IMG/VR virus record: IMGVR_UViG_3300036944_001324
Coordinates: 124,001-188,000 of that record
Strand: one strand, 5' to 3'
Length of the DNA: 64,000 bases
Shown here: one piece after another, positions 1 through 64,000 of the stretch
How the letters are laid out: each line of letters starts with the position of its first letter
Position numbering within the stretch: the stretch's first letter is position 1
The notes under the pieces: generated by a model
What the model saw: the letters and a program-made list of their open reading frames with translations, nothing else
The model's database searches: none
What the model was told of the DNA's origin: nothing
Position numbers and translations under genes: made by a program

Positions 1-1
1 C

Positions 2-64
2 AAGGCAACTATCAGCTACGTTGGCAAGTACATTGCTGACATGGTGGAAGTGTTCAACAACTAA
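2..64 (+). CDS. 3' end of an upstream gene (partial)
   Basis: Open frame KATISYVGKYIADMVEVFNN ending in TAA at 62-64, followed by a hairpin element. Confidence 0.6.
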   Translation, partial: KATISYVGKYIADMVEVFNN

Positions 65-80
65 TCCCTTGGTTGTAGAA

Positions 81-127
81 ACGGCATAACAAGGAGAGTC
101 CCTTCATCGGGCTCTCCTTTTATGTTG
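81..127. terminator. CATA/TATG-framed hairpin
   Basis: ACGGCATAAC-AAGGAGAGTCC...GGGCTCTCCTT-TTATGTTG. Confidence 0.7.
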
Positions 128-152
128 CTCAACCTATTCCAAAGAGGAAGAT

Positions 153-881
153 ATGGATTTCAGTCAATTGCACCGGGACGCAGCAGCAGTGAAGAAAACT
201 CTGCTGATGACGCCTGGTGATAACAGCGTGTACACCAAGACGGGATGCAAGGTTTACTTCCCGCAGCGCTTCCTTGATCGCTCTATGGCGTTCGTAGGCA
301 GTGAGAACTTGGTCTGCGGTATTGTGGCTATCGTGTTGGAAACCGGCGAGTACGCAGTCTTGTCGGTGAACGCCATGGTTCCGATGGAGCCCGACACAAT
401 CGAGAAGGTTAACTACCTTGGTGTCGATTATGTGGAGTTTGGTTTTGAGCCCGGTGCTCGTGTCATCAAGACCCTTGATTTGGTCAAGAACGACATCTTG
501 GTTTACCGGATCAACAACGAACTTATCTCCAAAGGAAATGTTCCTTGGTACATGGAGTACGACGACATGGCTGCAGTGTTTGATACTGCGGCCAAACATG
601 CAGGCACCAACATCGCTGAAAACAGTGAGGTGACGGAACTCATCGTTTCATTGATCGCGCGTGACCAAGAAGATCGCACGGTTTACTACCGCTCGACTAT
701 CAACACGCCAGAAGAGATGAAAGCCAAGAAAGTAGCATGGATCGCCATGATGAGCGCTGCTTACTCAGCGACCAATACCCTGAACAAACTAGGCGGCAGC
801 TACTTCACTGAAGGTGCTTTGTCCGCTATGGTCTATCCGACTGAACGTGTGGAGAAGATCGAAGAGTTGATCCGAGCCTGA
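153..881 (+). CDS. Conserved phiKZ-like protein, probably the virion RNAP beta' C-terminal fragment (phiKZ gp176/SPN3US gp244-like)
   Basis: 242 aa, SD GAGGA. C-terminus ATNTLNKLGGSYFTEGALSAM resembles the beta' C-terminal region. Lies near the prohead protease as in related phages (recalled synteny). Confidence 0.5.
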   Translation: MDFSQLHRDAAAVKKTLLMTPGDNSVYTKTGCKVYFPQRFLDRSMAFVGSENLVCGIVAIVLETGEYAVLSVNAMVPMEPDTIEKVNYLGVDYVEFGFEPGARVIKTLDLVKNDILVYRINNELISKGNVPWYMEYDDMAAVFDTAAKHAGTNIAENSEVTELIVSLIARDQEDRTVYYRSTINTPEEMKAKKVAWIAMMSAAYSATNTLNKLGGSYFTEGALSAMVYPTERVEKIEELIRA

Positions 882-884
882 GTC

Positions 885-1154
885 ATGGAAGACGCGGCTT
901 TCGATCAGTTCACGTTCGTCATGTTGATCATGACGCTCAAAGAGATCGCTCACACTGAGATCTTTCGGACCAACCAAGAACGCTCTAAGCGTTTCGCCAC
1001 GAATTACCCGACGCTCATGGCGGGCGGTTACGTGTGTAGTTGGGGGGTTACCCTATGGTTGTTGTTTGACAACGCTCCAGCGGCCATTGCGGGCTTCCTA
1101 GCGGCATTCCTGTGGGAGGTTCTCATGACACCTACAGCTGGCCGTAAAAAGTAG
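885..1154 (+). CDS. Small membrane protein
   Basis: 89 aa with 2-3 hydrophobic segments and a basic C-terminus (GRKK). Confidence 0.55.
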   Translation: MEDAAFDQFTFVMLIMTLKEIAHTEIFRTNQERSKRFATNYPTLMAGGYVCSWGVTLWLLFDNAPAAIAGFLAAFLWEVLMTPTAGRKK

Positions 1155-1165
1155 ACATACTACAA

Positions 1166-1204
1166 GCATAAAAGCCAGCCGTAAAAAGCTGGCTTTTATG
1201 CTGT
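1166..1204. terminator. CATA/TATG-framed hairpin
   Basis: GCATAAAAGCCAGC-loop-GCTGGCTTTTATGC, perfect stem. Confidence 0.8.
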
Positions 1205-1224
1205 TTAGTAGGGTGAAGGTAACA

Positions 1225-1250
1225 TTTTTCAGCGATACATCATCGATGTG
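1225..1250 (+). promoter_or_regulatory. Putative phage early promoter
   Basis: TTTTTCAGCGATACATCATCGATGTG matches the repeated consensus TTTCRNNSAYAYATYATCNNTGKG. Confidence 0.7.
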
Positions 1251-1306
1251 TATTGGTACGTCTAAGCGTACAAGCCCTGGCTAGCAACCAGGGTTTTTAT
1301 GCCGTC
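1251..1306 (+). ncRNA. Candidate ~50-nt small RNA or attenuator
   Basis: Promoter motif directly followed by hairpin GTACG/CGTAC and terminator CCCTGG/CCAGGG-TTTTT-ATGCCGTC; no ORF. Confidence 0.4.
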
Positions 1307-1397
1307 TAAATGCAAACTTCTCACTAAACGGATTTTATAAAAACCGGACACCTAATTGCGTGTGTCCGGTATGTCGTTCAATCATCGAAAGAAAAAC

Positions 1398-1823
1398 ATG
1401 CAATACTTGAATCAACTCACTGGTCGTTCTTTCTCTTTGTCTTTGGTGGTTTGTGAGAAAAGAGGTAAAGGGGTAATTGCCTATCTTGTTCCAACACATC
1501 TCGTAGGTAATCCCGTTATTGGGGTTATGGATAGAACGCGCATGACGCCGAGCGACGGAAAACCCTGGTATCCAGTGTTCGAGGGTGACGACCTTATCTC
1601 GGCGCTCGCTGGACTGGAAACTTCTATTTCTGTCGTACTCTCACGGACACGAAACGGCGAGATAATTTCCGTAGAGAAGTTCGCAGCGATGACGTGGAAC
1701 ACAGCAGTGTCCACTATTCAACATAACCGACCCGTTCTGAGTGTTACAGCTATTCTTAAAATGGAAGACATCTCACAGCTCATTCCGCGAGATAAGGCCG
1801 ACCCGCCTTCCTGCGGTATCTAA
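1398..1823 (+). CDS. Hypothetical protein
   Basis: ORF; ATG at 1398 preferred over the upstream TTG. Confidence 0.6.
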   Translation: MQYLNQLTGRSFSLSLVVCEKRGKGVIAYLVPTHLVGNPVIGVMDRTRMTPSDGKPWYPVFEGDDLISALAGLETSISVVLSRTRNGEIISVEKFAAMTWNTAVSTIQHNRPVLSVTAILKMEDISQLIPRDKADPPSCGI

Positions 1824-1832
1824 GGGGTTATC

Positions 1833-2219
1833 ATGAAAGACTTTTTCACATCTGAAGTTTTGCACCCTACTGGGTTTGCCAAGATGCAGGACAAAGACGC
1901 CGTTCGTCACAAAATCGGATTGATCTTAGCCGGTGCAGATCACGCCTATTTGATCCTCGCTGACCATCCTCTTGGTCTCTACGATAAGGACAAACTTCAC
2001 GAACACCAAGAAAGCTTTCGCAAAGAAGTTTCTGCTATCGTGGTGCAAGCCAGTTACGTACTGGACAACTTAACCCAGTGGGGTGTTTGTCCTGAAGCAG
2101 ATAAGAACATGCTGGACTTCGTGATTGCAAAAGCATGGGGTAATCACCATGCGTTGGTGCGGTTGATGGATGAGGAATGTCATGTAGCAAAGTTATCGAA
2201 AGGTACTTTGAAGCATTAA
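1833..2219 (+). CDS. Hypothetical protein
   Basis: 128 aa ORF with SD AAGGGG. Confidence 0.65.
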   Translation: MKDFFTSEVLHPTGFAKMQDKDAVRHKIGLILAGADHAYLILADHPLGLYDKDKLHEHQESFRKEVSAIVVQASYVLDNLTQWGVCPEADKNMLDFVIAKAWGNHHALVRLMDEECHVAKLSKGTLKH

Positions 2220-2347
2220 AGGAAAGTCACTACAGGACGAAGACAGGAATTATGTGTACGTAATTCCCTGACACCATAAACCCCCTTAGTAGCTACAAGG
2301 CTACTAAGGGATCTTTATCGGGGTCTTTCTTTTCTTATCTTCGCCCT

Positions 2348-3097
2348 ATGAACAACATTCGTTTTACCTGCACCTCGCTGGCTAACACCGGCAAGAAAGG
2401 CATCTTGGTGCCTGATGCCGATGGTTACTACACACAAACCATCGGTGGCTTGTCCATCTTCAATTCGGCTGGTCATTTCTACGAAGCCAATCGTGCAGCG
2501 TTGTCTCTCTTTGAGAACTCGTCTGCGTTCATGCGACGTGTCAAACGCGGCGCCCTTCGTGCTGAAGTCGACCATCCCGAATGGAAGAAAGGCATGACTG
2601 AGGATGAGTACGCTGCACGGATGATGACCATCGACCCCCGCAACGAATGCGCCCACTTCTCCGAGATCTTCCTTGACACGAAGAACTTCAAGAATGCAGA
2701 TGGAACTCCCGTGGTTGCTATCATGGGTAAGTTCAAGCCTTCCGGCGTGCACGGCGAAATGCTGCAAAAGAAAGTGGACAATGGCAAAGAGAACGTTTGC
2801 TTCTCTATCCGAGCTTTCACCCAGGACACCTACCAACGTGGCGTACGTCATCGCACGTTGTGCGAAGTCATCACGTTCGACTACGTGAACGAACCTGGCA
2901 TCCACATCGCTGAGAAATTCAAGAGCCCGACGCTTGAGAGCTACGTGGACAAGACCTGGACCCGTGAAACCATCGAGAAGGCTTGCGATCGTCAAGTCCT
3001 GAACTTCGGTCGTGAGTCCGTCACCCTGAGCAAAGAACAGTTGTTCGAGAGCTTCGGTTGGAAAGAACAATCGATGCCTGGCTTTACCCGCTGGTAA
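2348..3097 (+). CDS. Prohead (head maturation) protease, phiKZ gp175-like
   Basis: Catalytic-His motif AEVDHP, catalytic-Ser motif CFSIR, ITFDYVNEPGI, and a C-terminal PTLES autocleavage-type site. Confidence 0.85.
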   Translation: MNNIRFTCTSLANTGKKGILVPDADGYYTQTIGGLSIFNSAGHFYEANRAALSLFENSSAFMRRVKRGALRAEVDHPEWKKGMTEDEYAARMMTIDPRNECAHFSEIFLDTKNFKNADGTPVVAIMGKFKPSGVHGEMLQKKVDNGKENVCFSIRAFTQDTYQRGVRHRTLCEVITFDYVNEPGIHIAEKFKSPTLESYVDKTWTRETIEKACDRQVLNFGRESVTLSKEQLFESFGWKEQSMPGFTRW

Positions 3098-3103
3098 TCC
3101 GGT

Positions 3104-3150
3104 AACAACATAAAAAGAGCCTTCCTTTACGGGAAGGCTCTTATGCCGTC
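3104..3150. terminator. CATA/TATG-framed hairpin
   Basis: AACATAAAAAGAGCCTTCC-loop-GGAAGGCTCTTATGCCGTC. Confidence 0.8.
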
Positions 3151-3162
3151 AGAGTTTATATA

Positions 3163-3400
3163 GACGGCATAAACGGCACGTCCGGATTCCCCCACCAGGA
3201 GTGCCGAACGTGCCTTGCTTCAATGAGGACAACATTGATGCTGTTTATGGGTGGGTCAAACAGAGGTGCTTCACAGCAATCCTAACCACCGTTCCGAAGA
3301 ACCGGAGATGCTTCCGTCAATCAACCTTCCCACTGAACTTGCAAAACAGCAGGGGATCAATCACATTATTTATCCCATTCCATCCAGTCTGAACCATCGT
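3163..3400 (-). ncRNA. Candidate structured ncRNA (~230 nt)
   Basis: No credible ORF. Minus strand shows a c(UUCG)g hairpin, several other stems and a terminal GGCACG/CGTGCC hairpin followed by TTTATGCCGTC. Confidence 0.4.
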
Positions 3401-3410
3401 ATCCTAAAAA

Positions 3411-3435
3411 AATTCAATCACACATCATTGATTGG
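3411..3435 (+). promoter_or_regulatory. Putative phage early promoter
   Basis: AATTCAATCACACATCATTGATTGG, near-consensus. Confidence 0.55.
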
Positions 3436-3492
3436 AGATGCATCCACCTCTGGATTGCAGCTTCGATCAACCTAACCTTTCTTTCAACCAAC

Positions 3493-3765
3493 ATGAAGAC
3501 CTTCGATTTTCTTGGTCACGCCTACGATGCTGACCGCGCTACTTTGTTGGTGCGCATGTCTGGGCCTGACATTATGATCAAGGTCGATGACATGGTACTC
3601 ACGAGTGCTAAGCTCGTAACTGACCACTTCAGTTTGCCCTGTGTGGTTCAGCATGAGAACAAGTACCACGCTTTGTCTTTGCCGCAGGACTTCAAAGCCT
3701 CCGGTGAAATCAAAGTGCGCTTGCTCTCGAAACCGACCCTGAAGCGATTCCGGGTTGGTGCGTAA
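3493..3765 (+). CDS. Hypothetical protein
   Basis: 90 aa ORF downstream of the promoter motif. Confidence 0.6.
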   Translation: MKTFDFLGHAYDADRATLLVRMSGPDIMIKVDDMVLTSAKLVTDHFSLPCVVQHENKYHALSLPQDFKASGEIKVRLLSKPTLKRFRVGA

Positions 3766-3966
3766 GGCATGGATTTGGCGGTTTGCCAGGAACTGCTGGC
3801 CGCGCCGGTGCCCGCGTGAGATTCGTCTCATAGCCGACGCCGCGCCGTTTGCAGGTCCGTTTTTGAAACCGTCTCCCCGCTGGCGTAGTTCTCCTCCCTC
3901 CCTCTCGGTTGCCAGCGGGGATCTTTTTTCTTTCTGTCTCTCAACTCTCTTTCAAGGAAAAGCAAC

Positions 3967-4362
3967 ATGTCCAAAGTCGACCTCGACGCGCAATACGTCA
4001 CCCCGATCTATGACCACCTGAAGGCCGGAAACACCGAAGAAGACCTGCACATCAAGACCGCACCCGAAGGCATCACCGGCGACTCCATCAAGCTGCACCA
4101 GACGCACGACATCAACTTCGTGGCCGGCGCCACCCGCGCCGTCACCCGCCTGGCCAAGGAAAACTTCACTGCCAACGACGGCCTGGAATCCGAAACGCAG
4201 ACCCTGGGCATGTCCGGCAAGAACAGCGTCACCGTGACCGCTGAACGCACTGGTGTTGTCAATGTGACCGTGGTCAACCGCGCGGCCGACGCCGGCGCAG
4301 GTGAACTCCGCAAGGCCACCAAGGCCTTCGCCGAGGCCATGAAAGAAGCCCAAGAAGCGTAA
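3967..4362 (+). CDS. Hypothetical protein, predicted highly expressed
   Basis: SD AAGGA. Strong C-ending codon bias like the sheath and chimallin genes. Terminator follows at 4386-4427. Confidence 0.85.
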   Translation: MSKVDLDAQYVTPIYDHLKAGNTEEDLHIKTAPEGITGDSIKLHQTHDINFVAGATRAVTRLAKENFTANDGLESETQTLGMSGKNSVTVTAERTGVVNVTVVNRAADAGAGELRKATKAFAEAMKEAQEA

Positions 4363-4454
4363 CCGCTTCCGGCTTTCCTGCAATCGCAATAAAAGAGAGG
4401 CCGCTCGGGCCTCTCTTTTTTATGCCCTCTTTCATTTTTGTTTCAAATAAAATC

Positions 4455-4964
4455 ATGGCACAAACTAAATACGAACAACTCGAGTTGCTCAGAAAACTGT
4501 CTCTGCGCATCCAGCGTGAGATCGTTGACATCGTCGGAGGGACCCAAAATCTCAAAATGATCAAAGACGTGATTGAAGGAACTCCGGTCGATCCGTCTGC
4601 AGCGGACGTTTTCGACAAGCTCACTGTCGCTCAGGTTTTCAAAGCCGGTCTTCACAACGATCTGGCTGTCTTCCTGCGACTGCAGACTTACCACCGGCGA
4701 GTGCCTGGCCTGCTTCGGGAGCTGGGGGGAGCTCTTGGTGAGAAGAAAACTGGCATGGACAACGAAGCCTGGCTGAAAGTTGTCATCAGTATTGCAGCGC
4801 AGGCAAGCGGAGATACTGACAAACCCACGGAATGGTCCATCCCGTGCTTGGAAGAATTGGTAGACAACCAATTAGTCCTTGAAGATCTGAACCATCTTCG
4901 AAGCCGTAACGTCAACAAGCTTTTCCACAAGCTGGCTTTGAACGTCGCGTGTCCGGCACCCTAA
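4455..4964 (+). CDS. Hypothetical protein
   Basis: ORF from ATG 4455; framed hairpin follows at 4980-5020. Confidence 0.7.
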   Translation: MAQTKYEQLELLRKLSLRIQREIVDIVGGTQNLKMIKDVIEGTPVDPSAADVFDKLTVAQVFKAGLHNDLAVFLRLQTYHRRVPGLLRELGGALGEKKTGMDNEAWLKVVISIAAQASGDTDKPTEWSIPCLEELVDNQLVLEDLNHLRSRNVNKLFHKLALNVACPAP

Positions 4965-5103
4965 TCCACGGAGGACACGACCATATAGGAGGACCCCGAA
5001 GGGTCCTCCTGCTATGCCGTTTCTATTTCTTTTTGGCGATATATGCTCGTCGGGATATGGAGTTCTATCCTGTCTTTTTCATCAACCTTTAAGGAGTATC
5101 CTC

Positions 5104-6309
5104 ATGATCCATCGCAAGCAAAACCCCAATGTTGTTAACACTGTGCAGCAACCCGCCAAGATTACTGACATCACGGCACCCGCAGCTTTCTGTCACATCA
5201 AGCAAGGTCACATGGCTGTTGACGCTATGCATGCCGGTTTGATCAACGCCTACGAGTTGGCGTTGTACAACAGCCCTGCAGGCCTCGCTTACCACATCGT
5301 TAACATCTTCGAGCAAGAAGGTCTGGATGTTTTTATCGGTACCCAGCAAATCGACACGTTGCTCGAGCAAGGTATTTTGGAAGCTGTAGCGGCACTTAAC
5401 AAAGTTCGCAAACAAGTTCCAGAGTTTCTGGCGCAAGTCAACCAGATCCGTGCATACCTGCAAACACGCGACGCTGAGCACATTATCCGACTGTGTAGCG
5501 AAGTGGTGAGCTTCGCCAACAGTGGTAAATCTGAGTCCAGTAGTTTTAATGACACGCTCAGTCAGCAACTCGGCTGGGTAAACATTTCAGGTATTGAGCG
5601 GACCAACTACTTCACTGAACGTACTGCACAAGGTAGTTTTAACGATGTCTTCTGGACTAACGCTCTGAGCGAGATCTATGGATCGAACCTTCTTGCCAAG
5701 GTACGGTACATGAAGAATCCAGAGAGCTGGCCCAATCCAGCTGAAGTTGGTAAACAGCCTGCTGCAAGTTCGCCCCCGGATGTGCGAGACGACAACCCGA
5801 TCATCCGTACGGCTCCCTTCCAAGAAACCAAGGAAGACGATCGTAATCCTACTCCCGAGGAGTTGGTCTACGGTAAGACGGCTGGCGAGATGATCGAGAA
5901 GATGACGAGTGTTCGCTCGACTTCTCTTCTTCTGACTTTGTTCGCTGACGAGTTGTATTCGCGTCGTGACTTGGGGGTCGTGGGGATGGAAAAACTCTTC
6001 ATCGATTTTCAACAAATTGGCTCAGACTCCTTCGAAGAGATGATGGACCTTGCGCGAAGCCAGGACAAAGATGGGTCACTTTGGGTGACACGTTTGGAGA
6101 GCATGAAGGTTGACGAGTTGACCGAACTCATGTTGTGCCACTACAAGGCACTGAGCTACTTCGTTAGTCCGAGTAATAGGTGGAAACTCTCGATGGCGCA
6201 CGAAGACTACTTGTCTGTTTTCAAGACTAAGTTGGTACTGGAAGCTTTTCCAAGTACACCCCTGTCTGTCTGGAAGCAGCTTACTGAGCCGCGGCCTCTT
6301 TGGGAGTAA
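5104..6309 (+). CDS. Hypothetical protein
   Basis: SD AAGGAG before ATG 5104; weak promoter-like motif at 5031-5054. Confidence 0.8.
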   Translation: MIHRKQNPNVVNTVQQPAKITDITAPAAFCHIKQGHMAVDAMHAGLINAYELALYNSPAGLAYHIVNIFEQEGLDVFIGTQQIDTLLEQGILEAVAALNKVRKQVPEFLAQVNQIRAYLQTRDAEHIIRLCSEVVSFANSGKSESSSFNDTLSQQLGWVNISGIERTNYFTERTAQGSFNDVFWTNALSEIYGSNLLAKVRYMKNPESWPNPAEVGKQPAASSPPDVRDDNPIIRTAPFQETKEDDRNPTPEELVYGKTAGEMIEKMTSVRSTSLLLTLFADELYSRRDLGVVGMEKLFIDFQQIGSDSFEEMMDLARSQDKDGSLWVTRLESMKVDELTELMLCHYKALSYFVSPSNRWKLSMAHEDYLSVFKTKLVLEAFPSTPLSVWKQLTEPRPLWE

Positions 6310-6316
6310 TGCTTTA

Positions 6317-6360
6317 ACGGCATAAAAAGAGGCTCCCGCAAGGGAGCCTCTTATGCTGTC
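6317..6360. terminator. Bidirectional CATA/TATG-framed hairpin between convergent genes
   Basis: ACGGCATAAAAAGAGGCTCCC-GCAA-GGGAGCCTCTTATGCTGTC. Confidence 0.85.
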
Positions 6361-6375
6361 TATTTCTTTTTTTGT

Positions 6376-8037
6376 TTAGACGGAGTGCAGCGGAACTGCA
6401 ACTACACCCAAACGCAAATCACCTTGGTCGGTACGGCGGATGAATTCCATCTGCAGATTCGACTGAGAAGACAGGTTCAGGGATACCGTGAACTCTTGGT
6501 TCCACATGGAGATGGGAACTTCAGAACGCGCAGCACCGATGAACATGGCAATGTGAGTAGGCTCTGGAGCCTTTTGCTCTTTGCGAAGGTCGTACAGCGG
6601 CTTGGAGTCGTAGAAGACCCGGTCAAGCCAGTCGTTGAAGTTGGTGATACCTGCACGGATGTTAAGACGCCAGAGGTTCTGGTTGATCATGTTCACCTGG
6701 GCGCTCAAAGCTTCACCGAACAAAGGTTCTTGGTTAGGCTCGAAAGCCAGCTTCCAGTTAGCACCTGCAACCGTTCCAGGGCTCATCAAGACCACTGTCT
6801 GGGTTTGGGTGTGGATGAAGCTTGGGAGGGCTTGCGAGACATCCTTGAGGTTGACGCGCACCGAGAGCTTCTGCACCAGACCGTAACCAACAGGATTGAA
6901 GACGTCCGAGCTTTGGTTGAAGTAGATGTAGGGTGTCACATCGAACATGACATCACGGTTCAGATCGCTCATGAACCAGCGCATCTGGTATTCAGACAGG
7001 TCAGAACGCCAGACAGGGTAGCCAGAGAGCTTGATCGTGAAGGCGCCGCGCTGCTCGGTTGTCACCAGATCGTACGGTTCAGCGATGTGCTTTCCGTCCG
7101 CCGATACGAGCTGTCCGTACGCCACTTCCGTGGTGTCAAGACGGTAGCGCAAAACCAGAGGAACGTGCTGGCCAGGGTAAGTACCTACGAAGCGCTCCAG
7201 ACCCAGCAGGGAGAACTTGCCACCGTCTACAGGCAGCAAGATACTGGAGCCGTCCGAGTAGTGGACTCGGCCGAACATGTTCATCGCTTGCAGTGGAACG
7301 TTGATCGGGTATTCGATCACGTGATCGTCCGTCTGACTCATGAAAGGCGATTCCAGCGTTACGTGCGAGACGTAACGCGTGTCAGCGGCCAGGTCAGGGA
7401 TGAAAGAGCTGTTGTTGACCCAGAGAGTACGGCGGGATACTTCCCCACCTTCAGCCGTGTAGATCACAGCAGTGACCATCGCGCCATCAACGAGTTCTTC
7501 GTTGGTGTAGCACGTAGGGATGACCTTGATGCCGTGGTTTTCATGGGTGTCCATGGCCACCAACACGAGGGGGATGTTGTGCGTCAGGAACGTACCGTTT
7601 TGGTCGTACAGCATACCCAAGACATGGCCCGAAGCAGAGATGTTCGTGCCTTTGAAGATCTTGGCGTATGCGGCGGTATCTGCGTGCAGTTTCAGGCGTG
7701 CGTCAACATGCAGCTTGTGCGGTGTCACGCTCGAATCGAGATAGATCCGGTACGTATCAGGCTGAGAGCCCACACCAGCGGCAAGCAGTTCACCTTCATT
7801 GGAAGTGCCGTTGGTGATGTCTTCGTAGGTCGGTACCAGCGTCAATGGATCGATCGCTGTGACGCGATACCGCTGGTCAGTGATGGGGTTGATCAAGTGA
7901 TCACGCACTTTAGGGACGTGTTTGTTCTGACCCGTCACACCGGTGTAGATCTGATCGATGTCCCACAGACGCCACAGAGCGTCCGGGTCGTAAGTGACGG
8001 TATAGCCGTCTGGAGCTTGGATGGTTTGGACTGCCAT
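6376..8037 (-). CDS. Virion structural protein, phiKZ gp26-like
   Basis: 553 aa, beta-rich. Size and position fit the conserved gp26-27-28 block divergent from the sheath. Confidence 0.7.
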   Translation of the reverse strand: MAVQTIQAPDGYTVTYDPDALWRLWDIDQIYTGVTGQNKHVPKVRDHLINPITDQRYRVTAIDPLTLVPTYEDITNGTSNEGELLAAGVGSQPDTYRIYLDSSVTPHKLHVDARLKLHADTAAYAKIFKGTNISASGHVLGMLYDQNGTFLTHNIPLVLVAMDTHENHGIKVIPTCYTNEELVDGAMVTAVIYTAEGGEVSRRTLWVNNSSFIPDLAADTRYVSHVTLESPFMSQTDDHVIEYPINVPLQAMNMFGRVHYSDGSSILLPVDGGKFSLLGLERFVGTYPGQHVPLVLRYRLDTTEVAYGQLVSADGKHIAEPYDLVTTEQRGAFTIKLSGYPVWRSDLSEYQMRWFMSDLNRDVMFDVTPYIYFNQSSDVFNPVGYGLVQKLSVRVNLKDVSQALPSFIHTQTQTVVLMSPGTVAGANWKLAFEPNQEPLFGEALSAQVNMINQNLWRLNIRAGITNFNDWLDRVFYDSKPLYDLRKEQKAPEPTHIAMFIGAARSEVPISMWNQEFTVSLNLSSQSNLQMEFIRRTDQGDLRLGVVAVPLHSV

Positions 8038-8101
8038 AAATCGACAAGGTTAGGAGAAGACAAAGAAAGAGAAACGGCGGAGTTTTACCTCCACCGGATC
8101 A

Positions 8102-10687
8102 TCAAGCCGAGAGACTCACAGACGGAGACAAACTCACCAAGCCATTGGCGTAGTGAGCTACCACTTGGTACATGAACTGGTACTGGTGATGGGTCAGGTT
8201 CACAACCGTTGGCAGACTGTGAGGAAGAACAACCACGTAAGCTGGGTTCACGATGCTCTGTTGTCGAATAGGGTCAACCTCGAGCAAGTACTCGTAAGGT
8301 TTACAGATCTCAACCACGTCTTGCAAAGAGAAGCTGGGTTTGACAGGCAGCGTCAAACGTGCAAAACGAATGTCAAAGATCAGTTTGCACAAGAACGGAC
8401 TGAAGACCTGGTAGCGGTCAGGGATCGCGGTCAAGGGCCCACGATTGGTCTCTGGCAAACGTGGAGTGATGTAGTCACTCACACTCTTGTCGATGGTCTG
8501 TGCAATGGCGAGCAGCTCGTACGTGTCCTTTGCAATCTCCGGACGAAGCGGTACGTGCATGTCTTTGATCATGTACGGTGAGCCGTTGCTCGCGTGAGTG
8601 ATGGCGATCTGATTGCTTTCTTCACTGAACTCAACGTCTGCCTTGTTGACCAGTTTGCCGCGCGCAATGATGCGCTGCACCTTACCGTCGCGCAAGTCAA
8701 AGCGTTTGTTGTTCGAGAGCAAACCGTGCTCGATGTAACCAACGTCCCCTTCAGGATAGATGGTCATATCGCTGCGGCAGAAGCCTGCAAAGCGAATGTG
8801 GACTTGTTGCAAATCCGTTTCTGGATTGACAAGCCATTCCTTGGCAGTGATGTACACCGCACCGTTTTTGTAGAAGTAGTCCAGACCGTAGATCAAGCTG
8901 CGACCATTGAGGATCACATCGAGCTGACCGAGAGGGATGACAAGACGCCCCCAACCCGTTTGGCCGTTGTGGTTTTGCTGGGTTTGTAGGTTGATGACCA
9001 TCAACCCGTCAAGAGGTCGCACCGCGTGATCGACAGCGTAGAACGTCTTATCGGAACGCAGCGTTGGGTACGCTGTGGTCGAAGGACTGAGCCACGTGAA
9101 TACGCCGTTCACAATCGAGTACAGATTGGTTCCGGTAACGTCACGGGGGTTGGCTTGTAACACACCAGCCACTTTGGTCCGCAGGTAGACCTTGTAGTTG
9201 CGATCATTCTTGATGGTTGCGGTCGTAACACCGTGCACTTCATCAAGGGTCGATCCACCAATACCTGCGATGAACTCGACAAGGCGTGCGTTGTCGTTGT
9301 TCAGGTAGTAGCGATCACCCACGTAGTGGTGATGCCATCCAAGGAACAAACCATCGGCATCGTATTCGTAAGCTGTGCAACCGTGCATCAGCTTGAAGGG
9401 AACTTCGCAGTAAGGGTTTCCACCAATGTCCTTGGGAACGACTGGGGAATCCGCCAAGTACTTGGCCATGGCAAAATACCCGTATGCTTTTTCAACCAAG
9501 TCTGGTGTCACATCGCAAACGGGTGCACGCATCACTTCGGTGTAACCAGAAGCCTCCAGAACAGCGGCTCGCCACACATCCACGGTGGCGTCGATGCCCG
9601 TCATAGCGCGCTGCACTTGTTCATCAGCCATCTTGTACAGTTCATGCAGGCGACCATGCTCCCAGACGATCGGGCGGTCAAATCCAGCATGACGAATGGT
9701 TGCTGTGATGTACATGTTCTCCGTACCAGTCACGGGACCCATAGCAACCAGTTTACTCGCATGACGCTGAACATACGTCACAGCCAGAGCGTAGTCACGA
9801 TGGGTTACCTGCCGGATAGCGTCTTCGGCATTGTGGTGGAAGTACAAGTAGCTTGGGTTGACACCCAGACCAGAGATGTGAAAGTCCACATCGTCGTAGA
9901 AGTCGATGGTCGTAGGTCCGACACCGACGTAATGGAACAAGAATTTGCTCTTGTTATCCAGCGTGGAGTCAAACGTAGCCAAGTCTTTGATCTTGATCTT
10001 GTACTGGGCTTTTACCGAGCCATCCCACACGTACTCCAGGCTGTCACCAATGTTGATCAGACCAGCGTTGAGTGCTTCCTTCTTGATCCCGTTGTGGTAG
10101 AAAGAAAGAACACCAGGCGCTGGAGATTCAGCCAGCAGGCCGTTGTACTGGGAAATGAAGGTATCGCGAATCAGTGCGGACTCAGCAATAACCCCATGAA
10201 CCTGCACTTTGCGTGCGATGCTAGCGGACTCAGTGCGGTTCCAGAAAGCATTGGTGTAGACACGGACGTAAATCTTGTCACTGGCAAAGTTGACAGGAAT
10301 ACGGTTGTTGATGCGAACAGTAACTATCAGAGCGCCGGTTTGGGTGTACCGGTAGTAAGTGTCGTGACGCGGAAGCTCAACACCATCTACGTTGTAGATG
10401 TTGGCGATCAGGTTGCGGTCATTGCATGCATCCGCAAAAGAGATCCATTCAAAGGAGCGATGCAGGAGATTGAAAGCAATCGGATCAATACCACCAACGG
10501 TGTACACGTGCCACCGGCCAAAGTTGTCTGGTAGTTTGATCATGTCCCACATCACGCGAAACGATCGCATCACACCAGCAGAAGGTGTGAGACGTTGTGG
10601 CTGCAGTCGAAACTGCTGATCTTGGTCGATACCGCACCGAACATGTGTCAGTGCGTGATGACGCAAGAATGAGTAATCAGCCGTCAT
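8102..10687 (-). CDS. Virion structural protein, phiKZ gp27-like
   Basis: 861 aa; size and synteny. Confidence 0.7.
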   Translation of the reverse strand: MTADYSFLRHHALTHVRCGIDQDQQFRLQPQRLTPSAGVMRSFRVMWDMIKLPDNFGRWHVYTVGGIDPIAFNLLHRSFEWISFADACNDRNLIANIYNVDGVELPRHDTYYRYTQTGALIVTVRINNRIPVNFASDKIYVRVYTNAFWNRTESASIARKVQVHGVIAESALIRDTFISQYNGLLAESPAPGVLSFYHNGIKKEALNAGLINIGDSLEYVWDGSVKAQYKIKIKDLATFDSTLDNKSKFLFHYVGVGPTTIDFYDDVDFHISGLGVNPSYLYFHHNAEDAIRQVTHRDYALAVTYVQRHASKLVAMGPVTGTENMYITATIRHAGFDRPIVWEHGRLHELYKMADEQVQRAMTGIDATVDVWRAAVLEASGYTEVMRAPVCDVTPDLVEKAYGYFAMAKYLADSPVVPKDIGGNPYCEVPFKLMHGCTAYEYDADGLFLGWHHHYVGDRYYLNNDNARLVEFIAGIGGSTLDEVHGVTTATIKNDRNYKVYLRTKVAGVLQANPRDVTGTNLYSIVNGVFTWLSPSTTAYPTLRSDKTFYAVDHAVRPLDGLMVINLQTQQNHNGQTGWGRLVIPLGQLDVILNGRSLIYGLDYFYKNGAVYITAKEWLVNPETDLQQVHIRFAGFCRSDMTIYPEGDVGYIEHGLLSNNKRFDLRDGKVQRIIARGKLVNKADVEFSEESNQIAITHASNGSPYMIKDMHVPLRPEIAKDTYELLAIAQTIDKSVSDYITPRLPETNRGPLTAIPDRYQVFSPFLCKLIFDIRFARLTLPVKPSFSLQDVVEICKPYEYLLEVDPIRQQSIVNPAYVVVLPHSLPTVVNLTHHQYQFMYQVVAHYANGLVSLSPSVSLSA

Positions 10688-10832
10688 GTTGGAGAAAACC
10701 TCAGAAAGAAAACAAAGGGTACTTCAACCTGTTATTAGAGCAGGCGACACAAAGCACAGGACAAGCCTGTACAGCGTGATATAAACGCTGCAAAGGACCT
10801 GCCCTGTGTTGAGGTTGAAGTAAACGAAACGA

Positions 10833-11801
10833 TCAGGAACCGTAGAGAGTGCGGTGGATGGTACGGATGAAGTCTTGTTCACCCTTAGGTCCTTTGTAGA
10901 TCTCGGTGACGCGTGTGAACGCAGCCATCTTGTACCCACGTTGACCAAACGAAGCGTAGATCATGGCAAGGAACGTTGGAGGGTGCTCCAGCGCTACACA
11001 AGCCACTTCTTTGCCACCGAGACCAAACCAAGTACCGGAGATGACGGTATTGAGAAGGCCAACGTTGAAGTTTTCAAACCGTGGGTTTTCCATAACCGTC
11101 ACGATCTTGTTCACGAAGTCCGTCACGTCTTCGATGTAGCCAACCCGCTCCATCAAGCTGGCGGTTTCATCAGCCGGTGCTTTGGCGGCCTTGGCGATGA
11201 TCACGGCCAAGCGGTTGATCTCGTCGTCACGGAACTCGCTCTTATCGATGAAGAGACAGTGGTAGAAGAAAGCTGCCAAGATGCGAAGGCGCATCATGTC
11301 ACCAAGGTCCAGGCCCAGACGTTGGGAGACAGTCTGGGAAATCCACGAAGCGTAGATGGATTGGGCGATCGGGGAGATGTTGCGAAGAGCAACAGGGCCC
11401 TGGGTCAGCCAGATGGAACCCAGGCCGATACGGGCTTGGAGGAATTCGAACTCCATCACGTTGGCGATGTAAGGCACACCATCACGACCAGCACGCATGA
11501 ACGAGCGTGCATCACCCACCAAGTAGTTACCACCTGCCATGCCCTTGCCCGTAGGCATTTCTACCGGGATAGGGTGATAGAAGATGGGAAGAGCTTCTTG
11601 GGCGGTGCTACCCGGTGCGATGATGGAAGGAAGATAACCGCCTTCTGCATCACCCACTTTGAAGCTCAGGTGAAGATGTGCGTTGCGATTCATGGAAAGC
11701 GTACTGTCACGCACTTGCAATTCCTGCAGTGCTTCTCGCAGCTGGGTAACGATCAGACGCTTACCCAAGAAGGTGTCAAAAGTGGTTTTGAAGATAGACA
11801 T
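10833..11801 (-). CDS. Virion structural protein, phiKZ gp28-like
   Basis: ATG at 11801 (MSIFKTTFDT); ALEHPPTF motif; divergent from the sheath gene. Confidence 0.7.
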   Translation of the reverse strand: MSIFKTTFDTFLGKRLIVTQLREALQELQVRDSTLSMNRNAHLHLSFKVGDAEGGYLPSIIAPGSTAQEALPIFYHPIPVEMPTGKGMAGGNYLVGDARSFMRAGRDGVPYIANVMEFEFLQARIGLGSIWLTQGPVALRNISPIAQSIYASWISQTVSQRLGLDLGDMMRLRILAAFFYHCLFIDKSEFRDDEINRLAVIIAKAAKAPADETASLMERVGYIEDVTDFVNKIVTVMENPRFENFNVGLLNTVISGTWFGLGGKEVACVALEHPPTFLAMIYASFGQRGYKMAAFTRVTEIYKGPKGEQDFIRTIHRTLYGS

Positions 11802-11943
11802 AAAGACTGCAGTTGTTCTTGAAGATGAAAACGGAAAAACACAAGTGTTCAAACGTCGATCACCAACACAGCTATACCCGATTAGGAATGCTATGCAGGT
11901 TTCTACGAAATACTTATGATTCAGACAATTTAGGCCATTTTAT

Positions 11944-12262
11944 TATGCGCCTGATTTTGTCAGGTCATGACCAGCACATGATTTCCAACCCCCTATAAAA
12001 GAAGCTTGGGGACTTATATCTGCACGACCAAAGGCAGATCATGGATAAAACCTTCTGACAGACACTTGTTTCTTACAGCAGTTGCTAATAGCGATTGCGC
12101 GGAGGTGAGTGGATGCTCAAGGGGCGTGCTTCTCGTAACCTGGTGTTATCTGAAGGGGGTACGCAACAGGTCAAGGAATTCGTTCCGATCCCTCATCCGC
12201 CGACCATCCGTTCTTTCTTTTTCAATTTCCATCTTTCTTTCTGCTTTCGTTAGGAGCAATAC
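11944..12262 (+). promoter_or_regulatory. Long structured 5' leader of the tail sheath gene with possible TATG late promoter
   Basis: TATG at 11944 and multiple helices; 12081-12094 pairs with 12247-12260, which includes the SD. Confidence 0.5.
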
Positions 12263-14377
12263 ATGAGCAACACGATCGTCAATGGAGCCCCGCAGTTTAA
12301 CCCGCTGGGCACCAAAGATGTCAGCACACGCCCCCTGGTGCGCCAGCGCGAGAGTCGTCCGACTCACCTGCCGAAGATCTTCTTCTATGCACGTCGTGGT
12401 CCCACGACGGACCAATTGGTCGGTGACGGTTCGCTCACAGCGCTGTACCACACGGACACGTTCGACTACCGCAAGAAGTGGGCCAACCACGCTACGGTGT
12501 TCGTCAACGGCATCAAGTCCAAGGGCAACGCTGTCATGGCCAAGCGGGTGATCCCCACCGACGCTGGTCCTATTTCCAACGTCCTGATCAGCCTGGAAGT
12601 TCTGGAGCTGCCTGACCAGCCCGACTACGAACGCGAACTCGACGGCTCCATCAAGCTTGATGGCGTCACTGGCAACCCCATCCCCACCGGCGCGACCCAC
12701 ATCGGTCACGAAGTCCGCTGGGTGGCCTCGCACGCTGCAACCCACGTTGCTGCAGATACCTTCGGCGCTGCAACCATCACGGAAGGCACGCTGGTTGACC
12801 CCAGCGATCCGCTCAACAAGAGCTCGATCTACCCAATCCTGCAACTGCGTGAAACCTCCATCGGTGAAGACGGCAACCTGACGGGCGTTCGTCTGTGGGC
12901 ACCTACCGTTTCGTCCGTGGGTGAAAAGTTCGATACGCGTCTGCTGTCGCGCATCAAGGCTTACCCCTTCCGCCTGCAACTGCTGCGTCGCTCCGAAGGC
13001 ACCGGCGTGGTGCGCCCTGTGGAAGCACTCGATGGTTCGCAATCCATCCTGAGCACCTGGCCTACCGGCAAGATCGACCCAGCTACCGACGCGCAACTGT
13101 CCATCGGCGAAATCCTGCTGAACAAGTTCAACCGCGTGAACCACTCGCTGCTGCCCGATGTGATCGGCAACGTTGGCAACGTGCATGTGTACCAGTCGAA
13201 CATCAACACGCTGGTGGCCAAGTTCGCTGCTGCTGAAAAGGCCTTCATCACTGCCAACCCCGGCATCGATGTGGACACCGACTTCGCAATGGTTGCCGGT
13301 GAAGACCACCTGTTCAACTTCTTGGGCGGCACGACCTACAACGGTTACCCCTACCACACGTACAAGATCGTGGCCGGTGTCAACGGCCTGCGCATGGGTC
13401 CTCAATCGGCGATCGATTTCGCTGGTGGCTCTGACGGCACCATGAGCAACGCTGCTTTCGCCGCTCTGGTGGAAGACGAGATGTCGCAATACGCAGATCG
13501 CAACAGCGAATTGATGGACGACGCCTACCACATCGAAAGCGTGTTCTACGACAGCGGCTTCCCGCTGGCGACCAAGTACAAGCTGCTGGACTTCCTGGCT
13601 ATCCGCAAGGACTTGGCTGTGGCTCTGTCGACCTACGAAGTGGGCACTCCCAAGCGTACCGCTGGTGAGGACAACGCAACGGCTGTGGCTTTGCGCGCTC
13701 GCGCTCAGCTCTATCCTGAATCCGATACGTTCGGCACAGGTGTGATGCGTGTGTACATCCAAGGTCGCTCCGGTCGCCTCATCAACTCGCCTTACAAGGA
13801 ACGCGTGCCGGTCCTGTACGAAGTGGCCACCAAGTGCGCCGACTACATGGGCGCTGCCAACGGTATCTGGAAGGCTGGCAAGAACTTCACGGGCTACCCT
13901 GGTCACATGATCACGGAACTGGAAGACATCGATGTTGTGTTCACGCCTGTGGACCAACGCGTGCTCGACTGGGACACGGGTCTGAACTGGGTGATGCGTT
14001 TTGGCCGCACGGGCTACTACATCCCTGCGTTCAAGACCGTCTACGAAGACGACACCTCGGTGCTCAACAGCTGGGCTACCGTGCTGGCGATCTGCGAAAT
14101 CAACAAGGTCTGCCAAGCTGTGCATCGTCGCTACAGCGGCGTGGACTACCTCTCGAACGCCGAACTGGCTGATCGCGTGGATCGTGAGATCGCTGCTGAT
14201 CTGGAAGGCCGTTTCGATGGTCGCTTCTTCCTGCAAGTGCAAACCACCTTCACTGACCTGGACGTGGCTCGCAACTTCAGCTGGACCACCGCTGTTCGCA
14301 TCGGCGCTTCCGGCACCAAGACGGTCATGACGGCGTACGTGGAAGCGTACCGCCGTGAAGACCTGGAAACGCAGTAA
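12263..14377 (+). CDS. Tail sheath protein, phiKZ gp29-like
   Basis: 704 aa, SD AGGAG. PTHLP, GGSDG, YDSGF, YPES and TVYEDDTSVL motifs. Strong codon bias. Confidence 0.9.
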   Translation: MSNTIVNGAPQFNPLGTKDVSTRPLVRQRESRPTHLPKIFFYARRGPTTDQLVGDGSLTALYHTDTFDYRKKWANHATVFVNGIKSKGNAVMAKRVIPTDAGPISNVLISLEVLELPDQPDYERELDGSIKLDGVTGNPIPTGATHIGHEVRWVASHAATHVAADTFGAATITEGTLVDPSDPLNKSSIYPILQLRETSIGEDGNLTGVRLWAPTVSSVGEKFDTRLLSRIKAYPFRLQLLRRSEGTGVVRPVEALDGSQSILSTWPTGKIDPATDAQLSIGEILLNKFNRVNHSLLPDVIGNVGNVHVYQSNINTLVAKFAAAEKAFITANPGIDVDTDFAMVAGEDHLFNFLGGTTYNGYPYHTYKIVAGVNGLRMGPQSAIDFAGGSDGTMSNAAFAALVEDEMSQYADRNSELMDDAYHIESVFYDSGFPLATKYKLLDFLAIRKDLAVALSTYEVGTPKRTAGEDNATAVALRARAQLYPESDTFGTGVMRVYIQGRSGRLINSPYKERVPVLYEVATKCADYMGAANGIWKAGKNFTGYPGHMITELEDIDVVFTPVDQRVLDWDTGLNWVMRFGRTGYYIPAFKTVYEDDTSVLNSWATVLAICEINKVCQAVHRRYSGVDYLSNAELADRVDREIAADLEGRFDGRFFLQVQTTFTDLDVARNFSWTTAVRIGASGTKTVMTAYVEAYRREDLETQ

Positions 14378-14476
14378 GCGTTTTCTGGTGAGTAGTTGAG
14401 ATAGGGGTGGGCTGGCTTGTGCTGGCCCGCCTCTTGACCTTGTTGAATTCTTTTTCTTTTCTTTGAAAGCTCGAAC

Positions 14477-15346
14477 ATGACGATTACCGTGCAAGAACGC
14501 CTGATGCAAGGGCGTGCTTTCGCGCAAGGCTATCAGCACCCGATGCTTGACCCCACCTTCGGCGGTCAGCTCGGTTTCGCGCCTGACCTGCGCTACTGGG
14601 TGAACAACGCGAACTACGTTCAGCGCAACCTCATCCCGATCCTGGTGGAAGCCCCACGCTTCTTCCAGTACCTGAGCAACCCCGACAAGTGGCGCGATGC
14701 TTTGCGCGCCATGGTGGAGCTGCACCCCCGCACCATCGAAGGCCTGAACTCCACGCTGACGGTGGACGTCGACTCCACTCCTGTGGGTGGCGCTGGTGAA
14801 ATCCAGCAAGAATTCACCAACGTGACCCGTGCGCGTTCGGAGCCTTCTTTCACCTGGGACGAAAAGTACGGTCGCCCCTTCGGCACCATGCTGGAGAACT
14901 GGATCACCCAAGGCATGATGGACCCCGCTACCAAGGTGGCGAACATCGGTACCCTGGCTGGCCAGCGCCCCAACGACATGCTGCCCGACCAGTACGCCAT
15001 GACCATGCTCTTCATCGAGCCTGATCCGATGCACCGTCACGTGCTCAAGGCCTGGCTGATCACGAACATGTTCCCACAAGGCACTGGTGACATCACCGGC
15101 CGCCGTGACATCACGAGCCCTCTGCCTCTGCAGCAGATCAACGTGACGTTCTCCGCTCTCACGCAAGTGGGCGCTGGTGTGAACGCTGTGGCACAGGCCG
15201 TGCTCGATGGCATCAACATCACCAACGCGAACCCCAACCTGCGCGCTGCCTTCATCCAGGAAATCGCTCCTGACGTGATGGCTACCCGTAACGGCTACGG
15301 TGTCCAGACCCAAGAGATGGGTGACACCGCGATCAACATCGGTTGA
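14477..15346 (+). CDS. Tail tube protein, phiKZ gp30-like
   Basis: 289 aa directly after the sheath; EKYG and LFIEPDP motifs. Confidence 0.85.
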   Translation: MTITVQERLMQGRAFAQGYQHPMLDPTFGGQLGFAPDLRYWVNNANYVQRNLIPILVEAPRFFQYLSNPDKWRDALRAMVELHPRTIEGLNSTLTVDVDSTPVGGAGEIQQEFTNVTRARSEPSFTWDEKYGRPFGTMLENWITQGMMDPATKVANIGTLAGQRPNDMLPDQYAMTMLFIEPDPMHRHVLKAWLITNMFPQGTGDITGRRDITSPLPLQQINVTFSALTQVGAGVNAVAQAVLDGINITNANPNLRAAFIQEIAPDVMATRNGYGVQTQEMGDTAINIG

Positions 15347-15602
15347 TCGACAAGGCGTCATAAACGCATCAGAAGCCCTCCAGAAGCCACTCAATAAGCC
15401 TTACCAAGGCCATGGGTGCTCTGGGGGGTTTTATGCCGTCTATGGAGTTTTAACGAAGAGTATCTTGTGAGCCAATCTCCATTGCAGGGACAGCCAGCGT
15501 AACCAGTCGTTGCCGTTCTTTTGGGAATTGAAAATTCCGGCAGGTATGTTGAATCCAAAACGCATATCTACCCTACAACTAACCTTTCGTTAAAAATCTG
15601 CT

Positions 15603-17831
15603 ATGATTTTATTTCGTGATGAGTGGCAACGTTACGCAGCCATCCCCGACTTAGAGACTAAGAACAGATCGTTTATTCACATGGCGCGGGTGCTCAAGGC
15701 ACTTGGCGTTAAAAACCATCTGTTTCACCTGGCTCTGTACAACCCGTATTTGCGGGAAGTCGATCCACATTCTCCAACGATCTCTCCTGAAGAGATCTTG
15801 ATGGTGATTGAAGAATGCCGAATTAACTTCTGGTACTTCGTGCGTGAGGTTGCAAGAGCCCCCGGTCAGTCCGGCGCGCCTGCACGACCTCTTGAAGCTA
15901 ACCGTGGTAACTTAGCCCTCTTTTGGTGCTTCTTTAACCACGTGATGACAACGCTGATCCAGATCCGTCAAACGGGTAAGAGTTTCAACACTGACGTCTT
16001 GGGTGCTTATCTGCTTGAGATCCGTTGCACAGATACGCAGATCAACTTGCTCACGAAGGATGAAACCCTTCGCCGTGCTAACATCCAGCGTCTGAAGGAC
16101 ATCATGGGTGTGCTCCCACCATACCTGGACTCGCGGACCAAACGGGATGCGAACAACACAGAACTGATCACTGTGAAGGAACGCGGTAACCTTTACCAAG
16201 GTCACCTTCCTCAGGCATCTGAAAAGCTCGCTGGTAACGTGGGTCGTGGTTTGACTTCCCCCATCTTCTTCGTGGATGAAGGACCGTTCCAGCCCAACAT
16301 TCAAGAAGCTCTTCCAGCTGCTTTGGCCGCTGGTGGTGCTGCTCGTGAAATTGCTGATGAAGCAGGCGAGCCCTATGGCACTATCCTCACTACAACTGCC
16401 GGTAAGAAGGACACGAAAGAAGGCAAGTACTTCTTCAACCTTATCTCCGGTATGGCTGAGTGGTCCGAGGCTTTCTACGATGCCAAGGATCGTGAGGATC
16501 TGGAGAAGATCCTGCGCCGCTCTGGTCGTGATGGTGAGTACCGCGTAAACATCACGATGAATCACCAACAACTCGGTAAGACCGATGAATGGCTCGCTAC
16601 CAAGCTGGGTGAGTCGGTCTCCACTGGTGACAAAGCTGACCGAGATTACTTTAACCGCTGGACTTCTGGTACGGCTACCAACCCGCTGAACATCCAGACG
16701 CTGGAGAAAATCCGTGCGTCGCAGCGTGAGCCTCAGCATGCTGAGATCTGCAACCCCGGTGGGTACGTGGTTCGCTGGCATGTTCCTGAGAACCAGATCG
16801 AAGCTCGTATGAACTCGAGCAAGTACATCGTTGTTTTCGATACGTCCGAAGCCTCTGGCGGGGACGATATCTCCATGCGGGTTACAGACATCCACACGGG
16901 CGATATGGTTGCTGCAGGCACGTACAACGACACCAACATCATCACGTTCAGCGAATGGGTAGCTACGTGGCTCACGCGGTGGGAAACGACTACCATGCTG
17001 ATCGAGCGACGCTCTACCGGTGTTGCGGTGATTGACATGCTGCTGTTGATCTTGCCGGGTAAGAACATCGATCCTTTCAAGCGTATTTTCAATCGCATCG
17101 TTAACGAACACGATGAGATGCCGGACCGCTACAAGGAAATATCTGTCCCTATGTGGCGCCGTGATGGTGACATCTACGTTCGCAATAAGAAGGCGTTTGG
17201 TTTTGCTACGTCTTCATCGGGTCTCACTAGCCGTGCAGAGCTCTACGGCTCCACCCTGCATTCCGCAGCCAAACAAGTGGGTCACTTGGTGGCAGATAAA
17301 ACTACCATCGATCAGGTAGCAAGTTTGATCATCAAGAACGGTCGGGTAGATCACCCTGCTGGAGAACACGATGACATGGTGATCGGCTGGATTCTTACCC
17401 ACTGGTTCATGACCAAGGCAAAGAATCTTCAGCATTACGACATCGTACCTAGCAACATCCTGAAGGACTTGCGCCAGACACAAACTGCTGACCCAGTGGA
17501 CCTGTACAAAATCTCGGTACAAATGAAACTGCGTGAACGCATCGAGGAAGTTTCGCAAGCTTTCCAACGGGAAAACGACGACTTCATCTCTCGCCGTTAT
17601 GAACAAGAACTTCGTTATCTGTACAGTCGTCTTGAGCTGCAAGAAAACGAGAAGATCACGCTCGATGAGTTGATCGCTAAGACCAAGGAAGATAAGCTGC
17701 GCAAGCGTATCGATCGAGGTCTTGATAGTTCTGGACATAGAGACACTCACGAACGTGAACGTAAGTTCATTCAACGCATCGGTCATGGTCAACAATTCCA
17801 ATCGGCTTTGTTCGGTGGTTGGTCTCGTTAA
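15603..17831 (+). CDS. terL: Terminase large subunit
   Basis: Walker A RQTGKS, Walker B IFFVDE, motif TTTAG, nuclease VVFDTS and HDD. Confidence 0.92.
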   Translation: MILFRDEWQRYAAIPDLETKNRSFIHMARVLKALGVKNHLFHLALYNPYLREVDPHSPTISPEEILMVIEECRINFWYFVREVARAPGQSGAPARPLEANRGNLALFWCFFNHVMTTLIQIRQTGKSFNTDVLGAYLLEIRCTDTQINLLTKDETLRRANIQRLKDIMGVLPPYLDSRTKRDANNTELITVKERGNLYQGHLPQASEKLAGNVGRGLTSPIFFVDEGPFQPNIQEALPAALAAGGAAREIADEAGEPYGTILTTTAGKKDTKEGKYFFNLISGMAEWSEAFYDAKDREDLEKILRRSGRDGEYRVNITMNHQQLGKTDEWLATKLGESVSTGDKADRDYFNRWTSGTATNPLNIQTLEKIRASQREPQHAEICNPGGYVVRWHVPENQIEARMNSSKYIVVFDTSEASGGDDISMRVTDIHTGDMVAAGTYNDTNIITFSEWVATWLTRWETTTMLIERRSTGVAVIDMLLLILPGKNIDPFKRIFNRIVNEHDEMPDRYKEISVPMWRRDGDIYVRNKKAFGFATSSSGLTSRAELYGSTLHSAAKQVGHLVADKTTIDQVASLIIKNGRVDHPAGEHDDMVIGWILTHWFMTKAKNLQHYDIVPSNILKDLRQTQTADPVDLYKISVQMKLRERIEEVSQAFQRENDDFISRRYEQELRYLYSRLELQENEKITLDELIAKTKEDKLRKRIDRGLDSSGHRDTHERERKFIQRIGHGQQFQSALFGGWSR

Positions 17832-17839
17832 CTAGACGT

Positions 17840-17883
17840 ACGGCATAAAGCCCTACCCAAAACGGGTAGGGCTTTTATGTTGT
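17840..17883. terminator. Bidirectional CATA/TATG-framed hairpin
   Basis: ACGGCATAAAGCCCTACCC-loop-GGGTAGGGCTTTTATGTTG between convergent genes. Confidence 0.85.
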
Positions 17884-17891
17884 TTGCTTCT

Positions 17892-18269
17892 TCAATCGTT
17901 CAAACCACGCATGGCTAGAAAATCCAGATAGAAGTTACTTGCGTTGTACAAGGCCATAGCAGACGGTTGGTCTGCTTTTCCATCGTACGGCAAATGCAGA
18001 TACTGGCTGCAGACTCGCTGGAGTTTCTCTGGCGCGTCACCTCTGAGCTCAGTGCTGAGCTTGATGACGTGATCACGGCTGTTAGGAACCCACCACCGCT
18101 TATAAACCTTGGTATAGGTATTGATCTCGTAGAAAATCTCCAGATCAAATCCCCCGCCTTTTAACTGCAGTAGTTTTTTCTTCTCAGCGCTGCCTGGTTC
18201 GTGAATGTGAGTGTTGTAGGGTCCTAGGAGGAAATGAACTACGTGGACATAAAGCTGAGATAAGAACAT
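17892..18269 (-). CDS. Hypothetical protein
   Basis: 125 aa ORF, last gene of a minus-strand operon. Confidence 0.55.
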   Translation of the reverse strand: MFLSQLYVHVVHFLLGPYNTHIHEPGSAEKKKLLQLKGGGFDLEIFYEINTYTKVYKRWWVPNSRDHVIKLSTELRGDAPEKLQRVCSQYLHLPYDGKADQPSAMALYNASNFYLDFLAMRGLND

Positions 18270-18309
18270 GGCTGTATGGTAAATGGCTAAGGATTTAACC
18301 TTCGGCTAC

Positions 18310-19590
18310 TTAACGTCCGGCCCCGTAATGACTCATGGTGAAAGCACGAACAACCAGGTAGAGCATCAACGCCGTTTTCACGGCAGATACCACTGAGCTG
18401 TTTTTGCTCTTGATGGCTTTCTTGGTGATCTTCTCGGAGAGATCACGCATCTTCATTAGGTGCACGTCCGTAGAGCGTGAACTCATGTAAACACCCTTGA
18501 GGCGCAAAATGAGACCGGAGAGATTGTTGTTGTCGCGAAGCACTGTTCGGTTATCGGCAAGATACCCGAAAGAGTGGACCATGATCAGGTCCAGCAGTTC
18601 ATCGATTTCTTTAGCCTGCGGCTTGCGATAGTTGAGCGAACACCAGCGCAGTGTTTCATGCACCAAACTTGGAGGAGCGGTGTGCAAGGCTTCGGCAAGG
18701 ATGTCCAGGATGTCTTGTTTGATAAGCGTGTGCTCATCGGACATCACGGAGTGCAGGTAGCGCGTGTAAGTCGAGAGATTCTTGGTGCGATCTTTGAGGA
18801 AGCTTTCACCGTTATCGAGCTCAACCGTTGCGGACGTAGAGCGGTGGCGCGTACCACGAGCGATAGAAGCAATCAGTGCCTCCATCAAGTTCTTCATCAT
18901 GTCACGAATACGCCCTTGGGTATCACTGATAGCGTAGTTGATGGCGATGTCATCCTCGTACGAAACCAGGGTCTTGTAATGCAGGCCACTTTGATCTACC
19001 AAGTCCTTGATACGTGTTTCGAGCAACGCCTGCCAAGAGCCATGCTGCTTGATGGCGTACTTGTTGGACAGCTGCGCGTAGGCCGCTGCAGCGATCTGTG
19101 GATCGGCGGGGATCTTGTAGTAATGCGACAGCAAAGAAGTGAGGAAGCGGTACAGCAAAATCAAAGCTGTGCTCTGTGCGGCACGCAGTTTCACAGCGTC
19201 AGGAAGATCGCTGGTGAGGAACTTGTGCATGACCCAGATGCAAGTGTGGTTGAACACATCGCTGGTCACGTTGCGTGTCGTCACGATGGCGTCGAGGGTG
19301 TGCAGGTTTTCCTCGATCTCCATGTCGTTGACTTGAACAACGTCCGTGAAGAAACGATCCATGTCCTGTGGTGTGAAACGCACCACGTGCACACCCGTCA
19401 AGTTGCCGCCGAAGAACGCCATGTGTTCTTCGTTCTTGTTGACGAAAGCGATTTGGAATTCGATGACACGTTGAGCAAGCGCTACGTCAAACTTGACGTG
19501 CTCGCAGACGCGTTCAAAGACGCCTTTGATAGTTCCGAACGTTTTGACGTTGGAATTCTCCAAGGCGAGCTCAAGATCAAGTACCGACAT
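18310..19590 (-). CDS. Conserved virion protein (phiKZ gp32-like)
   Basis: 426 aa with FFGGNLTGV and GVYMSSRS motifs; N-terminal ALE is a possible protease site. Confidence 0.65.
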   Translation of the reverse strand: MSVLDLELALENSNVKTFGTIKGVFERVCEHVKFDVALAQRVIEFQIAFVNKNEEHMAFFGGNLTGVHVVRFTPQDMDRFFTDVVQVNDMEIEENLHTLDAIVTTRNVTSDVFNHTCIWVMHKFLTSDLPDAVKLRAAQSTALILLYRFLTSLLSHYYKIPADPQIAAAAYAQLSNKYAIKQHGSWQALLETRIKDLVDQSGLHYKTLVSYEDDIAINYAISDTQGRIRDMMKNLMEALIASIARGTRHRSTSATVELDNGESFLKDRTKNLSTYTRYLHSVMSDEHTLIKQDILDILAEALHTAPPSLVHETLRWCSLNYRKPQAKEIDELLDLIMVHSFGYLADNRTVLRDNNNLSGLILRLKGVYMSSRSTDVHLMKMRDLSEKITKKAIKSKNSSVVSAVKTALMLYLVVRAFTMSHYGAGR

Positions 19591-20309
19591 CAGGCACCTG
19601 CTTTGCGTTTAGCCGCTTGGCGGTTTTTCAGTTCCTGGGTGAACGCTTCCATGCCAAAGCAGATCTTGGCACCCGTGCCTTCAAAGAGGCGTTCCAGGCA
19701 ACGTTCGGTTTCTGCATGATCTTCAAAAAGCAGCATGGCTGTTTCTTCAGGTGGTTGAACTGGACCAGGTCCACCCATGTCACCGACCACCAGCACAATA
19801 CCGCGGAAGTCAGTGTCAGTACCGACGAGCGCTTCGTAGTTCTCGGGTTTGACGATCTCGCTGGCGTTGGTCACCAGCACGGTAGTGACGTCTGGGGATT
19901 CCGTAGGCAAGGTGCCGGCCTTGGTGTCTGCGATGTGATCATCCACAGACTGCACGTCAAAATCAGAAAGCACCACTTGCAGCTCGGGGGCCTTGCCAAC
20001 TTCGTTCACCAGTTGTTCCATGAAATGATCCTGCGCGTAGCTCTCGGAGGAGGCCGCAGGTTTGTCCATGGTTGGGGTGTCGGCTTCCGGTGGGTTGTCC
20101 GTGAGTTCGAGAGGCTTCTTCTCGAACACGATGTTCATCGCCTGGGTCAGGATCTCAGACAGAGGACCTGTCATCACGATCTTGTCCTTGATGCCGTTGC
20201 CTTCGTCGTAAGCGACAGGCTGGAGTTCCTGGTTGTCCGAAGCTGCCTTGTTCGGAGACGTCTGGCAGCTCGTGCATTGTTCAAGGGCTGTGGATGGTTG
20301 TGGGTTCAT
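19590..20309 (-). CDS. Conserved acidic hypothetical protein
   Basis: 239 aa with a GPLSxxxTxAxN motif; stop/start overlap with the next gene. Confidence 0.7.
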   Translation of the reverse strand: MNPQPSTALEQCTSCQTSPNKAASDNQELQPVAYDEGNGIKDKIVMTGPLSEILTQAMNIVFEKKPLELTDNPPEADTPTMDKPAASSESYAQDHFMEQLVNEVGKAPELQVVLSDFDVQSVDDHIADTKAGTLPTESPDVTTVLVTNASEIVKPENYEALVGTDTDFRGIVLVVGDMGGPGPVQPPEETAMLLFEDHAETERCLERLFEGTGAKICFGMEAFTQELKNRQAAKRKAGA

Positions 20310-20413
20310 GACTGAATGAAAGAGAGTTGATGATTATCTAAAGGATACCGAATCTTCGGTAATAAAAGCACCAGTGACCGAAAAACAAGTCACTGGTTGC
20401 CAAATACTACAGC

Positions 20414-21232
20414 TTAACGGAATCCACCAATTTGCTGTCGAATACCGCGCTCATAAGTCTCACGGTCATTCATGAGGGAGATCTTCTGCCACTTGGTACG
20501 CTTGTACTCCTCGTACTGCTCTTCAGCGTCAGCGTAACTGTCAACGATCTGCTTGAACATGCCCAGCTCAAAACCGCCTTGGATACGACCACTGTCAAGT
20601 TCAATGACAAGTTTGTTGTAGACGTGGCTTTTCACCGCAAGCTCGCACAGACGGGTGAACGCTGGGTAACTGCGAATGCTCAGGTTGTTCATGTTCTCGT
20701 CGTTAGCAAGGATGCAACGAAGAACACCGTTCGTCGGCGACATCGATGGATCTTTGACAAGCACGACGTTCTCGCCGATGAGCTCAAGGCGAGACGTACC
20801 GATTAAGCCCGTCACGTCGTAGGACGCGTTCATGGCTTGAACAGCGGTAGTGAGCGGGGTAACCGAGCAGGGATCAAACATGCCGTTGGCATTTTGCTGG
20901 TTCACCGCCAAGTAGTCCACGTACCCAAGGTGAAGCACCTGGGAAATAGGGCGGCCATTGGTCTTGTCCTTAGGGACGTAGATCACACTCATCATCTCTG
21001 GAGTGCGTTCATACCGAATGCCATCCAGACGAATCCAGACTTCCTGACCACCTACCAAATTGCAATCCACAAGGACGCGTGGACGGATCACTGTGGAGAC
21101 GATTTGATCGTCCACGTTCACGGGAACCGTGCGCCATTGGTTGTATGTCGGAGCGAACACCGCCTTCAGAATCTCATGCGGTATCTTGCGCCACATGTCA
21201 GATGTGGCTTTAGAGATTGGGTTGTAACTCAT
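20414..21232 (-). CDS. Conserved phiKZ-like protein (possibly structural)
   Basis: 272 aa with IPxEIL, RVLVDCN and YADAEE motifs. Confidence 0.7.
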   Translation of the reverse strand: MSYNPISKATSDMWRKIPHEILKAVFAPTYNQWRTVPVNVDDQIVSTVIRPRVLVDCNLVGGQEVWIRLDGIRYERTPEMMSVIYVPKDKTNGRPISQVLHLGYVDYLAVNQQNANGMFDPCSVTPLTTAVQAMNASYDVTGLIGTSRLELIGENVVLVKDPSMSPTNGVLRCILANDENMNNLSIRSYPAFTRLCELAVKSHVYNKLVIELDSGRIQGGFELGMFKQIVDSYADAEEQYEEYKRTKWQKISLMNDRETYERGIRQQIGGFR

Positions 21233-21480
21233 ATTGCCGTCGAACTTTCACCAACGTTATCATTTCTACCAAATAAGGAACCATTCACACCATCAGTCAA
21301 GTAACTCATTCTCTTAGATCTGAAGGATTTCAGAACCTGAGGAGTTGTAAGGTAACGAGCTTTTTGAGAGCTCTAACCCTACTCTTCCGATGGGTAAAGG
21401 AAGAATTCAATCAAATCATTTTGCAGCTCACACGTTCTCTGCAAACAAGGATACGCTTCCTCACGGAAGAGCAATCTAAC

Positions 21481-21507
21481 AAATCTCGATCACACATTAT
21501 CTCTGGG
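21481..21507 (+). promoter_or_regulatory. Putative phage early promoter
   Basis: AAATCTCGATCACACATTATCTCTGGG. Confidence 0.65.
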
Positions 21508-21652
21508 ATAGTGCGATCACTCTCTGGTTTCTCCTGGGACCAGGGTTTCTTTTAACAGGTCATCAACCCGCGCGTGCCATCGCAAGCGGGGGAGCATTAG
21601 ATCTTAGGATCGAAGGCTCTATATTGGCCACCTAGTCTTGAAAGGACTACCG

Positions 21653-22351
21653 GTGAAAATTCTCTCTATTCGTCTCTTGTTCGTTTGGTTGTTTGTTGCT
21701 TTCGGTGCTTTGGTTATTCCAACCAAAGCCATCGCTGGTGACGACGTGACTGTCAAAGCCGTTGCTGGCTGGATCGTCAAACAAACCAAGGAAAATGTGC
21801 AGTGGCCACAAGCCATTAAAATAGCGCGTGCTGTGTTCGATAAGGTCGACACCCACCGCATCGATCCCTATTTGGTGATCGCCATGATGTCAGCGGAAAG
21901 CACCTTCAACCACAAAGCAGGCAATAAGTCCGGTGCTCGTGGTTTGATGCAGGTCATGCCGCGCTGGCACCGTGACAAGATAAAAGGTCGTAACATCCTG
22001 GACATACAGACCAACGTTGAAGTAGGACTGCAGATTTTGCAGGACTGTCTTATCAAAGCCGGTGACAAGATGAGTTCCGGTCTGCGTTGCTACTCTGGTG
22101 GGGCATCCAAGAAGTACGAAACCAAGATCAAGGTAGCGCACGCTTCCGTTAAAGAAGCAGTCATACAGAGTCGCTTTGACCAAGAAGTTCCTATCGTCGC
22201 TACAGCCAGCTTTAACCGGCCACGGTACTGGCATGAGCAGATGGAACGCTACGAACACACCCAAGCCGTGGACCGGCGTCGCACACTCGACTCTGAAGTG
22301 GCTGGGCGTGAATACGATCGTTTGATCGTCGCCATGAACCAACACAACTAA
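21653..22351 (+). CDS. Lytic transglycosylase (SLT domain) with N-terminal signal/TM segment
   Basis: AES catalytic Glu and GARGLMQV motif; hydrophobic N-terminus; GTG start after SD AAAGGA. Confidence 0.88.
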   Translation: MKILSIRLLFVWLFVAFGALVIPTKAIAGDDVTVKAVAGWIVKQTKENVQWPQAIKIARAVFDKVDTHRIDPYLVIAMMSAESTFNHKAGNKSGARGLMQVMPRWHRDKIKGRNILDIQTNVEVGLQILQDCLIKAGDKMSSGLRCYSGGASKKYETKIKVAHASVKEAVIQSRFDQEVPIVATASFNRPRYWHEQMERYEHTQAVDRRRTLDSEVAGREYDRLIVAMNQHN

Positions 22352-22382
22352 CCTGGGCTTAAACGCCAGATCGAAGGAAAAT

Positions 22383-22493
22383 ATGAAATCGCTTGTGAAG
22401 AATATGTCCGTTAAGTCGCTCAAATTTATCATGAGCGATTTCGGCCTCGTCGCGGTAGTTCTGGCCATTGTGGCTGTAAAGAGCGCCGTATAA
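22383..22493 (+). CDS. 36-aa single-TM peptide (below ORF-track cutoff)
   Basis: SD GAAGGA; MKSLVKNMSVKSLKFIMSDFGLVAVVLAIVAVKSAV; fills the gap between two genes. Confidence 0.6.
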   Translation: MKSLVKNMSVKSLKFIMSDFGLVAVVLAIVAVKSAV

Positions 22494-22520
22494 ACCACGT
22501 CAACAAGAAGGGAAATCGAA

Positions 22521-22844
22521 ATGGCAAACAAAACCGACATCAACAAACTCGTTGGTGTTTTGTTCGGTGATGCGTTCACTGGCAAGATCAAGGTCTCGCT
22601 CAAGAAGGGTAATTTGACGCTGGAGAGTGGTGACACCAATGTGTCTTCCACCACTGATGGTGTCACGTACCAACTGGCCGAGAACCCTCAGACCAACCTG
22701 ACTGATGGCGTGCACAACATCGAGTTCAAGGACGGCTACGCAGCAGCTATCGAAGCATTGGTGGAAAAGCCTTCCACGATGACCGCTGTCAAGCCTACGA
22801 AGGGCACGCATTCGAGCATGCCCGGCAAACGCGTGTACGACTAA
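22521..22844 (+). CDS. Hypothetical protein, paralogue of 62563..62829
   Basis: SD AAGGG; shared FGxxFTGxIxV motif. Confidence 0.8.
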   Translation: MANKTDINKLVGVLFGDAFTGKIKVSLKKGNLTLESGDTNVSSTTDGVTYQLAENPQTNLTDGVHNIEFKDGYAAAIEALVEKPSTMTAVKPTKGTHSSMPGKRVYD

Positions 22845-22861
22845 CCAACACCGCATACAGA

Positions 22862-22893
22862 CCCTACCCAAGCCTTAGATGGTCTGGGCAGGG
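22862..22893. repeat. Dispersed hairpin repeat, copy A
   Basis: 29/32 identical to the reverse complement of 39540-39571. Confidence 0.8.
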
Positions 22894-22926
22894 TCTTATG
22901 TCGTCTACAAAGAAAAGGAATCAGTC

Positions 22927-23604
22927 ATGACAATCATTGTCTATGACAATAAGTCTCTGATCACCGATAGCCTGACGTTGGTAGTAAACGATGAAACTGC
23001 TGATCAGTTCAGCTATCATGCTAACAAGATCCGTTACAACGCTAGCCGTACGGTTGCATTTGCATACCCCGGTGAGACGATGAGCGCAGAGATCAACGAA
23101 TGGATGATGCGGCACGCAGAAGCAGAGCTGGCATACGCTTACATGCAAGCAGATAGAACGAGGTACGGTGAAAAAATTACCATGGCTGCCAAGTACCTCG
23201 ATGGTTTCAATAAATTCATTTCTTTACTTCCGCTCCCGCCATCTAAGGATGGCAAAGGTATCGCTATTTCCAAACACGAAGCTGTGCAGTTTGGTTCGGC
23301 TGGTAAGACCGTGGTGACTAACTCTTTGTTCATTGGGACGGGTTGTTACCTGGAAGCTTACTGGATGCTACGAGCGTCTGGAATGCACCCAGTCCCGATC
23401 ATGAATCGCTTGAGTCAGATTGGTAAGTTGGTTGGCGGTCCTATCAACATTCAGCGACAGCAAGATTTGAACGATCCTGACTACGAGCGTTATGTCAAGG
23501 ATTTGTTTGACGGCGTAAAGTACAAGGACTTGAATTTGCACGCTGTTACCAAAACACCGACAAACAGGAAGGCGAAGAATGCGACACTTCTTAAGAAACA
23601 ATAA
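22927..23604 (+). CDS. Ntn-hydrolase / HslV-like peptidase-fold protein
   Basis: N-terminal M-TIIVYD...LITDS, IGTG (cf. AIGSG) and C-terminal GGPI; SD AAGGA. Confidence 0.55.
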   Translation: MTIIVYDNKSLITDSLTLVVNDETADQFSYHANKIRYNASRTVAFAYPGETMSAEINEWMMRHAEAELAYAYMQADRTRYGEKITMAAKYLDGFNKFISLLPLPPSKDGKGIAISKHEAVQFGSAGKTVVTNSLFIGTGCYLEAYWMLRASGMHPVPIMNRLSQIGKLVGGPINIQRQQDLNDPDYERYVKDLFDGVKYKDLNLHAVTKTPTNRKAKNATLLKKQ

Positions 23605-24157
23605 ACGCCTGGTCATACCCGGCATCGAATCCAACAACTACTACGCGTTTGAAGTGGACGTTGCGTATTACGAGACGCCTTATGGTCTGGCGTTGCCGCC
23701 GACTGCCAAAAGTGCGACCATGCTTCGTTTCTTGCGCAACTACGACCAGCTCAAAACCAACACGTTCAACTTCGCACCGGCAAGTACCAAGTCCTACGTT
23801 TGCTACTTGTTGAACAACCGCGGCGAGATGGAATTGGTGTTCATGGACGGCGAGATGATCGATAAGGTCGAGCAATTCAATCTGGAAGTCATTACTCTGC
23901 CGGCTGGAAAGCCTACTTGGAAGGTCGAGGATGCGTTAGGCCCTACCGACGCCATCGCCAAGACGGACGCCGTCAAGAAGATGAGTCAGGCAGCTGCGGT
24001 CAAGTGGCTCGATGAACGTTCTGGTCATCGGTTCCAGCAACCTTTTACGGTGGATATCGAAACCTGGGTTAAGAATCGTCCACCGGAGTACAAGAACTTG
24101 TTTCTGTACAACAATGCCTTTATCAGGGGTGATTTCATAAAACGCAAGCATTCGTAG
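23579..24157 (+). CDS. Hypothetical protein, possible degenerate Ntn paralogue
   Basis: 192 aa overlapping the previous gene; weak similarity at both ends. Confidence 0.65.
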   Translation: MRHFLRNNKRLVIPGIESNNYYAFEVDVAYYETPYGLALPPTAKSATMLRFLRNYDQLKTNTFNFAPASTKSYVCYLLNNRGEMELVFMDGEMIDKVEQFNLEVITLPAGKPTWKVEDALGPTDAIAKTDAVKKMSQAAAVKWLDERSGHRFQQPFTVDIETWVKNRPPEYKNLFLYNNAFIRGDFIKRKHS

Positions 24158-24264
24158 AAGCGGATCATATGGAGGTGTGTATCACCTCCGTATCATCATC
24201 TTTAACTGATTTCGGTTAGTCACCGAGGGATATATACATGTACGCTACAAAGGGAGACGTCGAC

Positions 24265-24690
24265 ATGAAGCTGAAGGCTGTCGACGGTGGTCAGGTTATC
24301 ATTTCATGGCACCTGATCCATAGCGAGATCAACAAAAACAGAATGCTCATTATCGGGCTCGAGCAACGCATTCGAGACGGTAAAGTTGACAGCGTCACGT
24401 TGAGCGACAAAGACTGCTACATCCGGCAGCGTCGCAACAACAAGCGGCCCAATTTCCTGTTTGGTATTTACTCCTGCCATGGTTGTGATACCCTGGTGGA
24501 TCTGATTGAACAAGTCGACGACTACGAGAGCGTCTGTGTGAAGACGTACCAAGTCAATGAAAATACCGGTGAGCGAATCACCACTGGGCTCGTCCACTGG
24601 AGCGAAAGCCATAACGAACTGACGTTCCACAACAAAAACAAAGTCAAGCGTTTCGGCTGGACCGGCGAAGAACTGAAGAAACAAAAGTAG
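24265..24690 (+). CDS. Hypothetical protein
   Basis: SD AGGGAG before ATG 24265; framed hairpin follows at 24695-24730. Confidence 0.7.
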   Translation: MKLKAVDGGQVIISWHLIHSEINKNRMLIIGLEQRIRDGKVDSVTLSDKDCYIRQRRNNKRPNFLFGIYSCHGCDTLVDLIEQVDDYESVCVKTYQVNENTGERITTGLVHWSESHNELTFHNKNKVKRFGWTGEELKKQK

Positions 24691-24825
24691 CAACTATCAG
24701 CCCCTCCAAAAGAGGGCTGATTATGCCGTCTTTGTAGTTGCTTGTCTTTTTTATCTAAGAGAAGTAAACCATCTGTCTGAGACGCATGTGACGTCTTGTT
24801 TACAATCTGGATAAAACGGGGATCT

Positions 24826-25272
24826 ATGTCTTTTACAAACGACGTTCATGTGTGCGAACAAGGTGTCTGTGAAGACACCCTGGAACACTTCATTGCTGTC
24901 ATCCGTGACGAGTATAAACGGTTTCACACACCGGTGCCCAGTAACCTCCAAACCTGCCGTTACACGGACCTCAATTACAGCGTTCGCGTCAAGGTACTCA
25001 CACGCCTTACCCGTGATGTGGGCGTTCCTTTGAATCGTGACGATTTCAATCACGTTGCAGTTGGCCGACTTACCGTGGCCGATGCATTCGCCTTTGTGCA
25101 AAAGAAGGTACAAGAAGCTAAAGCTGAAAAACCCAAAACATCAGTGTTGGAGATACCAAACGTAGGTGTTTTGGACGAGATTCCACCGCCCCTCCCATTT
25201 GAACCTTTCGGGTTATACCTGAGCGGGATAACTGGTCCAGATGTCCCGACGGACAAGCCTTTCAAATTTTAA
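24826..25272 (+). CDS. Hypothetical protein
   Basis: ATG 24826 after GGGGA. Confidence 0.65.
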   Translation: MSFTNDVHVCEQGVCEDTLEHFIAVIRDEYKRFHTPVPSNLQTCRYTDLNYSVRVKVLTRLTRDVGVPLNRDDFNHVAVGRLTVADAFAFVQKKVQEAKAEKPKTSVLEIPNVGVLDEIPPPLPFEPFGLYLSGITGPDVPTDKPFKF

Positions 25273-25298
25273 TCCATCCCCCAAGAGAAACAACCATC

Positions 25299-25835
25299 AT
25301 GGAAAACACCGAGCACAAGATCCAGTACACACCCGACGTGAACACCACGTTCCCGACATCGTTCGAGCCACGCTCCGTGCACTTTCACAACTGGGAACTC
25401 ACGCGGGCCGATGGCCGTACGTGTTTCGAAGTGGAAGTGAGCATCTACAAGGGTGCTGACGGCAAGCCTGTGGAAATCCCCGAGCAGGTGACAGCAGCGG
25501 CTTTGCTGCGCATTCGTGATTCGTTCCTGAACAAGGAATGGTTCATGTGCCTCAGCGCCGACGACCAGGAACTGCTGGCTTTTGACAACGAACTCACCAT
25601 GGCCAAGCTTCGTGAGTTCTTCGCCAGTGATGAAGTGCTGCTCTATGTGAGCGTTGGTCATTTGGTGTATGACGTTCCTCACGATGAAGCGGTGGAACCT
25701 ATCGCCAGCCTCGGCTACTTCGGTGCTGTTCGCAAAGAATACCTGGAGATCGCTCTGCTCGACGCCACAACCAACCAAGTGATCAAACCGATCTACGGTA
25801 TCGAAGTCCCGCAAGCGCTGGACTCCGCCATTTAA
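25299..25835 (+). CDS. Hypothetical acidic protein
   Basis: 178 aa with biased codon usage. Confidence 0.8.
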   Translation: MENTEHKIQYTPDVNTTFPTSFEPRSVHFHNWELTRADGRTCFEVEVSIYKGADGKPVEIPEQVTAAALLRIRDSFLNKEWFMCLSADDQELLAFDNELTMAKLREFFASDEVLLYVSVGHLVYDVPHDEAVEPIASLGYFGAVRKEYLEIALLDATTNQVIKPIYGIEVPQALDSAI

Positions 25836-25898
25836 CCACACCGCTACGCTCTAAGAACAAGAGCGTAGCAACCACACAAAACACAAGGAGATCCTGAC

Positions 25899-26402
25899 AT
25901 GTCTGAAATTACCGTAGCTTTGAGCAAACACAACGTTCTTCTGGAATACAAGAAGGACAAACCCGTTCCGGCCCATGTGTTCCGTACCATGCAGGTGGGT
26001 CTTGATTTCCTTGATGCGTCGTACGCGACGAATTCTCTCGTGCTCCATGTCTCTAGTGAACTGGCCTTATCTGAAGAGGTTGGCAATTCTGCAGCTAGAT
26101 TCGGTTACCACGAGTACGAACGAAGCGACTACGGCATTTTGATCGCCAAGTTCAATGGGATTGATCGACTGTACACCATCGCGGTTGAAGAAGAAAAGAT
26201 CCCGTACGTCGACGACATGATCAGCCGTCATCGCAAGATGAGGGAGTTCACCGTCGAAGTGAATCACCAGAGTCTGCTTCTCGACAACGAAGGCCGCCGC
26301 ACTCCGTTTTCCTACTCCACCAAGATGATCTGGCCCATCATCGGGACGCTGTTCTGGTGGGCCGACATCGCAGAACCCTCCAAAGAAAGTACATGCAAAT
26401 GA
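25899..26402 (+). CDS. Hypothetical protein, tandem paralogue 1
   Basis: SD AAGGAG; C-terminal QSLLL...RT.FS...IWP...FWWADI. Confidence 0.8.
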   Translation: MSEITVALSKHNVLLEYKKDKPVPAHVFRTMQVGLDFLDASYATNSLVLHVSSELALSEEVGNSAARFGYHEYERSDYGILIAKFNGIDRLYTIAVEEEKIPYVDDMISRHRKMREFTVEVNHQSLLLDNEGRRTPFSYSTKMIWPIIGTLFWWADIAEPSKESTCK

Positions 26403-26893
26403 AGACAACTCATCTCTCCGGTCTGGAATTGAAATTTCCCTATCGACCGGAATCATGGCGCGCTCGCAAAGAACTGTACAGGGTTCAACTGCTGCTGGAC
26501 TCTTGTGGGTTCAACGAGTTACACAAGACGTTTATGTTGATTGCGACCAATAGCGTGGCTAACATCCCTACTTCGGCAGCGAACGAAGCTGTATTTCGCA
26601 TCCATCCATACGCGTCTTCGGAATACAGCTGCCTGGTGATGCGAATGACTGGCATTGGGCGCTCTAACCTGCTGATCGTTCCCAATAACGAAATTCCCAT
26701 GGTTGATCGAAAAATCAACGAAGCATTGGAAAGTGGTGCAGGGGCGATTGAAATTCAATCGCAAACTTTACTTCTCACAGAGGGGTGCGAACGCACTGCT
26801 TATTCGCATTGCGCGCAGACCGTTTGGCCTGCGGACTTGGTGGAGTTCTTCTGGACTGACATCGAGCCTGACGCACCTGAACAACCTGCGTAA
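26399..26893 (+). CDS. Hypothetical protein, tandem paralogue 2
   Basis: ATGA overlap; QTLLL...RT.YS...VWP...FFWTDI. Confidence 0.75.
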   Translation: MKTTHLSGLELKFPYRPESWRARKELYRVQLLLDSCGFNELHKTFMLIATNSVANIPTSAANEAVFRIHPYASSEYSCLVMRMTGIGRSNLLIVPNNEIPMVDRKINEALESGAGAIEIQSQTLLLTEGCERTAYSHCAQTVWPADLVEFFWTDIEPDAPEQPA

Positions 26894-26920
26894 TTTATCT
26901 AAAACCTAAGGAGTATCCTC

Positions 26921-27217
26921 ATGTCCAAAATGAAACGTCTTAAAGGTAGCGGCGTTGTTGGTTTCTTGGTGTTCGTGGTTGCGTGGTTCTTCGCACTTGC
27001 GTTCCTCACTACGTTCTTTATCCATCCGGCGCATGCTGCACCCGGTGCCGAGAAGTACTACACCAAACCACAACCCAACCAACAGCCCCACGTACTGTAC
27101 CAAACTAAGGATGGTTACATCCAAAGTTTCACGATCCACAAGGACCGTGTTACATGTTTGCGCCGTACCAACGAGCTCAAACTCAAGCCGGGAACGTGGC
27201 AGTGCCTCCCTAGTTAA
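26921..27217 (+). CDS. Small exported or membrane protein
   Basis: SD AAGGAG; basic N-terminus, TM segment, AHA signal-peptidase-like site, two Cys. Confidence 0.75.
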   Translation: MSKMKRLKGSGVVGFLVFVVAWFFALAFLTTFFIHPAHAAPGAEKYYTKPQPNQQPHVLYQTKDGYIQSFTIHKDRVTCLRRTNELKLKPGTWQCLPS

Positions 27218-27233
27218 ACAAGGACAAAAGAAA

Positions 27234-27836
27234 ATGAGCGACAACATCATCCCATTCAGAGTCAGAACAGCAAAACCCGTCGAGCCTGACATCGGTCGCG
27301 GACTGGCCAAGCCTGAAGGCTTCGTCGCCGTGGATCAGGACCCCACGTTCAATCACCGGTTGGAAAACTCCACTACTGTGAACATTGTCAAGCTCGACGA
27401 ATGCAAGACCCTCGAAGACGTGCGTTCGTTGGTGTCTGCTGTTGCCAGTGCGTGGCGGGACAATACCTCGAAATCTCCGGAGTACCTCGACTTACTGACC
27501 ATTGAGGCATCGGTCGAGTTCCCTGGTGAAGACGACAAACCGACGGTAGCGCTGTTCAACTTCGACCATCGTGTGAGGCTCGCCATCTGTGCTGCTTTGG
27601 AAGACAAGGTAGATAGCCACATGCGTGACGAATTGTTGTCAGCCTTGTCAACTTTCTCGATGACGATCCGTATGTGGATGTTCGCAAATGTGGCGAGTTC
27701 TTCCCATCAGTTGGCGTACGGCGGCAAAGTTGGAATTCAGCTGGATTTTGGCTACTACGGTGCGGGGATTACCCTCCTCATTGACGGCGTCATCCAGACC
27801 AACACTTTCTTTGCCAAGAAGATTGTTCCTGTGTAA
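27234..27836 (+). CDS. Hypothetical protein
   Basis: ATG 27234 after AAGGA (MSDNIIPFR). Confidence 0.75.
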   Translation: MSDNIIPFRVRTAKPVEPDIGRGLAKPEGFVAVDQDPTFNHRLENSTTVNIVKLDECKTLEDVRSLVSAVASAWRDNTSKSPEYLDLLTIEASVEFPGEDDKPTVALFNFDHRVRLAICAALEDKVDSHMRDELLSALSTFSMTIRMWMFANVASSSHQLAYGGKVGIQLDFGYYGAGITLLIDGVIQTNTFFAKKIVPV

Positions 27837-27861
27837 TTGACAAACTTTTTAGGATTACAAA

Positions 27862-28902
27862 ATGGCAGCAAGGGATACTTCTTTTAATAGCGACCGCCAA
27901 GTCGTAGGCGGTAACTTGGCAGTCACTGTCGAGATGACTTCGCAGGAATACGATGCTGCGGTGAAGTCATTGATCCCGCACATCCTGGCGTATTTCGTTG
28001 ATGACTGCACGTTCTTCGTTGGTACCCCTTTTGGCCCCGACGTGGTTGCTACGGTAAATGTAGCACGTCTGGACAAAAACAAAAAGCTGCGCGGTCCCAC
28101 CATCAAAATCCGTACGCACGGTAGTCATGAGATCGAATGGGACGATGATCGCGAATACAACAAGTGGCGGTATTTTTCATACCGAACCATTTTCGAACGT
28201 TTGAGTGAAAACGGCACCAAGAAACCTCTTAGCGACAGCAACAAGGTCATCGCAGGTTTGATCGAGAAAATCAAAAATCCTGGTAAAACCAAAGACATCG
28301 GAAAGACCGTTAAGCTTGGTAATGCAATCGTTGATACGGGTGGAGTGGTGTTGACGCGACTGGGGGGTGGGATAATTATTAGGCCTTACAATACTCCCAA
28401 GATAGGGGATTCAAGCACAATACTTCAAGCGACCGAAGCCGATCGTATCCCGACACCGCCACTCATTGACCCACCAGCTAGTCAGCAGATGCCATCTATG
28501 CTGACTGAAATTGATGAGGTGTGCGCTTTTGTTGACGGGTATGAAAATACTGACGGGATTTCACCAACGGGGTTTGTCGACGGCAGTTGGCCGGGTTACG
28601 TCGTCTTTTCTACTCAGACACCAGAACTCGAAAATCGCTGGATCAATCTGGATACCGATTCTGAAGACGTCAATCTCGTTGAGATTACTACGTTCCTCAA
28701 CGACGTCATCAGGGACTGGCCGTTCTTGCCCGAAGGAGAGACCGACCTGCAGTGGACTTTTGCTTTCTGGGATAGAGACGGTGAAGATCGCGAGTTGATT
28801 GGTGTAGCGGAATCTTCCAACAAGAAGATCCAGTTCTACTGGTCTGCCCATGAAGATTGCATTTACGTCAAACCTTCTAACACGGGTCGCGTGAGCTTGT
28901 AA
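27862..28902 (+). CDS. Hypothetical two-domain protein
   Basis: 346 aa; basic N-half, Pro-rich linker, acidic C-domain. Framed hairpin follows at 28911-28957. Confidence 0.75.
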   Translation: MAARDTSFNSDRQVVGGNLAVTVEMTSQEYDAAVKSLIPHILAYFVDDCTFFVGTPFGPDVVATVNVARLDKNKKLRGPTIKIRTHGSHEIEWDDDREYNKWRYFSYRTIFERLSENGTKKPLSDSNKVIAGLIEKIKNPGKTKDIGKTVKLGNAIVDTGGVVLTRLGGGIIIRPYNTPKIGDSSTILQATEADRIPTPPLIDPPASQQMPSMLTEIDEVCAFVDGYENTDGISPTGFVDGSWPGYVVFSTQTPELENRWINLDTDSEDVNLVEITTFLNDVIRDWPFLPEGETDLQWTFAFWDRDGEDRELIGVAESSNKKIQFYWSAHEDCIYVKPSNTGRVSL

Positions 28903-28980
28903 GTGCTTCTAACAGCATAAAAAGAGAGCTTCCGCGAGGAAGCTCTCTTATGCCGTCTGTTTTTCTTTTTCTAGTCTAAC

Positions 28981-29007
28981 AAATTTCGAACATATATCAT
29001 CGTTGTG
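28981..29007 (+). promoter_or_regulatory. Putative phage early promoter
   Basis: AAATTTCGAACATATATCATCGTTGTG. Confidence 0.7.
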
Positions 29008-29057
29008 TATTACGTAATACACACTCTTTTTCATCAACGTTTTTAAAGGAAGTTGTC

Positions 29058-29885
29058 ATGTCGCTTATCCATACCCCCATCACTGCTTTCAAACCAGTGA
29101 CCGACGCACCTTTCGTTCCTGAAGCGCCGTTCAAGCTCGGCAAACAAGAGCACCCCAACTACACGTTGCTTTACAAAGACAAAGGCGAACCTACTGACGC
29201 GGATGATCCTTTTGCGATCGTCTTTTCGGTTGAAAGAGTAATACCTCGACCAGGTTACTACATGGCACCGCCTCCATTCGTCAGTAACAAAGAATCAGAG
29301 TGTTTGAAACATGGCAAAATCGGCATGATCAAACACCACACGTTGCCTCCGTTGTTTTACGTTACTGATTTTGAAAGTATCGAGGAAGCCATCGAACAGG
29401 TGGAATACTTCTTTTCTCTCAGTGAAACACAGCAGCTATTGCAGCTCAAGTACGAGAGATTTAACCGTTTCCTTGAACAAGATGTTCATCATGCACTGGT
29501 GAGTTACAAAGGCGCAATCGAAAACCTGGACTCTCGTACGAGTGAACTGCATGACCTTACCCGGCAGATTATCGAGCCTGCTAACACCTTGTTGAAAACT
29601 CTGGCGTTATATATCTCACCTTTTTCGCTTACTTGTTCGGCTTTTCAAAATACGAACTCGCACGGCAGTATCATCCTGTACGAACACGTGATGAGCCTTC
29701 AAATCGCTATACGTAATTTGATTCAGCAACTCGATCATCCTCTGCACTCTAATTCCGTCGCCATAGCGTACGGTGGTTTGCGACACGCTATTACGTGCTT
29801 GGAAGAGGTAGTGCAACGTCCTGCAAGGGAACCATCCTGGAATCAGAATGGTTCCCTTGCATCTCCATCTAAACAGCAGTGGTAA
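29058..29885 (+). CDS. Hypothetical protein
   Basis: 275 aa, SD AAGGA. Confidence 0.75.
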   Translation: MSLIHTPITAFKPVTDAPFVPEAPFKLGKQEHPNYTLLYKDKGEPTDADDPFAIVFSVERVIPRPGYYMAPPPFVSNKESECLKHGKIGMIKHHTLPPLFYVTDFESIEEAIEQVEYFFSLSETQQLLQLKYERFNRFLEQDVHHALVSYKGAIENLDSRTSELHDLTRQIIEPANTLLKTLALYISPFSLTCSAFQNTNSHGSIILYEHVMSLQIAIRNLIQQLDHPLHSNSVAIAYGGLRHAITCLEEVVQRPAREPSWNQNGSLASPSKQQW

Positions 29886-29910
29886 CAAATAAATATCACA
29901 CCATCGAGAT

Positions 29911-30609
29911 ATGAATCTGAGACAAAATATCTTTATCAACCGAGTCATTGGCCAGTGCCTTGATTTGGTTGGCTCCAATGACCATTGCGCGGTACTCTGG
30001 GGTAGTCGCGCTTTTGGTTACGCTACCGACAAGAGTGACTTTGACATCAACGTCATTCATGCGGGAAACAAAACGATGCGAATCGTTGTTACGTCGGAAG
30101 GTCAGAAATACGACTTGACCTTTGTTCCGCGCCGAAGCCTCTTTCGGGTGTATGCTGATTCCCCGGATCTGCTGCAACTGGTTCCTCTGGGCAAAATAAT
30201 CAGCACCTCCAACGGGCTGTCGCACAAAGCACTGGAGCAACGCATCCGCTCACCAGAGTGGAGACGCGAACTCCTGAAGCCTGTGAACCTCAACGCAGCG
30301 GCAGCTGTCGAGCCTCTGCAGGGTCAAACGCCTTCCGGGGTTCTTGGCACTTACCTGCGTCAAGTCTACGCTTACATGTTGCGTGAGCACATGCTCGGAC
30401 GTGACACGCTGCCTCTTACTGGCGTTAACATCCGTGTGCTGGCTGAGCACGTGGGTGGTCCCGTGCTAGTACATGACATCGAAAACGTCATCGCTTTCCG
30501 CGGTGACAACACGCTTTCTGGTGAACGTGCTACGGCTATTCTCGCGCTTTTAACGCGTTTGGTAAACCGGAACATTCAACCAGAACCTTTGCAAACACCA
30601 CAACCATGA
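29911..30609 (+). CDS. Pol-beta superfamily nucleotidyltransferase
   Basis: WGSRAFGYATDKSDFD (GS...DxD) plus a third Asp in KYDLTF. Confidence 0.75.
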   Translation: MNLRQNIFINRVIGQCLDLVGSNDHCAVLWGSRAFGYATDKSDFDINVIHAGNKTMRIVVTSEGQKYDLTFVPRRSLFRVYADSPDLLQLVPLGKIISTSNGLSHKALEQRIRSPEWRRELLKPVNLNAAAAVEPLQGQTPSGVLGTYLRQVYAYMLREHMLGRDTLPLTGVNIRVLAEHVGGPVLVHDIENVIAFRGDNTLSGERATAILALLTRLVNRNIQPEPLQTPQP

Positions 30610-31283
30610 AACTCAAGGCATATAACATGGAACCCATCGTTCACGCGCAGCTGCTGCGTTGCATTCCTCACCTTAAGACACTCGTCAAGTCTGCCGAGAT
30701 GAAGGTCTACTACATCGGTGGCAACGCTTTCGGTTACCCGCAAACGCATCACCGCCACGAGATCGTGGTTGTTCACGGCAAGACCCTCTGGGACCGCACC
30801 GAGATGAAATACCCGGATCATCCAGACATCGCTTTTGACGTCAAGATCGTTCCACGGTCGCACGTCATCGGGATGTTCTCATCTGGCCTGGGCAAGCTGA
30901 TCCCCATGGGTGAGCTGGTCTACGACAGCGGCGGTAAGCGTCTGGCTTTCATTGATGAGTTTCTGGCGTCTGAAGATTACGCCGAAGTGCTCAAACGCAA
31001 GCTGGTGCTGAACGCGACCGAGTTTGTTCGCACACAGAACACAGGTCTGTACTACATGCACATGTATGCTGATCTCGTTGCTTACCGCACGAAGCTCGCC
31101 GGTATTCGCGGTGTTGGCGAATGCATCGATTTGCGTGCTCTTGCGGAGGAGTACTCCGCCAACATGCTTGGTGATTTGGTGAACATCATCGACCGGCACA
31201 CATCTCTGTCGTTTGAAGAGTTCTACAACGAAGCTATCGCCTCCCTGAAGGACGCTAGCATTGAAGTGATCCATCCCGAGTAA
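30606..31283 (+). CDS. Degenerate nucleotidyltransferase paralogue
   Basis: ATGA overlap. IGGNAFGYPQTHHRHE aligns to the GS...DxD motif with catalytic residues replaced. Confidence 0.65.
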   Translation: MKLKAYNMEPIVHAQLLRCIPHLKTLVKSAEMKVYYIGGNAFGYPQTHHRHEIVVVHGKTLWDRTEMKYPDHPDIAFDVKIVPRSHVIGMFSSGLGKLIPMGELVYDSGGKRLAFIDEFLASEDYAEVLKRKLVLNATEFVRTQNTGLYYMHMYADLVAYRTKLAGIRGVGECIDLRALAEEYSANMLGDLVNIIDRHTSLSFEEFYNEAIASLKDASIEVIHPE

Positions 31284-31336
31284 TCCCTCTTATCAATTTC
31301 TGCAATCCCTTTTCCCTTTAGAAAGACTTTGAAATC

Positions 31337-32344
31337 ATGAATGCTTCCGTTTCTACTTCCTCTGCCAAGGGCCGCGTTGTTTGCTACATGGCCGGCGGTA
31401 CCGCCGTCAACATCTCCAAGGTGTTGGCTGAACAGTTCAAGAAACTCGATCTGGCGCCTGCTGCGCAAATCGATGTGGTGCTGATCGACACGTCGGATTC
31501 CAACCTCGTCAACGGCGCGTCTGACAAGATCTACCTGCTCAAGGGCCTGGATGGCTCCGGCAAGCTGCGTGCAGAAAATCACCCTGCAATCAGCCGTGCT
31601 ATTTTGGGCATTCTCGATGCACACCAGCCTGGTGATCTCAACATTGTCGTTAGCTCCCTGGGCGGCGGTAGTGGCTCGGTGATCGCTCCGGCGCTCGCAG
31701 GCGCTTTGCTTGCTCAAGACAAGCTGGTGATCGGCATGGGTGTGACGAACACCGACTCCGCGATCGAAGTGACCAACTCGGTCAAGACGATCAAGAGCTA
31801 CGAATCGATCGCCAAGAAGATCGGCAAGCCTATCGTTCTCTCGCTGTTCAAGAACAGCGCAGCTGACTCGTTCCAGAAGATCAACGAAGCCATCGTCTCG
31901 AACATCATCATGCTGTCGGTGCTGGCGTCTCGCAAGAACATCGGCCTGGACTCTGCAGACCTGCGCAACTGGCTGTACTACAACCGCGTGAGCAAGGCCC
32001 CGATCAAAGCGATGACGCTGGACATCACGCATTCCGAGTCGGTGGAACTGCCAGAAGGTGCACACCCCATCACCACCGCCACGCTGGCCCGCGAAGGTGC
32101 ATCCACCCGCCTGAACTGGACACCTGACTACCAGTGCGTCGGCTACGTGTCTACCGACGGCGAGAAGAAAGGCAACTTCGACAAGCCGCTGCACTTCACG
32201 GTCTGTGACGGTGAACTCGACCAGATCTTCAAGGAACTCGATGAACTGGAAAAGAAGCTGACAGCCAAAGCTGCAGCTCACCAGTACACGCCTGGCACCT
32301 TGAGCGGCAATGAAGACGTCCAAGACGACGGTACGGTGTTGTAA
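31337..32344 (+). CDS. phuZ: Phage tubulin PhuZ
   Basis: AGGTAVN, IDTS, GSGK, tubulin signature GGGSGS, D.ADL, and C-terminal DDGTVL. Confidence 0.95.
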   Translation: MNASVSTSSAKGRVVCYMAGGTAVNISKVLAEQFKKLDLAPAAQIDVVLIDTSDSNLVNGASDKIYLLKGLDGSGKLRAENHPAISRAILGILDAHQPGDLNIVVSSLGGGSGSVIAPALAGALLAQDKLVIGMGVTNTDSAIEVTNSVKTIKSYESIAKKIGKPIVLSLFKNSAADSFQKINEAIVSNIIMLSVLASRKNIGLDSADLRNWLYYNRVSKAPIKAMTLDITHSESVELPEGAHPITTATLAREGASTRLNWTPDYQCVGYVSTDGEKKGNFDKPLHFTVCDGELDQIFKELDELEKKLTAKAAAHQYTPGTLSGNEDVQDDGTVL

Positions 32345-32568
32345 TGGCGTCGTAAAGGGCCTTAAAAGCCCTTTACAGCGTTGTTGTCGATAAAGACATA
32401 CATAGAGATCAAGAGGAAAGAGAACGCGTTAAAAGGCGTTTTCTCCTCTTGGGCTTTATGCTGTCTTGGTAGTTGGATAAGTCCGGTTGTGGTGGTTTTT
32501 ATTAGACACAGAGAATGGTTTGAGGGAAAGGGAGCAGTTATGCTTTCTGACCTTTTAAGGAGAACGTC

Positions 32569-33093
32569 ATGATTGAAGGACTAGGCACGTATGGATCGAT
32601 CAGACCGATCCCTGCGTCCAAGAAACACTTGGTTATCCACCTGCTTGATCAGCTGGTAGTGCACCGTGATTATCTGCGGAGCATGCAGGATTGTTACTTT
32701 GACTCTGTTGGTGAATACAACTACGCACTGTGTTACGGCATTGCGACAGTTCTGTCACGCAACTATCACATTAACGCGTTTGCGGCGGGTGGTTTCGGTA
32801 AGCCTAACGTGGAGTTTACGACTGAGTTGTATTCGATGTACGAGCGCATCTGCTCCGAACATCAACTCAATCGTTCCATTATGGATGCGACAGGTACGCT
32901 GGACCTCGAGGTCCAGTTGAGCATCCGTGGGTTTCATTTGTACGCTGAGATCGTGACGTTCCCCTTTCATCCCATGCCTGCGGCACAAGTAGATCCTAGC
33001 GCACTCGCATTCGCTAAGGAATTCCTAGCTGCCGCTTCTCAATCCACCATCCAGAGACTTATCACTAACCATGCAACTCGTCACCCGCGATAA
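32569..33093 (+). CDS. Hypothetical protein (post-PhuZ block)
   Basis: SD AAGGAG. Confidence 0.75.
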   Translation: MIEGLGTYGSIRPIPASKKHLVIHLLDQLVVHRDYLRSMQDCYFDSVGEYNYALCYGIATVLSRNYHINAFAAGGFGKPNVEFTTELYSMYERICSEHQLNRSIMDATGTLDLEVQLSIRGFHLYAEIVTFPFHPMPAAQVDPSALAFAKEFLAAASQSTIQRLITNHATRHPR

Positions 33094-33856
33094 CTTAATC
33101 GATGTCTGTTCACTGCAAACCACGCCCGAGACGGACATCAAGGAGCTCATGAAGCCAGTGAGCGTCCTGCGCTTGCGGGTGGATGAGTCCTACCAGGCAG
33201 GTATCGAGCGATTGAGCGTCGCCATGATCGAACCTTCCCTGAAAATGACCAATTCTGAACGTAATTGGACAATTTATCAGAAAGACAAGCATGCTATTGC
33301 GGAGACCGCCGGCGAACAGCTGTACGTCACTCCGTGGACTTTGGACAGCATGGGTAGCTTCGAATACCTCAAAAGTGAGCTCTTGAAGGGTAAGGTACTC
33401 ACCGTCGTCCAGCAAGATGGTTTCAGAATCATCGCCAGGGCAAGCGACATTGACGATCTGGTAGTCGTCAAAGACACTGAAGATCTTTGGAACCGGGCTT
33501 GTGCCGGTTACATGGACAACCTCGTTCTCACGATGGTTAACTGGAGTTATAAGGCACGACGCCAGTCGCGCCTGACACCCCTACTCGTTGACGAGCTTCT
33601 GAATGTAGGTATTGATTCGACTTCTGGCGAAACAGTACAAGTCCATTCTGAGGAATACTTCAACGACACAATGCGTGAACTCATCGCACCTATCGCGAGT
33701 GAAGTTACTGACTTTGTACGTCAAGATCCATGGGCGTACTACAGTGTTCAACATGACCGTCTTGGCATCAACGTGACCCGTCACCGTGATGTCAGAGCGC
33801 TCATCTGGAACAAAGCCATCATGGACCAGTTAGAACAAGAAGAGCTCAACCAGTAA
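33071..33856 (+). CDS. Hypothetical protein (post-PhuZ block)
   Basis: 261 aa with C-terminal DPW...DVR.L.W; framed hairpin follows at 33877-33910. Confidence 0.75.
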   Translation: MQLVTRDNLIDVCSLQTTPETDIKELMKPVSVLRLRVDESYQAGIERLSVAMIEPSLKMTNSERNWTIYQKDKHAIAETAGEQLYVTPWTLDSMGSFEYLKSELLKGKVLTVVQQDGFRIIARASDIDDLVVVKDTEDLWNRACAGYMDNLVLTMVNWSYKARRQSRLTPLLVDELLNVGIDSTSGETVQVHSEEYFNDTMRELIAPIASEVTDFVRQDPWAYYSVQHDRLGINVTRHRDVRALIWNKAIMDQLEQEELNQ

Positions 33857-33980
33857 GAGCTACAAAACAAGTAATCGGCATAAAGGGCTGCGCTCACGCA
33901 GCCCACCTATAACAATTTCAATTTACTAAAAAAGGGGAAGACAATGTTGTCTGTTTATACGTAGTTACAAGGAGTTGATC

Positions 33981-34457
33981 ATGATCGATCAAAAAATCAT
34001 TTCGGTAGATAATCGCGGCATCATCCGCGACTTGGTGATGCGCATTGCTGGTGAGAGTTACACCCGAGAGCTTGGCCCGATCGGTCAGTTCTTTGATGAT
34101 CACTACAAGGATGTGTTTTCCATCATCAACAATCACTACGTCGCGCAGCTGTCTCACGGCCGCAACGTCAACATGGCGAGCGTAGAACAGCAAGTTAACG
34201 CTCTGGTGACCACACACATGTGTCGGTATTTTCCCAGCATGACGCTCAACGACATGCGGTCAGCCACGCAGGTGTTTATGGAAGTACTCGCCAACGCATT
34301 CAACAGTCGCGTACCCTCGAACCTTGGTGTTTGGGATAAATGCGAACTTCTTGACTTGAACATGGATACGTATGTTGTCAACTGCACACGCCAAACCACA
34401 GAGCGACAGACAAGTGCTCCAGGATCAGGGGTTTTTATCCACCCGATCAACGCTTGA
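33981..34457 (+). CDS. Hypothetical protein
   Basis: SD AAGGAG before ATG 33981. Confidence 0.75.
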   Translation: MIDQKIISVDNRGIIRDLVMRIAGESYTRELGPIGQFFDDHYKDVFSIINNHYVAQLSHGRNVNMASVEQQVNALVTTHMCRYFPSMTLNDMRSATQVFMEVLANAFNSRVPSNLGVWDKCELLDLNMDTYVVNCTRQTTERQTSAPGSGVFIHPINA

Positions 34458-34851
34458 AAACGCGCTGACTTTCCCCACACAGGCCAAACCCAGTGGCGAG
34501 AAAGAACGGGTATTGCTCGTAGACGTTTGCGAGCTGTATATCCGGTTAAGAACAAGCGACGAGTTCAAACTTCTGCGAACATTCATACCAGAGGTGTTTT
34601 TGTTCGACACGTGTCACGACTATGATAATTTCTATCATCTGTTGGCGGACATGAAAAGCAACACCGAGCTAGCTGGGGATGATCTTGTTCTTGACGACAA
34701 GACCTACGACGAGCTAGAGTATCAGGGTTCGAAGTTTGTGGAGCTATACCTTAACAGTTTCATAATGCCAGAAGTCAACCGAGTAGCCGGTCAAGGGACA
34801 TACATGGTGCACGGGATGACTATCAGTCAACAGGTTGTGATCACTTATTGA
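34372..34851 (+). CDS. Hypothetical protein (start uncertain)
   Basis: Acidic ORF overlapping the previous gene. Confidence 0.6.
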   Translation: MLSTAHAKPQSDRQVLQDQGFLSTRSTLENALTFPTQAKPSGEKERVLLVDVCELYIRLRTSDEFKLLRTFIPEVFLFDTCHDYDNFYHLLADMKSNTELAGDDLVLDDKTYDELEYQGSKFVELYLNSFIMPEVNRVAGQGTYMVHGMTISQQVVITY

Positions 34852-35114
34852 CCAGATGGAAAGGACAAAAAAGATGGAACCCAGTAAGCGTCGCTGGTAA
34901 GCGTGAGGTCTCGTAATTCCGGTTGCGACCAATGCCTAATATCGGGTGTTGGAGCAACCGGGCCTTATGCCGATTAAATGGATGGTAAGGATAGATTAGT
35001 CAGTGGTTGCTGGTTTATCCCTACCATCCGAACATCTTTGACTAGTTCTGCAATTTCTTTTGACTGGCACATCCATCCATTTGAGTGAACGTACGCAAAC
35101 GAAAGAAATGCTCA

Positions 35115-35717
35115 ATGCAACCACTACAACCAACACCCTTGAAAGATCTGACGGCCGACCCAAGGTTCAGACATGTCATCAATCTCCCGATGACCGGCCT
35201 GATATCCGTGGCTGAAGACCCAATTAAATCGAATGATCCGTGGACGGCGTGGGGACAAAAACAAATCTGGCCACCTACTGAAAGTGTCTACAAAAAGCCA
35301 CTGGATCATCTTCTCGTCATCCGTGAGTACAGGCTCATGGAGATCATCAAAGAGCTCAAGCACGTCCTCATGGACACAGCTGATAACTCGCGTTGTTACG
35401 CTGGGCAGTATCTCGACATCCCTGTTATCGATATGGTGGCGATGCTTGAGTACCTATGCAGTGACCTAGACAAAATGATAGCCGGCGAAATGTCGGTATC
35501 TGGATCAGTTACCCAATACGTTCTGACGGAAGTACTTGACCATGACGCTGAGTTCACTGTGCTGCTTCGCAGTGTTATGGACTTAGTTCAAGAACTTCTT
35601 CAGATTTTGTGTCGCTCTGTATTAGAACACCCGATTGACCATTATGCACCTCACAGATACGAATTACAAGAAGTACTACCCTCTGGAGGGGTTGTGCTCC
35701 GAAGGTTTGATCTCTAA
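35115..35717 (+). CDS. Hypothetical protein
   Basis: ORF in the small-gene block upstream of the DNA polymerase. Confidence 0.7.
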   Translation: MQPLQPTPLKDLTADPRFRHVINLPMTGLISVAEDPIKSNDPWTAWGQKQIWPPTESVYKKPLDHLLVIREYRLMEIIKELKHVLMDTADNSRCYAGQYLDIPVIDMVAMLEYLCSDLDKMIAGEMSVSGSVTQYVLTEVLDHDAEFTVLLRSVMDLVQELLQILCRSVLEHPIDHYAPHRYELQEVLPSGGVVLRRFDL

Positions 35718-36165
35718 GATCACCATCGTTGATTTCACAGAACTTGAGCCACTGATCGAAGACATTCAGTGGCTGTTCGATGAGACCATCAGCATCGAAG
35801 CTCTGGTAGGCGATTACATCGCCGCGTATACCGAGCTTGGTGAGAACATCTCATCGGCGTTAGAAGACCAAGTCATGGAACAAATTACCAACTTCTTGTT
35901 GCAAGACTACGAAGACGGTGGGTTGTTCACTGCGGTCGCAGCAAAAGGCATGCCATCTGTCAGCAAGACTTTGCGACTGATCTTCCAACTCATCCACTTT
36001 ATCTTGAAAGATAACGAAATCGAGTTGGATGACGAGCCTCCGTGGGAGCTGGTTGGTATGCGTGGCCAAAGTCACGTCATCTTCGGCCAAGAGAAAACTA
36101 CACTGTCTGCAGCCCACTCTGCGGCACTTCAGACGCAACTCCAGGATTCGGTAGATGGAAACTAG
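35635..36165 (+). CDS. Hypothetical acidic protein (start uncertain)
   Basis: ORF overlapping both neighbours. Confidence 0.6.
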   Translation: MTIMHLTDTNYKKYYPLEGLCSEGLISKITIVDFTELEPLIEDIQWLFDETISIEALVGDYIAAYTELGENISSALEDQVMEQITNFLLQDYEDGGLFTAVAAKGMPSVSKTLRLIFQLIHFILKDNEIELDDEPPWELVGMRGQSHVIFGQEKTTLSAAHSAALQTQLQDSVDGN

Positions 36166-36529
36166 GCTTGTTCCTAAAACCAAAGACAACGAAATCGTCG
36201 TGGTGAACTTTCCAGGCTGGCAACGCTACCTGGACATCTGCATCATGACGCGAGAAAGCACGGGTCGATTGATACTCTCTCGTCTCATTGACTACTGCAG
36301 TAATAACTTTCAAAACAGTATTGCTCAGTTTGACAAGCTCTCTCAGCTCAGTGAATTCAATCCCCATGGTCTTCCTGATCTGGCTGACAACATTATGGGA
36401 CTGGGAGTAGACGTGTATTTCACTTGTTTCGAGAATGAGCTCTTTGAGCTCGGATACGCTCGTGATCTGCCGTTTGAATTAGCCCATGTCGGACCCCACA
36501 GACTCTATCTGCGGCGTCTTATCTTCTAA
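36155..36529 (+). CDS. Hypothetical protein
   Basis: 124 aa ORF. Confidence 0.7.
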   Translation: METRLVPKTKDNEIVVVNFPGWQRYLDICIMTRESTGRLILSRLIDYCSNNFQNSIAQFDKLSQLSEFNPHGLPDLADNIMGLGVDVYFTCFENELFELGYARDLPFELAHVGPHRLYLRRLIF

Positions 36530-36597
36530 CCTCTATACAACCACCTCCACGATCCTTGACGGGTCTGGAGGTGGTTGTAGTTGATTCTTTTTCTTTT

Positions 36598-36993
36598 ATG
36601 TACGATTTCAAAATTGGTGTCCGGTACAACTTGCAATTTCGTGGTGCTCCCATTTTGGGGACGGGACTGAAGAACGCGAGGATGTGCGGTGTTGTTGACT
36701 ACCGCGTAGCGTCCAACGAAAGCAACGTGACTACGCAGCACTCGAACATGATTCCTTATCTGGAAGCCACTGTTCAGCACGATCCCACGGTTTTGAGCTA
36801 CGTGCTCTTTGAAACCGAGTCGGGTGCACGGGCAGCATATGCCTATCCGTGGATCATTGAGTCATCCATCGAGATTGCTCAAAACAAAACACTGACGTTC
36901 ACCGTGCCTGGCGGCTCAGCCGATGACGCGCAACGTATCAAGGACATCCTGTCTTCTGCAGGTTGGAAGAACATCACGTTCACCCTGACCTGA
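36598..36993 (+). CDS. Conserved phiKZ-like protein (gp49-like)
   Basis: ATG 36598; PILG...H...PYL...PWI motifs; immediately upstream of the DNA polymerase subunit. Confidence 0.7.
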   Translation: MYDFKIGVRYNLQFRGAPILGTGLKNARMCGVVDYRVASNESNVTTQHSNMIPYLEATVQHDPTVLSYVLFETESGARAAYAYPWIIESSIEIAQNKTLTFTVPGGSADDAQRIKDILSSAGWKNITFTLT

Positions 36994-37281
36994 TTAGTGG
37001 CGTGGTGGTTTTTGTCCATTAATGAATAAAGACCATAGCGCTACTAATGGTATGCAGAAGAAACTCAATCGCGATTCGATCTCGTATCGATGGTACGGCC
37101 TCACGCCCTTCGTCCACAGTTGCTGCCACCCTTAACTCGCACACACTTCTTTTTTCCTTTCTTGATGTGGTGTCGTAGAACAAGTGTGGCGTCAAACGGT
37201 CATGGTCCCGAGGTGAGAGTTTGTTTTGTGCCTGCCTCTGAACGCCAGCCCGACTTGTTCGAGGCTGGCGTTTATGCCGTC
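36994..37281 (+). ncRNA. Candidate structured 3' RNA / ncRNA
   Basis: About 290 nt without a credible ORF; ATTAGTGGCG/CGCTACTAAT helix; ends in a hairpin plus TTTATGCCGTC. Confidence 0.3.
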
Positions 37282-37388
37282 TTTTCGTTTTATGGTATTG
37301 TTTACCATGTGGTTGAGTCTTTTGTCAGCAAGAACGCATGTTGTGTTACGCAGAGCGTCTGCGGTCTTTTCTTGATTCAGCAAAAGTA

Positions 37389-39524
37389 ATGATTGATCCA
37401 AATAACCCTTTCGTGATGACGGCTGAGTCCTATAAACGGGACGTCTATCCGGTCAAGCACTATATTGACCAGAGTTCTCATTTCCTTCACGTGATGACCG
37501 GTAAGGCTTATCCGGAATGCCAAAGCTACGTGAAGAAGGCTTTAACTAGTCGGCGGTTCCCTCACGTCAAGAATCCAGTCGTCAAGTATCTACACCGTCA
37601 GGAAAACGGTGATCGAGAACCCCAAGAGCTTCCGCTTACAGACTACTTGAAAGAAGTTCTCACCAACCGTGAGATCATGGCGCCTACCCTTACCACGTAC
37701 ATCAGCTCTGATGTATTTGAATCGGTGCTTGCCAAGTACATTCGCGGTAACGTTGCAAAGCGTAACGTGGCTAAGAAAGCCATGTTCGTAGCTGAGGCTG
37801 CTAAGGACGACATCAAGTTCTTCTTCATGAAGAACGAGCAGCGCAACCGCAAGCTCTCCAACAACTCTATCTCTGGTGCGCACGCCTCACCCAGCACGCC
37901 GCTGTACAACCAGACCAATCACAGCACGTTGACTTCGCACTGCCGGATGACTTCGGGTCACGGTAACGCCAACAATGAAAAGCTCCTGTCAGGTAACCGA
38001 CACTACTGGAAACCTGAACTGGTCATCAACAACATCATCTCTATTACGCAGAACGTCGAATACGACAAACTGCAAGCGGTGATCGACAAGTACCAGTTGC
38101 ACCTACCTAGCGTGCAAGACATCATGGCTTGTATCACGTACTCGACGAACCTGTACTGGCACAGTCGTACGTGGGAAGATAAGTTCCAATCGCTTGTGGA
38201 GCGTTTGACGCCTATTCAACGCGCTGCTTTCCTGTACACGGGTGATCTGTTTCACATCACCAAACACAACGACGCTTTCATGCGTAAGTTCTTGGGTCAG
38301 TTGTCGGCCAAGTGCCTTGGCGAAGTTAGTGATCCGGTATCGGAAGTCAAGAAATACCACGAAGACTACGTAATCCTGTCTCACCAGATCTGTGCTACGG
38401 AAATGCGTGGTAAGGGCAAGGACTACAAGGAGCTTGGTAACTGCCCGGAAATGCAAACACTCATTGCTACCACGGCCAACATCAAGAGCACCATCTTTGA
38501 GTATGCTGATTTCATCGAAGTCATCTTTGTAAGTAACAACTCCCCTGCGTCTGTTCCTTACTTCCCTTCATCGATTCGTCGCTCTGCCCTGACGTCTGAT
38601 ACTGACTCCACCATTTTCACGGTACAAGAATGGGTGATCTGGTACTTCGGTAAACTCATATTTACCGAACGTGCAGTTGCTCTCGCTGCTACTGTTGTGT
38701 TCTTGGCATCACAATCGATTGTTCACGTTCTTGCTCGCATGAGCATCAACTGCGGGGTGTCTACCAAGAACATGTGGCTCACGGCCATGAAGAATGAATT
38801 CTTCTTCCCTGTTTTTGTTCCTACTCCGGTAAGTAAACACTACTGGGCTTTGATCAGTTGCCAAGAAGGTAACATTGCCGAGAAGCTCAAGAAAGAAATC
38901 AAGGGCGTTCACCTTAAGAGCTCTAACGCTCCTAAGGAAGTGAATGACAAAGCAGAAGAGATGATGCTGGAAATAGCTCACACCGTCATGCGTGGTGAGA
39001 AGGTTTCTTTGATCAAGCTGTTCAAACAAGTCGCTGACGTTGAGCGCTCCATTATGGACGCTATCAAACGTGGTGATGGACGTTACTGCCGTCGTGGTGA
39101 AATCAAACCAGCGGACACTTATGCCAAGCCTAAACATCAAAGCAACTACATGCACCATGACTTCTGGAACGAATGCTTTGCTTTCAAGTACGGTACGCAA
39201 GAAGCTCCGCCTTACGCTGTTATCAAACTCTCAGGTGGTTTGAAGAACGCAACCGCTACCAAGGAATGGCTCGAGAAGATCGACCCACAGGTAGCAGAGA
39301 AGGTAAGAGCTTATCTCGCAAGAACTGGACGTGATAAGCTTGGTGCTTTTCAAATCCCTAAACAAATCGTTGACGTGCGTGGTGTACCGGAAGAGATTCT
39401 TCTGGCCATCAATGCTAGAAAGATCGTGTCTGACATTTCCAAGATCTTTTACCTGATCTTGGCGACGGTTGGATACCATGGTCTCGATAAGAAGATGACC
39501 AAGCTTTTGAGCGATACTTACTAA
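37389..39524 (+). CDS. Split family-B DNA polymerase subunit, phiKZ gp50-like
   Basis: Motif B-like QxxxKLxxNSISG, motif C SDTDST, and KGVHLK. No exonuclease motifs recognised. Confidence 0.85.
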   Translation: MIDPNNPFVMTAESYKRDVYPVKHYIDQSSHFLHVMTGKAYPECQSYVKKALTSRRFPHVKNPVVKYLHRQENGDREPQELPLTDYLKEVLTNREIMAPTLTTYISSDVFESVLAKYIRGNVAKRNVAKKAMFVAEAAKDDIKFFFMKNEQRNRKLSNNSISGAHASPSTPLYNQTNHSTLTSHCRMTSGHGNANNEKLLSGNRHYWKPELVINNIISITQNVEYDKLQAVIDKYQLHLPSVQDIMACITYSTNLYWHSRTWEDKFQSLVERLTPIQRAAFLYTGDLFHITKHNDAFMRKFLGQLSAKCLGEVSDPVSEVKKYHEDYVILSHQICATEMRGKGKDYKELGNCPEMQTLIATTANIKSTIFEYADFIEVIFVSNNSPASVPYFPSSIRRSALTSDTDSTIFTVQEWVIWYFGKLIFTERAVALAATVVFLASQSIVHVLARMSINCGVSTKNMWLTAMKNEFFFPVFVPTPVSKHYWALISCQEGNIAEKLKKEIKGVHLKSSNAPKEVNDKAEEMMLEIAHTVMRGEKVSLIKLFKQVADVERSIMDAIKRGDGRYCRRGEIKPADTYAKPKHQSNYMHHDFWNECFAFKYGTQEAPPYAVIKLSGGLKNATATKEWLEKIDPQVAEKVRAYLARTGRDKLGAFQIPKQIVDVRGVPEEILLAINARKIVSDISKIFYLILATVGYHGLDKKMTKLLSDTY

Positions 39525-39539
39525 CAAGACAGCATATAG

Positions 39540-39571
39540 CCCTACCCGGACCATCTAAGGCTCGGGTAGGG
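39540..39571. repeat. Dispersed hairpin repeat, copy B (within a bidirectional terminator)
   Basis: Inverted copy of 22862-22893, framed by GACAGCATA...TATGGCGTC. Confidence 0.8.
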
Positions 39572-39582
39572 CTTGTATGGCG

Positions 39583-40677
39583 TCAGGAAGAACTAGCAAT
39601 CATCTCGATGGCATCAAGCATCTCAAGAATCACGGGAGCGTCTGTTTTCATCTGGGTTGTAATGACTTGTCGCATGTTGGAATAGTCGATCATGCGGATC
39701 ATGTACTGCAAGTTTGATTTGTCGTATTCCTTCAAACGGGAAGGACTCAAAGCGGCCATCGCTGCGACGACCTTAATGCGTGCTACGACTTCAGCCCACG
39801 CGTATTGACGTGTTGGTGCCATGGCCGGAAGTTGCATGGCTTCTGCTGCGTTACTGGCAGTCACTGTCGGAATGTTGCACAGCATGTCGTGCAGGCTCAG
39901 GCCCGATGTCTGCAAATGCTCGATAGAGTGGTGCAATACCTTATCCGTGATCATCGAGTGATCACCTAACGCGAATGGATTTCTGCGCGATGGTTGTTTG
40001 AGAGGGTTCTTTGCGATGTGTGCAATCATCCGGTTGAGCAAAGCTACGTCCAGATGAGAGGGTATGGCATTTGCCAAGACATACGCATGCACAAACATAG
40101 GTGTCGTTTTTGGTGTTTGGCCACGTTGCAGTAGAGCGCGCTGCTCAATCAGAAAACAACGCCACATGATCGCCATCATGGTGATATTCACAGAGATCAC
40201 CGCGTAACCGCGTTCGCCACTATAAGCGACGCCGTTAGGAATGTGCATATCCAGATCAGTCTTGCAGTGATCAAGTATCTTGACAGGGGTTGCGTTCTTC
40301 CAATCTGCAGCTATCGCGTAGACGTCGAAGGGTTCGCTGTTGCCAACGATGATCTCTTTGACGCCGTCACCATAGAAGACACCATCGTGCAAAACACCTT
40401 GATGGATTGAGTTGGTCAGTTTCAACCCCATCGCCATGTAAGGCGCGCCAGTGTCCACAAGTTCGTAGTAACGCTCAAGAGGTGCATCAAGGTTCACACG
40501 CATGCTGTTGAGCATGCGCACTAACAAGTGGGTAGATCGAGTACCGATAGTTCTGGTATGGTAGTACGACAAGGCTTGCTGAAGGTTTCTGCTCAAACCA
40601 GAACGCGCTTGTGACCAGGCAGGTGAAATCACAACGCCGCGTTCTGAACTAGGACTTTTGTTGAAGAGGGTTTGCAT
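39583..40677 (-). CDS. Conserved virion protein, phiKZ gp52-like
   Basis: ATG 40677 (MQTLF); minus-strand gene between the DNA polymerase and chimallin, as in relatives. Confidence 0.65.
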   Translation of the reverse strand: MQTLFNKSPSSERGVVISPAWSQARSGLSRNLQQALSYYHTRTIGTRSTHLLVRMLNSMRVNLDAPLERYYELVDTGAPYMAMGLKLTNSIHQGVLHDGVFYGDGVKEIIVGNSEPFDVYAIAADWKNATPVKILDHCKTDLDMHIPNGVAYSGERGYAVISVNITMMAIMWRCFLIEQRALLQRGQTPKTTPMFVHAYVLANAIPSHLDVALLNRMIAHIAKNPLKQPSRRNPFALGDHSMITDKVLHHSIEHLQTSGLSLHDMLCNIPTVTASNAAEAMQLPAMAPTRQYAWAEVVARIKVVAAMAALSPSRLKEYDKSNLQYMIRMIDYSNMRQVITTQMKTDAPVILEMLDAIEMIASSS

Positions 40678-40789
40678 AAATCTTGTTGCGTTGTTCTTTG
40701 GGTACAAGCCTTACGATTGGTTAGGCTGGATGTAACTTCACACGATTGAAATGGAGAAAAAAGTCAAGCACTACACCAATAGTATAGGA

Positions 40790-41056
40790 GATTGCTTTTA
40801 GATCTTCTACGTGGCACGCACGCGTCTCTTAAGAGACCTGCCACCAATGCACCGGGTAATGTGTCTCAATGTGATAATCGCGTTGGGTAACTGAACTTTT
40901 GGTGGCTGAGGAGGCGCTAGCTAAGGCGTGCTTTTTCTGAGAACCGTAACCATTTAGATGCTGAAACACCTGGGTTTGGAAGGTGTCCTGTACAAGCAGA
41001 GAAGGTGTGGTGATGAGAGGTTAAGTCTACAACGTGATGAAAAACGAAGTAGATCC
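40790..41056. ncRNA. Candidate structured RNA upstream of chimallin
   Basis: ORF-free; end-to-end complementarity and internal hairpins. Confidence 0.35.
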
Positions 41057-41060
41057 TAAC

Positions 41061-41087
41061 TTTTTTCAGCCACACATCATCACTGTG
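41061..41087 (+). promoter_or_regulatory. Putative early promoter of chimallin
   Basis: TTTTTTCAGCCACACATCATCACTGTG. Confidence 0.75.
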
Positions 41088-41155
41088 AGTTAGGATTACA
41101 CTCCTCCCTCGAGATGCATTTCGTCAACAAAGTACTTTCAAGAAAGGAACACCCC

Positions 41156-43129
41156 ATGGGCGTTCAATCTGGTAACAACCAAACCAACGTGTCTTCTGCT
41201 GCTCCTGCACAACAAACCCCCGATGCGGGTCTGCACGTCCGTTCCGAACAAAAGCAAGCTGCTGCTGCCGACACCTCCGGCATGTGGAGTTTTGTCAACA
41301 GCGGCCTGCCTGAAATCGTCTCGACCAAAGCCGGCGGCGCCGACGTTCGCACCATCGTGGCCACCATCGCCGCGATCATGGCCAAGGAAGCTCCTCAGCC
41401 TGGCTTCGATGTGGACACCCACGTCGTGGACAACACCGTGGACACCGGCTGGCGCTACAGCACCGTGATCGTCTCGCTCAAGCAGAAGACCACCAACACC
41501 GTCGCGTTCTACCCGCTGGTGCTCGAGTCGACCGAAACCCGCGCCCTGGAAGCCGACGTGCGCGAAGTGGGCAACATCGTCTACCACGTGGACCGTGTGC
41601 CTTCGGACGCTCTGGACGCCGACATGACGGCAGCTATCGCCAAGCTGATGCTCACGACCTTCCCCGGTCATGAACTGCTGGACGTGGGCGGCATGGTGGT
41701 GGCTCGCACCGTCGATGCTGCCGCTGAAGATCAAGTGCGTCCCGTGCTGTACAACGCAGTGCGCGCCTGCTTGACCGCCATCGTGGAAAAGAACCCCGAG
41801 TTCGTCGACATGAACCTGGGCCTGCGGTCTGACGACACGTACCAAAGCGTCAACCTGCAAGTCACGAACCAGCACCACATCGACATCGTCGGCCAGCCCA
41901 TCCGCCAAGACGTGATCGTCACCCTGACGGCTCGCCAAAAGCAGAACGACCAAGGCAATCAGCCCGGTGGCCAAAAGCACCGCTCGATCCACGACATCGG
42001 TGGCACTGAATCCGTGATCGGCGGCATCGGTGGTTTCTTCGACGTGGTGATCACGCCTCCTGCGACCAACTCGGCCTACGCGATGGCCAACCAGAACCCC
42101 CTGGACCGCACGCGTTCGTTCGTCAAGCGCCTGGTGCTGACGCACTTCAACCAACCGCGTCTGTCGACCCTGTCGTCGACGCTGATGATGCTGAACCAAG
42201 CGACTCTGTTCTCCGATCCGTCGGTGAGCGATTCGGTGTTCTATCAGCGCATGAAGCAGCACCGCCTGGACGTCGGCGCCAAGGACAAGGGTGTGGACCC
42301 TACCGATGTGGGCATCCTGAACCTGATCAGCAACGTGATGAACGTGCCTGCCGGTCAAGCCGTGCAACCGTTCGATCTCAAGAGCAACACGCTGACCACC
42401 GATGTGTTCGCCGGCTTCATGAACCAGGTCTTCCACCCTGGCTTCTCGTTGGCGATCGACGTTCCTCGCGCCGGCCCACAAAGCTGGGTGCTGGACGTGT
42501 TCACCGGTGCAGCTGCTGGCCGTCCTGAAGCTCTGAGCGAAATCGTCCGTGCAGCCAACAAGCTGACCAACGGCGCTTTCGGCAATCACTTCTTCAAGGG
42601 CTCGCCTGCCGGTCAAAACATCGTGACGACCGACATGATCTTCTCCGAAGTGAACAACACCGTGCACAACGGCTACTACGTCAAGGGTGACGGCGTCAAG
42701 CGCGACATCCGTGAAGTGGACTACCTGTACGTGCTGAACCGCTTTGGCCAGATGGACAAGACGGCCCTCGACTGGGCCATGACGTTCCTGGTGGACCGCG
42801 TGAATCCCTACCAGCGCATGGCGCGCCGCAAGGAAATCATCGAAGCCTGTGTCGGCGGCCGCGTGACCATCACTGGTTTCAGCGAGCGTCACACCTTCAG
42901 CGATCACTTCGTCGGCTCGCTGTTCGCAGCCTGCCTGGACATGAAGCTCAAGCCCAACTTCCAGTACAACAACCCGCTGGCGGGTGCTACGACTGGTCTG
43001 GTGGCTCCTGGCTTCGTGGGCTCGCGCGGCATGATCAACGGCAACCTGCTGCAAGCTGGCTTCACCGCCGCTGGCAACAACGCGGCCGCTGGTGGCGCTT
43101 TCCACAACCCATCCCTGGGTCGTTGGTAA
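41156..43129 (+). CDS. chmA: Chimallin, phage nucleus shell protein
   Basis: 657 aa from ATG 41156 (SD AAAGGA). GQPIRQD, GYY...RDIREVDYL and ITG...R motifs. Extreme codon bias. Lies directly upstream of the nvRNAP beta' gene. Confidence 0.88.
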   Translation: MGVQSGNNQTNVSSAAPAQQTPDAGLHVRSEQKQAAAADTSGMWSFVNSGLPEIVSTKAGGADVRTIVATIAAIMAKEAPQPGFDVDTHVVDNTVDTGWRYSTVIVSLKQKTTNTVAFYPLVLESTETRALEADVREVGNIVYHVDRVPSDALDADMTAAIAKLMLTTFPGHELLDVGGMVVARTVDAAAEDQVRPVLYNAVRACLTAIVEKNPEFVDMNLGLRSDDTYQSVNLQVTNQHHIDIVGQPIRQDVIVTLTARQKQNDQGNQPGGQKHRSIHDIGGTESVIGGIGGFFDVVITPPATNSAYAMANQNPLDRTRSFVKRLVLTHFNQPRLSTLSSTLMMLNQATLFSDPSVSDSVFYQRMKQHRLDVGAKDKGVDPTDVGILNLISNVMNVPAGQAVQPFDLKSNTLTTDVFAGFMNQVFHPGFSLAIDVPRAGPQSWVLDVFTGAAAGRPEALSEIVRAANKLTNGAFGNHFFKGSPAGQNIVTTDMIFSEVNNTVHNGYYVKGDGVKRDIREVDYLYVLNRFGQMDKTALDWAMTFLVDRVNPYQRMARRKEIIEACVGGRVTITGFSERHTFSDHFVGSLFAACLDMKLKPNFQYNNPLAGATTGLVAPGFVGSRGMINGNLLQAGFTAAGNNAAAGGAFHNPSLGRW

Positions 43130-43318
43130 GCAGTTGCTACATGGGTAGCGTAAGTTATCCATGTTTCACAAGCCTTGCATGAAAGAGTAATCACACACCA
43201 CACTCAACCTACTTCTTTGACACCGCTTTAAAAGAGCTTTAAGTCATTGAGGTAGGAAGAGTGCGTGTGGTTATTTCTTTTATGCTGTCAGTTCATAAAT
43301 ACAAGGAGTGCAGAGAAG

Positions 43319-43489
43319 ATGGTTCCAAGTTCGAAGAAAGTTCAAGTCAATCATAGCGTCGAGCGCGCAATTCGCTCGTTCAGCCGTAGTCGCTGGCCGA
43401 TGGTGACACAAGGCGTCTTGCTGGGTGTTGCTGCGATTGGCGCAACGAGTATGATGTTCAACGTGATCACTCACGTAATCCAGAACTAA
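43319..43489 (+). CDS. Small single-TM protein
   Basis: 56 aa; SD AAGGAG; hydrophobic C-half. Confidence 0.6.
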   Translation: MVPSSKKVQVNHSVERAIRSFSRSRWPMVTQGVLLGVAAIGATSMMFNVITHVIQN

Positions 43490-43492
43490 GCA

Positions 43493-44767
43493 ATGGCCAT
43501 CTATAAGACCATTGTGAGTTTTGACTCGATGTTCAAGAATGCTCGAGTCACTCCTGTGATCATCAATGACTTGCCGATCGTCACCGAAGAAGATCGCAAG
43601 AACAACAACGCACGCATCTACCATGAGTACACCAACGACGTGTTTAACACCACGCCGTCGTGCAATTGCGGTAAGCTCCGTTCCGAGTATCTGAAGGACA
43701 TTGTTTGTCCTGTTTGTAACACACCAGTGGAAAGCGTTCTTGAACGCGATCTGGAGCCTCAGCTGTGGATGCGTAGGCCGCACGGTGTTGCCAGGTTCAT
43801 CAACCCAGCAGTGTGGAACATGCTGCGGGAGTTCCTGTGGGTCAAAGAAGGTAACTTCGACGTTCTGCAGTATCTCACGAACACAGACTACCACCCCAAG
43901 AAGCTGCCGAGTTTGGCGTACTCCATTCAGGAAGCAGGGATCGTTCGAGGCTACAACAACTTTGTTGAAAACTTCGACGTGATCATCAAAAAGCTCCTGG
44001 GTTTGACGCGCTACAACAAAGCCGATCGCAAGGATCGCCGGATTGCGTTGAGCAAGGTCCTGCGTCGCTACGCCAACAACATCTTTTCTGACCACATCCC
44101 TGTCATCAACAAAAACTTGATGATCTTGGAGAACGTCAGTTCTGACCGGTACGTCGACCGTACCGTTCCGATGGCTGTGGATGCGTACCGATTGCTGCTG
44201 GGGATCGATACTGGTGCATCACCGTTCGGTGGTGAAGATGGTGATCGTACGGTCGGCTACAAGAAACTTCGTGCTCGTGAAAACCGGGTAGCGAAGATGC
44301 TGGACATGATCTGTAACTTCAACCTTGAGTACTTCAAGGCCAACGTTGCATCCAAACCAGGTCTGGCTCGCAAGCATCTGTGCTCTTCCCGTGCTAACTG
44401 GTCGGCACGCTCGGTGATCACTTCTCTGACCAAGCCGCACAAATACGATGAAGTCCATGTCCCGTGGGGTGTGGGTATCGGTTTGATGCGCTATCACCTG
44501 TGCAACCGATTGACGAAGATGGGTTTTCGTACCAATCAGATCTTCGGTATGCTCAGTGCAGCGGTCGTTAAATACGACCCACTCATTGACAAGCTCTTCC
44601 AAGAGTTCATCGCTGAGTCTCCTGAAAATGGATTGGTAGTTTGGCTGTGTCGTAATCCGTCCTTGGCGCGCAGTAGTATGCAGCGCATGCGGATCACGCA
44701 GTTCAAGACTGATCCGAATGATCCAACGATCGGCTTGCCGATTCTGTCAGTCACTGGTTTCAACGCT
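43493..44767 (+). CDS. Non-virion RNAP beta' N-terminal subunit (phiKZ gp55-like), exon 1
   Basis: Zn-binding CNCG...CPVC, RSVI and RNPSL; exon ends in ...GFNA. Confidence 0.9.
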
Positions 44768-45167
44768 CGAGCGCAAGCTCAGGCCACCCCGTGTGGAAAC
44801 GCCGGGAGTGAATCTTTCCTAAAAGGGGAATCTCCCACCCACGCACGGTCTGGAACGTGTAGTGGAGGACAACCCCTTGCAAAGCATCTCTAGCTTTAGC
44901 GGACGCGTTATAGCTGGGTTTAAGATGTGCGCCTAACGGCCATCGAAAGGGCATACTGCGCGATTCGCGGCTTCAAGAAGCCGTCGTGGTGTAGCACTGA
45001 GTAGAGTAGGGTAGCTAGATCTAAGGCACCCGAAACGGAAAGGCACTGACCGCAAGTCTGGGGGTTCCCGGGCGGACGAAGTGCAAGATATGGTCTGACC
45101 ACGGCAGTAATGTCGTGCAGGTGATGCTGCTCACCGGCTAGAACTGATCAACTCTAGTGGACAAGTG
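44768..45167 (+). mobile_element. Group I self-splicing intron (IA-like), no homing endonuclease ORF
   Basis: 5' exon ends in U and intron ends in G. P3, P4 and P7 pairings and an AAGAUAUGGUCU S element are present. Removal restores NADFDGD in frame. Confidence 0.9.
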
Positions 45168-45392
45168 GATTTCGACGGCGACGCCATGGGGTTGGTGCTC
45201 GCCTTGGATGAAACCATGGCAAAGATGATCGAACCCCTTGCTCCTCACAAGAGCGCATTCGACATCTCACGTTATCGCGGTTTGTCATCGAACAATTCCC
45301 TGCCCAAGCCAGTGGTTGCTACCATCAGCAGCTACCTGTCCGGTTCTTCCGGCAAGACTGACATGAGCATGATGGAAGAGTTCGCTGTTTAA
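45168..45392 (+). CDS. Non-virion RNAP beta' N-terminal subunit, exon 2
   Basis: Begins DFDGD; spliced product is 499 aa. Confidence 0.9.
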   Translation, partial: DFDGDAMGLVLALDETMAKMIEPLAPHKSAFDISRYRGLSSNNSLPKPVVATISSYLSGSSGKTDMSMMEEFAV

Positions 45393-45418
45393 CGCGATCG
45401 ATTCAAGAAAGGAAAAGG

Positions 45419-46039
45419 ATGGGACCTGTATTCGGAGATAGCAGCGTAGTTGATGCGTTGCTGTTTGGCGTTCCCACGCAATCTACCGTTTCGTTTGTGC
45501 AACGTGAATTTGAGCGATTCTCCAACACTGCTGTTGGTGAGTTTGGTCAACGTCTGGTTGCAGAGACAAAAACGCTACTGGACCGTTTTACGAACAGTTC
45601 AGTGATGAACATGGCGCAAGCTGCGCTCAATCAGATCCGGTCTATCGGGATGGCAGATACCATCTATCGGTTTGATCGGATGCAGGACTTCCAGATCGCG
45701 CAGCCGATGATGCAGACGTTTATCATGGCTAACCCCATGGTGCGTAAGCGTTACCACGAGCAGCGCTGTGATGGTTATTCTGACACGTATGTGGACAAGC
45801 ATCCCGGCAAGATCGGAAAAGATCACGTCCACTGGCAGATGGTGAACAACGGTTTGGTGACTGAAGAAACCGATGGCGGTGTCAGTTGGACGAACTATTC
45901 TGGGGCGTTCACTGATGAAGGCGGACTGCATCTGCAGCCTGTCCAAGCGCATTCTGTCTTGTCTACCTGGCGGTCGCTGGAGAAGTTGTTCGCTGAAGGC
46001 GAATTCGATCCGACGAGTCCTTGGAACGGCAAGCTGTAA
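45419..46039 (+). CDS. Conserved phiKZ-like hypothetical protein
   Basis: 206 aa with IMANP..R, DGYSDTY and DPTS motifs. Confidence 0.8.
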   Translation: MGPVFGDSSVVDALLFGVPTQSTVSFVQREFERFSNTAVGEFGQRLVAETKTLLDRFTNSSVMNMAQAALNQIRSIGMADTIYRFDRMQDFQIAQPMMQTFIMANPMVRKRYHEQRCDGYSDTYVDKHPGKIGKDHVHWQMVNNGLVTEETDGGVSWTNYSGAFTDEGGLHLQPVQAHSVLSTWRSLEKLFAEGEFDPTSPWNGKL

Positions 46040-46157
46040 TCCAGCTCAAAAGTAGAAGATCCAACTGCACTCGCTTATTCAGCCTTCTTGGTTGAGTAGG
46101 TGGCTGCTGGTTGGATCTTCTTTTTATGTTCTTTCTTTTTCGGAGAGGTTATTTTAC

Positions 46158-46571
46158 ATGGCAACTGATACCAAACCACTGCCTAGCTTGTCTACAGATG
46201 GCTGGATTACGTCGACCCCTCAGAAGGTCGACTATATGCTCGGGCATTTCTATGCCTCTGAAATTACCCAAACGCACATGTTCCCGAACAACGTGCACAG
46301 TTTGGTGAACTTGGTTCAACTGTACAAAGAAGACCTGGTCATGCTGGGGACCAAGGTGCAAGAATCTTTGCGCACGTATTTCGGTGGTTATTTTCCATCG
46401 GTGACTGCTCGGGCACAATGCCGTGACATTCCCAACGCTCCGGGACAAGTGGGTATTCACATTTTCTTGGAAGTTCGTGATGTCAATGGTGTTGTTTACA
46501 ACGCCGCCAACGTGGTTGACATCGAAGACTCCAAGATCATGAAGATCTCGGCCATTAACAACGGTCAATAG
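46158..46571 (+). CDS. Conserved phiKZ-like hypothetical protein
   Basis: SD GAGG before ATG 46158. Confidence 0.75.
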   Translation: MATDTKPLPSLSTDGWITSTPQKVDYMLGHFYASEITQTHMFPNNVHSLVNLVQLYKEDLVMLGTKVQESLRTYFGGYFPSVTARAQCRDIPNAPGQVGIHIFLEVRDVNGVVYNAANVVDIEDSKIMKISAINNGQ

Positions 46572-46633
46572 CGTTTTTCATTTTCAATAAGAGATGATGT
46601 GTAGCCCAACCATTATTTCTTAAGGTGTGACCC

Positions 46634-47197
46634 ATGGCAACCTCTCCACAACAAACAGCTTCTGCAGCTGAAATCGACCGCATCCATCAACTGATCGTGG
46701 AAGAACCCAAGCGCATGGCCAACCGCCTGCCGGAACAAATCTTCCGTGATTACTTCCTGCCGGTGTTTGCAGGAAATACGCCCAACGGCAAGCATTACGA
46801 AGAATGGATCTCCATCGCTGGTGCTCCTTCTGCTGAGGTGGCTATCCTCGGTGAAAACGGGCAGGTGCTTTTCAATGTACCGCCACTGATGAACACGGAT
46901 CACATCAAGCGTATCCGTCCTGAGGGTGCTGTTCCTTTTGCATCCATCGTTTCCATGTCGGAAGCATTCCGCGGCAAGAGCGGTGCAGCGGCTGACGAGC
47001 AGATGACCACCGACGGTATGCGCCGTTATCGTGCCAGTCACGACAGCAATCACGATTACACGCCAGAAGAAAAACGCTGGTTGGAAATCTTCCAGCGTTA
47101 CGGCATTGTGTCGGCTGCCTCCAATGTAGAAGTTTCTACCCCATCTGAGGCCGCAAAACCGAACGCTATCGACGACGACGAGTTTGTCGAGTCCTGA
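46634..47197 (+). CDS. Conserved phiKZ-like hypothetical protein
   Basis: LPE..F...FLP.F, W..IAG and LF.VPPL motifs; acidic tail. Confidence 0.8.
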   Translation: MATSPQQTASAAEIDRIHQLIVEEPKRMANRLPEQIFRDYFLPVFAGNTPNGKHYEEWISIAGAPSAEVAILGENGQVLFNVPPLMNTDHIKRIRPEGAVPFASIVSMSEAFRGKSGAAADEQMTTDGMRRYRASHDSNHDYTPEEKRWLEIFQRYGIVSAASNVEVSTPSEAAKPNAIDDDEFVES

Positions 47198-47205
47198 AGT
47201 TCTGT

Positions 47206-48333
47206 ATGCAAACTTTCAACGTTGCGTGTTTTAGCGATCTCCACTTAGGACATCGCCGTAATGACACCCATGTCATGATTGGTGCTCTTGATGAGAGCAT
47301 TCTTCACTCTGGCTTACTCACGCGGATCAAACTGCTGTTTTTAGCTGGTGACGTCTTTGATCGTTTGCTCGAACTCAACCATCCAGCGATTCATGAAGTG
47401 GATCGCTGGATATGGCGTTTGTTCAGAGCATGCGAGAAAAATGGTGTTATCGTGCGTGTCCTGGAAGGCACGCCAAGTCACGACAGACACCAAAGCCACC
47501 GCTTCATAACGGTGCATGAGATCAGTCGCAGTCAATGCAATTTCAAGTATGTTGATAAGATCGATATCGAGTATATCGAGCCCTTGGGCATCAATGTGCT
47601 TTATATCCCTGATGAGATCTCTCCTCAAGGGACGCAGGAAACCAAAGCAATCGTTGAGACAATGCTGGTCAGTCGTGGCCTTGAGCAAGTAGACATTGCT
47701 TGTATGCATGGTTTCTTTAAGTACCAGTTACCTTACGACGTCAAAGAAAGTGCGTATCACGACGAAGACTTCTACCAGCGTATCGTTCGCTACTGGATAT
47801 TCATTGGTCACGTTCACAACCACACAAGGCGTGGAAAGATCGTAGCCCAAGGAAGCCACGACCGACTGACGCATGGTGAAGAAGAACCTAAAGGCTTTGT
47901 TCAAGCCAGCGTGGGCAATCTTGACGGTGATGAATGCTACTTCATCGAAAACAAGAAAGCTCACACTTACATGACCATCCAGTGTTACGAGATGGAAGTA
48001 GGTATGGCATTTGAGATGATTGATGACCGTCTGCAGAACGTCGTCGATTTCTCACGCATTCGGATTGAAGCTGAACCACAGCATCCGATCTTTACCAACA
48101 TGGCGGAACTTCAAAAGAAGTACCCCACACTTAACTTTACACCGCACCCTAAAGCGTTCGATGAGGGTACACCCTTGTCAGAAGCAGCCAAAGAGCCGGA
48201 AATTATCAAATGGCATGCAGTTGAGATCACGAAAGACAACATCGTGGACATGGTTGCATCCCGTCTTAGTTTGCGGGATATTGGACCTACTACTGCTGCA
48301 AGAGCATTACAACACTTGAAGGAGTTCGCATGA
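47206..48333 (+). CDS. SbcD/Mre11-like metallophosphoesterase nuclease
   Basis: SDLHLG, AGDVFD, GTPSHD, MHG and GHVH motifs. Confidence 0.88.
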   Translation: MQTFNVACFSDLHLGHRRNDTHVMIGALDESILHSGLLTRIKLLFLAGDVFDRLLELNHPAIHEVDRWIWRLFRACEKNGVIVRVLEGTPSHDRHQSHRFITVHEISRSQCNFKYVDKIDIEYIEPLGINVLYIPDEISPQGTQETKAIVETMLVSRGLEQVDIACMHGFFKYQLPYDVKESAYHDEDFYQRIVRYWIFIGHVHNHTRRGKIVAQGSHDRLTHGEEEPKGFVQASVGNLDGDECYFIENKKAHTYMTIQCYEMEVGMAFEMIDDRLQNVVDFSRIRIEAEPQHPIFTNMAELQKKYPTLNFTPHPKAFDEGTPLSEAAKEPEIIKWHAVEITKDNIVDMVASRLSLRDIGPTTAARALQHLKEFA

Positions 48334-48878
48334 AACGTTTGGATTTGATTGCGTATGGAGTCGCTGAAGTCTGCGGTGGGATCTATACCCCGCAGTCAGT
48401 CCTGACTGTTAAGAACAACGAAGCCTTGATGAAAGTATTGACCCAAGCAGGCGGTATCGAAATGCTGCACGGTTTCACGGCGATGTATAGTGCGATCGTG
48501 CATGCGGCTAATACACGTCAGATCTCCGTGGCGTGCGCCCGTGGTTTTTATCACATGGTCTTCGGCCAGTTATTTAACAAAAAGGAGCAGAGGCTGTTTC
48601 ACACTCCTATTGCCATGGTTTTACGGGAAGAAGAGTTTCGTGGTGTTTTCAATCTTTCCGGAATTACGGTAGAGGATGAAGAGTTTCATTTCGCTACGCC
48701 TGATTTCGTGTCCGTATCAAGTTTGATCAGCAAGATCATGCGTGAGAAGAAAATGGCAGGCATGAAACCAAACGTGCAGAACTGGTTGATCGATATGGTC
48801 CCACCCAAAAAACCACTGCCGGTCTACTACCAGTCTCAACGCAATCCTGGAAGATACGGCTATGAGCATCTTTCGTAG
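48330..48878 (+). CDS. Hypothetical protein
   Basis: ATGA overlap; SD AAGGAG. Confidence 0.75.
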   Translation: MKRLDLIAYGVAEVCGGIYTPQSVLTVKNNEALMKVLTQAGGIEMLHGFTAMYSAIVHAANTRQISVACARGFYHMVFGQLFNKKEQRLFHTPIAMVLREEEFRGVFNLSGITVEDEEFHFATPDFVSVSSLISKIMREKKMAGMKPNVQNWLIDMVPPKKPLPVYYQSQRNPGRYGYEHLS

Positions 48879-49068
48879 TTTCTTCTTTCGGTACCTACTG
48901 GGTCAGCACTTTCAGTGGTACCGTCGATGGTACGGCGGTCGTTGGGAATGTCACTGGATCGAGATCTGTGGGTCTTTCATCTGGTTGGACATGGCACCCG
49001 GTAATGCTTGGCCCGAGTATCGCCCGCCATGTTCTTTTGGAACACCTGTTATTGAGGACTATTCATGA
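48862..49068 (+). CDS. Small Trp/Cys-rich protein
   Basis: 68 aa with WYRRWYGGRWE; overlaps both neighbours. Confidence 0.6.
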   Translation: MSIFRSFFFRYLLGQHFQWYRRWYGGRWECHWIEICGSFIWLDMAPGNAWPEYRPPCSFGTPVIEDYS

Positions 49069-49925
49069 GCTTGGAAATACTCGCTGAGCGGGTCATGAGT
49101 GCGCCAGGTGTATCTGTAGGCACTACTCTCGCGCTTGAGACCATCTTGCCTTCTTGGCCTGTCTTTGATCCTGAACGACCAAAGCCCAAACCAGTCAACA
49201 TCTTCGATTACTCACGGGTCTGGATTAACCTGGCTACGCTCTTTCGCAATCTCTACGGCGCGTGCCCACGCGATCGTGTTGAATTGATGTCCGTAAACGA
49301 CGGCGCTGAAGCGCTGTACGCCGAGATGGAGACTATCTATCAAGCCATTCGCAGCGCTACCCAAAACGCAGTGGATGTTCACTACTACTGGTGTGACTAC
49401 AGTGATCTTGCTCGTCAGTTTCCTCGCGCTAAGTTGCGTGAATTGTCGACAGCCAAGCAGATCGCTTTTCGTGACTTGATGGTGAAGGTTGTTGGTAAGG
49501 TCGTGTCTATCGCCAAGTCCAACAACCAGCAATTCATCAGTCAATTTCACACTGACATCACGCCCAAGACCTACGGCAAAACACTGATGATTTCCCACTA
49601 CCCGGTGGACTTACTCAGTGAGCATCGTTTCGGTCACATTGACTTACTGGAATCCCATACAGGGGTTTTGAAAAACAAGACCCAATGGCATTCCAAGTTG
49701 TTCAACGGCAAGTCGTTGTCTATCCTTCCCTTTTGTGCTTTGACACTCCAGGTGTTTGGTGATGATCATTTCTTCAAAGCTCAGGATGCAAAGATCCGTG
49801 AAGCTGTTTTAGAGATCGCTCACAAAGGAAAATGGAGCTGGATGACGACCAAGTCGAAGATCCGCTCTGACGTTCGATCACACCCAGACCAGATGTTCGC
49901 ATCCATTTTGGCATCGATGACCTAA
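49065..49925 (+). CDS. Conserved protein with probable PIN/5'-nuclease-like fold
   Basis: WINLATLFRN, ISHYPVDLL and LQVFGD resemble degenerate FEN/PIN motifs; SD GAGGA. Confidence 0.55.
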   Translation: MSLEILAERVMSAPGVSVGTTLALETILPSWPVFDPERPKPKPVNIFDYSRVWINLATLFRNLYGACPRDRVELMSVNDGAEALYAEMETIYQAIRSATQNAVDVHYYWCDYSDLARQFPRAKLRELSTAKQIAFRDLMVKVVGKVVSIAKSNNQQFISQFHTDITPKTYGKTLMISHYPVDLLSEHRFGHIDLLESHTGVLKNKTQWHSKLFNGKSLSILPFCALTLQVFGDDHFFKAQDAKIREAVLEIAHKGKWSWMTTKSKIRSDVRSHPDQMFASILASMT

Positions 49926-50047
49926 CAATAAACAAGTAGTGGTTACTGGTCTATTTTTTCCAGTGACCACTATCATGTGCATCAAGCACAATCATCAATC
50001 AATCATCAACCCAATCCCACGTTTCACCGTGGAAAGGATAACCATCT

Positions 50048-50977
50048 ATGTCTACTGATCAGCAAAACGCCGCTACTGCCGGTGCTGGTGCGCCCGCTGC
50101 CGCTGAAACCCCCGTGAAGAAATTCAAGGAGGTTTACATCAATCGTTTCCAAATGGAAGCGCCCATTCCCGGCTCCCGTGGCGACCAAGCGGCCAACCTT
50201 TCGTGGGGTGCTTTCCGTGGTAATCCGCGGATCATCATCCGTACCAACGATCCTGCTGACGCTGAGATCAACTACGGCAAGATCAAGGCCAACATGGACA
50301 TCGGCACGTTCGAGTACCTGGCCGATCGCATCATCTTCGCTACGACAGCCGAAGCCGGTTTCAAAGAGAAGATCATCAACAAGTCCACCTACAAGGGCGG
50401 TCAGCGTTTCGACTCCCCCGAAACCATCAACTCGACGTTGTTCGGCAAGGACACCGACGGCCGTGTCTGGATCTCCGTGGTGGAAGACAGTCGCCCAGCG
50501 CCTCGTTTCTTTTTTGGTCCCTCCAAGTTCCATTCCGTGGTCCGTCAAGACGGCACGCCTTTGTCCGACGCAGAAGCATCGTGCCACTTCGCACGTGCCA
50601 CCATGCAGGCCTTGAAAGGCATCATGCACAGCCTGGCAGCCCGTGCAGCGCTGGGTGATGAAGAAGGTGGTGACGACGCCAAGCCATCCGCAGAAGGCGG
50701 TGGCGGCGGTTACAAGGGTGGTGGTCAGGGCGGCGGCTGGAAAGGCGGCGGCCAAGGTGGTGGTTGGAAGGGTAACGGCGGCGGTGGCGGTTGGCAGGGC
50801 CGTGGCCAAGGTGGTGGCGGCGGTGGCTGGAAAGGCGGTGGCCAGGGCGGTGGCTGGCAGGGTCGCAGTAATGGCGGCGGTGGTGGCGGTGGTTGGCAAG
50901 GTCGCCCCGGCGGCGGTGGTTACCAAAAGCCTGAAGCAGCTGCAGCGGCCGTGGGTCATGACGACATCACTTTCTAA
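50048..50977 (+). CDS. chmC: Probable ChmC-like nucleic-acid-binding protein with Gly/Trp-rich tail
   Basis: Directly upstream of the gp68-like gene; folded N-domain (GNPRI, FFFGPS) plus a low-complexity tail. Call is mainly synteny and architecture. Confidence 0.6.
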   Translation: MSTDQQNAATAGAGAPAAAETPVKKFKEVYINRFQMEAPIPGSRGDQAANLSWGAFRGNPRIIIRTNDPADAEINYGKIKANMDIGTFEYLADRIIFATTAEAGFKEKIINKSTYKGGQRFDSPETINSTLFGKDTDGRVWISVVEDSRPAPRFFFGPSKFHSVVRQDGTPLSDAEASCHFARATMQALKGIMHSLAARAALGDEEGGDDAKPSAEGGGGGYKGGGQGGGWKGGGQGGGWKGNGGGGGWQGRGQGGGGGGWKGGGQGGGWQGRSNGGGGGGGWQGRPGGGGYQKPEAAAAAVGHDDITF

Positions 50978-50996
50978 CTGAAACAACGTTAGCAAT

Positions 50997-51040
50997 CGGC
51001 ATAGAGGAGAGGCCTTCGTGGCCTCTCCTTTTATGGTGTT
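50997..51040. terminator. CATA/TATG-framed hairpin
   Basis: CGGCATAGAGGAGAGGCC-loop-GGCCTCTCCTTTTATGGTG. Confidence 0.8.
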
Positions 51041-51050
51041 ACATTAAAGA

Positions 51051-51076
51051 AATTTCAACCACATATCATCGATGTG
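51051..51076 (+). promoter_or_regulatory. Putative phage early promoter
   Basis: AATTTCAACCACATATCATCGATGTG. Confidence 0.75.
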
Positions 51077-51109
51077 ATATGTACCGTACCACCCAAAAGG
51101 AAAAGACCA

Positions 51110-52708
51110 ATGGAAGCAATTATCCCGGCATTTGACACGTATATCCTTGATCGCGCCATGTACATCACGCACAAAGGTGCGCACCTGGCATTCAAATCCG
51201 ACAAGGTCATTCGTGCCCGGATGTATGAAAACGATCCGAAGGTGATGTACCACATCAACTGGTACTGGTCTGGCTTGTCCCCAGAAAAGCAAGACGAGAT
51301 CTTCAACGTCTACACCAACATTCACGCCCTGTTGCAGCGTGAACCGGATACAACGTTCGAGAACCTGCCATTGGTTCACGCCATTCGCGATCTGGTGGCT
51401 CTGCACCCCATCGAAGAAATGTACGCCTGGATCACCAAGCCTGGTGTCCTGCGTTGGCCTGATGAATCGGAGATCCCACGGGAATTCGATCAAGCGGCGC
51501 AAGCGAAGTACTCGCGTGACAAGAACTTTGTCTATCAGGACTACCAAGACCTGATGGCTTTTGTTTTGCAACTGCGTGTGGTCACTCCGATCTGGGGTGA
51601 ATTCCTCGGCCAGTACGATAAGGTGATCAGTCACCCGTATCGTGACATGGTGGCTTTGCAACTGGCGAGCGAAAGCGCGATCAGTGAATCCCCCGGCTAC
51701 AAGAAACTGGAAAAGTTCGTGGACGCCATGGTGGCTTCCCGTGCAACACTGAGTACGTCTGGTTCGCTGGAGTTCATCTCCAGCGTTGACTATCCTGCGT
51801 GGATCTTCTCCAACACAGTGATGCGGCGGCTGACTGGTGCTAGCTTCTACCAAGCACCTGAGGATCGTTCTGCGTTCCTCGTGAAAGTGATTAGCAATCA
51901 CGTCAAGGACCTGATCGACAAAAGCGTGATGGACTTCAAGGCACCCACTGAAAAACGCGAGACGGGTGAAAGCTCTCGTGTCAGTGACGAAAGTCAGAAC
52001 AGCAACTTCGAGAACGTTCGCATCAAGCAGCGTTTGAGCGGTGGCGACAACTACTTCCTTCAGTGGTACGTTGGTGACTTGCCGCGACTGGCTAAAGAGC
52101 TCGAGCCCGACATCAACATGGGTCTGGTCAAGGACTTCTTGAACATGTACTCGATGGGTACGTTTGTTCCTGATCCCAATCAGGTTCTGGTGTTGCAATG
52201 GGTTCTTGCCCCTGTCATCAGTCCACAGGCTGCCGTGGATCTCACCCGGATCAACGTGGCACAATGCCTTGCTGTTGCAGGTGCGGTTCTCTGGCATCGG
52301 GATCACAAGATCCTCAGTGCTTTCGTCACATCGGGTCACAGCCGTGTGAGTATGAACGCCAATGTGTCTGGTGATACCGTCAGTCGCATGAACAACCAGA
52401 TCTACGACGAGCTGCCTCTGGTGTACCCGTACCAGCGTCGTGCCAAGAGCTCTGAAAAGAGCTACAAAGGCATCATCGATACCGTGAAAACGTTTGTCGA
52501 TGAAATCAGTCGTTTCGCATGGCATCCCACGCTGCCTGTCAACTACATCGAGGAGATCAAGGACTACGTTTCTGGAACGGATAACTACCGTACCCTGATC
52601 CTGCCCAACAACATGCGGCCTTTGGTGGTAGAGGCTTTGATCGATCTGGCCAAACGCCCTCTTCCGGACGACATCGTCCCTAACGTCCCAACAGAAACAA
52701 GCATGTGA
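51110..52708 (+). CDS. nvRNAP promoter-specificity (sigma-like) subunit, phiKZ gp68-like
   Basis: About 530 aa; Y..L......LR...PIWGEF motif; synteny. Confidence 0.7.
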   Translation: MEAIIPAFDTYILDRAMYITHKGAHLAFKSDKVIRARMYENDPKVMYHINWYWSGLSPEKQDEIFNVYTNIHALLQREPDTTFENLPLVHAIRDLVALHPIEEMYAWITKPGVLRWPDESEIPREFDQAAQAKYSRDKNFVYQDYQDLMAFVLQLRVVTPIWGEFLGQYDKVISHPYRDMVALQLASESAISESPGYKKLEKFVDAMVASRATLSTSGSLEFISSVDYPAWIFSNTVMRRLTGASFYQAPEDRSAFLVKVISNHVKDLIDKSVMDFKAPTEKRETGESSRVSDESQNSNFENVRIKQRLSGGDNYFLQWYVGDLPRLAKELEPDINMGLVKDFLNMYSMGTFVPDPNQVLVLQWVLAPVISPQAAVDLTRINVAQCLAVAGAVLWHRDHKILSAFVTSGHSRVSMNANVSGDTVSRMNNQIYDELPLVYPYQRRAKSSEKSYKGIIDTVKTFVDEISRFAWHPTLPVNYIEEIKDYVSGTDNYRTLILPNNMRPLVVEALIDLAKRPLPDDIVPNVPTETSM

Positions 52709-52841
52709 AGAAACGATAACAATCAAGAGAAGTAACAACAGTGCGGGTAACTAATAGCTGATTCTAGAGTTAGTTATTAGGCAACCTGCACTGTATGATA
52801 AGTGCGGCTAAGTAGCGGTTTAAAAAGAAAGGCTTTCGTTC

Positions 52842-54470
52842 ATGTTCCCATCCAAAACAATCTCCCTCCTTGCAAGGACTTTCATTCTGCGTCCTTCTGG
52901 TACGTACCAGAACCAGTTCCATCGCAACTTCACGGTTGATGCACGCCTGGGGCAAGTTGGTGCATTGGTGGATACGATCAATTCCGAGGGGTTGACAACC
53001 ATCACCCCTAAGCTGCTCGGTACAGTTGGCTATGACCTGCTCACGCTCGATTCGCGTATCGCCAACAAGAATCCCATTGCGGTTCCGAATGACTGGGGTA
53101 ACCGTCGCGGTATCTTCATTCTGGCACTGGAAGCCATCAACAGCACGGGTGGTCGGACCAACTACTACATCCAGGGCTACACGGACGAGCCTGCTTTCAG
53201 CAGCTCATCTATCGACCCACGGATGCGTCTGTACATCAACAACGTTGTTACAGCGACACCTACGGTTGAAGAGACCAACATGGGTCGTCTCAACAGCATG
53301 CGGGTGTCTTCGAACTTCCAAACGCCGGTGGACTTCAGTGCGACTTCTGTCAGTCCTTCCAACCCAATGGTGATGGCTCGCCCACAAGACATCTTCGGTC
53401 AAATGAAGAACGCTGACTTCAATGTCAGCGACGTCTTTGTGTCGGATCGCTCCAACATCGTGACCAACAACTTGGTGAGCTCTCGCAAGCGCAACAACGT
53501 ACCGACGTCTTTCCTCACGTCCGTCTTCAACGGGTTTGCTGCTGGTAAACGTGAAAACAACTCGCCTGACTTCACAGCGGGCGACGTGGCTGAGAATGCT
53601 TTCGACACCGTGTTGGAAAAAGACGGTCTGCTCGATACGTTCCTCGTGAAGGTGCGTGAAGCCAACGGTCTCACGCGCAGTCAGTCTCACTTCACGTTCG
53701 CTGAACTGTGCAACGCAGTTCCTAACGTTCACGATGTGTGGGTGCCGTTCCAGAACGCCAACCAAGGAATGCACCTGAGCCAAGCGAGTGACAGCAATCA
53801 CTTCGCCGGTCAATCGATCTCGACCATTGCAGCAGTGCAACTCGCTAGCGCCATGCCTGCTTTGATGCTCGAATGCATGCTCTCGACGTTGAACATTCGT
53901 GTGACCAACATGGTGTCTGGTCAGCTTGATCTGGTGTTGTACGGCAACCCAGGTTGCTTCGCACCTGATGTGGCTGTTCGGCAGTTTGAGCTGTTCAAGG
54001 ATCGTTTCATGCGTGAGGTCATCTATCCGTTGACTGAGCGCGGCATGATCAACATCGACGCCAAGATCACGTGCTCGTTCCACTCGGAATTTGTGATCGA
54101 CATCAAGATGGGTGATGACCCGATGACGCACTTCGTAGCACCCACGTTCTGCGATTCGTTGTTCTCTCCTACGGTGACCAACAACCCGCAAGTGGTCAAA
54201 GACCTCACAGGCCACATCGCAGTCATGTGTGATCACGTGGCTGAAGCTATTGGTTCTTCGGAACTGAGAAAGGATCGTATCATCAGCAAGTCTCTGATGG
54301 CTCCGATGACGGGGGCATTGTCCAGCAGAAATGACCTGGCATTCGGTATCCCGGCGTCGACCAATGGCGGCGCTATGGCGCCTCTTCGTTCCAGCAACCC
54401 CATGGCTGTTACTCCCAGCAACAACCCCATGGCGGTGCGGCCTAATGGTCCATCCATGAGCCGCATGTAA
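52842..54470 (+). CDS. picA: Probable nuclear import factor PicA/Imp1 (phiKZ gp69-like)
   Basis: Follows the gp68-like gene; GTY..Q..R, GYTD, IDP, RP.D and PTFCDSL motifs. Call is synteny-based. Confidence 0.65.
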   Translation: MFPSKTISLLARTFILRPSGTYQNQFHRNFTVDARLGQVGALVDTINSEGLTTITPKLLGTVGYDLLTLDSRIANKNPIAVPNDWGNRRGIFILALEAINSTGGRTNYYIQGYTDEPAFSSSSIDPRMRLYINNVVTATPTVEETNMGRLNSMRVSSNFQTPVDFSATSVSPSNPMVMARPQDIFGQMKNADFNVSDVFVSDRSNIVTNNLVSSRKRNNVPTSFLTSVFNGFAAGKRENNSPDFTAGDVAENAFDTVLEKDGLLDTFLVKVREANGLTRSQSHFTFAELCNAVPNVHDVWVPFQNANQGMHLSQASDSNHFAGQSISTIAAVQLASAMPALMLECMLSTLNIRVTNMVSGQLDLVLYGNPGCFAPDVAVRQFELFKDRFMREVIYPLTERGMINIDAKITCSFHSEFVIDIKMGDDPMTHFVAPTFCDSLFSPTVTNNPQVVKDLTGHIAVMCDHVAEAIGSSELRKDRIISKSLMAPMTGALSSRNDLAFGIPASTNGGAMAPLRSSNPMAVTPSNNPMAVRPNGPSMSRM

Positions 54471-54500
54471 ACACCCCATTCAAGTAAAGGAAAAATCAAA

Positions 54501-55652
54501 ATGGGCAAACTCCTGCAGCATTACGAGAATCTTCTCAATCTTGCATCCCTCACCTCCACCGCCGACGGCGTCGTGCGTCGCAAAGCACAAAAAGATGTCA
54601 AGGTGAACAACTTGTTCATCAGTGGCAAGCCTGTTGTGTTGCCCACCTACGAGCAGCTGAACTCGCAAACGATCTCTGACAAGATCGTGTTCCACCCTTT
54701 CGCAGAAAGCTCCTCCAAGGGCGAAAGCCAGATCGTGGCTGAACTGCGCTCGCGCTTTTGCGCTAGCATGTCGATGACGCTGATGAGCACGATCATGAAG
54801 TTCGTGGAATTCGGCGCCTCCAAGGCTGAGCACCGCAAGCTCAACCCGATCCAAAGCGAAATGCTCGACTGCGTTCGCAAGATCGATGAAAAGGATGCGA
54901 TGGCCATCGCTGATTTCTTCGTCAAGATCCTGAAGATGCCTGACAAGAAGAATGCATCGCTGATCCAGATCTACCTGAGCCGTCATGGACGGGTTGGTGA
55001 CAAGGAATACGCACGTGCCGGCATCGTCAGCTTCCCGCTCTACAACCTCGTGCTGGAAGAGCTGGAAAAGACCAAGGAGCGATCCATAGAGGGCATCAAG
55101 ATGTCCGAGAAGAACCTGCGGTACATCAAGGATCTGTACGAGTACATGTTCCCTGAGCTCAAGGACGGCCGCACCACGGCTTACGACCGCGGCAGCAATA
55201 GCGATGTTGCGCCTTACATGGACGCTTTGATGCGGACTGTGGCGGCTGTGCAGGGTGCCATCAACGAACGCATTCGTTTGTTCGAACCGGTGTTCAAGGA
55301 TGAGCTCGCCCTCATCCCTGAGGACTGGATGGATGCGATCGAAGAACTCGACGAGCTCCTGCCGGAAATCCGCAAGATCCGCGTGCAGCCCGGTGGTGAC
55401 GGTGAACCACGTGTTTCCGAAACCATTGCTAATGCAGGTGTAACTACTGTGCCGTCGGCATACGTTCCAACGGTTGCACCCATGGCTGTGGCTCCGCAGC
55501 AGGTGTACAACCCCATGGCTCCTGTTGCCCAGCCCGGCATGTACCCGCAGGCCCAGCCCGTGAACCTGAACCCGTTCGCGCAGCAGTACCAGCAGCACCA
55601 GCAACCTGCCTTCGTCTACGGTGGCGGTGGTGGTAAACCGCTCTGGGACTAA
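54501..55652 (+). CDS. Conserved protein (phiKZ gp70-like) with P/Q-rich tail
   Basis: LPT, FHPFAES...GES and APY motifs; synteny. Confidence 0.7.
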   Translation: MGKLLQHYENLLNLASLTSTADGVVRRKAQKDVKVNNLFISGKPVVLPTYEQLNSQTISDKIVFHPFAESSSKGESQIVAELRSRFCASMSMTLMSTIMKFVEFGASKAEHRKLNPIQSEMLDCVRKIDEKDAMAIADFFVKILKMPDKKNASLIQIYLSRHGRVGDKEYARAGIVSFPLYNLVLEELEKTKERSIEGIKMSEKNLRYIKDLYEYMFPELKDGRTTAYDRGSNSDVAPYMDALMRTVAAVQGAINERIRLFEPVFKDELALIPEDWMDAIEELDELLPEIRKIRVQPGGDGEPRVSETIANAGVTTVPSAYVPTVAPMAVAPQQVYNPMAPVAQPGMYPQAQPVNLNPFAQQYQQHQQPAFVYGGGGGKPLWD

Positions 55653-55671
55653 CACTGAAGTCTGAGCTGTA

Positions 55672-55718
55672 AACGGCATAGAACCCTACCCTGTCAAACG
55701 GGTAGGGTTCTTAGCTGC
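55672..55718. terminator. Bidirectional hairpin
   Basis: AACGGCATAGAACCCTACCC-loop-GGGTAGGGTTC between convergent genes. Confidence 0.8.
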
Positions 55719-55728
55719 TTCTTTATTT

Positions 55729-56076
55729 TTATCGCTTGATCTTCACCTTCATCTGCGTACGGTGCGTGTTGTAAATACGCCGGATGTACTGAGGGTCTAC
55801 CATGACAACCATGGAGATGTCCGAGTTGACATCGCTGGGTGAGATCATGTCGTTTACACGAAGAGTGATCCACTTGAGGTAATCAGGGACACCCAATTCG
55901 TTGAGTAGTCCATAAAAGTCACCCTTGTAACGCAGCGCCTGGATGGGCGTGATTGTTACGGTGGTGAGATTCGATTGTTCTTTGATGATCTTGAGGTGTT
56001 CTTCGAGAACTTTGCGAAACATGGGTTCGAAATAACCCGCTGAATCAGTTACGTTCAATACGTCTGTCAGTGCCAT
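55729..56076 (-). CDS. Conserved small protein (possible LysM-like fold)
   Basis: 115 aa with Y.GDFYGLL and W...RVN...P motifs; SD AAGGA. Confidence 0.7.
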   Translation of the reverse strand: MALTDVLNVTDSAGYFEPMFRKVLEEHLKIIKEQSNLTTVTITPIQALRYKGDFYGLLNELGVPDYLKWITLRVNDMISPSDVNSDISMVVMVDPQYIRRIYNTHRTQMKVKIKR

Positions 56077-56093
56077 AAAAATAGTCCTTAAAA

Positions 56094-56119
56094 ACTTTCA
56101 GCGATACATTATCAATGGG
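56094..56119 (+). promoter_or_regulatory. Putative phage early promoter
   Basis: ACTTTCAGCGATACATTATCAATGGG. Confidence 0.75.
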
Positions 56120-56205
56120 TGTTAGATGGTCAAACCATTGTCTTGGCCGGACAATGAAAGCGTTTTATTAGTGCGGTGAGAACAAAGCAAAGGAAGAGAT
56201 GAAGC

Positions 56206-58335
56206 ATGTTGTATAGTCCACATACCCCCATTACCACTGCGCCACCAGAAGGGCAGTTCAAGCGCAAGCTGCTCAGTAGCGCAGGGTTGTCGCCATGGCC
56301 GCACTTCGTGAGTCCTGGTCGTCAACAAATGTTCACGAACAGCCACTTGGCACAAAAGATCGTGACCATGGGGATGAACGAACGGTACTGTCAAACGGGC
56401 ATGGAGTACGAGTTCGGTCGCGCTACTTTTTCTGTCAAGATGCCGTGCGACGGCAAGATCTTGCAAGTCATTCGACGCTATCCTGAAGGGGTGGCCGCTG
56501 ACGCTATCAAAGAAAATCCCGAGACTATCGTGATTTTCGAAGACAACGCTACCAAAGAAGTCGGGATGCTGACTCTTCCGCGTTACTTCTCTTACCATAG
56601 CTATTTCGGCTTCCCCTATAGGGAGGGTAAAGGAGCATCACAATTGCAGGTTGGAGCTGTTATCCCTAAGGATACCATCTTCCTAGACTCACCTGGCAAG
56701 AATCCATCCACGGGTAACTATGCCTACGGCGTGGAGCTCAACGTAGCCTTCTTGAGCCATCCTGCTATCTCTGAAGACGGCATCGTCATCAGTCGCGATA
56801 AGCTGCACTTGTTCCGCTTCAAGCGTTACGAAACTCGGGCAGTGGAGTGGGGTGAAAAGACGTTTGCTTTGAACGTCTTCGGCCAAAAAGACGGCGAGTA
56901 CAAGATCTGCCCGGACATCGGCGAATATGTTCGTCCTGACGGTTTGCTGATGGCTTTCCGCACTTACGACGAAAAACTGGCCCCGGTGAACATGTGCGTT
57001 AATGCTCTCAAGCGCATTGACTACGCGCACGACGAGCGCGTTTATGCCAATGGTCCAGGTGGTAAGGTGATTGACATTCGCGTCACTACCAACTTTGACA
57101 TCACGCAAGGTCTGTCTGACATGGATCGTCAGATGGAAAAGTACATCAACCAACGCCGTGCGTATTTCGAACAGATCATTCGAATGTACGATCAACTGCG
57201 CCGTAACAAGGCATTGCAACTGAGTCGTCCTTTGCACGCTTTGATTGTCAAGGCTTACACCGAACTGGCCAGCGGCAAGCAGCGCCTGGGCAAGCTGTAT
57301 CGCAAGACTCCACTGGATCATTTCCGTGTCGAGTTTGTGATCGAATATGAAATCACGCCGTCTATCGGTTTTAAGTACACTGACACCTTCGGTGGAAAAG
57401 GGGTTATCTGCCATATTGAAGAGCCTGAGAATATGCCTGTGGACGCTCAAGGCGTTCGTGCAGACATGATCATGGGTGCAGAAGCCCGAACCAACCGAAT
57501 GAACATCGGTGGGTTGTACGAACACTACTTCAATGCTGCGAGTCGGCAAGTTTGCTTTAACGTACGTGACTGGCTGGGGCTGACCAAGGAGACACGTGGC
57601 GCTAAGGAAGCTATCGAGATGATTCACCAAACAGACCCAGCACGGTTCGACAAGGTCTGGAATCATGTCATCGGCTACTACCGGATCGTCGCTCCTATGC
57701 AGGCCTATTTCTACGACAGTGGAAAGATCGGCATGGATGGGGTCTACGAGAACTTAGCGACCATCGTTAACGACATGGTCTATCTGTTCTTACCGCCGGA
57801 TTACGCAGTTGATTATGTCAACGCTATCTTGCAGATTGAAGAGCATGTGAAACCCATCTACGGACCGGTGCGCTATACCGGGTACTCCGGCAGAAGTTGC
57901 ATGACAAAGCGGCCTGTGCGTATCGGGAGCATGTACATCATGCTGCTTGAAAAGACAGCGGACGATTGGTCGTCTGTTGCATCTGCACGTGTTCAGCACT
58001 TCGGTTTCTTGGCCCAGATCGGCAAGACTGACAAATACTCCGAACCTCTTCGTCAGCAGCCTATCAAGGCCGTTGGTGAAACTGAAGGCCGGATTCTCAT
58101 GGCGTATTGTGGCGCTGCAACCATGGCTGAAGTCATGGATCGCAACAACAATCCCGCTGTGCACAAGGAAATGGTTTACCGCATTCTGAATGCGGCTAAA
58201 CCCACTGCGATTAACAACATCGTTGACCGCAATAAGTTCCAACTTGGCAAGAGCAAGCCCATCCAGATGCTGCACCATTTGCTCAACTGTGCAGGCATTG
58301 GGTTGGCGTATACGAAAGAGAACACGACGGACTAA
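56206..58335 (+). CDS. Non-virion RNAP beta C-terminal subunit (phiKZ gp71-73-like), uninterrupted
   Basis: R..M...HL.Q, EDGIVIS, G.K.....GGKGVI, RMNIG, YIMLLEK and GETE motifs. Confidence 0.92.
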   Translation: MLYSPHTPITTAPPEGQFKRKLLSSAGLSPWPHFVSPGRQQMFTNSHLAQKIVTMGMNERYCQTGMEYEFGRATFSVKMPCDGKILQVIRRYPEGVAADAIKENPETIVIFEDNATKEVGMLTLPRYFSYHSYFGFPYREGKGASQLQVGAVIPKDTIFLDSPGKNPSTGNYAYGVELNVAFLSHPAISEDGIVISRDKLHLFRFKRYETRAVEWGEKTFALNVFGQKDGEYKICPDIGEYVRPDGLLMAFRTYDEKLAPVNMCVNALKRIDYAHDERVYANGPGGKVIDIRVTTNFDITQGLSDMDRQMEKYINQRRAYFEQIIRMYDQLRRNKALQLSRPLHALIVKAYTELASGKQRLGKLYRKTPLDHFRVEFVIEYEITPSIGFKYTDTFGGKGVICHIEEPENMPVDAQGVRADMIMGAEARTNRMNIGGLYEHYFNAASRQVCFNVRDWLGLTKETRGAKEAIEMIHQTDPARFDKVWNHVIGYYRIVAPMQAYFYDSGKIGMDGVYENLATIVNDMVYLFLPPDYAVDYVNAILQIEEHVKPIYGPVRYTGYSGRSCMTKRPVRIGSMYIMLLEKTADDWSSVASARVQHFGFLAQIGKTDKYSEPLRQQPIKAVGETEGRILMAYCGAATMAEVMDRNNNPAVHKEMVYRILNAAKPTAINNIVDRNKFQLGKSKPIQMLHHLLNCAGIGLAYTKENTTD

Positions 58336-58384
58336 CTCCATGGTGGGGTCACTCCCCACCATGGTAAAGAATAAAAGGAAGTAC

Positions 58385-60412
58385 ATGACAGTGTTGCAAA
58401 AATACTCAGCCAGCAAGATGCTGCGTCGCACGACGCAAGAACTCATGGATCGGTTGGCTGGGAATTTCATCTTGGTGTTCGATGACGGGAAGGAAATCGA
58501 AACCAATGACCTGGAAACCGTCTACAGCAGTTTCTTCTGGGACATCATTCGGGTTCATCCGTTCACACCTCTGACATCAGACATGCATGTGTCGTCCGTT
58601 CTCAAAGGCGGACTGGCTAACTCTGGCACTCACCTGAAGTTGCTCGAGCGCATTTCGTTCAGCGTGATTGATGCGGCTGCCGCTGGGAACATCCCGCTGG
58701 ACATGGATCGTCTGGGCAAGATGATCTACGAAGGTGCGAACAACCTCTACAACTACGCTTGTGTGGGTATGGAAAGTGATGTTCCTTCTACGGACATCCT
58801 GGACTACGTGGAGGTGTTGAACCATCCGGCCATCAAGCCCATCATGGATCAGATGGAAGCTACGGAAGATTCCATCGCTAAGGCGTACGCTTCTATCAGT
58901 GCGGTCATCATGAATGACCCCACGCTGGCCAATAACGCGTTGTGCATCAGTGCTCGTTCTGGAATGGTCCGTGTGAACCAGTTGCTCCAATGCTTGGTGA
59001 CTCGCGGATACGTGACGGATATCGACTCACTGATCTTCCCAGAGCCTGCTATGGGATCGTTCGCAGCGGGTTACAAGGACTTCTACAGTCTGTTCATCGA
59101 CAGTCGCACCGCCTCTAAGAGCTTGTTCTTCTCGGCCAAGCTGTTGCGCGATACGGAATACAGCAGCCGCAAGCTGCAGATTCTGTGCATGTCGTTGGAA
59201 ACACTGCATCCTGGTGATTGTGGTTCCACGAAGTACATGCCATGGTTAGTACGGGCTGAGCAAGTGGATGAGAACGGTAAGGTCGTTCGTGAAAGTGACT
59301 TGAAGGCATTTGCCGGTAAGTACTTCCTGGACGAAGAAACCAACTCCATCAAAGAGCTCAAACCTGACGATACCAAGTATCTGGGCAAGATGCTGCAGTT
59401 CCGCTCCACGCTGGCAGGTTGCAACCACCCTGATACCCACGGCACATGCATGACGTGTTTTGGTGCCATGGGTCGTATCATCCCTGACAAGACCAATATC
59501 GGTCACTTGCTGGCCGCCGCCTTGATGCAGGTGCTCTCGCAGAGCATCTTGTCTGTCAAGCACATCGACAGCTCGTCTTCGTCGAACAAGATCATCTTGA
59601 ACGACTACTACACCAACTGGTTGGCAGTGAGTCCCGATGGTAAAGGATACATGTTGTCCAAGAACCTTCGTGGCAAGACTGTCAAGTTCGTGATCGCACC
59701 TGATGAAGTTCCTAACCTGCCTAGCATCAACGCTACGCTGGAACTGGACACCCTGGTGATCGATCAGATCTCTGAAATCGAGACCATGACCATGGTCGTG
59801 ACGGACGGTATCGAAACCATCCCTCAACCGCTGGTTTTGATGAGCGACAAGCGTAAGGCGTCTTTCACGCACCAAGCGCTGGAATTCATCAAGACGCGCG
59901 GCTGGACGAATGATGATCGGGGCAACTACGTGATTGATTTCACTGGCTGGCCTATCAACCAAGTCATGATGGAATTGCCGCAGCGCCACTTCAACACAGC
60001 TGACCACGCTGAAGAAATCACCAAGCTGATCCAAGGCTCAGGTGATGACAAGAACAAGCGCCGTCAAGAAGGCTCTGTGTTCGCTTACTTCCATGAACTC
60101 TTCGAGCTTGTGAATAAGCGCCTGCAGGTTCCTGCGGTGATCCTGGAGCACATCATCTACGCTGCGAGTAATCGCAATGCAGACGAAGATGACTACCGCC
60201 TGCCGCGTGGCCGCCATACCCGGCAGATGGGTCTGACGAACATGACAGTGCCAGAGCGCTCCATGGGAGCTGGTATTGGGTTTGAGCGTCACATCAAGGC
60301 GATCTTCTCACCCAGTATCTTTGATCCAGAAAAGCGCGCCGATCACGTCTTTGACGTGGTTGCGTTGCCCAAAGAAACAGTGGCTGATCGTAACAGCCGC
60401 GGCTTGGCGTAA
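58385..60412 (+). CDS. Non-virion RNAP beta' C-terminal subunit (phiKZ gp74-like)
   Basis: Bridge-helix-like SR.A.KSL...TEY..RKL, DCG, Zn site RS...C...C..CFG, and trigger-loop-like SQSILSVKH; ATG 58385. Confidence 0.9.
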   Translation: MTVLQKYSASKMLRRTTQELMDRLAGNFILVFDDGKEIETNDLETVYSSFFWDIIRVHPFTPLTSDMHVSSVLKGGLANSGTHLKLLERISFSVIDAAAAGNIPLDMDRLGKMIYEGANNLYNYACVGMESDVPSTDILDYVEVLNHPAIKPIMDQMEATEDSIAKAYASISAVIMNDPTLANNALCISARSGMVRVNQLLQCLVTRGYVTDIDSLIFPEPAMGSFAAGYKDFYSLFIDSRTASKSLFFSAKLLRDTEYSSRKLQILCMSLETLHPGDCGSTKYMPWLVRAEQVDENGKVVRESDLKAFAGKYFLDEETNSIKELKPDDTKYLGKMLQFRSTLAGCNHPDTHGTCMTCFGAMGRIIPDKTNIGHLLAAALMQVLSQSILSVKHIDSSSSSNKIILNDYYTNWLAVSPDGKGYMLSKNLRGKTVKFVIAPDEVPNLPSINATLELDTLVIDQISEIETMTMVVTDGIETIPQPLVLMSDKRKASFTHQALEFIKTRGWTNDDRGNYVIDFTGWPINQVMMELPQRHFNTADHAEEITKLIQGSGDDKNKRRQEGSVFAYFHELFELVNKRLQVPAVILEHIIYAASNRNADEDDYRLPRGRHTRQMGLTNMTVPERSMGAGIGFERHIKAIFSPSIFDPEKRADHVFDVVALPKETVADRNSRGLA

Positions 60413-60454
60413 ACAGCATAAAGCAAGGGAGCCTGTCCGCTCCCTTGCTTATGT
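60412..60454. terminator. CATA/TATG-framed hairpin
   Basis: ACAGCATAAAGCAAGGGAGC-loop-GCTCCCTTGCTTATG. Confidence 0.8.
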
Positions 60455-60484
60455 TTTCTTTTTCTTTGAAGGGAAGTTAATTTC

Positions 60485-60916
60485 ATGACTACGGCAAAAC
60501 AATTGTCCCAAACTCATCGTGATGCCTGCGCGCTGGTGTTCATTGCAAGTACTTACGCGGGTAAGACCGACAGCAAAATGAAGTTGTCTGAAGTCGCCAA
60601 GTGGTTTGAGCTGACGGATGACATTCGCTGGCGCAAAGAGTTGAAAAAGGAACGTACCCATCCTGTTCATCTCAACCATGTTCAGATGGATGTGGATGCT
60701 CGAATCGCTGCCAATGCGGTACTGTCTTTCATCGCCATGGTTGAATCCGGCATGACAGTCAGCAAGGCTTTGAAAGAAGCAAAAATTTGGGTGCTGGAAA
60801 GTCGTGTGCGTACCCGGGAAGACCGTTACGCTCGTGTGGAGAAAGCACTGCGCTCTATTTACGAATTCAAATCGCATCACGACGATGCGTTGAAGGAAGT
60901 CATCGAAGCTTCCTGA
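60485..60916 (+). CDS. Hypothetical protein
   Basis: 143 aa; SD AAGGGA. Confidence 0.75.
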   Translation: MTTAKQLSQTHRDACALVFIASTYAGKTDSKMKLSEVAKWFELTDDIRWRKELKKERTHPVHLNHVQMDVDARIAANAVLSFIAMVESGMTVSKALKEAKIWVLESRVRTREDRYARVEKALRSIYEFKSHHDDALKEVIEAS

Positions 60917-61024
60917 CAGAATTTGGGCAATGGTGCCCAAAGACCCGCCGTTGTGCGGTTATTTAAACCCCGTCCTAGACGGGGAGTCCCCAGGCCAATT
61001 GAGGCCGAAACTTGAAAGAGCATT

Positions 61025-62551
61025 ATGCTGCGTGTTATTCAACATTACCAAGACAAGATCCTCCAAGACCTGAAAAACGGCACTTACGGCACCAACGAAA
61101 ACGACTTCCAAGTCATTGCAGTTGGTGGTCCGTCTCTGGGAATTCCCAGCAAGCAGTTGCGTAGCATCTTCCTGGTTCTGTCGAAGATGGATGCCAATGG
61201 TGAGGTACTCATCAACGACGAATTCGATGCTGAGGCTTTTGATCTGCTGCTGATGTTGGTTGGTTTTGATCGACAACAGCGCAAGGCGTACAAATACGTC
61301 GGTGACAAGGACAACTACAAGACCCGCTTGACTACGAGTCGCTGGATGGTTGGAAAAGAAATGGTCATCGAAGTGGGCGTCTGCAACGAACTCTACGATG
61401 ATGGAGATGTGCTTCAGAGCAAATCGACGCCGCAATTCGCGCAAACCCGTGTCGATAACAAGCGTCGTCGTTTTGATCTCGCGATTGACAACCCACTGCA
61501 CGTGGTGAATGCTATCAACGAAGCTCATGAAAATGGTGAACGCGTTGTGTTGACCATCAACCCTGTTGTCTGCGGTCATCAGCTGAAAGTTAAAACGTTT
61601 GTCATTGCTCTGGTTGAGCTGCTGAACGTCACGATGTACAGCAAAACAGCAGGCTTGCGTGAACGCTACCTTCTGAATCCAGCCAGTGCGTTGCCCGACA
61701 TGCACGCGCGTTACTTCACCATTGACGCTTTGGTCAACGCGATTACATCCGACATGAAAAACACGTCACGGTTCATTTTTGACTTCACCGACGCTAAAGA
61801 AGCTAAGGTGTTTCACAAACGCACCGGCGTGAATATGTACCTGTACTCGGTGATGGCTAAGCCTGATCCGTTCCGTTACCAGATCCCGTCGAACGTCATG
61901 GCTACCATCATTGCCAGCCATGTCTCGTCTCCTCGTCCGGGTACTGAGCCTGGTCATGGTTTCACGCTGGTGAAGTCTCTCTTCGACATTAACCAGTTAG
62001 CAAAGTACTTCTACATCAAGGACAATGACACTTCCACCAAGAAAGTAACCGGTAGTCTTCACGACTACTACGTGAACAACGGCGGGAGCGATTTGCTTCT
62101 TACGTGGTCGTTGTCTGTTGGTGTGGTTGACGACCACACTACGTGGACACTCGCACTGTACGACCTCAGTAACGGTCTTCAGGTTATTCGATGCGATGCA
62201 AAGTGTGTCACGGGTAAACCGGATAGTGATGCTCGTGTCATCCATCCCATCACTACTGACGACGACTTGGGTTACAACTTGATCGATGTCGAGATCTTTA
62301 TTCGGCGTGTGGGTGTGCTCCTGAAAAACGGTCGCACAGTTATCGTCCGACGTAAAGATAAGACTGCGTTTACGCTCCACCCGTACGCTCTGGAAGCATT
62401 GCCTTACGCTGGTGATAAGGGCGAAGTGACTGATGAACGCATCAAAGCCCAAACGTCCGCATGTTTCACTAACGTTATCGAAGTGGAGCTCAAGCAGAAA
62501 CCTACCGATGAAAAACGCGGTTACCAGTTCTTGGCTGAACCGCAACGTTAA
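61025..62551 (+). CDS. Hypothetical protein
   Basis: 508 aa ORF. Confidence 0.8.
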   Translation: MLRVIQHYQDKILQDLKNGTYGTNENDFQVIAVGGPSLGIPSKQLRSIFLVLSKMDANGEVLINDEFDAEAFDLLLMLVGFDRQQRKAYKYVGDKDNYKTRLTTSRWMVGKEMVIEVGVCNELYDDGDVLQSKSTPQFAQTRVDNKRRRFDLAIDNPLHVVNAINEAHENGERVVLTINPVVCGHQLKVKTFVIALVELLNVTMYSKTAGLRERYLLNPASALPDMHARYFTIDALVNAITSDMKNTSRFIFDFTDAKEAKVFHKRTGVNMYLYSVMAKPDPFRYQIPSNVMATIIASHVSSPRPGTEPGHGFTLVKSLFDINQLAKYFYIKDNDTSTKKVTGSLHDYYVNNGGSDLLLTWSLSVGVVDDHTTWTLALYDLSNGLQVIRCDAKCVTGKPDSDARVIHPITTDDDLGYNLIDVEIFIRRVGVLLKNGRTVIVRRKDKTAFTLHPYALEALPYAGDKGEVTDERIKAQTSACFTNVIEVELKQKPTDEKRGYQFLAEPQR

Positions 62552-62562
62552 AGGAAACCATC

Positions 62563-62829
62563 ATGAAAAACTCGATCGACATCGTCGCCTTCATCAAGGC
62601 GATCTTCGGTGAGAAGTTCACCGGTCACATCACTGTGCTGGTCGACAAGTACGGCACTGAGATCAAGACGGATAAGTACAAGTCTGACGTGTTTCGCGTC
62701 ATTCTGCCTCACCGTGAAGTAGTCGTGTTAGTACAGGGTAAACCGATCCTCACACTGACTAGCGGTCACAACGATCTCACGTTCCACAAGAGCGTATGCG
62801 TTGCCGTTACCGCTGTGACTACTGAGTAA
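62563..62829 (+). CDS. Hypothetical protein, paralogue of 22521..22844
   Basis: SD AAGGA; FGEKFTGHITV. Confidence 0.75.
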   Translation: MKNSIDIVAFIKAIFGEKFTGHITVLVDKYGTEIKTDKYKSDVFRVILPHREVVVLVQGKPILTLTSGHNDLTFHKSVCVAVTAVTTE

Positions 62830-62892
62830 TTACCGTAACCACCATAAGCAAGGAGGGAAATCCCCTCCTTGCTCTTATGTCTGAAAGATAAA

Positions 62893-63966
62893 ATGAGCCA
62901 ACAAGACAAACTCTTCCAAGTGCATTGCTTTGTTCAGCACATGGCAAACTTGACCATGGTCGGTTATACGAACGAAGAACGTATCGCGAAGTTACGTTTT
63001 AACTGGGGGTCAGGCGTTATTCGTGCGCTGTATCCCCCGCGCGTTTCAATCATCAAAGACATCAAACCGCGGGAAACCAAGACGTTTATCGAAACGTGGA
63101 AGATCGAAGACGAAGACTTTAACAAACGCCTTACGGAAGTGCTGTACGAGATTGGCGGCTGGCCAAAGTACGACATTTCTGGTGATTTGGTAGTAGATCC
63201 ACTCACTGAAAATGAAAAGGATCTCCTGTCGTGTTACTTGATGTCTTCACTCACATCAAGTAATGCGGAGATAACACTCCAGTACATCGAGGACATTGGG
63301 AAAATCATTAGCAAGACGCCTTTGACGTCTCAACAAATATCCAGCTATTGGGAAACTGGAATCCTCACTAGCGTCGCTGTGACTGTGTCCATCTTCAGCG
63401 ATAATCCATCGAAGCAGGTTGAAGATTTCGAAAAGAAATACAACATCAAAGCCGCTGCTATTGTTAGTCGTTTGGTTGAGATGATTACGAAACTCAATGG
63501 CTGGCCCGTGCGCGTCGATGGTAAGGTTACGGTGTTGAAATTGAGTCCGAAACAACGGCAAGTCTGTTACGAACATGCACGGCGATCGTCTACTATCATG
63601 TTCGATAAGATGATGGAGGGTCTCAACGAACTTTCGCAAACTGAAGTTCTGGACGATATCAGGGCAAACGATCTCTTGCTACGCAGTCGCCGAATTAGTA
63701 GCTGGATTTCAGACATCGGTGAAATGGAAATCCAGAAATACTTCGGTCCTGAAGTTCTGTTCGCAATTAAAGGGTATCAGCGTTCACTGGATGTGATGTA
63801 CAAAGTCATCGACGAAAGCAAAGATGGACCTGATCTCGAACTGATCAAACCCATCGTCAACAACGCGCGAAGTACGATGGCTACCGTCGTTAGTGTGGTG
63901 CTCAGTCGCCCTGCGTCCGCTGCTTTGAAAGTACGGATTAGTCAAGCGGCTGATCTTCTGCGATAA
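62893..63966 (+). CDS. Hypothetical protein with internal duplication
   Basis: ATG 62893; two RL.E......GWP repeats. Confidence 0.75.
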   Translation: MSQQDKLFQVHCFVQHMANLTMVGYTNEERIAKLRFNWGSGVIRALYPPRVSIIKDIKPRETKTFIETWKIEDEDFNKRLTEVLYEIGGWPKYDISGDLVVDPLTENEKDLLSCYLMSSLTSSNAEITLQYIEDIGKIISKTPLTSQQISSYWETGILTSVAVTVSIFSDNPSKQVEDFEKKYNIKAAAIVSRLVEMITKLNGWPVRVDGKVTVLKLSPKQRQVCYEHARRSSTIMFDKMMEGLNELSQTEVLDDIRANDLLLRSRRISSWISDIGEMEIQKYFGPEVLFAIKGYQRSLDVMYKVIDESKDGPDLELIKPIVNNARSTMATVVSVVLSRPASAALKVRISQAADLLR

Positions 63967-63969
63967 ATA

Positions 63970-64000
63970 AACGAGGGAAGGCCAAAAACCTTCCCTCGTT
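63970..64000. terminator. Hairpin terminator (truncated by window end)
   Basis: AACGAGGGAAGG-loop-CCTTCCCTCGTT. Confidence 0.7.

What the first reader, a model, noticed from the sequence alone, without database searches (positions are those of the whole stretch)
81..62882. Window-wide family of hairpins framed by conserved (G)ACRGCATA...TATGCYGT(C) arms: a candidate phage-RNAP-specific termination or processing code
Seen: about 20 intergenic hairpins have unrelated stems but share flanks. Exact TATGCCGTC occurs at 1298, 3142, 15432, 24722, 28949 and 37273; TATGCTGT at 1197, 6352, 32457 and 43281; the reverse complement (A)CGGCATA at 81, 3164, 6317, 17840, 33877, 50997 and 55673. Many lack a real U-tract. 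Conversely, strong hairpin+U-tract elements without the arms sit inside apparent operons (14403-14464 between sheath and tube, 36534-36597, 46055-46140, 3874-3935). Known: phiKZ-type phages use their own multisubunit RNAPs, and TATG is the phiKZ late-promoter core. Inference: the sequence arm, not the U-tract, may specify termination, cleavage or re-initiation, or may bind a phage protein. I cannot check whether this has already been described in relatives.
Basis: partly seen in the sequence, partly recalled or inferred. Interest (0 to 1): 0.7.

Follow-up and report, generated by a model that had tools for sequence, protein, structure and literature searches.

The report
Jumbo-phage terminators with a conserved TATGCYGT box
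The hairpins framed by ACRGCATA...TATGCYGT are real and are this jumbo phage's transcription terminators, often working in both directions; the same hairpin-plus-TTATKYYGT signal has already been mapped at RNA 3' ends in its relatives phiKZ and 201phi2-1, so it is a new example of a known signal rather than a new code.

Summary
TATGCYGT occurs 20 times in the window against 2.6 expected. It occurs 72 times in the 271.6-kb genome, 66 of them in the 10% that is intergenic. TTTTATG, TTTATGC and TATGCCG are the most intergenic-enriched 7-mers. About half of strong hairpins between co-directional genes, and two thirds between convergent genes, carry the box right after the stem. Only 2-3% of coding hairpins do.

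The genome is phiKZ-like: 76 shared proteins, including homologs of the non-virion RNA polymerase (nvRNAP) subunits gp68 and gp123.

The element matches the published phiKZ terminator motif (hairpin + YTTATKYYGT, Putzeys 2024) and 201phi2-1 "motif A". I mapped published phiKZ 3' ends onto its genome. RNA ends fall inside TTAT|K|YY, never past Y6. Published start sites never fall on the box.

The 5' "arm" is the same box on the opposite strand. The two arms sit out of register and avoid exact complementarity, so the elements are bidirectional terminators, not an extended RNA stem.

201phi2-1 terminators with this box stop host polymerase in uninfected cells, so "phage-RNAP-specific" is not supported. 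Why ATGYYGT is conserved is still open. The final GT lies beyond the released RNA, which suggests a DNA-level pause or release signal.

The parts
81..128 (.). Bidirectional terminator between two + genes. Hairpin 89-120. The - strand box TATGCCGT lies at 81-88. The + strand box TATGTTGC (1 mismatch) lies at 121-128.
1165..1204 (+). Terminator. The long hairpin AGCATAAAAGCCAGC...GCTGGCTTTTATGCT includes the box TATGCTGT at 1197-1204. It starts 10 nt after the stop of the upstream + gene.
1275..1306 (+). Terminator. Hairpin 1275-1296, then TTTTTATGCCGTC (box at 1298-1306).
1340..1377 (+). Terminator-like hairpin (CCGGACAC...GTGTCCGG) followed by TATGTCGT at 1370-1377.
2271..2310 (-). Hairpin 2283-2310 with a box only on the - strand (TATGGTGT, 1 mismatch, 2271-2278). 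It lies antisense to the flanking + genes.
3105..3150 (.). Bidirectional terminator. Hairpin 3115-3142. The + box TATGCCGTC lies at 3142-3150 and the - box TATGTTGT at 3105-3112.
3163..3212 (-). Second, - strand terminator facing the previous one. An imperfect hairpin at 3172-3212 is followed on the - strand by TATGCCGTC (3163-3171).
4391..4428 (+). Terminator. Hairpin 4391-4419, then TTTTATGCCCT (1 mismatch, 4421-4428).
4987..5020 (+). Terminator. Hairpin 4987-5010, then GCTATGCCGT (box at 5013-5020).
6317..6359 (.). Bidirectional terminator between convergent genes. Hairpin 6327-6352. The - box TATGCCGT lies at 6317-6324 and the + box TATGCTGT at 6352-6359. A near-identical copy lies at genome 26389-26431.
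15395..15440 (+). Weak or imperfect hairpin, then TTTTATGCCGTC (15432-15440), 85 nt after the ORF that follows the sheath gene.
17840..17883 (.). Bidirectional terminator between convergent genes. Hairpin 17847-17875 (CCCTACCC stem). The - box TATGCCGT lies at 17840-17847 and the + box TATGTTGT at 17876-17883.
22850..22904 (.). Long-loop hairpin 22858-22896 (CCCTACCC...GGGCAGGG). The + box TATGTCGT lies at 22897-22904 and the - box TATGCGGT (1 mismatch) at 22850-22857.
24698..24730 (+). Terminator. Hairpin 24698-24721, then TATGCCGTC (24722-24730). There is no T-run.
28912..28957 (.). Bidirectional terminator between two + genes. Hairpin 28922-28949. The - box TATGCTGT lies at 28912-28919 and the + box TATGCCGTC at 28949-28957. 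A promoter-like motif follows at 28992.
32410..32464 (+). Imperfect long hairpin 32410-32452, then CTTTATGCTGT (box at 32457-32464).
33875..33904 (-). Hairpin 33885-33904 with a box only on the - strand (TATGCCGA, 1 mismatch, 33875-33882).
37243..37281 (+). Terminator. Hairpin 37243-37271, then TTTATGCCGTC (box at 37273-37281). My rough gene call places a doubtful 53-aa ORF over it.
39529..39583 (.). Bidirectional terminator between convergent genes. Long-loop hairpin 39537-39575, of the same stem-loop family as 22858. The - box TATGCTGT lies at 39529-39536 and the + box TATGGCGT (1 mismatch) at 39576-39583.
43281..43288 (+). TATGCTGT preceded by CTTT but without a convincing hairpin (-3.8 kcal/mol). 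It is a doubtful member.
46055..46132 (+). Very long hairpin (-45 kcal/mol), then TTTTTATGTTCT (1 mismatch, 46125-46132).
50996..51039 (.). Hairpin 51005-51030 with one-mismatch boxes on both strands: - TATGCCGA at 50996-51003 and + TATGGTGT at 51032-51039. A promoter-like motif follows at 51061, upstream of the gp68 homolog.
55673..55711 (-). Terminator of the - strand gene 55729-56076. Hairpin 55680-55711, then TATGCCGT on the - strand (55673-55680). The convergent + gene has no + box.
60413..60457 (.). Hairpin 60421-60450 between + genes. The - box TATGCTGT lies at 60413-60420 and the + box TATGTTTT (1 mismatch) at 60450-60457.
62839..62883 (.). Hairpin 62847-62873 with degenerate (2-mismatch) boxes on both sides.
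14403..14440 (+). Hairpin without a box between the sheath gene and the next ORF. No T-run follows directly. Probably not a terminator of this family.
3874..3935 (+). Hairpin without a box, followed by TCTTTTTTCTTTC. This is one of the few classical hairpin + U-tract elements.
36534..36597 (+). Strong hairpin without an adjacent box. CTTTTATGTACG lies about 20 nt downstream.

Best explanation
The elements are the phage's factor-independent-type transcription terminators, of the kind already described for phiKZ-like (chimalli-) viruses. Each is a stable hairpin, then a short T-run, then the conserved box (T)TATGYYGT; in this phage the box is mostly TATGCYGTC.

The 5' 'arm' ACRGCATA is the same box read on the opposite strand. 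Elements with both arms are therefore two terminators sharing one hairpin, one for each direction of transcription. In this phage that holds even between co-directional genes, where the antisense copy would stop antisense or read-in transcription.

Shown:
- The family is real, intergenic, tied to hairpins, and oriented after gene ends.
- It matches the box found at mapped RNA 3' ends in phiKZ and 201phi2-1.
- In those phages the RNA ends inside UUAU|G|YY and the last GT is not in the released RNA.
- Start sites do not coincide with the box.
- Such terminators work with host RNAP.

Inferred:
- The same holds in this phage, for which no RNA data exist.
- The box compensates for the weak U-tract by acting on the polymerase at the DNA level or in the active site. 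It offers two successive pyrimidine|G steps (UAU|G and GYY|G) at the right distance from the stem, which would act as pause and release points.
For: Enrichment and intergenic location.

Tie to hairpins and orientation: the box is present at 38/76 sense flanks between co-directional genes, 19/28 between convergent genes, 0/8 between divergent genes and 3/290 coding flanks. The upstream gene is on the same strand for 50 of 66 intergenic boxes, with the box typically 30-50 nt after the stop.

Published motif: phiKZ hairpin + YTTATKYYGT from 61 terminators mapped by ONT-cappable-seq (PMC10914365). 201phi2-1 motif A (n=59) resembles it (PMC11512511).

Same architecture and frequencies when I ran one pipeline on phiKZ, Ralstonia phage RP12 and this genome.

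RNA 3' ends: 118 published phiKZ TTS were mapped and 43 fall at a box. End positions within the box, numbered T0 T1 A2 T3 K4 Y5 Y6 G7 T8, are 1, 3, 4, 5 and 6 (6, 8, 2, 10 and 9 cases), and none lies at G7 or T8 or later. Three tested 201phi2-1 terminators have their TTS at position 6 of perfect boxes.

The genome is phiKZ-like: 76 shared proteins, including homologs of PHIKZ068 (window 51110-52708) and PHIKZ123.

The arms behave as independent per-strand boxes. Their register differs in 27 of 28 two-armed hairpins. Their variable YY positions match less often than chance: 2/31 against 8.2 expected (p=0.003); RP12 2/27 against 6.8; phiKZ 2/22 against 4.5. Antisense boxes anchored only on TAT still keep G7 in 68% and T8 in 55% of cases.
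Against: There are no RNA ends for this phage. The only public runs holding it are wastewater libraries that behave as DNA contigs.

Mapped 3' ends in relatives could be trimmed by exonucleases that stall a few nt after a hairpin, so 'ends inside the box' does not prove release there. ONT-cappable-seq resolves ends only to 1-2 nt.

The 201phi2-1 authors found that terminators with co-occurring motifs (elongated stems) were stronger. They favour an RNA-level role for the extra pairing, which is in tension with my reading of the arms as independent.

Eleven hairpins between co-directional genes carry only the antisense box, and no antisense transcription is documented here.

My gene calls are home-made, so a few contexts may be misassigned.
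Confidence: 0.85

Rival explanations
1. The TATG of the box is a promoter start site for the non-virion RNA polymerase, as in phiKZ late promoters (TATG with +1 at G). The elements would then be coupled terminator-promoter units where polymerase re-initiates.
For: The box contains an almost invariant TATG (T 100%, A 100%, T 100%, G 97%). This is identical to the phiKZ late-promoter core, which the beta-like subunit GP123 reads on the non-template strand. This genome has a GP123 homolog with 11 of 16 pocket residues identical. 31 boxes have a co-directional gene downstream.
Against: None of 59 published phiKZ TSS lies within 2 nt of a box; promoters sit 20-50 nt further downstream. 19 boxes face the 3' end of a convergent gene, and 16 more run antisense to both flanking genes. 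No box flanks any of the 8 hairpin sides in divergent regions. These regions hold other TATG contexts without YYGT. Nearly every box is tied to a hairpin, whereas the well-studied P119L promoter has none. A separate promoter-like motif follows many boxes.
Confidence: 0.05
2. The elements act mainly after transcription, as RNA 3'-end stabilisers or processing sites. The 5' arm would pair with the 3' box to give a fully paired 3' end that resists exonucleases, or a specific RNase would cut in the box.
For: Mapped 3' ends cannot tell termination from trimming. When both arms are present they can pair if 1-3 nt bulges are allowed. Stronger termination or insulation with elongated stems was reported for 201phi2-1. 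In this genome 38 hairpins without a box sit close to the next start codon inside operons, so RNA-level hairpin functions clearly exist here.
Against: G7 and T8 are conserved (75-100%) yet lie beyond every mapped RNA end, so they cannot act in the mature RNA. The arms are out of register and avoid exact complementarity at YY/RR. About half of the sense boxes have no 5' arm at all. Reporter assays in uninfected cells show a block to downstream expression.
Confidence: 0.07
3. The palindromic arms are a double-stranded DNA site for a phage protein (regulator, nucleoid or packaging factor), or remnants of a mobile REP/MITE-like repeat. They would be unrelated to transcription ends.
For: There are more than 70 copies, a palindromic layout, and some recurring stems and a duplicated element.
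Against: The spacing between the two arms varies with each stem (about 25-70 bp) and the stems are mostly unrelated, so no fixed dimer site or repeat unit exists. There is a strong bias to sit just after stop codons, with the box on the transcribed side. The motif is conserved across phages with very different G+C content and stems.
Confidence: 0.03

Closest known systems
phiKZ conserved terminator motif, 5'-BCCYCCCCHWWDGGGRRGGBYTTATKYYGT-3' (Putzeys et al. 2024, PMC10914365)
   Same: A GC-rich hairpin is followed by a short T-run and TATKYYGT. Location is intergenic, after gene ends. Bidirectional pairs occur between convergent genes. The fraction of intergenic hairpins carrying the box is similar (49% against 53%).
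   Different: In phiKZ the stem itself is conserved (CCCTCCC/GGGAGGG tops the intergenic words). Here stems are diverse and the box is the conserved part. Here K is almost always G and YY is mostly CC or CT, while phiKZ prefers TT or TC. Here the antisense copy is a full box even between co-directional genes (G7 68% against 22% in phiKZ).
201phi2-1 terminator motifs A and B (PMC11512511)
   Same: Motif A is reported to resemble the phiKZ motif. Co-occurring motifs A+B elongate the hairpin, which fits a box plus its reverse-complement arm. Perfect TTATGYYGT boxes lie at three of the tested terminators.
   Different: I could not see the logos, because figures and supplements are not held. Equating motif B with the 5' arm is therefore my inference.
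Classical bacterial intrinsic terminator (GC hairpin + U-tract)
   Same: Hairpin position, distance from the stop codon, function with host RNAP in reporter assays, and A-tract/U-tract symmetry in bidirectional examples.
   Different: The U-tract is short and interrupted. 31 of 59 boxes have a T-run of 2 or fewer. Only 6 of 76 hairpins between co-directional genes have 4 or more Ts within 10 nt. A specific sequence, ATGYYGT, is conserved instead.
phiKZ late promoter core TATG, with +1 at G (Yakunina 2015, PMC4666361; PMC12809450)
   Same: The identical four bases are nearly invariant. The phage has a homolog of the subunit that reads them.
   Different: The box is tied to an upstream hairpin and followed by YYGT. 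It often faces convergent genes and is not a mapped start site in phiKZ.
Sequence-specific pause and termination signals: the T7 RNAP class II signal and the bacterial elemental pause consensus G-10 Y-1 G+1 (from my own knowledge, not tested here)
   Same: The concept of a short DNA-encoded word at or just beyond the RNA 3' end that halts the polymerase. Mapped ends before G (UAU|G, YY|G) fit a Y-1/G+1 step.
   Different: No sequence similarity to the T7 signal. A hairpin is always present here. The pause behaviour of the phage polymerases at this box has not been measured.

Membership tests
phiKZ-type (chimallivirus) conserved terminator | Stable GC-rich stem-loop immediately upstream of the box | tested here: met
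   Hairpins were found without using the motif. Those with a sense box have a median energy of -19 kcal/mol. Nearly all 72 exact boxes are preceded by a hairpin.
phiKZ-type (chimallivirus) conserved terminator | 3' box YTTATKYYGT directly after the stem | tested here: met
   Position frequencies: T 100, A 100, T 100, G 97, Y 97, Y 98, G 93, T 83%. The three preceding positions are 61-71% T. The box starts -1 to +3 nt from the stem end.
phiKZ-type (chimallivirus) conserved terminator | Lies after gene ends, oriented with the upstream gene; bidirectional between convergent genes | tested here: met
   66 of 72 boxes are intergenic. 50 of 66 have the upstream gene on the same strand. 19 of 28 flanks between convergent genes carry the box and 0 of 8 between divergent genes.
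phiKZ-type (chimallivirus) conserved terminator | RNA 3' ends map at the box during infection | not testable with these tools
   No RNA data exist for this phage. In relatives the feature is met: phiKZ has 43 TTS at boxes, and 201phi2-1 has 3 tested terminators at boxes.
phiKZ-type (chimallivirus) conserved terminator | Genome of a phiKZ-like phage that encodes its own multisubunit RNAPs | tested here: met
   76 phiKZ proteins have homologs, largely syntenic, including PHIKZ068 (nvRNAP sigma-like subunit; window 51110-52708) and PHIKZ123.
phiKZ-type (chimallivirus) conserved terminator | Conserved stem sequence CCYCCCC...GGGRRGG, as in the phiKZ consensus | tested here: not met
   Stems here are diverse. 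This stem conservation looks specific to phiKZ, because RP12 also lacks it. I therefore treat it as a lineage trait, not a defining one.
Classical intrinsic terminator | Uninterrupted U-tract of about 4-8 residues right after the stem | tested here: not met
   The T-run ending at the T of TATG is 2 or fewer in 31/59 boxes and 4 or more in 21/59.
phiKZ late promoter (TATG, +1 = G) | Primary transcripts start at the G of the TATG | tested here: not met
   Tested on the relative phiKZ only: 0 of 59 published TSS lie within 2 nt of a terminator box. This could not be tested in this phage.
phiKZ late promoter (TATG, +1 = G) | Occurs upstream of genes, independent of hairpins | tested here: not met
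   The 8-mer is almost never found without a hairpin. It flanks none of the 8 hairpin sides in divergent regions, and 35 of 66 copies point at the 3' end of a gene on the opposite strand.
REP/MITE-like dispersed repeat | Copies share one repeat sequence over their whole length | tested here: not met
   Only the 8-9 nt arms are shared. Stems and loops differ, apart from small sub-families.

The most novel reading that the evidence does not exclude
The box is not an RNA signal but a DNA word read by the elongating phage polymerase. When the active site reaches UAU|G, the non-template TATG would be caught by the same beta-lobe pocket of the gp123-like subunit that recognises TATG at late promoters. 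The following YY|GT would give a second pyrimidine|G pause. Together these would hold the enzyme at the right distance from the hairpin, so that termination needs no U-tract. One four-base word would then mean 'start' without a hairpin and 'stop' after one. The systematic avoidance of perfectly complementary arms would be part of the design of two back-to-back terminators.
Probability: 0.15. Interest if true: 0.75.

Novelty: new member of a known kind. Interest (0 to 1): 0.3.

Why it matters
For annotation, the box plus hairpin gives a cheap and specific way to mark transcription-unit ends in this uncultured jumbo phage and its relatives. I find the same signal in Ralstonia phage RP12. A crude word count also shows it in Burkholderia FLC9, Klebsiella Eowyn, Erwinia pEa_SNUABM_54 and 201phi2-1, but not in Ralstonia RSL2.

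For mechanism, the reason a specific ATGYYGT follows the hairpin in phages that use their own multisubunit polymerases is still unexplained in the literature. Three observations narrow the options and turn the question into a simple in vitro experiment:
- The last two conserved bases lie beyond the mapped RNA ends.
- The two arms of bidirectional elements do not co-vary for pairing.
- The core equals the late-promoter word.

As a discovery in its own right, however, the family is already described.

Tried and rejected
RNA evidence for this phage. The best 'RNA' runs are wastewater libraries. Laid on window 401-6400, they give long flat contigs typical of DNA and no pile-ups of molecule ends. 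The only breaks, at 6316/6361, come from the duplicated terminator, which confuses the assembly graph.

Close relatives for site-by-site conservation. Megablast against phage records found nothing. A protein-seeded scan of IMG/VR found no relative. The closest records are only about 41% identical in the tail sheath, so I compared motif statistics instead of aligned sites.

Literature. Ceyssens 2014 is not held. The supplements of the journal versions of the two ONT-cappable-seq papers are not held. The bioRxiv supplement of the phiKZ paper is held and I used it. I read TTS T001-T118 of 133 and TSS P008-P066 of 149, not the full tables.

Extended-stem hypothesis. I expected compensatory changes between the arms and found the opposite. 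In sense RNA the two variable positions give 20 Watson-Crick pairs, 10 G.U pairs and 12 A.C mismatches, with no directional preference.

The idea that P119L, the model late promoter, hides a hairpin. It does not.

I sent no protein-complex or structure job, because none would bear on the question.

Full report
WHAT IS THERE. TATGCCGTC occurs 7 times against 0.29 expected, and TATGCYGT 20 times against 2.63. In the whole genome there are 72 TATGCYGT sites. 66 of them lie in the roughly 10% of the sequence between my gene calls. A motif-blind comparison of intergenic and coding 7-mers puts TTTTATG, TTTATGC, AGCATAA/TTATGCT and TATGCCG at the top, with 30- to 55-fold enrichment.

I then located hairpins by thermodynamics alone. 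There are 94 intergenic and 145 coding hairpins at -9 kcal/mol or stronger. Printing their flanks shows the family at once: RRCATA(aaag)-stem-loop-stem-(cttt)TATGYYGT. The box TATGYYGT, with at most one mismatch, is present as follows:
- 38 of 76 sense-side flanks between co-directional genes.
- 31 of 76 antisense-side flanks between co-directional genes.
- 19 of 28 flanks between convergent genes.
- 0 of 8 flanks between divergent genes.
- 3 of 290 flanks of coding hairpins.
- 1.9% of random positions.

Two of the four 'armless' hairpins are truly armless (14403 and 3874). 46055-46124 is followed by a one-mismatch box, and 36534-36597 has TTTTATGT about 20 nt downstream.

WHAT PHAGE THIS IS. 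No near-identical record is visible. The tail sheath is about 41% identical to those of Burkholderia phage FLC9 and Ralstonia phages RP12 and RP31. 76 of my phiKZ ORFs have homologs here, largely in the same order. They include PHIKZ068, the sigma-like subunit of the non-virion RNA polymerase (nvRNAP; window 51110-52708), and PHIKZ123, its beta-like subunit (genome 67839-69446). It is therefore a phiKZ-like jumbo phage with its own polymerase.

WHAT THE ELEMENT IS. The literature already holds the answer for relatives. Putzeys et al. mapped transcript 3' ends of phiKZ by ONT-cappable-seq. [quoted passage not shown] The 201phi2-1 study finds a motif A (n=59) that 'strongly resembles' it. It also finds a motif B that co-occurs with A in 21 terminators and elongates the hairpin (PMC11512511).

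I ran the same pipeline on the full phiKZ and RP12 genomes. RP12's top intergenic words are again TTTTATG, TTATGCC and TTTATGC. The share of intergenic hairpins with the box is 49% (phiKZ), 46% (RP12) and 53% (this phage) between co-directional genes. It is 67%, 76% and 68% between convergent genes, against 2-4% for coding hairpins.

A crude count of TTATGYYGT against the same word read backwards gave these figures:
- This genome: 59 vs 15.
- 201phi2-1: 41 vs 12.
- phiKZ: 35 vs 15.
- RP12: 35 vs 14.
- Klebsiella phage Eowyn: 34 vs 18.
- Erwinia pEa_SNUABM_54: 29 vs 11.
- FLC9: 19 vs 5.
- Bacillus phage AgentSmith: 11 vs 5.
- Ralstonia RSL2: 11 vs 11.

The signal is widespread in the group but not universal.

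WHERE RNA ENDS AND STARTS FALL, IN RELATIVES. The bioRxiv supplement of the phiKZ paper lists coordinates. I mapped 118 of the 133 published 3' ends on the phiKZ genome, and 43 lie at a TTATKYYGT with at most one mismatch. The last RNA base is T1 (6 cases), T3 (8), K4 (2), Y5 (10) or Y6 (9), with a few ends just upstream.

The three 201phi2-1 terminators with TTS at 84,756, 132,419 and 229,201 sit on perfect boxes that start at 84750, 132413 and 229195. Their ends are therefore again at Y6.

Of 59 published phiKZ start sites (P008-P066), none lies within 2 nt of the G of a box. Twelve lie 10-119 nt downstream of one, nine of them at 20-49 nt. The model late promoter P119L has no hairpin. The box marks ends, not starts.

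THE TWO ARMS. The 5' arm is the box on the other strand. Three results argue that the two arms are independent per-strand signals rather than the two halves of a selected RNA helix.
- Register. In 27 of 28 two-armed hairpins the arms sit at different distances from the perfect stem, because each strand has its own T-run length.
- Variable positions. The YY positions are identical on the two strands, as perfect pairing would require, in only 2 of 31 cases against 8.2 expected by permutation (p=0.003). RP12 gives 2/27 against 6.8 (p=0.019) and phiKZ 2/22 against 4.5 (p=0.11). In sense RNA this yields both G.U pairs and A.C mismatches, with no preference.
- Completeness of antisense boxes. When flanks are anchored only on TAT, antisense boxes between co-directional genes still show G7 in 68% and T8 in 55% of cases, close to sense boxes at 75% and 75%. 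Those two positions correspond to the outermost 'AC' of the 5' arm. The RNA partner of that 'AC' is never made in terminated transcripts.

In phiKZ the antisense flank between co-directional genes is not a full box (G7 22%). Frequent fully bidirectional terminators inside co-directional gene arrays are therefore a trait of this phage and, to a lesser degree, of RP12. The avoidance of exact complementarity is unexplained. Avoiding long perfect palindromes in DNA is one possibility.

HOW IT PROBABLY WORKS. Shown: hairpin plus box marks 3' ends in two relatives, and such elements block read-through in uninfected host cells. Four 201phi2-1 terminators outperformed lambda T0, and three of those four carry perfect boxes. 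This is intrinsic-type termination that does not need a phage polymerase or phage factor.

Inferred: the box makes up for the poor U-tract. 31 of 59 boxes have a T-run of 2 or fewer, and only 6 of 76 hairpins between co-directional genes have four or more Ts within 10 nt. G7 and T8 are conserved but lie past the released RNA, so at least that part must act as DNA or in the active site. The two preferred end points precede a G (UAU|G and YY|G). This is the pyrimidine(-1)/G(+1) step known as the elemental pause signature of bacterial RNAP; that comparison rests on my own knowledge and was not tested.

A more speculative link also exists. TATG is exactly the word that phiKZ GP123 binds on the non-template strand at late promoters. 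11 of the 16 pocket residues are identical in this phage's homolog. However, the authors note that the pocket is incomplete in the transcribing complex.

TWO CLASSES OF HAIRPIN. Between co-directional genes, hairpins with a sense box have a median energy of -19.0 kcal/mol. They lie a median of 94 nt from the next start and are followed by a promoter-like motif in 9 of 38 cases. Hairpins without a box have a median of -14.6 kcal/mol, lie 40 nt from the next start and have such a motif in 2 of 38 cases. Most of them (34 of 38) also lack a U-tract. These look like intra-operon RNA structures rather than a rival class of terminators.

VERDICT. It is not supported on polymerase specificity or re-initiation, and cleavage and protein binding were not tested. 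The signal was published for phiKZ and 201phi2-1 in 2023-2024. This phage is a new, particularly clean and unusually symmetric example. The open and testable part is why ATGYYGT, and especially its untranscribed GT, is conserved.

Noticed in passing
window 1235, 3420, 21492, 28992, 41072, 51061, 56104 (16-mers; + strand): A second intergenic motif, roughly tttttcAGCgATAYATCATCGtTGTG. My pattern matches 21 intergenic sites (two are overlapping registers of one site) and 3 coding sites genome-wide. All but one lie on the + strand, 45-307 nt upstream of a + gene. Many sit 30-45 nt downstream of a terminator box. The layout resembles phiKZ early promoters, which lie about 40-50 nt after terminator boxes (P012, P017, P028). 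It is probably one promoter class of this phage.
   Followed up: partly
window 22858-22896 and 39537-39575; also genome 16187-16222: Three terminator hairpins share not only the CCCTACCC/GGGTAGGG stem but also a conserved 16-nt loop (GGACCATCTAAGGCTC or its complement). This sub-family might have an extra function, such as a binding site.
   Followed up: no
window 6317-6359 and genome 26389-26431: The two sites hold near-identical copies of one bidirectional terminator. Wastewater contigs break or branch exactly here, with loose ends that read the flank of the other copy. The repeat therefore confuses metagenome assemblies.
   Followed up: partly
genome-wide; in the window e.g. 3105/3142, 6317/6352, 28912/28949: In two-armed elements one strand usually has TATGCCGT and the other TATGCTGT. 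Identical YY on both strands is rarer than chance in this phage, RP12 and phiKZ (6 of 80 in total against about 19.5 expected). This is unexplained.
   Followed up: yes
window 5021-5035, 6360-6375, 28958-28975, 60458-60470: A pyrimidine-rich tract (CTATTTCTTTTT or CTGTTTTTCTTTTTC) follows many boxes directly. Position +9 is C or T, and +10 is T in 70% of cases. The tract may belong to the terminator or to the upstream part of the next promoter.
   Followed up: no
window 51110-60412: The window carries an nvRNAP gene cluster. Window 51110-52708 is a homolog of PHIKZ068 (sigma-like subunit). Windows 52842-54470 and 54501-55652 are homologs of PHIKZ069 and PHIKZ070. Two large ORFs, 56206-58335 and 58385-60412, match the phiKZ ORFs at 63275-64459 and 66626-68659.
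   Followed up: partly
window 401-6400: Wastewater runs hold strain variants of this phage at about 96% identity. One example is a 9.2-kb contig with 243 differences over 6 kb. Several listed indels fall in hairpin loops or flanks (1255-1294, 4403-4407, 4971-4976), and none is listed inside a box. The table was truncated, so this is only anecdotal.
   Followed up: no

What the first reader, a model, noticed from the sequence alone, without database searches (positions are those of the whole stretch)
1225..1306. Promoter-hairpin-terminator mini-unit with no ORF: candidate ~50-nt early small RNA
Seen: a consensus promoter immediately followed by hairpin GTACG-TCTAAG-CGTAC, then CCCTGG-CTAGCAA-CCAGGG-TTTTT and the TATGCCGTC arm. 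A terminator also lies just upstream (1166-1204), so the unit is insulated on both sides. Inference: a stand-alone tiny RNA made at the start of infection (decoy or anti-defence RNA), or an attenuator for the 1398 gene.
Basis: partly seen in the sequence, partly recalled or inferred. Interest (0 to 1): 0.6.

Follow-up and report, generated by a model that had tools for sequence, protein, structure and literature searches.

The report
Orphaned early promoter facing a terminator
In this phiKZ-like jumbo phage, an intact early promoter runs straight into a terminator because the gene that once lay between them was deleted; any ~50-nt RNA it makes is most likely a by-product of gene loss rather than a purpose-built small RNA.

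Summary
The sequence observation is correct. Window 1218-1252 is one of the three best of 25 copies of a genome-wide promoter motif. All copies are on the + strand, and other copies precede the nuclear-shell (chimallin) gene and a non-virion RNA polymerase gene, so I infer it is the early, virion-RNAP promoter. Window 1272-1306 is a member of the conserved phiKZ-type terminator family (hairpin plus TTATKYYGT), as are T1 (1166-1204) and a third terminator, T3 (1344-1377).

Relatives explain the unit. At the same locus, one phage has the same promoter driving a 363-aa ORF. Two others have it driving a 39-aa membrane mini-ORF. Both ORFs end in ...PVYWYV-stop, with the stop codon inside hairpin 1, followed by T2. 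The window keeps only VYWYV-stop (1248-1265) with no start codon. The mini-unit is therefore a deletion scar.

It probably still gives a roughly 47-55-nt early transcript, plus some read-through towards ORF 1398. That matches the short RNAs made by premature termination in 5' UTRs and already mapped in phiKZ and 201phi2-1. The stand-alone unit is not conserved, and nothing supports a decoy or anti-defence role. No RNA data could be obtained. Verdict: a new member of a known kind, of modest interest.

The parts
1166..1204 (+). T1: phiKZ-type terminator closing the upstream structural operon (genes 153-881 and 885-1154). Extended stem GCATAAAAGCCAGC / GCTGGCTTTTATGC, tail TTATGCTGT.
   Evidence: hairpin dG -13.2. 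Conserved at this locus in L002, L003/L004, L005, L006, L008 and L009.
1218..1252 (+). Early (virion-RNAP type) promoter. Conserved core TTTCAGCGATACATCATC at 1227-1244; AT-rich -10-like element at 1234-1240. The transcription start is inferred at about 1246-1252.
   Evidence: PWM score 37.8 bits, among the three highest of 25 copies, all on the + strand; shuffled maximum 15.7. Sister copies lie before chimallin (window 41064) and nvRNAP beta (window 56096). The same promoter sits at this locus in L002, L008, L009 and L006. The start-site position is inferred from PMC7598289 (conserved AT-rich element centred near -10).
1248..1265 (+). Vestigial last five codons plus stop (VYWYV-stop) of the lost early ORF. 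The deletion junction lies at about 1247-1253, within an imperfect TGT(G/T)TA microhomology.
   Evidence: frame translation; the L002 363-aa protein ends APVYWYV-stop and the L009 39-aa protein ends SPVYWYV-stop. Alignments A1-A3.
1256..1271 (+). Hairpin 1 (weak, about -5 kcal/mol). The ancestral stop codon TAA (1263-1265) lies in its loop. It is part of an 18-nt block, 1254-1271, that is invariant in four phages.
   Evidence: all 6 pairs invariant in 4 sequences; unique in the genome.
1272..1306 (+). T2: phiKZ-type terminator. Stem 1272/1275-1280 pairs with 1288-1293/1296, loop CTAGCAA, T5, tail TTATGCCGTC. It was originally the terminator of the lost ORF.
   Evidence: dG -12.7, against a family median of -19.0; one compensatory pair and one one-sided change in L002. 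The motif equals the published phiKZ terminator motif (PMC10914365).
1344..1377 (+). T3: third same-strand family terminator (CCGGACAC / GTGTCCGG, tail TATGTCGT). On the - strand it reads as a hairpin plus T5. Absent in L008/L009 and degenerate in L002.
   Evidence: (dG -12.8).
1398..1823 (+). ORF 1398 (141 aa): a real but fast-evolving accessory gene with atypical codon usage, and the first intact cistron downstream of the promoter.
   Evidence: codon score about 0, below the 1st percentile of the phage's genes; 36% identity to the L002 141-aa protein (E 4e-30) and 31% to the L003 140-aa protein (E 7e-20). No family hits.
1833..2219 (+). ORF 1833 (128 aa): second accessory cistron.
   Evidence: 46% identity to the L003 126-aa protein. 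Its homologue is interrupted by a frameshift or stops in L008/L009.
2283..2310 (+). Terminator-like 12-bp hairpin that closes the accessory unit, before the head protease gene (2348-3097).

Best explanation
The mini-unit is the remnant of an early-gene cassette in a phiKZ-like (Chimalliviridae) jumbo phage.

Ancestral layout: T1, then the early promoter, then an ORF for a membrane-anchored protein ending ...PVYWYV-stop, then hairpin 1 (stop codon in its loop), then terminator T2, then a 141-aa accessory gene.

In this phage a deletion between short similar sequences, TGTGTA at the promoter's start region and TGTTTA in the ORF's last codons, removed the whole ORF. The intact promoter now sits about 25 nt from the ORF's own 3' hairpin and terminator.

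Inferred working: the virion RNA polymerase still initiates at about 1246-1252. Most transcripts stop at T2, giving a two-hairpin RNA of roughly 47-55 nt. A fraction reads through T2 and then T3 to give low early expression of ORF 1398 and ORF 1833. The short RNA is a by-product of premature termination, of the kind mapped in phiKZ and 201phi2-1, and is not a conserved RNA gene.

Shown here: the sequence elements, their family membership, and the comparative series 363 aa, 39 aa, 0. Inferred: the early timing, the start site, termination at T2 and the read-through.
For: 1. Phage type. The S80 head protease, chimallin and split RNAP beta genes identify a phiKZ-like jumbo phage of 271,654 bp.
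2. Promoter class. There are 25 copies, all on the + strand and far above shuffles. Copies sit directly upstream of chimallin and of the nvRNAP beta homologue. PHIKZ054 carries an early promoter in phiKZ (PMC8244752). In these phages the one bioinformatically detectable conserved motif is the early promoter, with an AT-rich core near -10 (PMC7598289).
3. Terminator class. 65 sites have a hairpin plus TATKYYGT. This matches the published phiKZ motif ...YTTATKYYGT, which was mapped at 61 termination sites (PMC10914365), and 201phi2-1 motif A.
4. Deletion series. L002 (84% aa relative): promoter, 363-aa ORF, identical hairpin 1 spanning the stop, then T2. L008/L009 (81%): promoter, 39-aa ORF, hairpin 1, T2 with a stem-loop identical or nearly identical to the window's. 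The window retains VYWYV-stop in frame. L005 (70%) has a homologous 368-aa ORF at the locus. No homologue of the ORF exists elsewhere in this genome.
5. The arrangement is an outlier. Only 2 of 25 early promoters have a family terminator within 50 nt downstream; for the other 23 the next one is at least 1.3 kb away.
6. Read-through is plausible. T2 and T3 are among the weakest hairpins of the family. In L008/L009 the 141-aa gene lies only 38 nt after T2, with no other recognisable promoter. A second promoter-terminator-gene arrangement elsewhere in the genome is conserved in three relatives with covarying stems.
7. Precedent. In phiKZ, over 90% of transcripts from P112 stop at a 5'UTR terminator, giving a northern-validated RNA of about 71 nt. 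There are 17 such candidates in phiKZ and 11 in 201phi2-1.
Against: - No transcript data.
- The direction of the event (deletion rather than insertion) rests on parsimony across only 5-6 metagenomic relatives.
- The 18-nt block containing hairpin 1 is invariant in four phages whose neighbouring structural protein is only 81-86% identical. It is as conserved as the promoter core. This hints at a function of its own that the 'scar' reading does not explain.
- The promoter is fully intact and T2 in the window has a better U-tract and tail than in L008/L009. That could reflect selection on the short unit.
- If T2 plus T3 terminate efficiently, ORF 1398 would need another promoter, and I could not identify one.
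Confidence: 0.72

Rival explanations
1. The unit is a dedicated stand-alone early small RNA (decoy, anti-defence or regulatory). The promoter-hairpin-terminator arrangement is itself the selected gene, possibly exapted after the ORF was lost.
For: The promoter is intact and strong, at 37.8 bits. The unit is insulated by T1 upstream and by T2 plus T3 downstream. The predicted RNA is well folded, z = -2.7. The 18-nt hairpin-1 block is invariant in four phages. phiKZ-like phages do make abundant short RNAs of this architecture (PMC10914365, PMC11512511).
Against: The stand-alone unit is seen only in this genome. The nearest relatives have an ORF between promoter and hairpin 1 (L002, L008, L009) or lack promoter, hairpin 1 and T2 altogether (L003/L004). 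Hairpin 1's conservation is confounded by its coding for WYV-stop. There is no Rfam match. No other copy of hairpin 1 exists in the genome. No target or partner is known.
Confidence: 0.08
2. The unit is a functional leader or attenuator of an early operon. Its main role is to drive ORF 1398 and ORF 1833, with T2 and T3 setting a low read-through level. The short RNA is irrelevant.
For: ORF 1398 and ORF 1833 are intact and conserved as proteins. T1 blocks read-in from upstream, and no other recognisable promoter lies before 1398. In L008/L009 the 141-aa gene follows T2 by 38 nt. L003 has a weak early-like motif before the homologous gene pair. A conserved promoter-terminator-gene arrangement exists after the GlcNAc-transferase gene. 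In phiKZ, 81% of 5'UTR terminators show both a short and a read-through form.
Against: Two terminators in series lie before the ATG. No alternative (antiterminator) pairing or leader peptide is evident in the fold of 1248-1410. This reading largely overlaps with the best explanation and differs only in what is under selection.
Confidence: 0.15
3. The order of events is reversed. The ORF-less unit is ancestral, and the 39-aa and 363-aa ORFs were inserted between promoter and hairpin 1 in the relatives.
For: The locus is a hot spot of gene gain and loss. The distant relative L001 has the structural gene and the protease adjacent, with no accessory region.
Against: Two ORFs of very different length end in the same in-frame PVYWYV-stop, which the window also retains. 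L005 (70% relative) has a homologous 368-aa ORF with VYWF near its end but lacks this promoter and hairpin 1. Independent insertions would have to recruit the same pre-existing non-coding 18 nt as a C-terminus.
Confidence: 0.04
4. The unit is a silent fossil. The promoter no longer fires, for instance because the deletion changed the initially transcribed sequence, so no RNA is made.
For: The deletion junction lies at the predicted start region.
Against: The sequence up to and including TGTGTA matches other high-scoring copies, for example window 28984 and genome 66223 and 99850. Sequences downstream of the start are not conserved among copies.
Confidence: 0.05

Closest known systems
Short RNAs made by premature termination in 5' UTRs of phiKZ and 201phi2-1 (ONT-cappable-seq; PMC10914365, PMC11512511)
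   Same: A phage-polymerase promoter is followed within tens of nucleotides by a conserved phiKZ-type terminator, so a short structured RNA is predicted together with a read-through form. Precedents are the phiKZ P112/T102 RNA of about 71 nt and the 141-nt intergenic RNA, both confirmed by northern blot.
   Different: Here there is no RNA evidence. The predicted RNA is shorter, at about 50 nt. The unit is demonstrably a deletion derivative of a protein-coding cassette and is not conserved as such in relatives. The published candidates are reported as conserved within genera.
phiKZ conserved intrinsic terminator motif (stem-loop plus YTTATKYYGT; 61 sites in phiKZ, motif A in 201phi2-1)
   Same: T1, T2 and T3 all carry a GC-rich hairpin followed by (T)TATKYYGT. 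The genome has 65 such sites, many of them bidirectional.
   Different: The stems here are not the C-rich/G-rich consensus of phiKZ. T1, T2 and T3 have unusually weak hairpins for the family, about -13 against a median of -19 kcal/mol.
[quoted passage not shown]
   Same: A long phage-specific conserved motif with an AT-rich -10-like core. It is strand-biased and lies upstream of chimallin and nvRNAP genes.
   Different: The sequence of the motif is specific to this clade (core TTTCAGCGATAYATCATC). It is shared with metagenomic relatives L001-L009 but not with phiKZ. The start site has not been mapped.
Bacterial sRNAs that arise from decayed protein-coding genes (from my own knowledge; not checked here)
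   Same: A transcribed remnant of a former ORF, flanked by a surviving promoter and terminator.
   Different: No evidence that this remnant has acquired any function.

Membership tests
Early (vRNAP) promoter class of this phage clade | Match to the genome-wide conserved motif with an AT-rich -10-like core | tested here: met
   37.8 bits, among the top three of 25 copies; shuffled-genome maximum 15.7. The degenerate core pattern gave 7 hits in the window against 0.45 expected.
Early (vRNAP) promoter class of this phage clade | The class lies upstream of canonical early genes (chimallin, nvRNAP subunits) | tested here: met
   There are copies at window 41064 before chimallin (phrog_4795) and at window 56096 before the homologue of KTN4 non-virion RNAP subunits.
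Early (vRNAP) promoter class of this phage clade | Primary 5' end mapped about 10 nt downstream of the AT-rich core, early and independent of protein synthesis | not testable with these tools
phiKZ-type conserved terminator | GC-rich stem-loop immediately followed by (Y)TTATKYYGT | tested here: met
   T2 has a stem of 6-9 bp, then T5, then TTATGCCGT at 1297-1305. The motif is taken from PMC10914365.
phiKZ-type conserved terminator | Structure kept in relatives despite sequence change | tested here: inconclusive
   There is one compensatory pair (U-A to C-G), one one-sided change and one broken pair in L002. With only 4 sequences, 129 of 500 shuffles did as well.
phiKZ-type conserved terminator | RNA 3' ends map to the site | not testable with these tools
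   No RNA data.
5'UTR / premature-termination short ncRNA of phiKZ-like phages | Terminator immediately downstream of a promoter (unit under 250 nt), with no ORF preceded by a ribosome-binding site | tested here: met
   46 nt from the end of the promoter block to the terminator tail. No ORF with a start codon lies inside 1248-1306.
5'UTR / premature-termination short ncRNA of phiKZ-like phages | Abundant discrete short transcript sharing its 5' end with a longer read-through form | not testable with these tools
   No RNA data.
5'UTR / premature-termination short ncRNA of phiKZ-like phages | The unit is conserved upstream of the equivalent gene in related phages | tested here: not met
   L002 and L008/L009 carry an ORF between promoter and hairpin 1, and L003/L004 lack the unit. 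By contrast the second such unit, at genome 239673, is conserved.
Trans-acting sRNA / decoy / anti-defence RNA | Independent conservation of the RNA, or a recognisable family or target | tested here: not met
   No Rfam hit near any gathering score. No exact matches to the 21-nt hairpin-1 pattern in viral or metagenome contigs. The unit is unique in the genome. Target search was not possible because the host is unknown.
Regulated transcription attenuator (leader peptide or antiterminator type) | Mutually exclusive terminator and antiterminator pairings, or a leader ORF | tested here: not met
   The MFE and centroid folds of 1248-1410 keep hairpin 1, T2 and T3 together with no competing helix. 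There is no leader ORF.

The most novel reading that the evidence does not exclude
The orphan RNA of about 50 nt is not mere debris. It would be an early small RNA newly born from a decayed gene. The 18-nt hairpin-1 block, which is invariant across phages with a 363-aa ORF, a 39-aa ORF or no ORF, would be a functional RNA or protein-binding element, and this phage would express it on its own from a strong virion-RNAP promoter at the very start of infection.
Probability: 0.08. Interest if true: 0.55.

Novelty: new member of a known kind. Interest (0 to 1): 0.3.

Why it matters
The finding shows how a 'promoter-terminator mini-gene' can arise in a jumbo phage simply by losing the ORF of an early cassette. 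It is therefore a caution against reading every such unit as a designed small RNA.

The work also gives a usable map for an uncharacterised phiKZ-like clade. That map comprises 25 early promoters with a clade-specific motif and 65 terminators of the phiKZ TTATKYYGT type. It also shows a hypervariable accessory locus, between a virion protein gene and the head protease gene, where genes are visibly shrinking and disappearing.

If the short RNA exists, it adds one more example to the premature-termination RNAs known from phiKZ and 201phi2-1. It would be a natural test of whether such RNAs need to be selected at all.

Tried and rejected
- DNA relatives: blastn and megablast against 'phages' found nothing. 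tblastn with ORF 1398 found nothing. An exact 21-nt hairpin-1 pattern found nothing in viral contigs or metagenome contigs.
- Genome tools: the genome search 'relatives' and 'handles' are not available for this record.
- Protein route: the search for related loci gave one distant locus (L001) and none for ORF 1398. The word search with ORF 1398 found only the window's own protein.
- Rfam: there was only a weak Thr_leader-like hit on T1 (E 0.056, 27 bits against a gathering score of 55) and noise in the unit itself.
- Sigma-70 scan: no host-type promoter in 1-3000.
- General 5' hairpin after early promoters: several copies show one, closing GAG...CTC. However, the mean folding energy of the 25 downstream 50-mers (-11.0) is no different from random genomic 50-mers (-10.5), so I do not claim enrichment.
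- De novo search for middle or late promoter motifs: intergenic 7-mer enrichment recovered only terminator and T-rich words, so I could not assign another promoter to ORF 1398.
- Family scans: Pfam and PHROGs scans of the lost 363-aa/368-aa protein and the accessory ORFs gave nothing significant.
- A mini-ORF at 1245-1283 (12 aa) was considered and rejected. Its ATG lies in the promoter's start region, and it is not conserved in L009.

Full report
**Context.** The window is bases 124001-188000 of a single 271,654-bp contig with 51% GC. The contig encodes a Peptidase_S80 head protease (window 2348-3097), a nuclear-shell (chimallin) protein (41114-43129) and split multisubunit RNA polymerase beta genes. 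The nearest named phages reach only 38-47% protein identity; they are Burkholderia FLC9, Ralstonia RP12 and phiKZ-like Pseudomonas phages. It is therefore an uncharacterised phiKZ-like (Chimalliviridae) jumbo phage. No DNA-level relative exists in the phage collection.

- The stretch 1218-1252 is a copy of a long motif, roughly yCTAAnAAAtyTCAGCGAYAYATcATCgnTGnGAG.
- A degenerate core pattern hits 7 times in the window against 0.45 expected.
- An iterated position matrix finds 25 copies in the genome at 19.6-38.1 bits, all on the + strand. A shuffled genome reaches 15.7 bits at most. The copy in the finding scores 37.8.
- Hairpin 1 (1256-1271) and hairpin 2 (1272-1296, followed by T5 and TTATGCCGTC to 1306) are as described. 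The 55-nt RNA from 1248-1302 folds into exactly these two stems, at -19.9 kcal/mol and z = -2.7.
- The upstream terminator T1 at 1166-1204 is real.

**Promoter class.** Copies of the motif lie directly upstream of chimallin (window 41064). Another lies upstream of the gene at 56206-58335, whose best phiKZ-group match is annotated as non-virion RNAP subunits in phage KTN4. In phiKZ the chimallin gene PHIKZ054 has an early promoter (PMC8244752). The nvRNAP genes must be transcribed by the injected virion polymerase. In RNAP-encoding jumbo phages, the one conserved motif that can be found bioinformatically is the early promoter, with an AT-rich core centred near -10 (PMC7598289). I therefore assign the motif to the early, virion-RNAP class and place the start at about 1246-1252. 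Both steps are inferences; no start site was mapped.

**Terminator class.**
- TTATKYYGT occurs 35 times on the + strand and 27 on the - strand, against about 5.5 per strand in shuffles.
- 65 sites have a hairpin immediately followed by TATKYYGT, and nearly all are intergenic. Many are bidirectional, with GCATAA... on the 5' side.
- This is the conserved phiKZ terminator motif published as ...YTTATKYYGT for 61 mapped termination sites (PMC10914365). It also resembles motif A of 201phi2-1 (PMC11512511).
- T1, T2 and T3 are all members. All three have weak hairpins for the family: -13.2, -12.7 and -12.8 kcal/mol, against a median of -19.0.

**The arrangement is unusual in this genome.** For 23 of the 25 early promoters the next family terminator lies at least 1.3 kb downstream. 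Only two promoters have one within 50 nt. These are this one and one at genome 239673. The common arrangement is the reverse, with a terminator at most 52 nt upstream of the promoter; 8 of 25 show it.

**Relatives explain the unit.** A protein search with the flanking virion protein (153-881) found metagenomic relatives at 69-86% identity, and I fetched their contigs.

| Relative | Identity of the flanking protein | State at this locus |
|---|---|---|
| L002 | 84% | T1 and the same promoter drive a 363-aa ORF with an N-terminal membrane helix, ending APVYWYV-stop. The stop lies inside a sequence identical to hairpin 1. A terminator follows whose stem differs from T2 by one compensatory pair. 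|
| L008, L009 | 81% | The same promoter drives a 39-aa membrane mini-ORF ending SPVYWYV-stop. Then come hairpin 1 and a T2 with a stem-loop identical or nearly identical to the window's. The 141-aa gene starts 38 nt later. |
| L005 | 70% | A homologous 368-aa ORF sits at the locus (28% identity over the C-terminal half, E 8e-11). It has no promoter motif and no hairpin 1. |
| L006 | 69% | T1 and the start of the promoter are present at the contig end. |
| L003, L004 | 86% | Only T1 is kept. A different AT-rich 300 nt with a weak early-like motif (13.4 bits) precedes the accessory genes. |
| L001 | 39% | The virion gene and the protease are adjacent, with no accessory region. |

- The window reads GTG TAT TGG TAC GTC TAA, that is VYWYV-stop, at 1248-1265, with no start codon.
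- Nothing elsewhere in the genome resembles the lost protein.
- The left side of the junction follows the promoter up to TGTGTA. The right side follows the ORF end from TATTGGTAC. The two parental sequences share an imperfect TGT(G/T)TA.
- The simplest history is therefore 363 aa, then 39 aa, then nothing, and the mini-unit is a deletion scar.

**Downstream genes.** ORF 1398 has a codon-usage score of about 0, below the 1st percentile of the phage's genes, and has no family hits. It is nonetheless a real gene, 36% and 31% identical to same-sized ORFs at the locus in L002 and L003. ORF 1833 is 46% identical to a L003 ORF, and its homologue is broken in L008/L009. These accessory genes evolve much faster than their neighbours and sit in a gain-and-loss hot spot.

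**How it most likely works.** The promoter is intact, so the virion polymerase should still start here. T2 is a bona fide family terminator, so a two-hairpin RNA of about 47-55 nt is the expected main product. Some read-through is likely, for five reasons:
- T2 and T3 are weak for their family.
- ORF 1398 and ORF 1833 have no other recognisable promoter, and T1 blocks read-in from upstream.
- In L008/L009 the 141-aa gene follows T2 almost directly.
- The other promoter-terminator-gene arrangement, after a GlcNAc-transferase gene at genome 239673-239753, is conserved in three relatives at 65-80% identity, with covarying stems.
- In phiKZ, 81% of 5'UTR terminators give both a dominant short RNA and a read-through form. 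Northern blots confirmed examples of about 71 nt and 141 nt (PMC10914365). 201phi2-1 has 11 such short RNAs (PMC11512511).

**What is not supported.** Nothing points to a decoy or anti-defence role.
- There is no Rfam match.
- The stand-alone unit is not conserved.
- No target can be searched, because the host is unknown.
- No leader peptide or competing antiterminator helix is visible, so a regulated attenuator is not indicated either.

**One unexplained point.** The 18 nt TGGTACGTCTAAGCGTAC (1254-1271) are invariant in the window, L002, L008 and L009. That is as conserved as the promoter core, although the flanks diverge. Part of it codes for WYV-stop, but the six bases after the stop are invariant too. 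This keeps a small probability alive that hairpin 1 has a function of its own.

**Limits.** The comparative series rests on a handful of metagenomic contigs. Timing, start site, termination and read-through are all inferred.

**Verdict.** The unit is a new instance of a known kind, a promoter-proximal terminator unit of a phiKZ-like phage, and its origin by loss of the intervening early gene is well supported.

Noticed in passing
L010:1673-1755 (= genome 239673-239753, outside the window): This is the only other early promoter followed within 50 nt by a family terminator. It overlaps the stop of a GlcNAc-transferase (PF11397) gene and precedes a ~175-aa ORF. Unlike the unit in the finding, this promoter-terminator-gene arrangement is conserved in three relatives (L011 80%, L012 67%, L014 65%) with covarying or remodelled stems. 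It is a better candidate for a maintained 5'UTR attenuator or short RNA.
   Followed up: partly
window 1298-1301 and 1370-1373; genome-wide terminator tails: The conserved terminator tail TTATGCCGT contains TATG, which is the core of the phiKZ late promoter (T-3 ATG+1; PMC7598289). Terminator tails might double as late re-initiation sites; for example, G1373 lies 25 nt before the ATG at 1398. This is pure inference. I found no statement of it in the papers read.
   Followed up: no
window 2244-2270: A conserved stem-loop (GGAATT ... AATTCC, with loop ATGTGTACGT) lies upstream of the head protease gene. It is also present in L008/L009, and in L005 with changes on both arms (GAGAAT ... ATTCTC). 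It could be a regulatory or promoter element for the protease gene, whose ATG (2348) has no Shine-Dalgarno sequence and sits in TATG.
   Followed up: no
window 1254-1271: An 18-nt block including hairpin 1 is invariant across four phages that carry a 363-aa ORF, a 39-aa ORF or no ORF upstream. It is as conserved as the promoter core, and coding for WYV-stop does not fully explain this.
   Followed up: partly
window 885-2347 versus L001-L009: The stretch between the virion protein gene and the head protease gene is a hot spot of gene gain and loss. L001 has no accessory genes there. L003 has the 1398 and 1833 homologues in the reverse order. L002 and L005 have an extra 363/368-aa gene. In L008/L009 the 1833 homologue is pseudogenised.
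   Followed up: partly
window 1398-1823: ORF 1398 has a codon-usage score of about 0, below the 1st percentile of the phage's genes. It is only 31-36% identical to its positional homologues, while the neighbouring structural protein is 84-86% identical. It is a very fast-evolving accessory gene of unknown function. The stored gene call (150 aa) starts at the ATG inside T3's tail (1371); the relatives favour 1398.
   Followed up: partly
whole genome (G000): All 25 early-promoter copies are on the + strand and are spread from 49 kb to 266 kb. About 217 of roughly 257 modelled genes are on the + strand.
   Followed up: no
window 50693-50938: Tandem degenerate repeats rich in GGT/GGC lie inside ORF 50048-50977. 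They encode a Gly/Trp/Gln-rich low-complexity region.
   Followed up: no

What the first reader, a model, noticed from the sequence alone, without database searches (positions are those of the whole stretch)
44768..45167. ORF-less 400-nt group I intron splits the RNAP catalytic NA|DFDGD motif and has a variant P7
Seen: exon 1 ends ...TTC AAC GCT (U at the splice site) and the intron ends ...AAGTG (omega G) before GAT TTC GAC GGC GAC. P1 is gcu/GGC with a u-G pair capped by GAGC-GCAA-GCUC. P3 is UCUUUCC 44813-44819 with GGAAAGG 45037-45043. P4 is AAGGGG 44823-44828 with CCCCUU 44873-44878. P7 is A(C)GGCCA 44936-44942 with UGGUCU 45091-45096, versus the canonical A(C)GACUA/UAGUCU, i.e. one compensatory change and one wobble change. 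Extra helices between P7 and P3 suggest class IA. Known: the phiKZ homologue is intron-split with a homing endonuclease. Inference: here the endonuclease was lost or acts in trans, and nvRNAP-dependent transcription relies on this splicing event. Automatic annotation would report two broken genes.
Basis: partly seen in the sequence, partly recalled or inferred. Interest (0 to 1): 0.7.

Follow-up and report, generated by a model that had tools for sequence, protein, structure and literature searches.

The report
ORF-less group I intron in phage RNAP
A 400-base self-splicing (group I) intron without its own endonuclease gene interrupts the catalytic-site codons of an RNA polymerase gene in an uncultured nucleus-forming jumbo phage. 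It is a new member of a known kind, has recently moved between phages, and turns up as a circular RNA in a wastewater-sludge transcriptome.

Summary
Window 44768-45167 is a 400-nt insertion lying exactly between the codons for NA and DFDGD of the gene next to chimallin, the orthologue of phiKZ gp55 (non-virion RNAP beta'-N). The two exons match one protein profile without a gap (positions 1-417, then 418-475). An intron-free relative reads GCT|GAC across the same point.

Rfam's group I model does not detect the window's copy, even at E<=10. However, the copy is clearly homologous to same-site introns that pass Rfam's threshold: L024, nhmmer E=8.7e-34, 53.4 bits; phage EL, E=2.5e-7, 54.9 bits.

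In four other family members 94% of pair cells stay paired, against 36-45% when the partner is slid, and 21 of 74 pair positions show double compensatory changes.

One metatranscriptome contains only the intron, joined 3' end to 5' end minus 2 nt. That is the product expected of omega-G circularisation.

EL and L040 carry homologous HNH endonuclease genes in loop L1. Here L1 is a GCAA-capped mini-hairpin, so the endonuclease gene was probably lost. The genome encodes no recognisable homing endonuclease.

The intron is 99% identical to a copy in a phage whose exons are only 78-80% identical, which indicates recent lateral transfer.

Verdict: new member of a known kind, of moderate interest.

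The parts
43493..44767 (+). Exon 1 of the non-virion RNAP beta'-N gene (425 codons), ending ...GFNA. U44767 is the 5' splice-site nucleotide.
   Evidence: translation, phrog_2987 positions 1-417, E=2.9e-123, homologues PhiPA3 054 and relatives; chimallin lies upstream.
44768..45167 (+). The 400-nt ORF-less group I intron.
   Evidence: Intron-only RNA with circular coverage.
44765..44784 (+). P1: exon GCU pairs with the guide sequence GGC (U44767-G44782 wobble). The P1 extension is GAGC/GCUC with a GCAA loop. This loop (L1) is where EL and L040 carry their HNH gene.
   Evidence: GCU/GGC is kept in all six family members; EL and L040 layout.
44785..44810 (+). P2: 10 bp with bulged A44807 and U44792, capped by a GAAA tetraloop.
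   Evidence: fold; 10 double-change cells in relatives.
44813..44819 (+). P3 5' strand, UCUUUCC.
   Evidence: Pairs with 45037-45043. Two positions show U-A>C-G and C-G>U-A changes in L008 and L024.
44823..44878 (+). P4 (44823-28 with 44873-78) enclosing P5 (44833-35 with 44867-69) and the P5a extension (44839-65).
   Evidence: The third P4 pair is G-C, U-A or A-U in three members.
44879..44932 (+). P6 (G44879-C44932, C44880-G44931) with P6a and P6b extensions.
   Evidence: G-C>A-U in L008. Strain variants at 44881, 44929 and 44930 fall in the internal loop.
44936..44942 (+). P7 5' strand, A(C)GGCCA. C44937 is bulged. G44938-C45095 is the presumed guanosine-binding pair.
   Evidence: Pairs with 45091-96. 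Invariant in six family members. Covaries with other intron families at this locus.
44956..44994 (+). P7.1 hairpin. Its tip is deleted in L008 and shorter in L024, L040 and EL.
45009..45031 (+). P7.2 hairpin, the most conserved peripheral element.
45037..45043 (+). P3 3' strand, GGAAAGG.
45044..45083 (+). P8.
   Evidence: C-G>U-A at the closing pair and G-C>A-U in the inner helix.
45084..45096 (+). J8/7 (AAGAUA plus U) and the P7 3' strand UGGUCU. It resembles the Rfam consensus AAGAUAUAGUC.
   Evidence: compare the Rfam consensus line.
45100..45158 (+). P9 (45100-17, GUAA loop), P9.1 (45120-35) and P9.2 (45137-58).
   Evidence: Double changes occur in all three helices.
45167..45167 (+). Omega-G, the last intron nucleotide.
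   Evidence: The 3' end ...GGACAAGUG|GAUUU is identical in EL, L024, L040 and L038.
45168..45392 (+). Exon 2 (74 codons plus stop), starting DFDGD.
   Evidence: phrog_2987 positions 418-475.

Best explanation
Window 44768-45167 is a group I (IA-like) ribozyme intron with no endonuclease gene. It sits in the gene for the beta'-N subunit of the phage's non-virion RNA polymerase, between the codons for NA and DFDGD.

Inferred pathway, from standard group I chemistry:
- The gene is transcribed as one precursor.
- The intron folds into P1-P9.2.
- A free guanosine bound at the G44938-C45095 pair of P7 attacks after U44767, which forms a wobble pair with G44782 in P1.
- The freed exon-1 3'-OH then attacks after omega-G 45167.
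- This joins ...GCU to GAU... and yields mRNA for a 499-aa subunit with an intact NADFDGD motif.
- The excised intron circularises when omega-G attacks after its second nucleotide, giving a stable 398-nt circle.

Shown here: the insertion site, homology to validated group I introns, the conserved and covarying fold, an intron-only circular RNA in nature, and the absence of any ORF or homing endonuclease in the genome.

Inferred: self-splicing chemistry, exon ligation in vivo, and loss of an ancestral HNH gene from loop L1.

The intron reached, or left, this phage recently by lateral transfer. Transfer most likely used an endonuclease supplied by another element, such as the HNH-bearing intron that lies 5 nt downstream in sister phages.
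For: Site
- The exons abut in the protein profile at 417/418.
- The intron-free relative L039 (78% aa identity) reads AACGCT|GACTTC.
- EL compared with intron-free GXNNE2 gives GCT|GAT with no ambiguity.

Homology
- nhmmer with L024 intron A against the whole 271-kb genome finds only window 44795-45167, E=8.7e-34. The EL core gives E=2.5e-7.
- L024-A scores 53.4 bits and EL 54.9 bits against RF00028, whose gathering score is 50.

Fold
- Local folds give every canonical helix.
- RNAalifold recovers them with 28 double-change pairs.
- 228 of 242 cells are paired, against 36-45% when slid. There are 36 double-change cells at 21 of 74 positions.
- The four differences from L038 and the C45046U variant either keep pairing or lie in loops.
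- Only the + strand is structured.

RNA
- In metatranscriptome X19, coverage is confined to 44769-45166 with none on the exons.
- One contig joins 45166 to 44769, which is equivalent to G45167 to A44770.

Necessity
- The only other DFDGD in the genome is an uninterrupted paralogue at genome position 117295.

Endonuclease
- EL and L040 carry homologous HNH_3 ORFs in L1.
- The window's genome has none.

Mobility
- The intron is 99.0% identical to L038's copy, while exon 1 is 78.3% and exon 2 is 80.4% identical.
- The near-identical tract runs from about 44753 to 45175.
Against: - RF00028 does not match the window's copy, even at E<=10 on a 631-nt stretch or in the whole genome.
- No read or contig across the ligated exons was seen in eight runs.
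- The circle rests on one contig of depth 8.9 in one run, with only 23 nt on the short side. That is below the tool's own 31-nt rule for counting a bridge.
- P1 has only three exon base pairs, and no convincing P10 was found.
- Self-splicing was not and cannot be assayed here.
Confidence: 0.9

Rival explanations
1. It is a group I intron, but it is not an autonomous ribozyme in vivo. Splicing would depend on a phage or host protein cofactor, because the family lost its L1 endonuclease (which in some systems doubles as a maturase) and has an unusually short P1.
For: P1 pairs only 3 exon nucleotides and no P10 was found. Rfam's model fails on this copy. By established knowledge, many group I introns need chaperones or maturases in vivo.
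Against: The core and the GNRA loops L2 and L9 are conserved and covary as in self-splicing phage introns. HNH intron endonucleases are not known maturases. The circular product is a ribozyme-type product.
Confidence: 0.07
2. It is a decayed, non-splicing relic, so the beta'-N gene is a pseudogene or is expressed as two polypeptides (466 aa and 75 aa) that assemble without covalent joining.
For: Gene callers report two ORFs, the second with a GTG at 45165. No ligated-exon read was seen. Jumbo-phage RNAPs are already split into several chains.
Against: The split would fall inside the metal-binding NADFDGD motif and add 41 foreign residues. Helices are kept by compensatory change. The same intron is identical in independent samples and 99% identical in a distant phage. 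An RNA with exactly the intron's ends accumulates as a circle with no exon coverage. The genome has no spare nvRNAP beta'-N copy.
Confidence: 0.02
3. The insertion is another kind of element: a group II intron, an intein, a translational bypass element, or a small-RNA gene between two genes.
For: Rfam finds no family match at all for the 400 nt.
Against: The length is not a multiple of 3 and the frame contains stops, which excludes an intein. It is too short for a group II intron and has no domain V-like match. It is too long for a bypass element. Homologues at the same site are Rfam-validated group I introns.
Confidence: 0.01

Closest known systems
Pseudomonas phage EL intron in gp024/gp026 (NC_007623, 29669-31085), carrying HNH gene gp025
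   Same: Same gene, same insertion site (GCT|GAT) and the same 3' end GGACAAGUG|GAUUU. The P7 (GGCCA/UGGUC), P7.2, P9 and P9.1 elements are homologous. It passes Rfam at 54.9 bits.
   Different: EL's intron is 1417 nt, with a 326-aa HNH_3+NUMOD1 endonuclease in loop L1 and a larger P5 domain. The window's is 400 nt, has no ORF, and has a divergent P4-P6 domain. RefSeq does not annotate EL's intron: it calls gp025 a 'putative replication protein' and exon 2 'hypothetical'.
phiKZ gp55 / gp56 (HNH) / gp56.1 intron
   Same: The orthologous gene next to chimallin is split in the same catalytic motif by a group I intron (PMC11512511 citing Ceyssens 2014).
   Different: The insertion site is AAT|GCT, 3 nt upstream. 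P7 is canonical GACUA/UAGUC. It carries an HNH ORF, matches Rfam strongly (75.6 bits), and has no detectable nucleotide homology to the window's intron.
PhiPA3 gp210 intron in the virion RNAP beta subunit (Birkholz et al. 2024, PMC11620839)
   Same: A group I intron at conserved catalytic aspartate codons of a chimallivirus RNAP gene. Its nicking HNH endonuclease targets intron-free alleles of co-infecting phages.
   Different: It lies in a different gene (vRNAP beta, not nvRNAP beta') and carries its own endonuclease. The window's intron has none, so it cannot act as a weapon by itself.
ORF-less phage group I introns mobilised by a separate endonuclease ('collaborative homing', cyanophage psbA; from my own knowledge, not checked in a paper here), and multi-intron phage genes such as Twort nrdE (PMC113830, cited in PMC12908238)
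   Same: An ORF-less intron in a conserved site with signs of mobility. Several introns are packed into one conserved motif.
   Different: Here the candidate helper is the HNH of a second intron only 5 nt away (L038). That helper is absent from the window's genome. Mobilisation is inferred from sequence identity only.

Membership tests
Group I intron | 5' splice site after a U that forms a U-G wobble with an internal guide sequence in P1 | tested here: met
   U44767-G44782, flanked by C-G and G-C pairs. The same GCU/GGC pairing occurs in L008, L024, L038, L040 and EL.
Group I intron | Terminal guanosine (omega-G) before the 3' splice site | tested here: met
   G45167. The ...GGACAAGUG| end is identical in five homologues.
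Group I intron | Core fold P3-P4-P5-P6-P7-P8 with a P3/P7 pseudoknot, supported by covariation | tested here: met
   All helices are found. RNAalifold recovers P2-P5 and P7.2-P9.1. 94% of cells are paired against 36-45% when slid, with double changes in P2, P3, P4, P6, P8, P9, P9.1 and P9.2. P7 is invariant within the family but covaries across the neighbouring families.
Group I intron | Guanosine-binding G-C pair in P7 next to a bulged nucleotide, and an A-rich J8/7 | tested here: met
   A44936, bulged C44937, then G44938-C45095. J8/7 reads AAGAUAU, as in the Rfam consensus. This is sequence-level evidence only.
Group I intron | Match to the curated covariance model RF00028 at gathering score | tested here: not met
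   No hit at gathering score or at E<=10. The homologues L024-A (53.4 bits) and EL (54.9 bits) do pass. The window's copy is tied to them by nhmmer at E=8.7e-34 and 2.5e-7. I read this as a model false negative caused by the P5a, P6b and P7.1 insertions and the atypical P4.
Group I intron | Guanosine-dependent self-splicing, with excised and circular intron products | tested here: inconclusive
   Metatranscriptome X19 holds only 44769-45166 plus a 3'-to-5' junction lacking 2 nt. That is consistent with omega-G circularisation. No exon-exon junction was seen, and there was no biochemical assay.
Subgroup IA (IA2-like, T4 td / Twort type) | P7.1 and P7.2 inserted between P7 and P3'; P9.1 and P9.2 present | tested here: inconclusive
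   Two hairpins lie at 44956-94 and 45009-31, with P9.1 and P9.2 downstream. The layout fits, but no subclass covariance models were available.
Mobile (homing) group I intron | Intron-encoded homing endonuclease | tested here: not met
   There is no ORF in the intron. The genome has no HNH, HNH_3, GIY-YIG or NUMOD1 match and no EL gp025 homologue.
Mobile (homing) group I intron | Intron-plus and intron-minus alleles, and a lateral-transfer footprint with short co-converted exon flanks | tested here: met
   L039 is intron-free. The intron is 99.0% identical in L038 while the exons are 78-80% identical, and the identity tract runs from about 44753 to 45175.

The most novel reading that the evidence does not exclude
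An endonuclease-less ribozyme intron that is still actively mobile by hitch-hiking. The proposal is that it spreads between roughly 20%-diverged jumbo phages inside the co-conversion tract of a neighbouring HNH-bearing intron inserted only 5 nt downstream, a twin-intron arrangement with the micro-exon GATTT. A less likely route is reverse splicing of its abundant circular RNA. On this view the NADFDGD codons of chimallivirus RNAP genes are an arena where at least five intron lineages compete for sites within 15 nt. The orphan intron may also protect its carrier from rival intron endonucleases by disrupting their target.
Probability: 0.3. Interest if true: 0.65.

Novelty: new member of a known kind. 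Interest (0 to 1): 0.45.

Why it matters
- Annotation. Gene callers split this essential polymerase subunit into a 466-aa and a 75-aa 'hypothetical protein'. RefSeq does the same for phage EL. Rfam, the standard detector, misses this copy, so surveys of jumbo-phage introns that rely on it will undercount.
- Biology. Middle and late transcription in nucleus-forming phages depends on the non-virion polymerase, so expression of the whole late programme hangs on a ribozyme step.
- Evolution. The locus gives a compact natural series: intron-free, HNH-bearing, ORF-less, and twin-intron alleles with 5-nt or 12-nt micro-exons. This series can be used to study how introns and their endonucleases gain, lose and share mobility. 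The topic is of current interest because a PhiPA3 intron endonuclease acts as a weapon between co-infecting phages (PMC11620839).
- Method. An intron-only circular RNA in an environmental transcriptome shows that such data can validate predicted introns of uncultured phages.

Tried and rejected
- Rfam at gathering score and at E<=10 on the window, and RF00028 on the whole genome, gave nothing for this copy. The two microRNA matches are chance hits (E of 0.39 and 9.3, far below gathering score).
- megablast and blastn of the gene and the intron against 50,697 phage records found no match. The phage has no close isolate relative; the best is 37% aa identity.
- A BLAST search of the intron against its own genome found only itself.
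- Two pattern scans were too strict or had a mis-set gap and found nothing new.
- The pattern GATATGGTCTG..GGACAAGTG gave 9 prokaryotic hits and L025. About 30 hits are expected by chance. L025 was inspected and is unrelated coding DNA. The 9 prokaryotic loci were not followed up.
- I looked for a spliced exon junction in 4 metatranscriptomes and 4 further runs and found none. Exon coverage there is sparse or the material is probably DNA. The loose ends at 45180, 45189 and 45190 come from other sequences, not from exon 1.
- Exact-protein look-ups of the downstream gene and of chimallin returned only identical copies of this intron in other samples, so they added no variation.
- Intein, group II intron, translational bypass and two-polypeptide readings were considered and rejected (see the rival explanations).
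- I did not use the count of structure pairs, because it needs a typed 430-character structure string. The same counts were made by script instead.

Full report
WHAT IS THERE

The window is part of a 271,654-bp, 99%-complete IMG/VR jumbo-phage genome. ORF 41114-43129 is chimallin (PF25677). The next large gene, starting at 43493, is the orthologue of phiKZ gp55, PhiPA3 054 and EL gp024, the beta'-N subunit of the non-virion RNA polymerase. Its best isolate match is only 37% identical.

Exon 1 (43493-44767) translates to 425 aa ending ...GFNA. Exon 2 (45168-45392) translates to DFDGDAMG.... Against PHROG 2987 the two pieces cover profile positions 1-417 and 418-475, so nothing is missing and nothing is duplicated at the join.

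The 400 nt in between are not a multiple of three. The exon-1 frame stops at 44893, and no credible ORF lies inside. Gene callers do report two broken genes of 466 and 75 aa.

All coordinates are right:
- P1: G44765-C44784, C44766-G44783, U44767-G44782, then GAGC/GCUC capped by GCAA.
- P3: 44813-19 with 45037-43.
- P4: 44823-28 with 44873-78.
- P7: A44936 and 44938-42 with 45091-96, with C44937 bulged.

Local folding adds the rest: P2 (GAAA loop), P5/P5a, P6/P6a/P6b, P7.1, P7.2, P8, P9 (GUAA loop), P9.1 and P9.2. The sense strand folds better than shuffles (z = -2.19). The antisense strand does not (z = +0.18).

IS IT A GROUP I INTRON?

Rfam's RF00028 does not see it at gathering score, at E<=10 on a 631-nt slice, or in a whole-genome search. 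I therefore looked for relatives. Homologous introns sit at exactly the same site, GCT|GAT:
- L008, a partial copy from a metagenome.
- L024, a viral contig with a 326-nt copy.
- Pseudomonas phage EL, 1417 nt.
- L038, a 256-kb phage contig.
- L040, a copy of about 1.44 kb.

L024's copy scores 53.4 bits and EL's core 54.9 bits against RF00028, whose gathering score is 50. nhmmer with L024's intron against the whole 271-kb genome finds only window 44795-45167, at E=8.7e-34. EL's core finds 44997-45166 at E=2.5e-7.

So the window's copy belongs to a family whose other members pass the curated test. The window's own miss is best explained by its extra P5a, P6b and P7.1 insertions and its atypical P4 (AAGGGG instead of UGCGGG-like).

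COVARIATION

RNAalifold on six members (A4), with no input from me, recovers P2, P3, P4, P5, P7.2, P8, P9 and P9.1. Of its 71 pairs, 28 show at least one double change.

I also took the helices defined on the window and read them in L008, L024, L040 and EL:
- 228 of 242 cells (94%) form standard pairs.
- Sliding the 3' partner by 1-3 columns drops this to 36-45%.
- 36 cells at 21 of 74 positions carry compensatory double changes, spread over P2, P3, P4, P6, P8, P9, P9.1 and P9.2.

P3 has two such positions. The third pair of P4 is G-C, U-A or A-U in three members.

P7 is invariant inside the family. Across the other intron families at this locus it reads GACUA/UAGUC (phiKZ and the second introns of L010 and L013) or GAUCA/UGAUC (L007 and the first introns of L010 and L013). 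The G-C pair after the bulge is kept.

The four differences between the window and L038, and the C45046U variant in run X19, either keep pairing or lie in loops.

THE SPLICE JUNCTION

The intron-free relative L039 (78% aa identity) reads ...TTCAACGCT|GACTTCGAT.... EL compared with its intron-free sibling GXNNE2 fixes the insertion at GCT|GAT with no ambiguity.

In the window, a junction shifted by one (44766/45167) would give the same protein. The U at -1, the omega-G, and the EL comparison all favour 44767/45168.

RNA EVIDENCE

In the activated-sludge metatranscriptome X19, the only sequence laid on 43400-46400 is the intron itself, 44769-45166, at depth 4-9. There is no exon coverage, which argues against DNA carry-over.

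One 237-nt contig runs from 45144-45166 straight into 44769-44982. Because both 45167 and 44769 are G, this equals G45167 joined to A44770, a 398-nt circle lacking the first two intron nucleotides.

That is the product expected when omega-G of an excised group I intron attacks near its own 5' end (established knowledge of group I circularisation). It also places both RNA ends within 2 nt of the predicted splice sites.

Caveats: this is one contig in one run, with a 23-nt short side, below the tool's 31-nt rule. No exon-exon read was found in any of eight runs, so ligation in vivo remains inferred.

THE ENDONUCLEASE

[quoted passage not shown] This forms a long P1 extension whose loop holds a 326-aa or 340-aa HNH_3 (+NUMOD1) ORF. 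The two proteins are homologous along their length (27% identity, E=3e-21).

In the window, L038, L008 and L024 the same loop is a 9-13-nt hairpin. The simplest reading is loss of an ancestral L1 endonuclease gene.

The window's genome has no match to HNH, HNH_3, GIY-YIG, NUMOD1 or EL gp025. A helper encoded in the same genome is therefore not supported.

RECENT MOBILITY

L038's exons are 78.3% (exon 1) and 80.4% (exon 2) identical to the window's. Its intron is 99.0% identical, 396 of 400. The near-identical tract begins at about 44753 and ends at about 45175, so it covers the intron plus a few exon nucleotides on each side. By contrast, L008's intron is only 82% identical.

This is the footprint of recent lateral transfer of an ORF-less intron.

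In L038 the intron is followed by the 5-nt micro-exon GATTT and then by a second, 1818-nt group I-like intron carrying a 428-aa HNH_3 ORF. DNA run X2 shows the same arrangement in strains of the window's own phage: its loose ends at 45172/45173 match L038's intron B letter for letter.

Hitch-hiking in the co-conversion tract of that neighbour is my favoured explanation for the mobility. It is an inference.

NECESSITY OF SPLICING

The genome has only one other DFDGD-encoding site, an uninterrupted NADFDGD at genome position 117295, presumably the virion polymerase. The non-virion beta'-N subunit therefore cannot be made intact without removing the 400 nt.

COMPARISON WITH WHAT IS KNOWN

Introns in phiKZ gp55 and gp180, with HNH genes gp56, gp72 and gp179, are reported in the literature (PMC11512511, citing Ceyssens 2014 and Mesyanzhinov 2002). 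I confirmed the layout PHIKZ055 / 056 (HNH) / 056.1 with a 75.6-bit Rfam hit. Its insertion site is AAT|GCT, 3 nt upstream, and it has no nucleotide homology to the window's intron.

PhiPA3's gp210 intron endonuclease in a virion-RNAP gene acts in competition between phages (PMC11620839). Group I introns validated by metatranscriptome reads are reported for other huge phages (PMC12880540).

The window's element is thus a new, ORF-less member of a known kind. Its nearest described relative is the unannotated intron of phage EL.

VERDICT

- Observation: confirmed.
- Interpretation: supported, except that a helper endonuclease is not found in this genome and the P7 variant is unremarkable.
- Confidence that this is a group I intron spliced at 44767/45168: about 0.9.
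- Interest: moderate, 0.45. The value lies in the Rfam false negative, the environmental circular RNA, the lateral-transfer footprint and the crowded intron hot spot.

Noticed in passing
L038:3779-6001 (GCA_034286235.1 contig JANPYG010105989.1); window 45172/45173 in run X2: Twin introns. The 400-nt intron is followed by a 5-nt micro-exon GATTT and then an 1818-nt intron with a 428-aa HNH_3 ORF inserted at TT|C of the Phe codon. Strains of the window's own phage in DNA run X2 carry the same second intron; the window's genome does not.
   Followed up: partly
L010:2214-2871, L013:5228-5918, L024:1132-about 478 (- strand): Other jumbo phages have two tandem Rfam-positive group I introns flanking a 12-nt micro-exon (GACTTCGACGGT or GATTTTGACGGT, encoding DFDG).
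   Followed up: partly
window 44762-45182 and homologous codons in L035, L007/L014, L015, L020, L038: At least five distinct intron insertion sites fall within 15 nt of the NADFDGD codons: AAT|GCT (phiKZ), GCT|GAT (window, EL, L008, L024, L040, L010, L013), GAT|TTC (L007, L015), GATTT|C (L038, X2), and GGT|GAT (HHBS8_1, L010, L012, L013, L024). About half of the 50 closest protein clusters are truncated at roughly 411-436 aa, which suggests that introns here are very common.
   Followed up: partly
window 44658/44659 to 45172/45173: In run X15 the dominant strain replaces 44659-45172 with 2481 unrelated letters. Run X7 breaks at the same point with TTAAAAGAATCAA.... A JGI assembly of another sample breaks between about 44660 and 44702 (L037, L023). 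Position 44658 lies in the codons of the conserved RNPSL motif, so this may be a further intron or a recombination boundary. The sequence was not retrievable.
   Followed up: partly
window 45077-45123 in run X3: The P7-P9 segment has about four times the depth of its flanks (a 34-nt contig at depth 300 against about 75). A contig with a related but different P3'/P8 (CGAAACGAAGAGGGGCTGACC...) joins it. Further members of this intron family therefore exist in that wastewater sample.
   Followed up: no
L012:2082-2130: In L012 the first intron begins after ...TGTGTCAA, and the codons for KSLNA seen in its close relative L013 are absent. This may be a different 5' splice site, a deletion or a broken gene.
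   Followed up: no
L018 (NC_007623.1 28226-31274): RefSeq annotates phage EL's split gene as three unrelated CDS: 'RNA polymerase beta subunit', 'putative replication protein' (really an HNH_3+NUMOD1 intron endonuclease) and 'hypothetical protein' (exon 2). EL-like phages GXNNE2 and GXNNA8 lack the intron. HHBS8_1 has a different intron at GGT|.
   Followed up: yes
genome position 117295 (6.7 kb upstream of the window start): A second, uninterrupted NADFDGD-encoding gene, presumably the virion RNAP beta' subunit.
   Followed up: no
window 41114-43129 and 43265-43489: Chimallin (nuclear shell protein, PF25677) lies directly upstream. A conserved small ORF of 56-74 aa sits between it and the polymerase gene, in the same order as in L038, L039 and L040.
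   Followed up: no
Sequencing-run result: This uncultured phage or near-identical strains occur in shale-gas, aquifer, groundwater, soil, biofilm, freshwater and wastewater metagenomes (66-100% of sampled 31-mers). It is therefore environmentally widespread. Its host is unknown.
   Followed up: no
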